The notes beneath the pieces were generated by a model. That model ran no database searches. It saw only the letters and a program-made list of their open reading frames with translations, and was not told where the DNA came from. The position numbers and the translations under genes were made by a program. From a virus (taxonomy: Duplodnaviria > Caudoviricetes), in the IMG/VR virus record IMGVR_UViG_3300042465_007555, positions 1 to 33,228 of that record: a DNA stretch of 33,228 nucleotides. The stretch is one strand, 5' to 3'. Below are positions 1-33,228 of this stretch, piece after piece. Numbering within the stretch: position 1 is the stretch's first letter; the number at the start of each line of letters is the position of its first letter.

Positions 1-127
1 AGCCGCCTTGCCATCAATGCGGCTCAAGACAAGATGTGAGCACCCCGTGAGCTCCTTCAAGATCACCATGACGGATGAGACGGGCAAGGCCGTTGCCACC
101 CTTGAGGCTTGCCTCCGGGGCGCGGGC
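1..127. repeat. Terminal direct repeat, copy 1 (circular assembly overlap)
   Basis: Bases 1-127 are identical to 33102-33228; the head-tail adaptor ends in, and the neck gene starts in, this shared segment. Confidence 0.95.
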
Positions 128-703
128 GATTGGAGCCCGTTTTGGGCGGGCAAGGATGGGCCTATTGCGGAGGCATGGGCCAACAGCCGCCGCGCCATGT
201 TCCTCACTCAAGGGCGCTCCACGGGCACCCCATGGCCCGACTACACCAAGCAAGAGCGCAAGTATTATGTGCCCGTCAAGAAATGGGTGCTGGGTGCCAC
301 CAAGGTCACCAAGCAACACCTCTTGCGGTGGGATAAGAGCGCGGGAGCTGAGCCCGGTGGCCAAGAGCGCCTCTTCCCCTCCATGGCGCTGACCACTCAC
401 AAGGAGTTCATCTACCGCGTGGATGGCAATGTGGCGACCATGGGCACCTCGGTTCCCTACGCCCGCAACCATAACCTTGGGCAGGGTGCATACAATCGCA
501 AGTGGAAGACCAAGCGGGGGGTCAAGGTGATCCAAGTGCCCACCCCCAAGCGGCCCCTGCTAGCCTTTGGGCGGCCCTTCATGTTGGCGGTGCGGAATGA
601 GCTCCAAAGGATTGCCATCAAGCAAGGGGGCAAGGTAGGGGTGACCTCGCAAGAGCTCCGGGAGCGGGCCAAGCTTGCGCGTGCGGTGCGGGGTCTCTCA
701 TGA
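47..703 (+). CDS. Virion morphogenesis / neck protein (Mu gpG / phage tail S-like)
   Basis: Motifs MGTSVPYARNHNLG and TPKRPLL resemble the GTNxxYAxxHxxG...PxRPFL signature; lies between adaptor and tail terminator. GTG start at 47 chosen because it follows the adaptor stop (33140, equivalent to position 39). Confidence 0.7.
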   Translation: MSSFKITMTDETGKAVATLEACLRGAGDWSPFWAGKDGPIAEAWANSRRAMFLTQGRSTGTPWPDYTKQERKYYVPVKKWVLGATKVTKQHLLRWDKSAGAEPGGQERLFPSMALTTHKEFIYRVDGNVATMGTSVPYARNHNLGQGAYNRKWKTKRGVKVIQVPTPKRPLLAFGRPFMLAVRNELQRIAIKQGGKVGVTSQELRERAKLARAVRGLS

Positions 704-1329
704 TAGCAGGATCGGCTAACGGCCCCCAAGTAGTGGCCAACACGGCCAAGGAGCTGGTGGTCGCCAATTGGGCGGTGGTGTGTGATGTGGATTGGCTCAA
801 GGCTATGGGTGCCCCCGGCCTTCCCGCCCCCGTAGCGGGCAACCTCTACACCTCGCACCGCGCCCTCTTCACGGCTGAGACCCAGCCCGCCATGGGGCTC
901 ACGGTGATCCGCACCGATGCCAAGATCACCGATGCCTTGGGGGCCATGGATCAAGTGCATGAGCTTGAGATCACGGTGACCTCCGATTGGGGCTACTATG
1001 ACGGGAGCACGGTCAAGCCGCTGGTGAAGGCCGCGCCCGGAGACCCCGCGATCAAGTTCACGGTGGAGGTCTATGAGACCGCCCTCCGCGCCTATGTGGA
1101 GGGGGTGGTGATGATTCTCACCAGCCCGGTCTACGGCTTCCCCAACTATGATGCCCGCAATGTGGGCACTCCGGGCTTTACCCCCACGGGGATCTTCAAT
1201 GCCTCACCAGCGGCGGGGGTCTCCCCATCCGACTTCGTGGTGGGCGTGGATGATGTGGGATCTTCTTTGATTCAACAGACCGTGCGGGCTACTATCCAAG
1301 TCTCCCAACGGCGCTCTCTCGCAAGGTGA
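700..1329 (+). CDS. Putative tail terminator / tail completion protein
   Basis: 209 aa, ATGA overlap with the upstream gene, directly before the tail tube gene; function by synteny. Confidence 0.55.
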   Translation: MIAGSANGPQVVANTAKELVVANWAVVCDVDWLKAMGAPGLPAPVAGNLYTSHRALFTAETQPAMGLTVIRTDAKITDALGAMDQVHELEITVTSDWGYYDGSTVKPLVKAAPGDPAIKFTVEVYETALRAYVEGVVMILTSPVYGFPNYDARNVGTPGFTPTGIFNASPAAGVSPSDFVVGVDDVGSSLIQQTVRATIQVSQRRSLAR

Positions 1330-1332
1330 TCC

Positions 1333-2418
1333 ATGGCTTCAACCGTTATCGCAAGCAACACAAGTGCGGTCTATGTTCAGACCCAAGCCTCGGTGGGCAC
1401 CGCCATTGCGGTGGGCTCCTTTGTGGCGGGAGATGCCATCCGCATGGTGGGGGCTCCCAAGTTTAGCCCCCGCGGTGCGGGCATCATTGAGCGCACTGAC
1501 ACCATGACCCCCTTTGGCGGTGGTCAAGCGGCGGTCACGGGCTCACGCGGGTGGGATATCACCTTTCAAACTGAGCTGTTTTGGGATGCTGCCACGGCGG
1601 GCGGCACGGTGCCCGCCATGCTCAACACCCAACTTGCGGCGCTCTTCCGGGCTACGCCCTTCTCCATTTCGGGCACCTCGCCCGACTTCACGCTCGCGGC
1701 TCAAGCGGCCTTTGCCACCACCACATGGGCAAGCGGCACCCCCGCCCGCTCCCCCGCCTATGCGGTGCAACCCTTCACAATCTACTATGTGGAGAGCTCG
1801 GGCAAACGCTATGCGGCCTTCGATTGCGTGGCGATCCCCAAGTTCTCGGCTGAGTATGGCCAGCGGGTGATGATTGATTGGACGGTGAAGGGCAAGTGGC
1901 TTGACCCGGATGCATACAACACCACCAGCGCGATCCCCGCCCCTACCTATCCCGCGGCGCAACCCCCGATCGTGGCGCTCAATTGCGCCCTCACCCTCAC
2001 GGGCTACTTTGCAGGGGTCACGGCCCTCACCAAGTGGACTTTCGACCCGGGCTTTGCCTTGGCGGATGTGGGCGATAGCAGGGAGGCCAACGGCTTTGGC
2101 ATCGGGCTCCCCACGCTGGCCACCTATCCCTCCCTTGAGGTGGATGTGGCTGACCTCCCGGAAGGCGCTTCGGCCACCCAAGCCCAGCCCGATTGGACTA
2201 AGGCCTCAAGCAATGAGGTCTTCGGCTCGGCTCTCACGCTGGTGGTCACGGTGGCCGCGGGTGACACCATCACCTTCTCCCTCACCAACCCGCAAGTGAT
2301 CGCGTGGCCCACGGTGGGAGAGACCGATGGGCACCGCTCCCTCACCCTCAAGTTTGGTGCCATCCCCGATGCCACCACTCCGAGCCCGGCCACCATTATC
2401 TTCAATGCGACGATCTAG
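1333..2418 (+). CDS. Major tail (tube) protein, non-contractile tail
   Basis: 361 aa, Ala/Thr/Gly-rich and beta-rich; followed by frameshifted chaperone and tape measure; no sheath gene seen. Confidence 0.75.
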   Translation: MASTVIASNTSAVYVQTQASVGTAIAVGSFVAGDAIRMVGAPKFSPRGAGIIERTDTMTPFGGGQAAVTGSRGWDITFQTELFWDAATAGGTVPAMLNTQLAALFRATPFSISGTSPDFTLAAQAAFATTTWASGTPARSPAYAVQPFTIYYVESSGKRYAAFDCVAIPKFSAEYGQRVMIDWTVKGKWLDPDAYNTTSAIPAPTYPAAQPPIVALNCALTLTGYFAGVTALTKWTFDPGFALADVGDSREANGFGIGLPTLATYPSLEVDVADLPEGASATQAQPDWTKASSNEVFGSALTLVVTVAAGDTITFSLTNPQVIAWPTVGETDGHRSLTLKFGAIPDATTPSPATIIFNATI

Positions 2419-2453
2419 GCCCATCTAGGGCGGTTCAAGGGAAGGAAGGCAAC

Positions 2454-2810
2454 ATGGCAATTGAGTTTGTGGAGAAACATTGGATCACGGTGGAGAGCAA
2501 GCGGGGCACTGCCCGCCTTTGCGTGCGGGAGCCCAACGCCCTTGAAGGGGCACGCTACCTTGGGGCCATCAATCGCTCCCGGGCACTCATGGAGACGGAT
2601 GAGGCCGCGGGCTTTGAGGCGCTCATGGAGACCCATGCGGGCCTCCTCACGGCTTGCATCACCAGCTCAGAGGATTGGAGCCCCGCCTTCCCCGGAGAGG
2701 GCAACACGGCGGAGCGGCGTGAGTGGGTGCTCCGCCTCCATTGGGAAGACCTTTCCAAGGTGGCCACGGCGGTGGCATCGGTGGGCTACCCAAAAACTTC
2801 CGCCGTGTAG
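2454..2810 (+). CDS. Tail assembly chaperone (gpG-like), 118 aa
   Basis: GGAAGGAAGG upstream of ATG 2454 (MAIEFVEK); between tube and tape measure; slippery site near the 3' end. Confidence 0.75.
   Translation: MAIEFVEKHWITVESKRGTARLCVREPNALEGARYLGAINRSRALMETDEAAGFEALMETHAGLLTACITSSEDWSPAFPGEGNTAERREWVLRLHWEDLSKVATAVASVGYPKTSAV
2789..2795 (+). other. Programmed -1 frameshift slippery heptamer C CCA AAA
   Basis: X XXY YYZ heptamer in the chaperone frame (TAC CCA AAA ACT); the -1 frame is open to 3199. Confidence 0.8.
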
Positions 2811-3199
2811 AGTGGCGCGACTATGCACGGCTGACCACCTCCCACGGCTTCCGCTGTTGGGAGTGCCCGGATGAGGTGCGGCACCAACGGGGTTGCACCG
2901 AGGGCTACACCCAAGACCTAGGCTTTGAGACCATGCCACCCAACCCCACCACTTGCCCCGTGCTGACCACCCCGCCCGCGGGGTTTTGGGAGGCGCACCG
3001 CATGGCCCGATGGATCGATCGCGGTAGCCCCGCGGTGGCCTTGGCGGAGGTTGGCACGGCCTCCCTTGACTTGGCGGAGTTCGTCTCGGCTGAGCTCAGA
3101 GAAGGGGTCAAGGCCTATGATGAGCGCAAGCGCAAGACCATGGAGCGCCTCTCCGCCATGACGGAAGGGCTTCGCATAGGAGGCAAGGGCCATGGCTGA
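2795..3199 (+). CDS. -1 frame extension of the tail chaperone (gpGT-like)
   Basis: ORF 2723..3199 is in the -1 frame relative to 2454..2810 and ends overlapping the tape measure start. Confidence 0.72.
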   Translation, partial: NFRRVEWRDYARLTTSHGFRCWECPDEVRHQRGCTEGYTQDLGFETMPPNPTTCPVLTTPPAGFWEAHRMARWIDRGSPAVALAEVGTASLDLAEFVSAELREGVKAYDERKRKTMERLSAMTEGLRIGGKGHG

Positions 3200-5012
3200 C
3201 ACGGTAGTAACAATTGGCGGAGATAGCACCGGGCTCCAAGGTGCCTTCAAGGATGCGGGCAAGAGTGCGGGCACCGTCAAGGTAGAGGCCAAGAAGCTCT
3301 CCGACCAACTCAAGGAGGTGGCGGATGATGCCGATAAGGCCGCGGGAGCCCTAGCTCAGAAGCTTGGCGGCCCCGGAGCCATCAAGGCGATCGCGGGGGT
3401 GGGCGCGGCCATGGGCATTGCCAAGGCGGGGGTGGAGGCCTTCCTTGATAGCAGTGAGAACCTCTTCAAGAGCTATGGCGACGAGGGGATGAAGGTTTGG
3501 GATGAGACCGAGAAGAGCCTCTTTGCCGTGAAGGGAGCCTTTGCGGAGGCGGTGCTAGGCGGCGGCTCCTTGGAGGAGATGGGTGCCCGCCTCAAGGGGA
3601 TGTTTGAGGCCGTGAAGCGGGTCTTGGACGGCATCCTCCTCCCCATCAAGCTGGTGACGGCGGCCTTCTATGACAACGCGGAAGGCTCGGAGGCTGCCCG
3701 CAAGGGGCTCAAGGATTATGATGAGGCCTTGGAGCGATCCAAGAAGAGCTCCAAAGACTTGGCGGATCAAACCAACACCCTCACCCAAGAGATATGGGCG
3801 CTCACGGGCCAAACCGACAAGCTCAACAGCGCCAATGATGAGGCCACCCGGTCACGCATCATGAATGCGATCGCGGGCATCAATGCGGAGGAGTTGGCCC
3901 AAGACCAACGCATTGCCTTGGGCGTGCAACAGGCCAACATGGCCAAAGATCGCGATCGCGCTTTGACCGATGCCGTTGCGCAAAGTGGTCGCCTCGACCG
4001 TGAGGGAAGGGCGCTAGCCGACAAGCTTACGGCTCAATACCAGCAAGAGAGCTATGACAAGGCGCTTGCCGCCCAATCCCGCACTTGGAATGCGGAGCGC
4101 AAGTTAGCCCTTGAGCAGCAGACCCAAAACCTTGCCGATCTTGCCGCCTACATCAAGAAGCGGGAGGAGGAGGCCAAGAAGGCCAACAAGCCACAACCCA
4201 AGGCCCGCACCGTGGCCGCCGAACCCGAGGGTGAGGAGGATCCAATAGCCTTTGCCCGGATGTATGGGGGGGCGCTTCAAGAGCTCACGGCGGAATCGGT
4301 GGCGGCCATCCAAGCAAGTGAAGTCGCCTATGGGGAGAGCACTACCAGCATCATCACCACCACCAAGAGCAAGCTTGAGACCATGCTTGCGGAGAATGCG
4401 GCGGCCAATGCCAAGCTGGTGGCGGATGAGATCGCTACCGCTGACAAGATCGCCAAGGAGAAGGCCCGGAGAGCGGAAGAGGATGCTCAGATCGTCGCGG
4501 CCCGGAGCGCCATGGCCATCCAATTTGAGATCGATGAGTTCAATCGCAAGAAGGCTCTGAGAGAGCAAGCGGCGGCGGAGGAGGCGGCCTCATGGGCCAA
4601 GCTCAAGGGTGACCTCTACACCCTCACGGTCAACAATAGCGCCAAGATGCTGGCCGTTGACCTCCAAGACAAGGAGAAGAGCAAGACCGCGGCGCAACGG
4701 GCCACGGCGGCGGTGATCCAAGGCCTTGGAGATATGGCCATGGTGAAGAGCGGCCTTGCGGCGGCGGCGGGTAACTTTGCGGAGGCCGCGGGCTTCTCGG
4801 TGGTGGGCACCCTTGCCTATGGCATAGCGGCCAAGCTGGCCCCATCGGAGAAGACCAAGACCACCGCTCCCGCGGCGGCCACGGGTGGAGGCGGTGGCAC
4901 CACCAACACCAGCTACAACTTGCGTGTTGACGCGGCCTTTGCCGATGGGGAGAGTGTTGCCCGCCGCTTTGCGGAGATGCAACAGGGAGCCCAACGGCGG
5001 GGCTTGATCTAG
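3192..5012 (+). CDS. Tape measure protein (606 aa)
   Basis: Ala/Lys/Glu-rich helical sequence, typical N-terminus (VVTIGGDSTGLQGAFK) and C-terminus (GGGGGTTNTSYNLRVD); follows the chaperone. Confidence 0.85.
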   Translation: MADTVVTIGGDSTGLQGAFKDAGKSAGTVKVEAKKLSDQLKEVADDADKAAGALAQKLGGPGAIKAIAGVGAAMGIAKAGVEAFLDSSENLFKSYGDEGMKVWDETEKSLFAVKGAFAEAVLGGGSLEEMGARLKGMFEAVKRVLDGILLPIKLVTAAFYDNAEGSEAARKGLKDYDEALERSKKSSKDLADQTNTLTQEIWALTGQTDKLNSANDEATRSRIMNAIAGINAEELAQDQRIALGVQQANMAKDRDRALTDAVAQSGRLDREGRALADKLTAQYQQESYDKALAAQSRTWNAERKLALEQQTQNLADLAAYIKKREEEAKKANKPQPKARTVAAEPEGEEDPIAFARMYGGALQELTAESVAAIQASEVAYGESTTSIITTTKSKLETMLAENAAANAKLVADEIATADKIAKEKARRAEEDAQIVAARSAMAIQFEIDEFNRKKALREQAAAEEAASWAKLKGDLYTLTVNNSAKMLAVDLQDKEKSKTAAQRATAAVIQGLGDMAMVKSGLAAAAGNFAEAAGFSVVGTLAYGIAAKLAPSEKTKTTAPAAATGGGGGTTNTSYNLRVDAAFADGESVARRFAEMQQGAQRRGLI

Positions 5013-5024
5013 GAGACCTCTACC

Positions 5025-5885
5025 ATGGCCAACTTCCCCCTAGTCACATGGCCCATCACCCTCACGGGGGTCACGGTGAGCTACAACAGCGGCGGCCCCT
5101 ATGATGTGGATGATGTGACGGGCTACGGCTTTGGCGTGAGCTCTACCTCCACCAAGGTGGCCAGCGTGGATGTGGGCGGGATCGTGGGCTCCATTGTGGG
5201 CAACTTTGTGGCGGCGGCCAACACGGCCATCCCCGCGGTTGACCCCCTCTCCGCCACCTATGCCTACTCCGATGGCACGGCCCCCGCTCTTGGCCCTCTC
5301 AAGGCCTCAATCTTGGCCACGGGCAACCCGGTCACCGTTGACTTTGGCTCGGTGGAGATGGCCTCCCGGTTGGGCTACTCCACGCAAGTGGTGACCTTGA
5401 CCACCGTTGGATTGAACCTCACCCCCTACAATGTGGGCGGGGTGTGGATGCCCAACGGAGTGGCCGGGGATGTGCGGCGCTACCTCACCCAACGGGCCGC
5501 GGCCTCTTCCAATGAGATGAGCGGGCTGGCCACCGATGTGGTCAATTGGGGCCAGATCGTAGACCTTGAGCTCATGAGCTCCGCCTTCTATGCGGCCAAT
5601 GTGGCCCGCTACTTTGCGGCCACTCAGATCTACGCCACGGCGGCGGGGCGGCAAGTGGCCGATCCCAACAACACCTTGGAGGGGATGGTGGAGGCCGCGG
5701 CCACGGGGGTGCTCTTCCGCCTCTACCGTGAGGCCGCCACGGCGGAGGGCACCACTCCGGGCTACTACCAGAGCGCCAAGATGCCCGCGGTAGCGCAGCA
5801 GGGCAAGGCGGTGGATATGGTGGCGGCCTTGGATGAGCCCCGCCTTTGGAATAGCAGCGGCATCTTCTTCCGGGCGACCCAATGA
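5025..5885 (+). CDS. Tail tip protein (distal-tail position)
   Basis: 286 aa, AGGAG RBS, immediately after the tape measure. Confidence 0.55.
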   Translation: MANFPLVTWPITLTGVTVSYNSGGPYDVDDVTGYGFGVSSTSTKVASVDVGGIVGSIVGNFVAAANTAIPAVDPLSATYAYSDGTAPALGPLKASILATGNPVTVDFGSVEMASRLGYSTQVVTLTTVGLNLTPYNVGGVWMPNGVAGDVRRYLTQRAAASSNEMSGLATDVVNWGQIVDLELMSSAFYAANVARYFAATQIYATAAGRQVADPNNTLEGMVEAAATGVLFRLYREAATAEGTTPGYYQSAKMPAVAQQGKAVDMVAALDEPRLWNSSGIFFRATQ

Positions 5886-8413
5886 GCGATCGCATTATCT
5901 TGATCCGGGTGTTGGGCTTGGGCTCTTTGCTCACCAATGCCCAAATGGTCTTCACCTCACGGGGCACTCTCCCCTATCTCGACCCCGCGGCCACCTTGCC
6001 GGGGGTGGTTTCGGACTTGGGAGATCAGTTCTCCTCTGAGATCGGCTTCTTTGAGAGCATGGGGAGCGACCCCTCCACCAGCTTCTCGGTGATCTCCACG
6101 GCGGAGACCCGCGCCGCTTTCTTGGGGCGCCGCAAGGTGGCGGTCTTGGATGTGAACGGTGCACCCGTGGTCACCACCGCCTATGTGCCCCCGCTCTTTG
6201 TGTCGGTGCCCATCGGAGTGAGTGACACCCACTCCATGTTTGTGGGCCAGCTGATCCGCATTGGCACCATAGCTTGGGAGGTGACCAATGTGTTGGATGC
6301 CACCAACATCCGCGCCCGCCGCATTTGGGGCTCACCCCGCACGCCCATCCCCATGATCCTAGCAGGGGAAGAGGCCGTGGGCATGGTGGTCTATAATCCC
6401 ACGCTCTCCACGGGCAATGTGGAGGGCTTGCCCATTGTGGTGAGCACGGCGGAGGTCACGGCCACCAGCCGCTCGGAGGAGGAGGTGATCTTCCGCGGGC
6501 AGATCACGCGGGTGGGGGTAGAGACCTCACGCGGGGCGAGTAACCAGATCACGGTGCAATGTGGGAGCCTCATGGGCTACCTCCGCAACGCCCCCTTCCG
6601 CCCTCCGATAGCTTCCACGGCCTCCCTCTTGGCAGGGGCCAATGCCTTTGACCCCAATTCCCTTGACACCTCACGCACGGGCTCAATCGCGCAACTCACG
6701 GTTGGCATCAATACCGGGGTCTATGGGGTGCCAACATGGGCGCAACCGGGAGCGGAGCCCGTGGAGGGGGATGAATACAAGACCTCAATGAGGGCGTGGC
6801 AGATCCGAGATGGCGGGCGGGGGGTAGTGATCCCATTTGCAACGGATTTTGGGGGCTTGCCCGTGCCCATCACGGTGGAGGGTGAGGTTGCCACTCTGCA
6901 ATTTAGTGGGTGGCGCAACTATTTGAGTGATATCTACTTCGGTGCCCCTTGGATCTGGGTCTTCGATTCCACCTATTACACCCCCAACGGCTCAAGCCCC
7001 TTGACCGATAGCATGGTGACCAACGGCGTGGATGAGGGCGTGAGGTTTTCAGATCGCAACTTCTACCAAGTGACCGCGGTGTGTGAGAGCTCCTTTGTGG
7101 GCTCCACTACCTCCACCGCCGTCAACCTCATCACGGATCTCCTCTTTGGCTTTGTGGATGGCACCAATGGCAACTATGGCAATCGCGGGGCCACTGAGGC
7201 CGCTTGGTTGCCCTATGCCGCGGATGAGCCCGACTTGTCTTGGGGGCTGGTGGATCGCCCCTCCCTCCGGGCGTTGCTCCAAGGCCGTGAGGATGTATTC
7301 CCTAGCAGCGCGGGATCCGATATTGAAGGGGCGCAAAACCTCCGCGTGCTCCCCTATGATGCGGGCAACGCCAAGACCGTGGGGGATGTGCTCGGCCTCA
7401 TCCTCAAGCGGCTTGGCGGCTTCATGGTCTATGACCGGGGCAAACTCCGCTTTGGCTCATGGGCGGTCAACAATCCGATCCCCACCGTGGTGGATGATGA
7501 TGCCTTGGCGGAGCCCGCGATCTCCTTGGACTTTGACCGCACCGCTTGCCTCCAAACGGTGGAGGTGGAGGTTGGGGTCTACCGTTGGCGGAATGATTCG
7601 GGCTCGGATGCCCGGAGCACCATCAAGCGTCCGGTGACCAACCTTGACCTTGGCGCGGCGGGCATTGGCAAGACCACTCAGATGGGCAGCTTTACGGCGT
7701 GGAATGAAGGGGCCACGGTGGTCAACAACTTTATCCTTGGCAGCTCATGGTTTGCCAATGCCAACCAAGCGATCGTGCGATACTCCCAACCCGCTGCCAA
7801 GGTGGTGGTCACCTATCGCAATGAGGTCTCCGATCTGGTGGTGGGTGAGACCGTGGCCTTCTCCACGGCCTATCTCCCAAGCGCCACGGGTGAGATGGGG
7901 GTGGCGCTGGCCACCGGGATCGTGCTCAAGGCGGCCCGCTCATGGAAGACCCCCACCACTGAGTATAGCCTTCTTCTCTTTGGCTATGTGGGGGCCAGCG
8001 CCTCCAAGGTGCCCCTCATTGGAGCCTCGGCCCGTTGCACGGGGGTCGTCACGGGCAGTGATGTGGAGGTGGAGCCCGTTTGGTTCACCCGCGGATCCTC
8101 CGCCACGGGCGGGGCTCCCACCTCCGATGTGGCGGCCTTCGCCCAAACGGCTCTCTTGGCGGGCACTTCCTATGTGGCCGTTGTGCTCCTTGATGCCAAT
8201 GGCACCGAGGTGGGCGGCATTACTGACGCGGCCACGCCCTTGGTGGCAACCAATGAGCTCCGCTTCCCCGGGCCGCCTTTCCTTGGCACCACCATCCTCC
8301 CGGGCTATGTGATCACCTTGACAATCTTCCCTCAAGGGTGGGATGCCTTGCAAGCGGCCTCCGATGGCACGGTCTCGGGTGAGGCGGCCTTGGCCTTCCC
8401 GTGGGTGACCTAA
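5882..8413 (+). CDS. Large tail tip / baseplate hub protein
   Basis: 843 aa, ATGA-coupled; hub-like segments (VIFRGQITRVG...ITVQCGSLMGYL; ILKRLGGFMVYDRGKLRF). Confidence 0.6.
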   Translation: MSDRIILIRVLGLGSLLTNAQMVFTSRGTLPYLDPAATLPGVVSDLGDQFSSEIGFFESMGSDPSTSFSVISTAETRAAFLGRRKVAVLDVNGAPVVTTAYVPPLFVSVPIGVSDTHSMFVGQLIRIGTIAWEVTNVLDATNIRARRIWGSPRTPIPMILAGEEAVGMVVYNPTLSTGNVEGLPIVVSTAEVTATSRSEEEVIFRGQITRVGVETSRGASNQITVQCGSLMGYLRNAPFRPPIASTASLLAGANAFDPNSLDTSRTGSIAQLTVGINTGVYGVPTWAQPGAEPVEGDEYKTSMRAWQIRDGGRGVVIPFATDFGGLPVPITVEGEVATLQFSGWRNYLSDIYFGAPWIWVFDSTYYTPNGSSPLTDSMVTNGVDEGVRFSDRNFYQVTAVCESSFVGSTTSTAVNLITDLLFGFVDGTNGNYGNRGATEAAWLPYAADEPDLSWGLVDRPSLRALLQGREDVFPSSAGSDIEGAQNLRVLPYDAGNAKTVGDVLGLILKRLGGFMVYDRGKLRFGSWAVNNPIPTVVDDDALAEPAISLDFDRTACLQTVEVEVGVYRWRNDSGSDARSTIKRPVTNLDLGAAGIGKTTQMGSFTAWNEGATVVNNFILGSSWFANANQAIVRYSQPAAKVVVTYRNEVSDLVVGETVAFSTAYLPSATGEMGVALATGIVLKAARSWKTPTTEYSLLLFGYVGASASKVPLIGASARCTGVVTGSDVEVEPVWFTRGSSATGGAPTSDVAAFAQTALLAGTSYVAVVLLDANGTEVGGITDAATPLVATNELRFPGPPFLGTTILPGYVITLTIFPQGWDALQAASDGTVSGEAALAFPWVT

Positions 8414-9801
8414 TGGCATGGAGCAAGCTAGACGAGGATCGGGCGGCGGGGAATGAGCCTTGGAGCGCCTTCTTGCTCAAGGGGCTCACTGACAATGTGA
8501 ACGCCTATGCGGGCGAGCTGGCCCCGGGCTTTGCCGCCGCATGGAGTTACCAGCATCCGCCCAAGTGGGCCTCTTTGGCCGACTTTACGGGCACCACCGT
8601 GGTCTTCAATTGCGGGCGCAAAGCTACCTCGGTCTCCTTTGCCCTCAACTTCAACCATCATTCCACGCTTGATGGCTATGTGCGGATCGTGCACCCGGCC
8701 TCGGCCAGCTTTGGCGGTGCGGAGATCCCCGCGGGCACCAATGACTACATTGTGAGTTTTGACCTCACCACCCCGCAAAGCGGCCCCCAAGAGTTTCAAG
8801 TACTCTATCGGAGCTCAGTGGCGGAGGAGAGCCTTGGGCACTTCCATTGCTTCACGGCCATCGGCAACCAGATCGCGGTGCGCAATGGCACCCTCAATGT
8901 GGCGGCCAACGCGGGGCGGCAATTTTGGGCGGTGCAACTTGCGGGCTCCAATGTGGACGCGGGCGCACCCATCCCTCCGGGTGGCTTCCACCAATACCAG
9001 ATCGGACGGGTCAACCCCCTCGCCAATGCGGGCGGCGGCCAGCACGCCGATGGCTACCTCATCACTTGGCCCGATGTGGAGACCAACCCCCCGATCCTCC
9101 GCTCCACTTCCACCTTTGTGCAACAAGCCCCCAACTATGTGCAGGGAGATATCTTTGAGCTCTCTTGGATCTCGCTCCTTGGGGTGGGCTTCAGAGTGAC
9201 GGGCAATGTGGCCTCCGAGGTGCCCATGGTCTATGCTCACGACCTAGCCCAATCGGTGGCGGGCATCCCAAGGTGTCAACGGCTCTTTGCGGGCAACAGC
9301 CTCATCCAAGTGGCGGCCTCGGCCTCCAAGGATGAGGGCTTCTTGGGGTGCATAGTCGGCCCGGAGGCTCCGCTTCTAAAGTTCTATGCGGCGGATGAGG
9401 AGGGCACGGTCAACCTCACCCTCCGCTTCCGCGCCTTGCTCTATGCTCCCACCTTTACCCCTCCCACTTGCACCATCTCAGTGGTGGAGATCTTTGCCGG
9501 GCCAACCTTCAATCCTCTTTTGAGCTTTGATCTTGGCATCCTTGCAATCCCCTTGATGCGGCCTCGAAGCTCCTTTGAGCAGCGGGGGTTTTGCACGCTG
9601 GCCATCAATGGGGTCAACTTTGGAGCGGATGAGTGGGGCATGGCCGATGCAAGCTTTAGCGACGATCTCACCAGCCCGCCGATCATTGAGCAAACGCTCC
9701 GCTTCCCCGTGTCAAAGGTGGGCGGGGGTGCGATCTATGCCATCCAAGTGGACTTCACCTCGGAGGTCTACGTGGCCTCCTTCTACCTTGGCGGAGCCTA
9801 G
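8413..9801 (+). CDS. Tail-associated structural protein, possible receptor-binding protein
   Basis: TAATG overlap gives ATG at 8413 (MAWSKL); beta-rich, 462 aa, in the tail-tip module. Confidence 0.5.
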   Translation: MAWSKLDEDRAAGNEPWSAFLLKGLTDNVNAYAGELAPGFAAAWSYQHPPKWASLADFTGTTVVFNCGRKATSVSFALNFNHHSTLDGYVRIVHPASASFGGAEIPAGTNDYIVSFDLTTPQSGPQEFQVLYRSSVAEESLGHFHCFTAIGNQIAVRNGTLNVAANAGRQFWAVQLAGSNVDAGAPIPPGGFHQYQIGRVNPLANAGGGQHADGYLITWPDVETNPPILRSTSTFVQQAPNYVQGDIFELSWISLLGVGFRVTGNVASEVPMVYAHDLAQSVAGIPRCQRLFAGNSLIQVAASASKDEGFLGCIVGPEAPLLKFYAADEEGTVNLTLRFRALLYAPTFTPPTCTISVVEIFAGPTFNPLLSFDLGILAIPLMRPRSSFEQRGFCTLAINGVNFGADEWGMADASFSDDLTSPPIIEQTLRFPVSKVGGGAIYAIQVDFTSEVYVASFYLGGA

Positions 9802-9804
9802 CCC

Positions 9805-10263
9805 ATGGCCTTCACCGTTCCCAACACCCTGCCCGACCCTCCCGCCTATGGGCTGCCCCCCAATGTGATCCGGGCAAGCTACGCCCTCAACCTCATCCAA
9901 ACCGATGCCTTCCAATTCGCCACCTCGCGGCGGAAGGTGTGCAACCTCTTCCAGATCTCACCCTTGCCCGCGGGCTCGTGGCAACGGGTGGCGGAGTTTC
10001 TCTTCTACCCCCTCCCCACCGCGGCGGGCTCCTTGGAGATCGTCCTTTACAGTGAGGCGGTGGATGTGAAGATCTCCAATCTCACGGCGGGCGGGGATGT
10101 GACCCTTGGAGGGAGCGGCGCGGTGGATGTGCACATGGGCACTCTCACGGGGATCACCAGCGCGGCAACATTGATCCGGGTAGCGGTCACCGATCGGGGC
10201 TCTGGTTACATTGCGGGCCTCTTCATCTATGAATCCTCCCTCACGGCGGGCGACCTCCCCTAA
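9805..10263 (+). CDS. Small tail-associated beta-rich protein
   Basis: 152 aa, starts 3 nt after the previous stop; last gene of the tail module. Confidence 0.5.
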   Translation: MAFTVPNTLPDPPAYGLPPNVIRASYALNLIQTDAFQFATSRRKVCNLFQISPLPAGSWQRVAEFLFYPLPTAAGSLEIVLYSEAVDVKISNLTAGGDVTLGGSGAVDVHMGTLTGITSAATLIRVAVTDRGSGYIAGLFIYESSLTAGDLP

Positions 10264-10278
10264 CCCTCAAGGCAACCC

Positions 10279-10614
10279 ATGGCATTCTTGACCTTTCCCC
10301 GCGCTGCCAAGGCGCTCATTGGCTCCAAGCTCCGGGCCACCTCCTCGGGCGTGAGCCTTGCCACTCCTTGGGGATCGCATTTGGACTTTGATGTGAGCCC
10401 CACCGAGGCGGCTGAGCTGGCCAGCCTCTTTGAGGGCTTGGCGGCGGCCTTTCGCGCTAGGGGTGAGGTGGCTCCCGCTGCCACCGTAGCGGAGGAGCCC
10501 TCGCCCCCTGCTAGTGATAGCGTGGAGGCCCGTGAGGCTTTCCCTAATGTGGATCCTCATGTAGTGGGCCTTGCCAAGGTCAAACGGGCCTATACCAAGA
10601 AGGTGAAACCATGA
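10279..10614 (+). CDS. Hypothetical protein with basic C-terminus
   Basis: 111 aa, fills the gap and is ATGA-coupled to the endolysin; ends AKVKRAYTKKVKP. Confidence 0.55.
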   Translation: MAFLTFPRAAKALIGSKLRATSSGVSLATPWGSHLDFDVSPTEAAELASLFEGLAAAFRARGEVAPAATVAEEPSPPASDSVEAREAFPNVDPHVVGLAKVKRAYTKKVKP

Positions 10615-11192
10615 GCGATCTCAAAGAGAAACTAGTGGCCTCCGCTCTCAAGGAGCTCTCCCTCCATGTGGTGGAGGAGGGCGGCCCCAATCGCGGTGTC
10701 AAGGTGGAGGCCTACCAGCGGGCCGCGGGGCTCAAGCCCGGTGACCCATGGTGCGCGGCCTTTGTGGCTTGGAATGTGGCAACGGCCAAGGGCGTGCCCA
10801 AGGCTCCCGCGTGGACTAGCGGCTCGGCCATCACTACATGGCAGCGCGGCTCACGCGGGCTTGCGGCTGGTGACAAGGCCACCCCAAGCGAGGGCGCGGC
10901 CTTGCCCGCCAAGGTTGCTCCCGGTTGGGTGTGGGTGCGGGCCTCCAATGCGGCGGATGCGGATGCGGCCCGCAAAGGCGGGTGGACTAAAGGCCATTGC
11001 GGGATCGTGGTGGCCGTTGACGCGGTGGGCTTCCACACGGTGGAGGGCAACACCAACGCAGCGGGCAGCCGTGAGGGTGATGGGGTTTGGCGCAAGACCC
11101 ACAAGTGGTCGGATGCGGTGCAGATCGGACGCACCGTGGGCTGGTTTGACCCCGATGCAACGGAAGCGGCGGCGGCGGCTCCCAAGGCTTGA
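10611..11192 (+). CDS. Endolysin, CHAP/NlpC-P60-type cysteine peptidoglycan hydrolase
   Basis: Motifs EEGGPNRG, PWCAAFV (catalytic Cys), GHCGIV (His), TVEGNT; no separate cell-wall-binding domain seen. Confidence 0.85.
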   Translation: MSDLKEKLVASALKELSLHVVEEGGPNRGVKVEAYQRAAGLKPGDPWCAAFVAWNVATAKGVPKAPAWTSGSAITTWQRGSRGLAAGDKATPSEGAALPAKVAPGWVWVRASNAADADAARKGGWTKGHCGIVVAVDAVGFHTVEGNTNAAGSREGDGVWRKTHKWSDAVQIGRTVGWFDPDATEAAAAAPKA

Positions 11193-11252
11193 TCTTTGCC
11201 GCCACTTTGACCAAACCATGCGGGCACTTCCGCACCCTCTTGGAGCTGGCCC

Positions 11253-11501
11253 ATGTTGAAACTGACACACTCCAAGGGGCGGCTCAATGGCGGCCTCACG
11301 GCGGGAGCAATCCTTGGCGCTGGCATCCCCATCTTGGCGGTGGTGGCCACGGGCGGGCTAGCAGCGGTGCCCCTCACGCTATGGCTAGGCCTTGGCGGTG
11401 CCATCTCGGGGCTCTTTGCGGGCAATGTGGAGCGCAAGACACCCGTGGAGCGGGCGCTTGACGTGGACGCGGCCAAGACCTCGGCCAGCTCGGGTGAGTG
11501 A
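11253..11501 (+). CDS. Holin-like small membrane protein
   Basis: 82 aa with two Gly/Ala-rich hydrophobic segments and a charged tail; GGAG RBS; follows the endolysin. Confidence 0.55.
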   Translation: MLKLTHSKGRLNGGLTAGAILGAGIPILAVVATGGLAAVPLTLWLGLGGAISGLFAGNVERKTPVERALDVDAAKTSASSGE

Positions 11502-11805
11502 GCCCAAGGTCACGGGCAGCGTGGAGGCCTTGGCGGCCCGTGCGGTGGTCGGCTTGCCCACTATGTGGCGGGTGGTGACCATCATGGGCTCCCTTGCCTC
11601 CTCCTTGATCCTCTTGCTTGGCTCCTTTGCCTTCAACATGATGCGGGAGGAGTGGAAGGAGCTCCGGGCCGAGGTCAAAGAGATGCGCCACCGGCTTGAT
11701 GAGATGCCTTCCGGGCAGATCCTCAATAGGCTGGCCGATGATGTGCAAGATCTTGGGCGTAGGGTTGACCGCTTGGAGACCCAGATCAACAATTGGGATG
11801 AGTGA
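11494..11805 (+). CDS. Single-TM plus coiled-coil lysis-cassette protein
   Basis: Probable GTG start at 11494; TM segment VVTIMGSLASSLILLLGSFAF followed by heptad-like WKELRAEVKEMRHRLD...LGRRVDRLETQI. Confidence 0.55.
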   Translation: MSEPKVTGSVEALAARAVVGLPTMWRVVTIMGSLASSLILLLGSFAFNMMREEWKELRAEVKEMRHRLDEMPSGQILNRLADDVQDLGRRVDRLETQINNWDE

Positions 11806-12206
11806 CCATGATTGAACAAGATCCCACCATCACTCTCTCCGATGCGTTGGCACGAGCTGCTATTGCGGAGGCCGAGGTGGCCCGCCTCAATCGGGGCATT
11901 GCCATTGAGATCGCCGCCGCCGATCGGAAGGCTGCCCGCAAGCTCTCGATCCTCCGCCTCATCTTCCTTGGCATCGCGGCGCTCATGGGCTTCCTTGGCA
12001 TCCTCACGCTCATCAATTGGTATGTGCCCGGCAGCGTCGATAAAGACGGCATCGGGACATCCTACTTTCAAATGAGCAAAGATATCCTGCTAGTTATGAC
12101 GGGCATCTTGGGCTCGGCCATGGCCAATGTATTCGACGCGGGCAGCCGTAGTCCGGGCAGCGCGGGCGATCGCGGGGCGGCCCCACCTGAGACCCCGCCC
12201 GACTAG
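11802..12206 (+). CDS. Two-TM membrane protein in the lysis cassette
   Basis: 134 aa, GTGA-coupled; TM segments ILRLIFLGIAALMGFLGILTLINW and ILLVMTGILGSAMANVF. Confidence 0.6.
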   Translation: MTMIEQDPTITLSDALARAAIAEAEVARLNRGIAIEIAAADRKAARKLSILRLIFLGIAALMGFLGILTLINWYVPGSVDKDGIGTSYFQMSKDILLVMTGILGSAMANVFDAGSRSPGSAGDRGAAPPETPPD

Positions 12207-12865
12207 GCTTGGAGCATGAGGGGCCCCACGGGCAGGGCGCTCTTGGGCTCAAGGGCTAGCCAAGCGGCCCATGAGGCTTGATCCATGGGCACGCTCTTGG
12301 TGAGCTCATCCCACGGGGCCAGCGGGCGGAGCGGCCCACCTTCTTGGATGCGGTAGAGCCTCCGGGCACGGGCTTTCCCGCCTTCCCTCCGATTGACCCA
12401 AGTGGTCAATTTCTTTTCTTGGAGGAGCGGGTAGAGGTCTTCAATCTTCGCCCACCAGCAGCCCGCATAGCCCCGCGGCTTGAACCCATTGATGAGCACC
12501 GCGGGATTGATCCTCATCACAAAGACCACCGCCACGGGGGCGCATTGCTCGGCGGCAACCTCCGCATAAGATCGGATCTGTTGATCCTCCATGACGGTCT
12601 CAATTGGCCCCTTGGTGCCCCCCTCTTGCCACCAATCATGCTTGGCCTTGACCTCCACCAGCGTGGCCCCCTTGCCCACCTCAAGCTTGATGAGGTCGGG
12701 CATGGGCCGCTTTTGTGCATCATAGTAGGATGCTCCCCCTACCGGGTGATCCGCTGGCCAAACGCGAATCTTTGGATTGTGTGCAAGGTAGGCGGCAACG
12801 GCCTCTTGCGCCACCAGCCCGATGGCATGGGCATCCTCAAAGGTGCGGTGCTCAAGGCGGCTCAC
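12203..12865 (-). CDS. PD-(D/E)XK restriction-endonuclease-like nuclease
   Basis: IGLVAQEAVAAYL helix, then MPDL...LVEVKAK catalytic motif and QIRSY helix; last gene of the early arm. Confidence 0.65.
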   Translation of the reverse strand: MSRLEHRTFEDAHAIGLVAQEAVAAYLAHNPKIRVWPADHPVGGASYYDAQKRPMPDLIKLEVGKGATLVEVKAKHDWWQEGGTKGPIETVMEDQQIRSYAEVAAEQCAPVAVVFVMRINPAVLINGFKPRGYAGCWWAKIEDLYPLLQEKKLTTWVNRREGGKARARRLYRIQEGGPLRPLAPWDELTKSVPMDQASWAAWLALEPKSALPVGPLMLQA

Positions 12866-13962
12866 TTGTCACCCCCGCTGGTGGTGTTGCGGAGTGCCTT
12901 TTGCTCCCGCTTGAAGATGGCTTGGAGAGACCGCTCAAGGCGCTTGGCTTTGGCGGCGGCTGCTATGCCATCGGCCAGCTCTTGAAGTTTGGCCTTGGCC
13001 CTCTCCTCCCTTGCCGCCCGTTGCTTGGCGGTGCGCTCCCGCTCCTTGGCCGCGGCCTTGGCCTTGACCTTGGCAGCATAGGCGGGATCCTCCGCCATCC
13101 GCTCCTTGAGGCGATCCCGCCGCTTTGCATACTCCTTGGCCTTGCGGGCTGAGATAGCCTCCGGGGTGTTGCGGGCAGCCTTGGCGGCGGCGGTAGCGGC
13201 TCGGGCATCCGCATTGCGGGCACGCTCCCGCTCCCTTTGCTTGGCCTTCCATTGGGCGTTGTATTCCTTATCTTTGGCCCGCTTCTCGGCCAGCCGCTTG
13301 GCATGGGCAATGTTAGCAGCCTTGGCGGTCTCCTTGCGGCGGGCCTCACGGTTGGCCTCCACCGCGGCCTTCTTGGCCTCGGCCTCTTGCTCCTTGGCGG
13401 CCTTCTCCGCTGCTATCGCGGCAATGCGGGCCACGGCCTCCGCCTTCTCCTCCTCGGTGAGGCGCGGGCGGGCTTGGGGGGTCTTGCGGGTGGAGTGGCG
13501 CGGCCCGGTCTCCTTGAGGCTCACCCATCCCTTGCTCTCCACGGGGGCAAGAGGGGCGGGCGCGGTGGCGGGGGCTACGGTGGCAGGGGCCAGCGGTTCA
13601 ACCTTGGGGATGAGGGCCACCGCGGCCTTCTTGCCATGGCGGCGGATGGCTTGCACCTCCCGGAGCGTGGGGGTGTCTTGGGAGCGGTTGCGCCCTCCTC
13701 CGTTGCGGGTGCGGGCTTCTTGCTCCTTGGCCTTCCGATTCTCATGGGCAAGCCAAGTGTGAGCGGCGGCCACAAGGTCGCAAGAGGCCTCCCACTCGGT
13801 GAGCGTGGGCAAGGGGCAAGTGGCCAGCAGGGGTGAGAGCCATGCCCCGCGGTCTATCACTAGGCGGCGCATGGCTATGGCCTCCGGGTGGCCAGCGTGA
13901 GCCCGATCGGATGCGGTGCGGTGGCGGATGGCTGCGGGATGTTGGGTGTTGGTAGCGGTCAC
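12862..13962 (-). CDS. Ala/Lys/Arg/Glu-rich helical hypothetical protein
   Basis: 366 aa, GTGA overlaps at both ends; C-terminal half is low-complexity charged helix. Confidence 0.65.
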   Translation of the reverse strand: MTATNTQHPAAIRHRTASDRAHAGHPEAIAMRRLVIDRGAWLSPLLATCPLPTLTEWEASCDLVAAAHTWLAHENRKAKEQEARTRNGGGRNRSQDTPTLREVQAIRRHGKKAAVALIPKVEPLAPATVAPATAPAPLAPVESKGWVSLKETGPRHSTRKTPQARPRLTEEEKAEAVARIAAIAAEKAAKEQEAEAKKAAVEANREARRKETAKAANIAHAKRLAEKRAKDKEYNAQWKAKQRERERARNADARAATAAAKAARNTPEAISARKAKEYAKRRDRLKERMAEDPAYAAKVKAKAAAKERERTAKQRAAREERAKAKLQELADGIAAAAKAKRLERSLQAIFKREQKALRNTTSGGDK

Positions 13963-15191
13963 GGGTCTCCAAAGAGTGAGAGTTGGCGGGTGGCTTCAAA
14001 GGCGGCGGCGGCCTCCTCGGCCTCCAAGCGGAGGGCGTAGGCAATGCGGGCAGCGGCGATCTCAAGGTAGGAGGGGTCAAGGTCGCACCCTGCAAAGCGG
14101 GCACCTTCCAAGATGGCGGCCTTGCCCGTGGAGCCCGACCCCATGAAGGGATCTAGCACTAGGCCACCGGGCGGGGTGACTAGGCGCACAAGGTGGCGCA
14201 TGAGCTCAGTGGGCTTGACGGTGGGATGATGATTCCGGGCAAGTGAGGTGCGGAGGTTGGGCACATGGTGGTCGGTCTCCCGCCCATCGGTGCGCCTCAC
14301 CTCGGCCAGCTCTTCGCACCCCTCCTCCCGATCGGCGGATGAGGTCTTGGCGCAATAGAAGAAGCGTGAGGCCTCACCGAGGGGAGCCTCGGCCTCCGTG
14401 GATCCATCATGCATGAAATTGGCGGGCCAGCGGCCTTGGGTGCTGCCCGTGGCATAGGAGGGCGCAAGGTTGCCCCCGTGATAGCCCATCTCGGCGGTGT
14501 TGCGGCGGCTGGTGACCTCCGCCCCTATCCTACACCCATCCACATTGATGGCCCCCGTGCCATGCTTCAAGAGGTTGGCGGCCACGGTGCCCTCCAAGGG
14601 CTTGCGGGCCATGAGGATCGGCTCCCAAGCGGGCTTGAGGGCGGTGCCCCATCCTTGCCATGCGGAGGCCTCGGGCGTGGCGGGGCTGGTGAGGTCAAAG
14701 GTTTGATCTCTTGCTCCCGCGGGCTTGCCACCTTCGCGGCTCTTGGCCTCAAAACCTTGAGAGCTCACCCCGCTAGAAGATTGCCCCACCACCTCCCGCG
14801 TGGCTCCCGCTGCCCGATCGATCGCCTTGAATGCGTCAAGAGACTTGGGGAAGCCCGAGCCATAGACCCAACAGCAGCAATCGCGGATCTCCCACCCCGC
14901 ATCCTCAATGGCAACGGCCATGCGGTGAAAGGCTCGAGTGCCTCCAAAGGCCAAGAGATAGGCTCCGGGCTTGGCCACCCTCAAGGCCTCCGCCCAAAAG
15001 GTCACACCGGGCACGCCCCGATCCCACTCCTTGCCCATGAAGCCGCGCCCGCTGGTGGCATTCTCCAAGGTGGTGGTGGGGCCGCTGGCCAGCCCGTAGG
15101 GTGGATCGGTGACGATGGCATCCACCGAGGCCGCATCCATGGCGGCCATGCTCACGCGGCAATCTCCGAGGTGGAGAGCGTAGCGGCTCAC
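13959..15191 (-). CDS. DNA amino-methyltransferase (N6-adenine/N4-cytosine, beta class)
   Basis: LHLGDC, VDAIVTDPPY (motif IV) precedes HPTVKP and VLDPFMGSGSTG (motif I). Confidence 0.92.
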   Translation of the reverse strand: MSRYALHLGDCRVSMAAMDAASVDAIVTDPPYGLASGPTTTLENATSGRGFMGKEWDRGVPGVTFWAEALRVAKPGAYLLAFGGTRAFHRMAVAIEDAGWEIRDCCCWVYGSGFPKSLDAFKAIDRAAGATREVVGQSSSGVSSQGFEAKSREGGKPAGARDQTFDLTSPATPEASAWQGWGTALKPAWEPILMARKPLEGTVAANLLKHGTGAINVDGCRIGAEVTSRRNTAEMGYHGGNLAPSYATGSTQGRWPANFMHDGSTEAEAPLGEASRFFYCAKTSSADREEGCEELAEVRRTDGRETDHHVPNLRTSLARNHHPTVKPTELMRHLVRLVTPPGGLVLDPFMGSGSTGKAAILEGARFAGCDLDPSYLEIAAARIAYALRLEAEEAAAAFEATRQLSLFGDP

Positions 15192-15376
15192 GGCTCACCC
15201 CTATCCTCAAGGAGGAGGGTGGTCACATAGGCAAAGAAGGTCACCATGAGGATGATGAGGATGGCATTGGAGCGGGTGGTGGGCGGGAGCTCCATGGTGG
15301 AGACCTTGGCCACCAGCAGCCCGCCGATGAGCCACCCAACAGCCCGCCAAAGGCTTGGAGGCTTGGGCACCCTCAC
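15188..15376 (-). CDS. Small two-TM membrane protein (62 aa)
   Basis: GTG start at 15376 overlaps the upstream TGA; hydrophobic LWRAVGWLIGGLLVA and AILIILMVTFFAYVTTLLL. Confidence 0.6.
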   Translation of the reverse strand: MRVPKPPSLWRAVGWLIGGLLVAKVSTMELPPTTRSNAILIILMVTFFAYVTTLLLEDRGEP

Positions 15377-15663
15377 GGGGCACCCTTGGGCAGCTGAGCC
15401 GCTCCCGCGTGAAAGGCGGCCAAGGTGGCCAGCCCGATGGCACGCCAATCCTTGCCAAAGGTGCGGTAGCCAAAATCTAGGCCGCGGGCCTTGGCGATTG
15501 CGAATTGGTAGCCCGTGAGGCTCCGATCAAGTCGCAAGTGGAGCTCAAAGGGGCCAAAGATGGCAATCATGCTATGGCCCCAAGGGTCGGGGCTCCACAC
15601 TCCGCCAAAGGTGGCCTCAAGCTCTTCTACGGTGGGGAGGGTAACAGCGGGCAAGGTGCTCAT
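15373..15663 (-). CDS. Hypothetical protein (96 aa)
   Basis: ATG at 15663 (MSTLPAVT) just after the resolvase stop; fills the operon. Confidence 0.6.
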   Translation of the reverse strand: MSTLPAVTLPTVEELEATFGGVWSPDPWGHSMIAIFGPFELHLRLDRSLTGYQFAIAKARGLDFGYRTFGKDWRAIGLATLAAFHAGAAQLPKGAP

Positions 15664-15689
15664 GGGGTCACGGGGGTTAGGGGTTGGGG

Positions 15690-16172
15690 TTAGGGGCTGA
15701 GCTTCCAAGGGCCGTGGGTGCGTGCCCACTCTGCTATCCACACCGCGTCACACTCGGCCAGCGTGAAGCGGCGGCCCCATCGGGCCTCGGCCAGCTCCTT
15801 GAGGGCTCTCTTGTGCGTGGTGGGGGTCTCCCGCTTGGGGAGGCCAAGATCACGCTGCCAAGCGGAGGGGGTCACGCTCTCCACCTTGACCTCGGAGCAA
15901 AGGAGGCCACCGATTGCCTCCCCATAGACCCTTCCGAAAGTGAAGGTGGAGGCTACCCCTTGGCGGGGCATGGCTCCCACCCGCTCAATGGCGGCGGAGA
16001 GGTCGGGCTCAAGCTTGGCAACAGCCCGGATGTGATCGGCCACAATGAGGGCAATGCGGCCATGGGTCTCGGCCTCGGAGAAGCGGGAGATCTCAAGGAT
16101 GGCTCCCGCGCTGGTGAGGCTAGCGATCGCCCCATTGCAGCCCGGGTCAACGCCCAAGAAGATGCGGCTCAT
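15690..16172 (-). CDS. RuvC-like Holliday junction resolvase
   Basis: IFLGVDPG, AAIERV, FTFGRVYG, VTPSAWQ and ECDAVWIA motifs of phage RuvC-like proteins. Confidence 0.85.
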   Translation of the reverse strand: MSRIFLGVDPGCNGAIASLTSAGAILEISRFSEAETHGRIALIVADHIRAVAKLEPDLSAAIERVGAMPRQGVASTFTFGRVYGEAIGGLLCSEVKVESVTPSAWQRDLGLPKRETPTTHKRALKELAEARWGRRFTLAECDAVWIAEWARTHGPWKLSP

Positions 16173-16420
16173 GGCAACACCTCCGCGATCTCACGCAAGG
16201 AGGCTGAGATGGTATCCAAGACCTCCATGGTCTCCCAAGTGTCATGCTCCACTTGATCCGCCGCGTCACTCAAAGCCTCACGGGCACCCCGCAAGACCTC
16301 ATGGGCCACGGCCAGCTGCCTTTGCAGCTCATCCGCCCGACCCTCCGCCGCGTCAAGCTTCCGCCGCATCTCCACCAAGCCCTCACCGAGCATCTTGGCC
16401 AATGGATCGATCGTGCTCAT
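16169..16420 (-). CDS. Small coiled-coil hypothetical protein
   Basis: 83 aa, ATGA-coupled on both sides, GGAGG RBS. Confidence 0.65.
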   Translation of the reverse strand: MSTIDPLAKMLGEGLVEMRRKLDAAEGRADELQRQLAVAHEVLRGAREALSDAADQVEHDTWETMEVLDTISASLREIAEVLP

Positions 16421-16797
16421 GGCGCACCTCCCGCTTCACGCTTCACGCGGGGCCGCCGCCTAGCAGCGTTGGCCGCCAACCTTGCGGCGCTTGGGTAGTA
16501 ATAGACCCCCGCCTTGACCCGTGGCCATGCCTCAATGGCCGCTTGGAGGGCCACCGCTGCCCGGATGGCATCAAGCTCCACCGTGGGAGCCTCACCAGCC
16601 TCCAAGGCACCGCGGCGGAGGCCTAGCAGCCCTTCCCACCACTCATGCAAGAAGGCGCTCTTGAGCGTGCTCCGCACTCGCACCGCCAAGGTTTGACGGG
16701 TCACCCCAAGCCCGCGGGCTAGGTGGGCTTGCGTGCCATAGATCTCCGCCACCCGTGCCCGGATGATGCCCGGAGCCTTCTCATAGGTCACGCCCAT
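16417..16797 (-). CDS. HTH DNA-binding protein (Cro/XRE-like)
   Basis: YGTQAHLARGLGVTRQTLAVRV helix-turn-helix. Confidence 0.65.
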   Translation of the reverse strand: MGVTYEKAPGIIRARVAEIYGTQAHLARGLGVTRQTLAVRVRSTLKSAFLHEWWEGLLGLRRGALEAGEAPTVELDAIRAAVALQAAIEAWPRVKAGVYYYPSAARLAANAARRRPRVKREAGGAP

Positions 16798-17648
16798 GGA
16801 AACTCTCCCGCGCTCTCATCTTCCAAGGCCGCATCCATGCCATCGGCGGTGGCATCCACCACGGGCATAGCCTCATCCTCATTGGGCACCACGGCGGGCG
16901 GCGGCGGGGGCACCATGCGGGCACCACCAACGGCCACGGGCACCGCCTCCACCTTCACCCGCTCGGGCTGGTAGAGAGGAGCCTCCGCCTTATCGGCCAG
17001 CTCCAAGGCATCGGCCATGGAGACCGAGCGAGGGAGATACTTGGCAGCGCGGCGCAACACGGTCTTGCGTGCCATCTCCGCCCAATCGGTGGCCCATGGG
17101 CCGCTCTTGCCCGCCCGTGCCCGGTTGCGGATGGCATCCACATCCTCCTTGGCCATCCACTCAAAGACGTGCTCTCCGCTGGTGAGCACCGCGTGGCAAT
17201 AGACCCCAAGGATTGGATCGGCTCCCTTGCGGCGGAGGTTGGGGTGGTGGCGAAAGGGCGGGGTGCTCTCCAAGGTGACCTCAAAGAGATCCGAATCATA
17301 GACCACGCGGGCGGAGATGGCAGCGATCTCCCCGGAGCGGCGAATGAGCTGCAAAAGGCCTTGGTAGCCCACAATGAGGGTGCACTCGGTGCCATGGGGC
17401 ACAAGGTAGCAAGAGCCTAGCACATGGGGCTCAAGGCCGAGCTGGCTTGCCATCATGATGGCGGCCATCACGCTAGGCGGGGAGCACTTGGAGAGCCCGG
17501 GGTTGGTGCGGAAGGCCGTGAGGGCAAGGCGCACCATGCGATCGGGCGTGAGGTGCGCGGGCAGGGCCGCCCGCATTTGCTCCTTGGTGGAGGCGGAAAG
17601 GAGCCACTCGGCTACGGGGTGATCTTGGCGGGATAGTTGGGTGCTCAT
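16788..17648 (-). CDS. recT: RecT-family single-strand annealing protein
   Basis: ALPAHLTPDRMVRLAL, ASQLGLEP, CYLVP, IVGYQGLLQLIRRSG, GPWATDWAEMARKTVLRRAAKYLP; start ATG 17648. Confidence 0.93.
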   Translation of the reverse strand: MSTQLSRQDHPVAEWLLSASTKEQMRAALPAHLTPDRMVRLALTAFRTNPGLSKCSPPSVMAAIMMASQLGLEPHVLGSCYLVPHGTECTLIVGYQGLLQLIRRSGEIAAISARVVYDSDLFEVTLESTPPFRHHPNLRRKGADPILGVYCHAVLTSGEHVFEWMAKEDVDAIRNRARAGKSGPWATDWAEMARKTVLRRAAKYLPRSVSMADALELADKAEAPLYQPERVKVEAVPVAVGGARMVPPPPPAVVPNEDEAMPVVDATADGMDAALEDESAGEFPWA

Positions 17649-17726
17649 GCGGGTCTCTCTCTGGTGGTGGCCCATGGTGGGCCGTGGGGAAGGGGGCAAG
17701 GCGGGGGTTGCACCCGCCCCTTGGGG

Positions 17727-18773
17727 CTACTCCCCTTTGCCCTTGCGCGGTGCGGTCACGCGGCAAGACGGGCTCACGGTGGTCACCTTGCGGAAGGCGG
17801 CCACGATCTCCGGGTGGGCAGCCTCAAGCCCCTTGGTGTCAAGGCCCACCCGCTCCGATGCGGCGGAGAAGGCGCTCTTCACGCCCGAGGGCGCGGCCAG
17901 CTTGGCGGCCACCTTGTGCGCCTCAAGGATCACCCGCTTGGCCTCATCTTGCTCCGCCTCCAAGGCCTTGATCTCCGCCCCAAGGGCCACATAGCGATCC
18001 ATGGCAGCGGCCACCTCGGGCTCCGCTTCCGCTGGCCCTTCCGATCGCGGGTGGATGGTGCGGGCGATATCCTCAAGCTCATCCGCATCCGAGGCATCTG
18101 GGAGGCGGCCTTGGGGGTCTTGCACCCATGCCATCACGCTCTTGGCCACGGTGGTCACAATCTCCGCCGCATCTCGGTTGGCCTCAATGGGGATGAGGTG
18201 GAATTGGTAGACCGTCCACACCGCAAGCCACCCAAGGGGGCACCCGGTCACGGCCAGCTGAGCTTGGACTTGCCACCAATATGCAAGGCGGAGGTCACCA
18301 GCGGGCACGGCGGAGAAGTCGCCATCGGCAACGGCCTCCCAATCGGAGCGGGAGCGGTCAAGCTTGGCCTCCACGGTGGCCAGCACGCGGGAGCTATCCA
18401 CATGGTAGACCAGCCCATCGGGCGTGGCGGAGGCGGCCCCATCGGAGAAGGCCCGCTCATTGCCTCTGAGCTCACACCCGGGGGCAAGGTCAATGTGGCG
18501 GAGGGCAATCTTGAGGATCACCTCCTCCGCATCCCTGCCCGCTGCCATGGCTTCATTGCCCGCGGGCGGAGCCACCAGCGCCAAGAGGTCACGCTTGGAG
18601 AGGATGAGGCCAAGGAGGCCGCCGTAGGGGCTCACGCCGATGGCACGGGCCACCTCGGATGCGCCAAGGGTGGTGCCACGGGCGCGGTGCCACTCCGGGC
18701 TATCCTTGGGGAAGGCGGGCATGGCCACCGCGGAAACATTGGGGAGGATGAGGTCAAACATTGGAGTAGCCAT
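17727..18773 (-). CDS. YqaJ / lambda-exonuclease-family recombination exonuclease
   Basis: EWHRAR..LGASEVA, GRDAEE, ATPDGL, VEAK, YWWQVQAQLAVTG; directly upstream of RecT. Confidence 0.88.
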   Translation of the reverse strand: MATPMFDLILPNVSAVAMPAFPKDSPEWHRARGTTLGASEVARAIGVSPYGGLLGLILSKRDLLALVAPPAGNEAMAAGRDAEEVILKIALRHIDLAPGCELRGNERAFSDGAASATPDGLVYHVDSSRVLATVEAKLDRSRSDWEAVADGDFSAVPAGDLRLAYWWQVQAQLAVTGCPLGWLAVWTVYQFHLIPIEANRDAAEIVTTVAKSVMAWVQDPQGRLPDASDADELEDIARTIHPRSEGPAEAEPEVAAAMDRYVALGAEIKALEAEQDEAKRVILEAHKVAAKLAAPSGVKSAFSAASERVGLDTKGLEAAHPEIVAAFRKVTTVSPSCRVTAPRKGKGE

Positions 18774-19170
18774 CCGCGATCTGAGTGAGGGTGGTGGCGG
18801 CCTCTTGGGTGTAGACCATGAGCTTGGCCAACACGGTGGTGAGCGGCTCCGAGGTGGCCAGCGGCTGCCAATCCGCGATCGCGCTGGTGGTCATGGTGCT
18901 CATCACGGGGAGCACGCTGGTGGCGGGCAGCCCTGCCCAACCCTTCTTGGTGGGCTCCACGGCGCGGGAGAGGTGGAGATGGAGAGCGCCCTTGGTGGTG
19001 GAGCTGGTGCTCACATTGAGGCGGTAGACCACCGAGGCTCCGGGCACGGGGATGGTGGTGCCAAAGGCCGCGTCACCGATGCTGCAAAGCGTGGGAGCCC
19101 ACTCATGCTCAGTGGTGGCAAAGGCCTCATGGAGAAGAGGCAAGAGGATGGCGAGGGTAACATGATCCAT
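18754..19170 (-). CDS. Hypothetical protein (138 aa)
   Basis: ATG at 19170 preceded by AAAGGAAG; overlaps the exonuclease start. Confidence 0.6.
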   Translation of the reverse strand: MDHVTLAILLPLLHEAFATTEHEWAPTLCSIGDAAFGTTIPVPGASVVYRLNVSTSSTTKGALHLHLSRAVEPTKKGWAGLPATSVLPVMSTMTTSAIADWQPLATSEPLTTVLAKLMVYTQEAATTLTQIADGYSNV

Positions 19171-19280
19171 GGCGGGTCTTCCTTTGCCCTTGCGGGCGGT
19201 TTGCGGGGGTGCATCCCCGCGGGTGAGTGCTCTTGGGTGGTCTTGCACCACCCGGAGGGCTTGGCCCGAGAGCGGGGCGG

Positions 19281-19508
19281 CTAGCGGAGCGAGAGCTTGC
19301 GGGCCATGGCGGTCTCGGCAGCGTTGCAAGCTTGGGCGGCGGCACGCATGGCGGCACGCTCTTTGGCAAGCGGGTCAATCTTGAAGCAATCAGCAGCCCC
19401 ATGGGCCTTTGCAGCTGCAAAGAAGGCCTCAACAGCGATCTGGTATTCGGCGCGAAGCGTGGTGATGGTCTTGGCGGGCTTGGCGGTCTTGGCGGTCTTG
19501 GTCTTCAT
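19281..19508 (-). CDS. Small basic Ala/Lys-rich early protein (75 aa)
   Basis: GGAGA RBS; first gene after a promoter; N-terminal KTAKTAKPAKT repeat. Confidence 0.65.
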   Translation of the reverse strand: MKTKTAKTAKPAKTITTLRAEYQIAVEAFFAAAKAHGAADCFKIDPLAKERAAMRAAAQACNAAETAMARKLSLR

Positions 19509-19553
19509 GGTCGGTCTCCGTTGTGGGGGTGCAATCCCCGTGGTGTGAGAGAG

Positions 19554-19583
19554 CTACTAGAGGGCGGTTGACACGGTGTCAAC
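19554..19583 (-). promoter_or_regulatory. Sigma70-type early promoter with overlapping palindromic operator
   Basis: Minus strand TTGACA-17 bp-TAGTAG; perfect palindrome GTTGACAC-G-GTGTCAAC at 19567-19583. Confidence 0.7.
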
Positions 19584-19604
19584 ACTTACTTGCGCCCCTT
19601 TGCA

Positions 19605-19781
19605 TTATTTTTCGATCTTCCGCATGGCCCACGCTGCCAAGGCTTGAGCCTCGGAGAAGTTCGCCCCCGCACTCCGGGCCGCGTCAACGGAGGCGGAATA
19701 GGAGCGGAGATCGCTGCCCGTCCGATCGTGGGTGATCTGAGCTGCCCGGATGGCACGGGCCGCCGCCAAGGTGCTGGCCAT
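19605..19781 (-). CDS. Small hypothetical protein (58 aa), below the ORF-track cutoff
   Basis: GGGAGG RBS, ATG 19781 three nt after the upstream stop, reads MASTLAAARAIRAAQITHDR...AWAMRKIEK*; fills the gap exactly. Confidence 0.65.
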   Translation of the reverse strand: MASTLAAARAIRAAQITHDRTGSDLRSYSASVDAARSAGANFSEAQALAAWAMRKIEK

Positions 19782-19784
19782 AGC

Positions 19785-20261
19785 TCAGCCCTCCCAAGAG
19801 GTGGTGCGATTGGCCCGAAGGCAATCCCGCACCCTATCGGAGAGCCCCGCGGCCTCCGCCCCATCCCAAAGGGCACGGTTGCGGGCGGAGAAGGTGGGAT
19901 GGTCAACACGGTCTTGGTAGAGGTCTTCGGTGTTGGCCATGAGCTCCAAGGCAATGGCAACGGCGGGAGAGGTGGGGGCCAGCAGGGGCGCGGCAATGGC
20001 CGAGGCAATCCCCGCTTGGTTGGTGACCTCACGGGCGCAAGCAAAGGCAAAGGCCACATGGCGGGCGCGGCCAATCTTGGTGGTGGAGACCGCGGCGGCG
20101 GCAGCCTCCAAGCGGGCGATCGTCGCATGGGCCATGGCAGCCTCCGCCGCATTGATGAGCTCCGGGGGGCTGGTATGGTTCAAGGCATCAAAGATGGCTT
20201 GGGCCGTGGTGGTGGCAAGCTCCGCAATCTCGCGGGCGGTCTCAGGGGTCTCGGTGCTCAT
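19785..20261 (-). CDS. Hypothetical Ala-rich protein (158 aa)
   Basis: GGAGG RBS, starts 2 nt after the upstream stop. Confidence 0.65.
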   Translation of the reverse strand: MSTETPETAREIAELATTTAQAIFDALNHTSPPELINAAEAAMAHATIARLEAAAAAVSTTKIGRARHVAFAFACAREVTNQAGIASAIAAPLLAPTSPAVAIALELMANTEDLYQDRVDHPTFSARNRALWDGAEAAGLSDRVRDCLRANRTTSWEG

Positions 20262-20263
20262 GG

Positions 20264-20482
20264 CTAGCCCTCCACGGCGGCAAGGCGGAGGCGGAGCTCA
20301 CGGGCAGCGTCAACAGCCCGGAGATGGTTGCAGAGGGCCGCGTGGAAATCCTTGGAGGCCTCCTTGGCGGCTTCCTCATTTGCGGCCTCTCTAGCCTCCA
20401 TGGCTTGATCCATGGCATCAAGGTTGCGGAGGGCGGCGGCTTCAAGAAGGCGGATCTTGGCTTGGATGGTCTCGGTGGTCAT
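20264..20482 (-). CDS. Small helical hypothetical protein (72 aa)
   Basis: GGAGCCCGCC-ATG start (MTTETIQAK). Confidence 0.65.
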   Translation of the reverse strand: MTTETIQAKIRLLEAAALRNLDAMDQAMEAREAANEEAAKEASKDFHAALCNHLRAVDAARELRLRLAAVEG

Positions 20483-20510
20483 GGCGGGCTCCAATGGGTG
20501 GGGGGTTGGG

Positions 20511-20765
20511 TTAGGCGGCAACGGAGAAGGTGGCCTTGAAGGCGGCCTCACAAATGGCAGCGCGATCCTCAAAGGCAAAGGCGTTGCCCCGTGCCCATGC
20601 AATGTAGGCGGCGCGAACCTCCACCCGGATGGCCGTGGCCGCATCCTTGGCGCTCTGGTGGAAGCGGTGGGCCTCCGAGCGGGCGCGGCGCATCTCATCA
20701 AAGAGCTGGCCAGCCGTGAGGCCTTCAATGGTGCCAAAGGTCTTGGTGGGGGGGAAGGTGGTCAT
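20511..20765 (-). CDS. Small hypothetical early protein (84 aa)
   Basis: GAGGAGCCCGCC-ATG start (MTTFPPTK); first gene after a promoter. Confidence 0.65.
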   Translation of the reverse strand: MTTFPPTKTFGTIEGLTAGQLFDEMRRARSEAHRFHQSAKDAATAIRVEVRAAYIAWARGNAFAFEDRAAICEAAFKATFSVAA

Positions 20766-20814
20766 GGCGGGCTCCTCGGTGGCGGGCGGTGCAATCGCCC
20801 TTGGTGTGAGGAGG

Positions 20815-20843
20815 TTACTAGGTGGCGGTTGACGCGGTGTCAA
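20815..20843 (-). promoter_or_regulatory. Second copy of the early promoter/operator
   Basis: Minus strand TTGACA-17 bp-TAGTAA; near-palindrome TTGACGC-G-GTGTCAA at 20829-20843. Confidence 0.7.
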
Positions 20844-20851
20844 GTGCCACC

Positions 20852-23596
20852 CTACGGAATCTCACTATCCCCCCGATCGTGCTCTTCTCCGCATAAATCA
20901 GAGAGTTGCGGGCTCAAGCGATAGCACCACGGGCTCCCGCCTCCGAGATAGATCTTATGGGTCGATCTTCCCTCGCCCTTCACCAGCTCACCACGATCCA
21001 AGAAGGTGGCCACCGTGGCCTTCACATTGAGCCCGCGGCTCTTGAGGTAGTCGTGCAAGGCATCGGGCACCAAGTAGACCGCCCGCTGGCCAAGCTCCTC
21101 CCGCATCCGCCCAATGATGGCCATGGAGTTCTCCGGGGCGTTGGCGTGCCATTGCATCCGCGCCCGATTGGAGGCCACCCAAGCCACCACGCCCTCAATG
21201 GCATGGGCAGCCTTGTCGGCCTCCGCTCCCTTGGCCAAGATCGCCTCAAGCTCAGCCTTGGAGAAGAGCTCGGAGATCTCGCTCTGAGACTTCCACTCAA
21301 GCCCAACAGCCTTGCGGAAGAGCCACCATGCCACCTCCATCTCCGCAAGGTAGAGGGCGATCCGTTGGATGGCCTCGGTGGTGCTCATGGCGGGAGGCCG
21401 TGCCAAGGCATAGGTGGCCGCCCGCTTCTCCACCATGGCCCGGAGCTCAGCCCGCTCCTCCGCGCTGGTGGCCAAGACCCAATCCACAAAGGCCCGACCC
21501 GCAACCCCATGGTTGACCTCGGTGCCCTTGGCAGCCGCTTGGAGCTGCCTCTTGGTCTCCGGGCTATCTCCGCCAAAGATCGGCCCCCATACGGTGACAC
21601 AACGGGCCACCAGCCCGCCCGCCTCCCGCATCCCTGCTAGCGGGGTCTCACCCGTGGAGATCAAGACCGATTCATAGGTGGCGCTCTTTTGGGTGCCCGT
21701 GATGGTGCCCCGCGCCTTGCCCCGCCCTTGGGTGATCTCATACACCCAATTGCCCGCCGCCGTGAGGTCGTCGGCTAGTTGGCTCTCATCCCGGAAGATG
21801 GGCAGCCCCCGCATGGCACCCGCGATCCGCTCGGAGGCGGTGTTGGTATCCTTCCAATTGCCCACAATGCGACCCGTGCCCCAAATGGAGGCCGCAAGCT
21901 TGAGGGCCGTGGTCTTGCCCACTGAGCTGTTGCCCGAGAGGTCTAGCGCGAAGGCCGAGCCCACGGGCGCGAAGATGCGGAGCAACGGGGGCACCACCGC
22001 CGCGGCCATGGCATAGGCGGCCCGTGGATGCGCCTTGAGCACGGGCTCAACAGCAGCCCGCCACCCTTCTACGCTCCCGGAGGCCACCACCGCCTTCACG
22101 GTGTCACGCTGCTCTCCCTCAAGGAGCCCCATGCGGAGATCCATGGAGGCCGCGCCTTCCGCAAAGTGCACCCCATCAAAGCCCCGCACAAAGGCGGAGC
22201 CATCGGGGAGCCACCCGGTGGAGCTGGCCAAGGCCACCGTGGGCCACTTGGGCCGCCGCCCCGTTTGGGCAGCCTCCGCCTCATCTTGATCCATGAGGGC
22301 GATCGCCCCATCAATGTAGTCAACCAAGACCTTGGCGGTGTTGCTACTCACGGGCAGCCCCTTCCGCCGCCAAGCCACCAGCAGCCGCGCTTGGCAAGCC
22401 TCCGCCGCGGGCACCTCCTCGCCCTCGGCCCGCTGGCTACCGTGGGCAAGGGTCACATAGTGATCACGGGTCTCAAGGCTCACGGCCCGACCCCGCACCC
22501 AAATCGCGGGGTAGCATACTGAGACCCACTCGGGCTTGCCCTTGGTGGTCACCACCTTGCGCAAGAGGTGGCCCCGTTCCTCTCTCCACCCATCGGGCAT
22601 GGGGTGAATCATCTCCCGCGGGCTCACTACCTCCACCGCACTCTCCACCTCTTGCGGGGCCATTGGAGCCTCTACCGCGGGCCGCCCTACCAAGGCCACC
22701 CGCACCGCCTCAAGCCCAAGGGAGGAGTGGAGATCGTTCCAATCGGTGCCACGCTCCGGGTGACCCGCTGGCCACTCGGGCAATAGCAGCCGCGCCCCTA
22801 CCGCATCCGCCGCGGCCTTGCCCGCCTCAATGCCAACATTGCGATCGCTCTTCCAATCATCGTCTCCCGCCACCACCAGCGTGGCCCGCGGTGCCTTGGC
22901 CCGTGCCATCTTGGCCACCGCCATGAGCTGCCCGCTATCCATGGCGCACAAGACCGTCCACCCCGTGGCCTCCGCAATGGAGAGCCCCGTGGAATAGCCC
23001 TCACAAATGGCGATCGTGCCCGGGAGCCCCTTGATCGCGTGATAGGTGCCCGCCCGCCGCGCCCCCTTCTCATAGGTCTTCACCCATCTCTCACTCTCAC
23101 GCTCCCACCAAATGCGTTGGAGGTTGACCACCGCGCCCGTGCCATCCTTGAGCGGGAGGAGGAGCGTGGTGCCCTTCCGATAGCTGCCCGGAGCCGCCGC
23201 CACGCCCTTGGTGGCAAGGTAGCCAAAGGAGCCCGAGGCCTTGCCCGCCTCCTCCACCACCGCCAACACCCGCACCGCGGCCTCACCAGCCTCCTTTGCC
23301 CGGGCAGCCTCACGGGCCTTGCCCGCCGCCACCGCCGATGCGTGGAAGGCTTGCACCTCCGCCGCGCTCATCTCCGAGCTGGCCCCGCGGTGGCTCCACT
23401 TGGTCGCCCCCTGCCCATCCGCCCAATTGCCGAATGCGCCCGAGGCCACCCCATCGGTGTGGAGGAGATACCATCCCGCCTCCTTGCCCTTGCCCTCCAC
23501 CTCGCAACGGTGGATCTGGCCATCGGCCACCACCTCACGGATCACCAGCCCGCGCCCGCGGGCGGCCTCCACAAAAGATGCCTCTACCTCTCCCAT
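20852..23596 (-). CDS. Primase-helicase (TOPRIM + DUF927 + P-loop helicase)
   Basis: TOPRIM motifs AICEGYSTGLSI, VAGDDD, GTDWNDL; central DUF927-like SSTGWLPDG; Walker A GNSSVGKTT, Walker B IFRDE, ISTGE. Confidence 0.88.
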   Translation of the reverse strand: MGEVEASFVEAARGRGLVIREVVADGQIHRCEVEGKGKEAGWYLLHTDGVASGAFGNWADGQGATKWSHRGASSEMSAAEVQAFHASAVAAGKAREAARAKEAGEAAVRVLAVVEEAGKASGSFGYLATKGVAAAPGSYRKGTTLLLPLKDGTGAVVNLQRIWWERESERWVKTYEKGARRAGTYHAIKGLPGTIAICEGYSTGLSIAEATGWTVLCAMDSGQLMAVAKMARAKAPRATLVVAGDDDWKSDRNVGIEAGKAAADAVGARLLLPEWPAGHPERGTDWNDLHSSLGLEAVRVALVGRPAVEAPMAPQEVESAVEVVSPREMIHPMPDGWREERGHLLRKVVTTKGKPEWVSVCYPAIWVRGRAVSLETRDHYVTLAHGSQRAEGEEVPAAEACQARLLVAWRRKGLPVSSNTAKVLVDYIDGAIALMDQDEAEAAQTGRRPKWPTVALASSTGWLPDGSAFVRGFDGVHFAEGAASMDLRMGLLEGEQRDTVKAVVASGSVEGWRAAVEPVLKAHPRAAYAMAAAVVPPLLRIFAPVGSAFALDLSGNSSVGKTTALKLAASIWGTGRIVGNWKDTNTASERIAGAMRGLPIFRDESQLADDLTAAGNWVYEITQGRGKARGTITGTQKSATYESVLISTGETPLAGMREAGGLVARCVTVWGPIFGGDSPETKRQLQAAAKGTEVNHGVAGRAFVDWVLATSAEERAELRAMVEKRAATYALARPPAMSTTEAIQRIALYLAEMEVAWWLFRKAVGLEWKSQSEISELFSKAELEAILAKGAEADKAAHAIEGVVAWVASNRARMQWHANAPENSMAIIGRMREELGQRAVYLVPDALHDYLKSRGLNVKATVATFLDRGELVKGEGRSTHKIYLGGGSPWCYRLSPQLSDLCGEEHDRGDSEIP

Positions 23597-23684
23597 CGAA
23601 TCCTCCGAGGTTGCAAAAAGATCGCCGCTCCGTTATCATGCGGAGCACCGGGTGGCCGCTTGGTGCAATCTTGCGGCCTCCCCC

Positions 23685-23713
23685 ATGATGCCACCTTGGC
23701 GGCCCCCCGTCAA
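23685..23713 (-). promoter_or_regulatory. Putative sigma70-type promoter of the primase operon
   Basis: Minus strand TTGACG-17 bp-CATCAT, about 90 bp upstream of the primase ATG. Confidence 0.55.
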
Positions 23714-23808
23714 GATAGCGCGTCAACAGACACCACCTCGGGCAGCCACCCCCTCCACGCTGCCCGAGGCGGTGATCCGTGGGGCAAGACCTCCATGAGG
23801 GCAAAACC

Positions 23809-24171
23809 TTCCCAACCTTCCCAAAACCAAAAGCGAAGTGGGAAGAGAGGGAATGTGACCTAGAGCCTTTGATCTTTGGGCATTTTTTGATCCTTCTTCC
23901 CACTTTTCCCACTTTTCCCACTCATATTGCCTTATGTGCGTGCGCGACCCCCTCCCCCCTCTCACCAGCTCACCCCCTCAAGTGATCGCTATAAAGCCCT
24001 CTTGGAGTGGGAAGATTGGGAAGAAGCCCGTTTTTGGACCCTATCCCGTTGCATTTGCTCGAGTTTTTCTCTGTCCAGTGGTTTGGGAAGGTTTGGGAAG
24101 AGTGGGAAGGTCGCACCGGGCAGCCCAACCAACCCTCCCCTTGGAGCTGGCCAGCCTTCCCACCCTTCCCA
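23809..24171. repeat. Iteron-like TTCCCA/TGGGAA array in an AT-richer intergenic region; putative replication origin
   Basis: 13 copies counted (7 TTCCCA, 6 TGGGAA), mostly in clusters with 9-10 bp period, between the divergent primase and terminase genes. Confidence 0.7.
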
Positions 24172-24319
24172 CCGCCTTGACCTCTCACCACGCTTGCACC
24201 ATAGTGGCCCTAGGCTCTCACCCTCCTTCGGCTTTAGCGGGTCACGGGGCGGAGGATGAGGGCCGCCTCTTTGTGCTCCACCAGCCCGCCAAAAAGTTTA
24301 CACTCGCGCGAGGTCGCCC

Positions 24320-24754
24320 ATGGCCAAGCTCTCCTCCGAGACCATCAAGATCGTCACCGATGGCATCCGCATTGGCATGACCGTGGAGGCCGCTGCCCGC
24401 CTTGGTGGGATCACCCGCATGACCCTCCACAAGTGGCGCAATGCGGAGCCGGGCACCCTTGATGCTGAGCTTTTGGCGGAGCTTGAGGAGGCCATGGATC
24501 TGGCCATGGCGGAGGGCCAGCGGGTGCTCTTGGAGAGGATGCAACGCCACTCCGCGGGGGCCAAGGATAGCAAGGGCCGCCCCATCCGCGACTTCTCCGA
24601 GTGGCAAGCCACCAAGTGGATCCTTGCGGCCCGCCACAAGATGGGCGTGGAGCAACGGGTGGATGTGACCTCGGGTGGCCAGCCCGTCAAGTATGTGGTG
24701 ACCATCCCCGTGGTGGGCCGCATTGATGATGAGCCCGATGAGGGCGGGGAGTGA
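24320..24754 (+). CDS. Terminase small subunit
   Basis: N-terminal HTH (GMTVEAAARLGGITRMTLHKW), WQATKWIL and RVDVTSGGQPV motifs; upstream of TerL. Confidence 0.75.
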   Translation: MAKLSSETIKIVTDGIRIGMTVEAAARLGGITRMTLHKWRNAEPGTLDAELLAELEEAMDLAMAEGQRVLLERMQRHSAGAKDSKGRPIRDFSEWQATKWILAARHKMGVEQRVDVTSGGQPVKYVVTIPVVGRIDDEPDEGGE

Positions 24755-24858
24755 TGGCCGCCCTAGCCTTCACACCCGCGGCGGCTTGGGTGCTCCTCCT
24801 TGCCCTATGGAGCGCCGTGGTATGGGTAGCGTGGTCTTGGATGCGGGGCGGCAAGTGA
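24754..24858 (+). CDS. 34-aa hydrophobic peptide between TerS and TerL
   Basis: TGATG overlap with the TerS stop and GTGA overlap with the TerL start; MAALAFTPAAAWVLLLALWSAVVWVAWSWMRGGK. Confidence 0.6.
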   Translation: MAALAFTPAAAWVLLLALWSAVVWVAWSWMRGGK

Positions 24859-26126
24859 GGGCTGCACTTGAGGTGCCCATTGTGTTGCCCAAGCTCTACC
24901 GCAAGCAAGCGGCGGCGGTGTGTGACCCCACGCGGATCACTTGCATTGAGAGCACCACCAAGGCGGGCAAGACCATCGGTTGCATTGTGTGGCAGATCGG
25001 GCAGGTGATGAGCGGCCCGGAGGATGCGGAACATTGGTGGGTGGCCCCGGTCTATGAGCAAGCCATGATGGCCTATCGGTTGGCGTGGTCTCTCTTGCGT
25101 GGTCAGCAGGGCTTCAAGCAAGCCCTAGCGGAGAAGGCGATCCTATGCCCGGGCGGGCGGCGGTGGAGCTTCCGCTCCGCTGACAAGCCCGACAACCTCT
25201 TTGGATCGGCGGTCACCAGCGCGGTCTTGGATGAGGCCTCACGCATGAAGGATGATGCGGTGGATGCCATCTTCTCCACCACCACCCGCACCCGCGGCCC
25301 CATGCGCCTCATTGGCAATGTGCGGGGGCGTGCCAATCGCCACTACCAATGGAGCCGCAAGGGTGAGGCTGGTGAGGAGGGCTTTGCCTACCATCGGATC
25401 ACGGCGGATGATGCGGTGGCGGCGGGGGTCTTCCATGCGGATGATGTGGAGATGGCGCGGCGCTCCATGCCCGATGCGATCTTCCGGGAGCTCTACTTTT
25501 GTGAGCCCGCCGATGATGGGGGCAACCCCTTTGGCATTGAGGCGATCCGCTCTTGTGCTGAGCTCAATGGCGGCAAGCCCACGGGGCGGCCCGTTGCGGT
25601 GTGGGGTCTTGATATCGCCCGCAAGCGGGATTGGGCGGTGCTCATTGGCCTTGACCACGGGCGGCAAGTCGCGGCCCTCCACCGTTGGCACGGCCTATCC
25701 TTTGGCGGGCTGGTGGGCGAGGTCTCCCGCATAGTGGGCAAGGGCTCCCGGGCTTGCGTGGTCTATGATGCCACGGGCGTGGGAGACGCGGTGGGAGAGC
25801 AGCTGGTGGCGGCCCGCGTATGGGTGGAGCCCTTCATCTTCTCCTCCGCCTCCAAACAAGGCATCATGGAGGGGCTAGCCCTTGCTTTGCAGCAGGGGCG
25901 CACCTCGGTGGTGGATGGCCCCCACCGGGCTGAGCTTGAGGCCTTTGAGTATGATGTGAAGGCGGGGCGGGTGGTCTATGGTGCCCCCTCTGCTATGCAC
26001 GACGATACGGTTTGCGCCCATGCCTTGGCTTGGTGGGGTGCGGAGCGGTTTGGTGTAACTAACGCGGTGCGCCGCGGGATTATCTCCGCCCCCACGGGGC
26101 CAGCTGCTAGGGGCTCAACATGGTGA
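24855..26126 (+). CDS. Terminase large subunit
   Basis: Q motif LYRKQ, Walker A STTKAGKT, Walker B VLDEA, nuclease motifs GLDIARKRD, YDATGVG, HDDTVCAHALA; GTG start at 24855 preferred. Confidence 0.92.
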   Translation: MRAALEVPIVLPKLYRKQAAAVCDPTRITCIESTTKAGKTIGCIVWQIGQVMSGPEDAEHWWVAPVYEQAMMAYRLAWSLLRGQQGFKQALAEKAILCPGGRRWSFRSADKPDNLFGSAVTSAVLDEASRMKDDAVDAIFSTTTRTRGPMRLIGNVRGRANRHYQWSRKGEAGEEGFAYHRITADDAVAAGVFHADDVEMARRSMPDAIFRELYFCEPADDGGNPFGIEAIRSCAELNGGKPTGRPVAVWGLDIARKRDWAVLIGLDHGRQVAALHRWHGLSFGGLVGEVSRIVGKGSRACVVYDATGVGDAVGEQLVAARVWVEPFIFSSASKQGIMEGLALALQQGRTSVVDGPHRAELEAFEYDVKAGRVVYGAPSAMHDDTVCAHALAWWGAERFGVTNAVRRGIISAPTGPAARGSTW

Positions 26127-29100
26127 GAGGTCAAATCTTGGATAGCAGGGGCAACCCCATCTCGAGCGAACGGATGAAGACGGGCACCAACCTCATCTCC
26201 GCCCGTAACTTCTTGGGCGGCCTCCCGGATGCGGATGCCAACCTTGCCTTGCTCCCCATGGAGCGCCGCGGTGTTGGCGGGCTGGTGGGCCTCTACCGTG
26301 AGATGATGGACACCCATGTGGGCATCTCCGCCGCGGTCTATTGGGCGATCACCGAGGCGGCCTCCCTCCCCAAGGAGGTGGTCTGGCCTCACACCCAAGA
26401 CCCCGATGCGGAGGCCGAGGCCTTCATGGCCATTTGCCGCACCGCGGTCTTGGATGAGGCGGTGGTCTATGACGGCCTCTTGGAGGGTAGCAACGCCCTT
26501 TGGGTCTACCCCCTTGTGGATGCGTTTGTGGGCTTTGGCCTCATGGCCCCGCGGCTGATGAGCGGGGGCGCGGTAGAGTGGTATCCTATCTCTCAAAATG
26601 CCGTGATGTTGTGGAGGCCCAACGGCTACCTCCTTGGCGGGGTGCGCTTCTCCACCCCCAACGGCTATGATGATATTGATGCGGCTGAGCTGGTGCACAC
26701 GGTGCACGGCTTTGCGGGGGCTGGTGAGTTTGAGGGGCGCTCCATGCTCCGCTCATGCATCCAACCCTTTGCCATTTGGAAGCAGATCGCGATCTCCGCT
26801 GGTATCTACCAGAACCTCCAAAACGGCTTCCTTGACATTAGCTTTGAGCCCTCGGTGGCGGAGGCTGATGTGGCGGAGTTCAACACCTTTGCCCAAGCCT
26901 TCCAAGATGGCCAGCGGCGCTACCTCCTCCGCCCCAAGAATGTGGATGTTGAGATGCGTTACCCCTCGGGCACCCCCGCGGATGTGGTCTCTCAATTGGA
27001 GTATTGGGATCGCCAAATTGAGAAACAGCTCAATGCACCCTTGGCGGGCATAGCTCAGTTTGGCAGCCGGGCCATGGCGGAGACCTTGGATGGGGCCAGC
27101 GGGCGGAAGGCCAAGGCGTGGATCAATGGCATCTTTGAGCGGTCAAGCCGCGGGATGTTCGGATGGCTTGCGCGGCAAGTGGGCTACACGGGCAAGCTCC
27201 CCAAGGTTCAAGTGCAATCGGCGGAGCTCACCACGGGCATGGATGGGTGGGGTGCCTATGTGAGCGGGGTTCAATCGGGCCTCCTCACCCGCGGCCCGGA
27301 CGATGAGGCATGGGGGCGGCGGGTGATCGGTGCGCCCGAGCTCCCGGTGAAGGAAGAGCAGGATGTGGTCAAGGATACCCCCGCGCCCCTCTTGGCGGGC
27401 TCTTTGCAGATCGCCCAAGAGGTGCTCACCAAGCTGGTGGCATCGGCGGCCAACCCCGTGCCCTTGGCGGCGGAGGCGGCCATGGTGTTGCTCCAAGCGG
27501 CGGGTCTTCAAGAGGCCAACGCCCGCACCATGATTGAAGCTCAGATCCGGGTAGTGCCCTTCACGGCGGCCCCCGTTGGTGCGGTGCCCGTGGAGGGCGT
27601 GGCAGTTGTAAAGGATTCCTTTACACCTCCGCCCGTTGCGCCCGCGCCCGATGATGAGCCCCCAAGCGGAGGAGGCGGAGGCGGCGCACCACCAGCGGCC
27701 AAGGAGGAGGTCACGCTCCCGGGCTCCAAGATCACGGTGCCCGCGGCCATTGGGAGTGCGCCCGCCTTTGCCCCTGCTACCTCCGCCAAGGATGGTGGCA
27801 ACCTTGCGGAGGCGGATGTGGACTTGGAGCCCACCAGCGGGATGGCAGCGGCGGCGGAGCGTGCCCTTGCATGGCGGGATGAGCATGGCCGCGGGGGCAC
27901 CGAGGTGGGAGTGGCCCGCGCCCGTGATATCAAGAATCTCCGCAACCTCTCCCCCGACACGGTGCGGCGGATGCGGGCCTATTTCACCCGCCATGCCTCC
28001 GATGCCAAGGCGGAGGGCTTCAACAGCGGAGAGGAGGGCTTCCCCTCGGCGGGTCGCATAGCGTGGGATCTATGGGGCGGAGATGCGGGCGCGGCTTGGG
28101 CGGAGCGGAAGGTGGCGGAGCTTGAGCGTGCGGCTGGTGGCAACCTCTCCGATGGGCTGATCTTGGCGGCAAGCCTAGCAGACCACCCGGAGGTTGCGGT
28201 GCCCGACACGGTGAAGGCCGCGGCGGCGGCGGCCCTTGAGGCGCACCGCAAGGCGGCAAGCAAGACCGCTGACCCGGAAGCCATCCTCTTGGCCCGCGAC
28301 CTTGCGGCGGGCAAGCGGCTTGCGTGGGATCGGGTGCTCAAGCTGGCCCGCTACTTTGCGGAGGTCTACCCCAAGGCGCGGGCCTCCAAGAGCTTCTCCG
28401 ATGGCGGCCCGGTCTTCCACCGCTATGAGCTCAGAGGTGGGGATGCGTGCCGCGATTGGGTGCGGGGCTTGCTCACGGCCTATGCCATGGCAGCCCACCA
28501 GCGGGCCAGCCGCCTCAATGATGGGGGAGGGTGCGGATGCATCGAGTGCAGCGGCGACCTCGGAGATGGGGAAGCGGAAGGGGTCTTGGCCGTTGGTGCT
28601 GATGGCAAGGAGTTTGTGACCTACCGTGAGCTCCGCCCGGAGGAGGAGGTGGTGGCATGGGTGACCTTGGCCGATGCCCGCCGCGCCTTGGATGTGGAGC
28701 TTGGCTTTGCCCTTGACCGCGTGGCCGCTGACCACCGCAACGCGGTGAAGCGTGCATTGCGGGATGGTTGGCAGCCCGGTGAGCAAGATGCCATTTGGAG
28801 CGCCTTTGTTCCGCAATACGCCAAGGTGTTGACGGATGCGGCGGCCACCTTGCGCGGTAGCATCTCGGCGGAGGTGCTCAATGAGGCTGCCCGGAGTGCG
28901 GGCGCGGGAGCCCTCACCAAGATGAGCGCGGCGGAAGCGGCGGCGGTCTCCTCCACCATGGCGGCCTCCGCCAACGCCCAACTTGCGCGGGCCGCTGGCC
29001 TCACTCAAATGGCGGCGGAGACCATAGCAAACCGGGTGGGCGGGGAGATCTCCGATGCGGTGCTCGGTGGTGCTGACCCCTCCAAGTGGAAGAGCAGGAT

Positions 29101-29398
29101 CACCCCGCTTGGCTTGGCGGATAGTGCGCGGGCCTCTCGCAACCAAGTGGAGGGCGCGGCCCGTGTGGCCACCTATGCTGACACGCCCGAGGCCAAGGGC
29201 GTGGTGCCCTCGCTCTTGGTGCGGTCAAGCATCCCCGATGGCAAGCGGTGCTCCATTTGTGCGGAGCGGGATGGGGAGGAGGTCAACATGGCGGCCAACC
29301 CCGATGCTGAGATCCCGGAGCTGCCCGACCCGGAGTGCCTAGGTGGTGCGAACCGTTGCCGATGCGGCTGGTTTGTCGTCTATGGCACCTTGAGCTAG
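26120..29398 (+). CDS. Portal protein fused to two internal repeat domains and a MuF/SPP1 gp7-like C-terminus (1092 aa)
   Basis: Follows TerL; N-terminal ~410 aa portal-like (LYREMMDTHVGISAAV, GRSMLRS, EYWDRQIEKQL, GSRAMAE); C-terminal DGKRCSICAERDG...PECLGGANRCRC motif. Confidence 0.8.
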   Translation: MVRGQILDSRGNPISSERMKTGTNLISARNFLGGLPDADANLALLPMERRGVGGLVGLYREMMDTHVGISAAVYWAITEAASLPKEVVWPHTQDPDAEAEAFMAICRTAVLDEAVVYDGLLEGSNALWVYPLVDAFVGFGLMAPRLMSGGAVEWYPISQNAVMLWRPNGYLLGGVRFSTPNGYDDIDAAELVHTVHGFAGAGEFEGRSMLRSCIQPFAIWKQIAISAGIYQNLQNGFLDISFEPSVAEADVAEFNTFAQAFQDGQRRYLLRPKNVDVEMRYPSGTPADVVSQLEYWDRQIEKQLNAPLAGIAQFGSRAMAETLDGASGRKAKAWINGIFERSSRGMFGWLARQVGYTGKLPKVQVQSAELTTGMDGWGAYVSGVQSGLLTRGPDDEAWGRRVIGAPELPVKEEQDVVKDTPAPLLAGSLQIAQEVLTKLVASAANPVPLAAEAAMVLLQAAGLQEANARTMIEAQIRVVPFTAAPVGAVPVEGVAVVKDSFTPPPVAPAPDDEPPSGGGGGGAPPAAKEEVTLPGSKITVPAAIGSAPAFAPATSAKDGGNLAEADVDLEPTSGMAAAAERALAWRDEHGRGGTEVGVARARDIKNLRNLSPDTVRRMRAYFTRHASDAKAEGFNSGEEGFPSAGRIAWDLWGGDAGAAWAERKVAELERAAGGNLSDGLILAASLADHPEVAVPDTVKAAAAAALEAHRKAASKTADPEAILLARDLAAGKRLAWDRVLKLARYFAEVYPKARASKSFSDGGPVFHRYELRGGDACRDWVRGLLTAYAMAAHQRASRLNDGGGCGCIECSGDLGDGEAEGVLAVGADGKEFVTYRELRPEEEVVAWVTLADARRALDVELGFALDRVAADHRNAVKRALRDGWQPGEQDAIWSAFVPQYAKVLTDAAATLRGSISAEVLNEAARSAGAGALTKMSAAEAAAVSSTMAASANAQLARAAGLTQMAAETIANRVGGEISDAVLGGADPSKWKSRITPLGLADSARASRNQVEGAARVATYADTPEAKGVVPSLLVRSSIPDGKRCSICAERDGEEVNMAANPDAEIPELPDPECLGGANRCRCGWFVVYGTLS

Positions 29399-29658
29399 GG
29401 CTCCGCCACTAGGGTGGGGCTAGGCTTGCACCACGGGCAGGGGCAGCCCTTGAGGCGGTAGCGTGCGGGGGTGTTGCCGCTGCCCGCCTCCACCCCGTTG
29501 ATCTCGCCCTCCATGATGAGGCGGCCAAGCTCGGAGCGGATCGCCTTCTCTCCTCCGATGCCCACCAGCCTTGAGAGGTGCGCGGGAGAGGGGTGGAAAT
29601 CCACCGCGTGGCAACGGGTCAAAAGATCTAGGATCTCTCTTTGGCGGCGGGTGACCAT
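29395..29658 (-). CDS. Small winged-helix protein resembling the LexA DNA-binding domain
   Basis: TRRQREILDLL...PSPAHLSRLVG...LIMEGEI; C-terminal CPCPWC; no peptidase domain. Confidence 0.65.
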   Translation of the reverse strand: MVTRRQREILDLLTRCHAVDFHPSPAHLSRLVGIGGEKAIRSELGRLIMEGEINGVEAGSGNTPARYRLKGCPCPWCKPSPTLVAEP

Positions 29659-29730
29659 GGGGCTCTCACTTAGCGGCGGGCGCGGGGGCGGATTGGCACG
29701 CTAGCGGGGCAAGGAGGTAGGGGCAAGGTC

Positions 29731-29759
29731 TTGGCAAGGTGCAAGGAGCGGCGCACAAT
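29731..29759 (+). promoter_or_regulatory. Putative promoter of the protease/capsid operon
   Basis: TTGGCA-17 bp-CACAAT ending 8 nt before ATG 29767. Confidence 0.45.
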
Positions 29760-29766
29760 GGCCCCC

Positions 29767-31014
29767 ATGCGAAATGCCCGCCCAAAGTTCCGCACCCATG
29801 AGGTCAACCTCGGGGACGATTCAACCCTCCGATGGGTGAGCCTTCTCCCGGAGGGCGTGATCCATGCCAATGGCATGGCTTGGGATCTTGCGGCGGAGGT
29901 CACTGACCCCGATGCCTTGCTATTCCGCTTCGATGATGTGGTGGCCAGCCTCCATGCGTGGCTTGCGGAGTATGCTCCCCCCATCGCGGTGGAGCACACC
30001 AAGGATGGCACCGCGGCGGGCTACCTTCGGCGGATCGTGGTGCTGACCAAGGCGGAGGCGGCGGAGCTTGGGATCAAGCAGCCCGTGAGCCGCATGATCT
30101 ATGGCGGCCTTGACTTCACCTCGGAGCGTTGGGCCGCGGCCTTTGACGCTGGTGAGATCCCCTACACCTCGCCCAACATTCGCGCCTATGCCTCCACCGA
30201 GACCGAGGCGGAGCCCCGCTTCATCTTCGGGATCGGGGAAGTCTCGCTAGTCACCATCCCCCAGATCAAGACCAACCAGATCCCCGTTGCAGAGATGCGC
30301 GGGGTTTCACTTGCGGAGAGCCCAATGAAGATGAGCATGGAAGAGTGCGCGGCCTATTGTGCGGAGAATGGCATGGATGAGGCGGCGGTCAAGGCGCTCC
30401 TTGCCGCCATGTTCCCGGAGATGCACAAGGAGGCCCATGAGGCCGATCCCGATCTGGCCGAGGATGCGGAGGCCATTGAGGCCGCCGCGATTGCGGAGCT
30501 TGAGAAGGTAGCGGAGGAGGAGAAGGAGAAGGAGGAGGAGAAGCCCGAGGCTCTCCTTGGCGAGATCGCCCGCCTCAAGGGTGCCCTTCTCAAGGAGCGC
30601 CGCTCCAATGCTCTTGCCGCGGTCACCAGCGACCTCAAGGGCCGCAAGGTCTCCGATGCCACCAAGGCCAAGCTTGCGGAGAGCTACCTCTCCGATCGCA
30701 CTTCCTACCGCGCTATGATTGGCGATCTTGGTGTGACCTCCACGGCCCCCAAGATGAGCGTGGCCGCTGGCCCCGCCCGCACCACCTCCCCGGTTGCTCC
30801 GGGTGTTGGCGGCCTCACGGCCTCCCTCTCCGAGGTGCTGGCCAACCCCCGCCGCTTTGCCGACCTCACCGAGGATGCTCAGTGGGGCATGATCTCCGAC
30901 TTGGCGGAGCGCGAGAAGGTGGAGCATTGGCTTGCCGCCTCTTGGCTCATGACGGGCAAGATGCCCCAGACCGTGCAGGAGCTCCGCAACTCCCGTGGCT
31001 TCTCGGGCCGCTAG
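29767..31014 (+). CDS. Prohead protease / scaffold (Mu gpI-like)
   Basis: PIAVEH, TAAGYL, YTSP and VSLVTIP motifs match Mu-like protease order; acidic coiled-coil C-terminal half. Start could also be 29758. Confidence 0.75.
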   Translation: MRNARPKFRTHEVNLGDDSTLRWVSLLPEGVIHANGMAWDLAAEVTDPDALLFRFDDVVASLHAWLAEYAPPIAVEHTKDGTAAGYLRRIVVLTKAEAAELGIKQPVSRMIYGGLDFTSERWAAAFDAGEIPYTSPNIRAYASTETEAEPRFIFGIGEVSLVTIPQIKTNQIPVAEMRGVSLAESPMKMSMEECAAYCAENGMDEAAVKALLAAMFPEMHKEAHEADPDLAEDAEAIEAAAIAELEKVAEEEKEKEEEKPEALLGEIARLKGALLKERRSNALAAVTSDLKGRKVSDATKAKLAESYLSDRTSYRAMIGDLGVTSTAPKMSVAAGPARTTSPVAPGVGGLTASLSEVLANPRRFADLTEDAQWGMISDLAEREKVEHWLAASWLMTGKMPQTVQELRNSRGFSGR

Positions 31015-31069
31015 CCCAACCCCTCACCCCTTCAACCAACGGCCCCTCCACGGGGCAAGGAGATAGCAC

Positions 31070-31498
31070 ATGGCACTTGGATCGCTGACATATAAGACCC
31101 CCGTCAAGATCGCCCGCATCGGCTCTAACCTCACCGATAAGGCGGGCTTTATCGTCTCGCTCACGGATGAGGATCGGGTGGGCCTCAACACCGCCGTTGC
31201 AAATCGCCCCTACGGCGTGATCGTGGTGGGATGCGATAGCCTCACCCCGGGCACCTACCCGAGCCAGATCGCCGCGGGAGCCCTTGAGATCGTGGATGCC
31301 TACGGTGCCACGATCGTGGCCATGGCGGGCGGTACGGGTGTGACCTTCGGCAACGCGGTTTGTGTGACGGGCACGGGCGCGTGTAACGATGTTCCCGCCC
31401 TCGGCGCGGGTGAGTGGATCGTGGGCTATGCCCTCTCCGCCGCCGCCGCTGGTGAGAGCTTCTTGCTCTCCTTCCAGCCCGTTGCGCAGCAGGCCTAG
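31070..31498 (+). CDS. Capsid decoration / cement protein
   Basis: 142 aa Gly/Ala/Val-rich (PYGVI...VGYALSAAAAGE) between scaffold and capsid; AAGGAG RBS. Confidence 0.65.
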   Translation: MALGSLTYKTPVKIARIGSNLTDKAGFIVSLTDEDRVGLNTAVANRPYGVIVVGCDSLTPGTYPSQIAAGALEIVDAYGATIVAMAGGTGVTFGNAVCVTGTGACNDVPALGAGEWIVGYALSAAAAGESFLLSFQPVAQQA

Positions 31499-31548
31499 CC
31501 TACGGGCCGCCCCCATCTCACCACTTCAACCTTGACTAAGGATCGACC

Positions 31549-32562
31549 ATGCCCACGCCCTTCATGCCCCCCGTTGGAATCAATACCGGAGCCCTCAAGC
31601 CCGGCATTTTGCAGCGGATCTCCCTCTTCCGCGGCGGTGCTCAGGACACCAACAGCCTCACCCTTGCGCCGATCGTCAAGGTCGCCACCCGTGCGGGCTT
31701 CTATCATTTCTTTGCGGAGAATGATGCCTTGCTCACGGGCTCCCCGCAGAACCCGCTGACCCCGGTTGACTATGACACCCCGGCCAGCCCGGGCGGTATG
31801 CGGATCTCGGCGGGCACCTTCAACTCCAATCTCTACCGTTGGGGCTTCCAAGTGTTCCCCCTCCAGCAGATTGCGGAGTTCGCGGCGCGTGGTGAGGATA
31901 TCACGGCGCGGGCGGCCTTCAAGCTTGGCGGCCAAGCAAAGCAGCACCACGCCAAGGTGCTCGGCGCGGTGCTTGACACCAATGGCAACTTCTCCGCCAC
32001 TCCGAGCTCGGCGGGCGGCGCGGCCACTCCCCTCCAAAATGAGATCAACGCCCTCCTCATCGACCTTGCTAAGCAGGGCGTGGATCTCAATGAGGGCCGT
32101 TGGGTTGCCACTTGCAACCTCAACACCGCCAACGATATGTTGCAGTTCAACACCGTTGCACAGCAGGGCTACGCCCTTGCCTACGCGGGCGGCACTGACA
32201 CGGCCCGCACGGGGGCCACGGATATGAGCCAGCTCAAGGCATGGTTCCTCTCCAAGCTCATCTGCCCGCTTGAGCTGGTGGTGCTCAATCAGTTCCTCCC
32301 GACCACGGGTGACACCGTTGGCGCTCCCGTGATCGCCAATGGCCGCTTGGCCATCTTCAAGGTTGCGGAGAGCTATGGCGATTCGGGCTTTGTCCAGACC
32401 ATGACCCCCGACCCCAACGCGGCCCTTGGCCAGATCTACACCTACGATGTGCGGCAGGGGCTGATCGGCATCGGCCTCCATGTTGAATCCGACTACGGGA
32501 TCACCGTCCTCGGCGGCCCGGCCAACAAGTGGGCGGCTTGCCTCACGGGTGTCTCCCTCTAG
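31549..32562 (+). CDS. Major capsid protein
   Basis: 337 aa, canonical position, TAAGGA RBS, strongly biased codon usage; no diagnostic motif recognised. Confidence 0.75.
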   Translation: MPTPFMPPVGINTGALKPGILQRISLFRGGAQDTNSLTLAPIVKVATRAGFYHFFAENDALLTGSPQNPLTPVDYDTPASPGGMRISAGTFNSNLYRWGFQVFPLQQIAEFAARGEDITARAAFKLGGQAKQHHAKVLGAVLDTNGNFSATPSSAGGAATPLQNEINALLIDLAKQGVDLNEGRWVATCNLNTANDMLQFNTVAQQGYALAYAGGTDTARTGATDMSQLKAWFLSKLICPLELVVLNQFLPTTGDTVGAPVIANGRLAIFKVAESYGDSGFVQTMTPDPNAALGQIYTYDVRQGLIGIGLHVESDYGITVLGGPANKWAACLTGVSL

Positions 32563-32570
32563 AGGGTGAC

Positions 32571-32601
32571 TAGGTGGGAGCTCCTCCGGGGGCTCTCCAC
32601 T
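32571..32601 (+). terminator. Stem-loop after the capsid gene (attenuator or mRNA-stabilising hairpin)
   Basis: AGGTGG-GAGCTCC-TCCG-GGGGCTC-T-CCACTT; no long U-tract. Confidence 0.45.
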
Positions 32602-32657
32602 TGTGAGCCCACCGTGACCCTTCCTTCCCACGGTGGTCTCTCAAGCGGAGGATCAAG

Positions 32658-33140
32658 ATGGCGCAAGTTTATCTCTTTGGAGTGGTCAAGGCTGATATTG
32701 GGCGGTATCTCCCGCGGATCGCCTTCAACACTGAGACCGCCCCCACGGCCCTTGAGGCCGATGAGATCGTTACTGACCACGCGGCGGATCTTTGCGCCTA
32801 CCTCTATGGCATGGGGGTGGATGTGCAATACTTGGCCACCGCCACCACCAGCGCCCTCTACCGCACCTGCCAACGCTTCATTATCCTCCGCCTAGCGGCC
32901 CAAGTGATGAGGATGCGCAACCAAAACGACACCACCGCGGCGGAGGCGTGGGATGGTGAGGCCGATCGCATCATTGAGCGGCTCCGCAAGCTCCCCCAAG
33001 ATATGGGTGCGGAGCGGCCCACGGGGGTCAACAGCCCCAACATTCTCCACTCCAATGCGACCTATGCGGCGGAGCTCTACGCCAAGCAAATGAACAGCCA
33101 GAGCCGCCTTGCCATCAATGCGGCTCAAGACAAGATGTGA
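32658..33140 (+). CDS. Head-tail adaptor (Mu gp36 / SPP1 gp15 position)
   Basis: 160 aa helical protein after the capsid gene; GGAGG RBS. Confidence 0.6.
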   Translation: MAQVYLFGVVKADIGRYLPRIAFNTETAPTALEADEIVTDHAADLCAYLYGMGVDVQYLATATTSALYRTCQRFIILRLAAQVMRMRNQNDTTAAEAWDGEADRIIERLRKLPQDMGAERPTGVNSPNILHSNATYAAELYAKQMNSQSRLAINAAQDKM

Positions 33141-33228
33141 GCACCCCGTGAGCTCCTTCAAGATCACCATGACGGATGAGACGGGCAAGGCCGTTGCCAC
33201 CCTTGAGGCTTGCCTCCGGGGCGCGGGC
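33102..33228. repeat. Terminal direct repeat, copy 2 (circular assembly overlap)
   Basis: Identical to 1-127. Confidence 0.95.

Follow-up and report, generated by a model that had tools for sequence, protein, structure and literature searches.

Loss of some forty short words from a lake-water phage genome and its probable link to host restriction

What removes a common five-base word from every gene of a GC-rich phage? The window analyzed here, a stretch of 33,228 bases, holds one complete genome (33,101 bp) of an uncultured tailed phage from lake water, with direct terminal repeats and 100% completeness in its virus record and matches to terminase, primase/helicase, RecE/RecT, and endolysin. 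A first-pass annotation, made by reading the letters, had reported that CCWGG and other palindromes were missing and had offered two causes, namely restriction-site avoidance and deamination of host-methylated cytosines. We weigh both, together with two further explanations, and ask what the missing words may say about the host. Coordinates of the features discussed are given in Table 1.

Table 1 Features of the window
Feature	Position	Strand	Remark
Complete phage genome (one unit)	1..33101	.	Word-avoidance signature on both strands, all genes
Sole GRCGYC site (GGCGCC)	6126..6131	.	
Clade-specific 220-aa ORF, predicted PD-(D/E)xK nuclease-like	12203..12865	-	Two genes downstream of methyltransferase
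Phage amino-methyltransferase, N6-A/N4-C family, DPPY motif	13959..15191	-	PF01555, E 1.8e-29
Sole GGWCC site	24036..24040	.	Non-coding stretch, primase/small terminase interval
Large terminase	24723..26126	+	Bait for 35 related loci
Repeat of bases 1-127 (127 bp), overlap from circular assembly	33102..33228	+	

Missing words and codon use

CCAGG and CCTGG are absent, as the first-pass annotation had noticed, with 0 sites in 33,228 bases. Its rough figure of 100 expected sites compares with 127, 191, 65, and 16 computed under order 0, order 1, order 2, and maximal-order models. The possibility that composition alone accounts for the loss fails, because two genome-wide synonymous-codon shuffles that preserve the proteins and codon usage still hold 73 and 62 CCWGG in 30.5 kb of coding DNA; the loss is thus unexplained by amino-acid, codon, or dinucleotide composition. 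Near-zero classes number 36 in the phage compared with 0 and 1 in the shuffles. Other palindromes named at first reading are indeed scarce relative to order 0 expectation, including TCGA (23 vs 109), GGWCC (1 vs 126), and GCCGGC (0 vs 37), while among GRCGYC words GGCGCC occurs once and GACGCC/GGCGTC not at all. Words described as common are so on the same scale: CCAAG/CTTGG (348 vs 70), CTCAAG/CTTGAG (79 vs 13), GATGCC/GGCATC (62 vs 23), GCTGGC/GCCAGC (65 vs 41), and AGACC/GGTCT (147 vs 70). CCTAG/CTAGG, also claimed to be abundant, is not; it was counted 41 times against 70, 38, and 72 expected under orders 0, 1, and 2, and reaches 1.27-fold in a codon-aware model.

The effect is larger than first described. 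CAG/CTG as a whole stands at 0.28 of expectation, and GTAC (2), ACGT (3), TTAA (0), GASTC (0), and CGGCCG (0) are gone as well, as are many asymmetric words. CGCAG, CACAGC, GACAGC, and CGCCAG are near zero despite their GC dinucleotide, on which ground a shielding effect of GpC was rejected. The purge covers roughly forty words, of which about 23 are palindromic classes and 20 are asymmetric, where the classes are overlapping statistical patterns and do not equate to enzymes. It is even across all 36 genes scored, in agreement with the genome-wide extent first proposed. In the codon-aware model, in which one site counts about twice, observed over expected values are 0/163 for CCWGG, 0/124 for GGWCC, 3/121 for GRCGYC, 4/105 for ACGT, and 4/74 for GTAC, all below 0.1 of expectation with more than 15 expected, the threshold applied for site avoidance in non-temperate dsDNA phages. 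After 44 near-zero classes were fitted, TCG/CGA (998 vs 1,594 expected), GAA/TTC (532 vs 823), and ACG/CGT (839 vs 1,116) were still low, a diffuse deficit that may have a cause other than host restriction.

The suspected distortion of codon use is also borne out. CAA makes up 65% of Gln codons, compared with 11-39% in five sister genomes, and Leu is encoded by CTG in 10%, CTC in 44%, CTT in 22%, and TTG in 20% of cases. The words would have been removed through synonymous codon choice, and the bias toward CAA, GAT, TAT, CTT, and TTG, along with the excess of CCAAG, CTTGAG, and AGACC, would then represent escape routes left open rather than products of decay.

Turnover of words among relatives

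Clades were defined from the 35 related loci collected with the large terminase. The signature marks one of them, clade A, and sister clades avoid other sets; GATC occurs 0-3 times in five sister genomes, and the sister G408 avoids GGWCC and GCCGGC. Three clade-A relatives share 84-90% nucleotide identity with the window, and because of this shared ancestry they do not serve as fully independent replicates. Of the 20 asymmetric words, 15-16 stand at or below 0.2 of expectation in these three relatives and 0-4 in five sister genomes. The words are missing from both strands in every gene, and their re-creation falls short of the neutral rate. Three relatives played no part in choosing CCWGG, and their terminal branches show a single creation of it where 23.3 were expected; of 211 synonymous opportunities for it between subclades none was taken, again against 23.3 expected. 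Opportunities were likewise left unused for GTAC (0/178), ACGT (0/134), ACTGG (0/128), and CACAG (0/161).

Some words switch between subclades. GGWCC numbers 1 and 2 in subclade A1 vs 65 and 61 in A2, GRCGYC 1 and 3 vs 48 and 28, and CTGGAG 1 and 4 vs 33 and 33; CTSAG runs in the opposite direction (47 and 48 vs 12 and 4). At the positions covered in G406, the basal member, the word is absent in 11/11 cases for GGWCC, 6/6 for GRCGYC, and 5/5 for CTGGAG. Subclade A2 fills such positions at 1-2.4 times the background rate, which is what release from selection predicts.

The best reading of the purge, in our view, is that selection works against the target sites of a host rich in such enzymes, with a probability of about 0.7. 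The host population would field many restriction-type systems, selection would purge any phage genome carrying an unmethylated target of these systems, and the selective agent would be host restriction itself. The avoidance half of the first-pass proposal is supported by the codon shuffles, the blocked re-creation, the replication of the asymmetric words, and the opportunities left untaken between subclades. Against host restriction stands G406, where 11 kb contain 15 CCWGG although the remaining signature is present.

Escape routes, deamination, and the search for a host

The annotation's other suggestion was that host-methylated 5mC deaminates without Vsr-type repair, eroding CCWGG and other motifs into C-to-T derivatives in a mirror image of the VSP signature of E. 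coli. Several observations fit: CCAAG/CTTGG is 1.5-fold enriched, CCWGG taken alone shows a mild C-to-T excess (120 of 298 escapes vs 102 expected), TTG is favored in the C-Leu-G context (256/655), and the phage has no Vsr. In that same context, however, the other-strand product CTA is not favored (52/655) and the most frequent codon is CTT (305), reached by transversion, while the third base before Trp is A in 85, T in 81, and G in 52 cases, a T share below that of controls. Across 14 words, C-to-T escapes occupy 289 of 1,428 sites against 359 expected. TTAA, with no suitable C, and many asymmetric A-containing words have also been lost, and the phage's only methyltransferase belongs to the N6/N4 family, not C5. 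Mutation hotspots at 5mC are roughly tenfold, and the single CCWGG creation against 23 expected would need a loss rate far above that. We therefore regard erosion by deamination as highly improbable. In E. coli, as the available text of PMC12369378 describes, Dcm methylation and Vsr very-short-patch repair concern CCWGG and its CTWGG derivative; the phage has lost the same word, but the C-to-T-specific, two-strand products predicted by the mirror image were not found when tested.

Escapes use transitions and transversions alike. The proposed check of whether enriched words are single C-to-T neighbors of depleted ones was run, and transversion neighbors of CCAGG proved equally enriched (CCATG 1.54, CAAGG 1.37, CCAAG 1.50, CTAGG 1.27). 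Single changes at GGWCC sites comprise 9 C-to-T/G-to-A changes vs 17 transversions, and CTTGAG is a sink both of CTGGAG by G-to-T (9/21 sites) and of CTCGAG. Differences between lineages are often transversions.

A bias in mutation or repair imposed by the host, or adaptation to the codon use of the host, might instead make much of the signature, in which case the host genome would look alike and only the sharpest zeros would be restriction sites. Deficits of TCG, ACG, GAA, and GAC that persist after the near-zero words are fitted speak for such a bias, as do two-fold codons that go from C to T before G (Phe 20/106, Asp 26/198). The codon shuffles, in contrast, bring the words back, and no resemblance to the window (r <=0.45) was seen in any of 20 stretches of myxococcal genome, 19 of which had been chosen because their GCCAGG counts were low. 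Terminal-branch C-to-T change is no faster at CG than elsewhere (0.026 vs 0.023), which led us to reject CpG hypermutation, and is strand-asymmetric there (0.037 vs 0.014); both values count against a host bias, which we judge unlikely.

A terminase profile searched against genome contigs returned one locus, on a Persicimonas MAG contig (44% identity) from a genome in which GCCAGG is abundant. None of 401 genomes of the Persicimonas phylum is free of GCCAGG, the lowest count being 235 in 3.7 Mb. A search of these 401 genomes with 19.9 kb of the window gave no acceptable spacer-like perfect match, the matches being methyltransferase and low-complexity. Cluster names and cultured-phage matches gave no consistent host taxon. 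The nine copies of GCGATCGC give no pointer to a cyanobacterial host, since sister genomes carry 7-11. Because no host was found in these 401 genomes of one phylum or in 49 metagenome loci, no word is tied to an enzyme. As to whether the phage is non-temperate, no host-flanked copy was seen among the 49 loci, judged by length, with contigs all <=36 kb, and a scan of 48 ORFs turned up no integrase, although positions 29395-29658 hold a weak LexA-like ORF. Our literature search found no report of this phage group.

Phage enzymes, asymmetric words, and implications

The nearest solved relatives of the phage methyltransferase are CcrM and DpnA; by its sequence it is not a C5 enzyme, and GATC is a candidate specificity, one that would account for the sparing of CGATCG and of TCGA overlapped by GATC. 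It is present in 3/3 complete clade-A relatives and 1/9 sister genomes. The neighboring predicted nuclease raises another explanation, that the phage cuts host DNA at one or a few degenerate words and is itself safe by lacking them, which would cover the core shared by the whole clade, for instance CCWGG or the CAG words. The ORF occurs in the window and in 4/4 clade-A records covering the locus and in 0/9 sister genomes, where ORFs at the same locus have no detectable homology to it. Its PD and EVK are invariant in 9/9 aligned copies and kept in distant homologues, and it has weak matches to Hjc, RecU, and VRR-NUC, the best viral match being uncharacterized. However, co-occurrence of ORF and signature is a single evolutionary event, one enzyme cannot cover about forty classes, and the predicted fold (model pLDDT 62) has no PDB match at E <=0.001, Hjc and RecU appearing at E 0.07-0.1 only. 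Its alleles are also shuffled (window-G404 86%, window-G402 50%), yet the variable words track the genome tree. Allele as the cause of variable words was rejected, with 99 and 1 patterns splitting A1 from A2 and 0 splitting by allele. Word loss as protection from the phage's own nuclease thus appears quite unlikely.

Under host restriction, the lost palindromes, which presumably match orthodox Type II sites, would be targets of such enzymes, and the asymmetric words would be Type IIS, MmeI-type IIG, or BREX-like targets. The 20 asymmetric words remain near zero after palindromes are fitted, and A is next to last in 15 of them against a baseline of 37-43%; upstream context outweighs downstream for CAG, GAG, and AAG. 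MmeI-family Type IIG targets, as described in the accessible part of PMC2731913, are asymmetric words of 6-7 bp with methylated adenine next to last, and BREX targets are likewise in the portion consulted of PMC8565348, the E. coli BREX site being GGTAAG, a word with 0 copies in the window. The phage's lost words resemble both in being asymmetric (5-7 bp), and most have A next to last, but over all near-zero 6-mers together the position of A shows no preference, and orthodox Type IIS sites are asymmetric too. The sister G414 encodes MmeI methyltransferase and target-recognition domains in two ORFs, neither of which showed a nuclease domain, so hosts of this phage family plausibly field such systems. 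That this presumably lytic lake clade is boxed in no less strictly by a large, stable set of asymmetric m6A-type defense motifs (MmeI-type IIG or BREX-like) than by palindromic Type II sites is a tentative proposal, somewhat short of even odds.

Site avoidance is already known; the scale and the asymmetric words are unusual here. In the sections available of Rusinov et al. 2018 (PMC6286503), non-temperate dsDNA phages eliminate 7.1% of Type II sites, and Type I and IIG sites are not avoided. Those phages share with ours a near-complete elimination of palindromic 4-6-bp words far beyond composition; here, unlike there, the near-zero set comprises about 23 palindromic classes together with 20 asymmetric words. 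By the same codon-aware method applied to 5,800 codons, near-zero classes number 31 in the window, 35 in G402, and 29 in G404, compared with 12 in T7, 13 in phiKMV, 15 in Anabaena phage A-4L, 7 in Microcystis phage Ma-LMM01, and 2 in Meiothermus phage MMP17. Likelihood gain per codon is 0.28-0.30 in the three clade-A genomes vs 0.008-0.12 in the benchmarks, or 3-4 times that of T7, in which GATC and CCWGG are picked up by the pipeline.

Should the asymmetric words prove to be targets of IIG or BREX systems, they would be a clear exception to the rule that only orthodox Type II sites are avoided and would contradict the survey in PMC6286503, as far as its available sections go. Avoidance in this phage goes so far that codon use and the entire k-mer signature are reshaped, unlike in sister clades, and host prediction from composition can break down for phages of this kind. 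The missing-word set is a plausible candidate fingerprint of the host methylome, as the first-pass annotation had supposed, and the word list is a concrete prediction that could identify the host. If the tentative proposal on asymmetric motifs is true, the missing words would be a readable, lineage-resolved pan-methylome record of an uncultured high-GC host under an extreme defense load, and the switches between subclades would date host shifts.

Extent of word avoidance

CCWGG is absent from the window, as the first-pass annotation had suspected from scanning part of it by eye, with 0 sites against 127, 191, 65, and 16 expected under Markov models of orders 0, 1, 2, and maximal, and against 73 and 62 in synonymous-codon shuffles across genes. 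GGWCC (1), GRCGYC (1), GCCGGC (0), and TCGA (23) were likewise scarce. That annotation's description of depleted words, common C-to-T-like words, and shifted codon use holds as a whole except for CCTAG/CTAGG, which had been listed as abundant and show no excess. The codon shift is broader than claimed, with GAT at 70%, TAT at 51%, TTT at 46%, and CAA at 65%, versus 8–32%, 6–29%, 9–34%, and 11–39% in five sister genomes (related phages outside clade A).

With third-base preference accounted for, 23 palindromic classes are near zero in the window, and 20 asymmetric 5–6-mers are still near zero once these classes are fitted. Observed/expected values include CCAGT 0/61, CACAG 2/56, CGACCG 3/54, and CGCCAG 0/34 under a codon-aware model that scores each synonymous choice given its flanks, one site counting about twice. 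These classes are patterns, not enzymes. CAG remnants sit mostly behind a few upstream triplets, and the diffuse TCG, ACG, and GAA shortage that remains after fitting could stem from host bias or from additional weak motifs.

Among the loci compared, the signature is found only in clade A, which includes the window and its close relatives G402–G406 and G416. CCWGG counts are 0 in the window and 2, 0, 1, and 0 in G402–G405, compared to 15 in the basal 11-kb fragment G406 and 37–121 in nine sister genomes. Between 15 and 16 of the 20 asymmetric words replicate in G402–G404, and 0–4 in five sisters. Near-zero classes at matched codon numbers were 36 in the window, 37 in G403, 8–25 in sisters, and 0–1 in codon shuffles. 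In a benchmark using 20-kb stretches of cultured phages (whole genome for MMP17), the window had 31, G402 35, and G404 29, versus T7 12, phiKMV 13, A-4L 15, Ma-LMM01 7, and MMP17 2. A gene-free measure placed clade A at ranks 1–14 among 94 overlapping 15-kb stretches, and tetranucleotide profiles matched the window at r ≥0.90 in 36 of 178 loci, all clade A and many overlapping (next best 0.58). Because G406 (locus L142) retains CCWGG and is as CAG-poor as the window, the CAG deficit is independent of CCWGG loss; this fragment also keeps 20 CGCCAG and 17 CTCGAG.

Sisters shun other words: GGWCC and GCCGGC in G408, GCTGR in G410, and GATC in five of nine (G407, G409, G411, G412, and G413; 0–3 sites), all five missing the window's methyltransferase. 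Clade A and G408, which carry that enzyme, retain GATC, but so do G410, G414, and G415, which lack it.

Selection and cytosine decay

Terminal branches of G402–G404 gained one CCWGG versus 23.3 expected, and between tree-defined subclades A1 (window, G402) and A2 (G403–G405, G416) none of 211 opportunities was taken, again versus 23.3. A1 lacks GGWCC, GRCGYC, CTGGAG, and GCGGAC, all of which occur in A2; CTSAG shows the reverse. Since G406 lacks the A1-absent words at every aligned position and A2 fills those positions at roughly the background rate, the A2 words read most simply as regain after release from selection, while parallel loss elsewhere may be an alternative.

The first-pass annotation had proposed restriction-site avoidance and/or deamination of host-methylated cytosines without Vsr repair, which would erode words into C>T derivatives. 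Its first part is supported and the decay reading is not. No Vsr was found in the phage genome, and C>T escapes at CCWGG alone (120/298 versus 102 expected) lean mildly towards deamination. However, C>T escapes overall fall below expectation (289 of 1,428 sites versus 359), A1/A2 word differences are largely transversions, no CG mutation hotspot was seen, and the phage methyltransferase resembles CcrM and DpnA, unlike C5 enzymes. Nor were enriched words distinctively C>T neighbours of depleted ones, their summed observed/expected ratio (1.02) barely exceeding those for T>C (0.96) and transversions from C (0.91). The data show that specific words are under purifying constraint and turn over between lineages, without C>T specificity.

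Genome and gene content

The window is a complete circular phage genome of 33,101 bp (64% GC) followed by an overlap of 127 bp. A scan of 48 ORFs recognised terminase, primase/helicase, RecE/RecT, resolvase, endolysin, and N6/N4 methyltransferase genes and detected no integrase. A terminase search yielded 35 viral loci (67–98% identity), with cultured phages below 40%, and all 24 runs listed as holding the phage were lake water metagenomes. The 80-residue match in the 1,092-aa gene has 60–64% identity to the capsid start or portal end of Roseobacter phages and 44–47% to Synechococcus phages S-CBS1 and S-CBS3.

Features of the window and of loci L145 and L158 in two sister genomes
Feature	Coordinates	Strand	Remarks
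Unannotated 220-aa nuclease-like ORF	12203-12865	-	Invariant PD and EVK motifs
Non-coding stretch upstream of primase; candidate replication origin	23790-24175		About a dozen TTCCCA/TGGGAA repeats, both orientations (by eye); holds the sole GGWCC site
1,092-aa gene after terminase; probably portal fused to head-assembly domains	26120-29398	+	Residues 570-647 match phage portal/capsid genes
Small ORF, weak LexA DNA-binding domain match	29395-29658	-	Between portal-like and scaffold-like genes; kept in relatives
574-aa ResIII/DEAD helicase	G408, L145:9224-10948		Not found in window
Two adjoining MmeI-type ORFs	G414, L158:10669-12401		MmeI methyltransferase; MmeI target-recognition plus C-terminal domains

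Candidate agents of avoidance

The phage's own nuclease-like protein, whose fold call is weak, is a less probable cause of the avoidance. Of the genomes examined, only those of clade A carry its ORF, which has six representatives in 1.84 billion proteins, but its alleles (43–91% identity) are discordant with the genome tree and do not follow the variable words.

The lost palindromes correspond to known Type II sites: EcoRII CCWGG, AvaII GGWCC, AcyI GRCGYC, NaeI GCCGGC, EagI CGGCCG, RsaI GTAC, and MseI TTAA. Some asymmetric words correspond to Type IIS sites (BsrI ACTGG, PleI GAGTC). A penultimate A, a mark of MmeI-family (PMC2731913) and BREX (PMC8565348) targets, occurs in 15 of the 20 asymmetric words versus a 37–43% baseline, but the A-position test over all near-zero 6-mers was flat. 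The paired MmeI-type ORFs of G414, with no nuclease domain reported, look like a captured protective IIG methylase. No host was found in a genome survey covering one phylum.

GATC is retained at 242 sites in the window, where CGATCG occurs 29 times versus 1 for CGACCG/CGGTCG and 0 for CGGCCG. Residual TCGA overlaps GATC at 36 of 73 sites in four genomes (~17 expected) versus 0 of 34 in G406 (6.5 expected), with no excess in three sisters. GATC methylation by a host or phage enzyme, shielding overlapping sites, would fit as a candidate reading.

In a study of non-temperate dsDNA phages (PMC6286503), orthodox Type II sites are avoided, with 7.1% eliminated, and Type I and IIG sites are not. On the criteria that could be tested, avoidance in the window operates alike, but its scale is larger and it includes asymmetric words. 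Open texts yielded no report on this phage group. Site avoidance itself is already known; its scale here and the asymmetric words set the window apart, and we infer that the selective agent would be a host population fielding many restriction-type systems.
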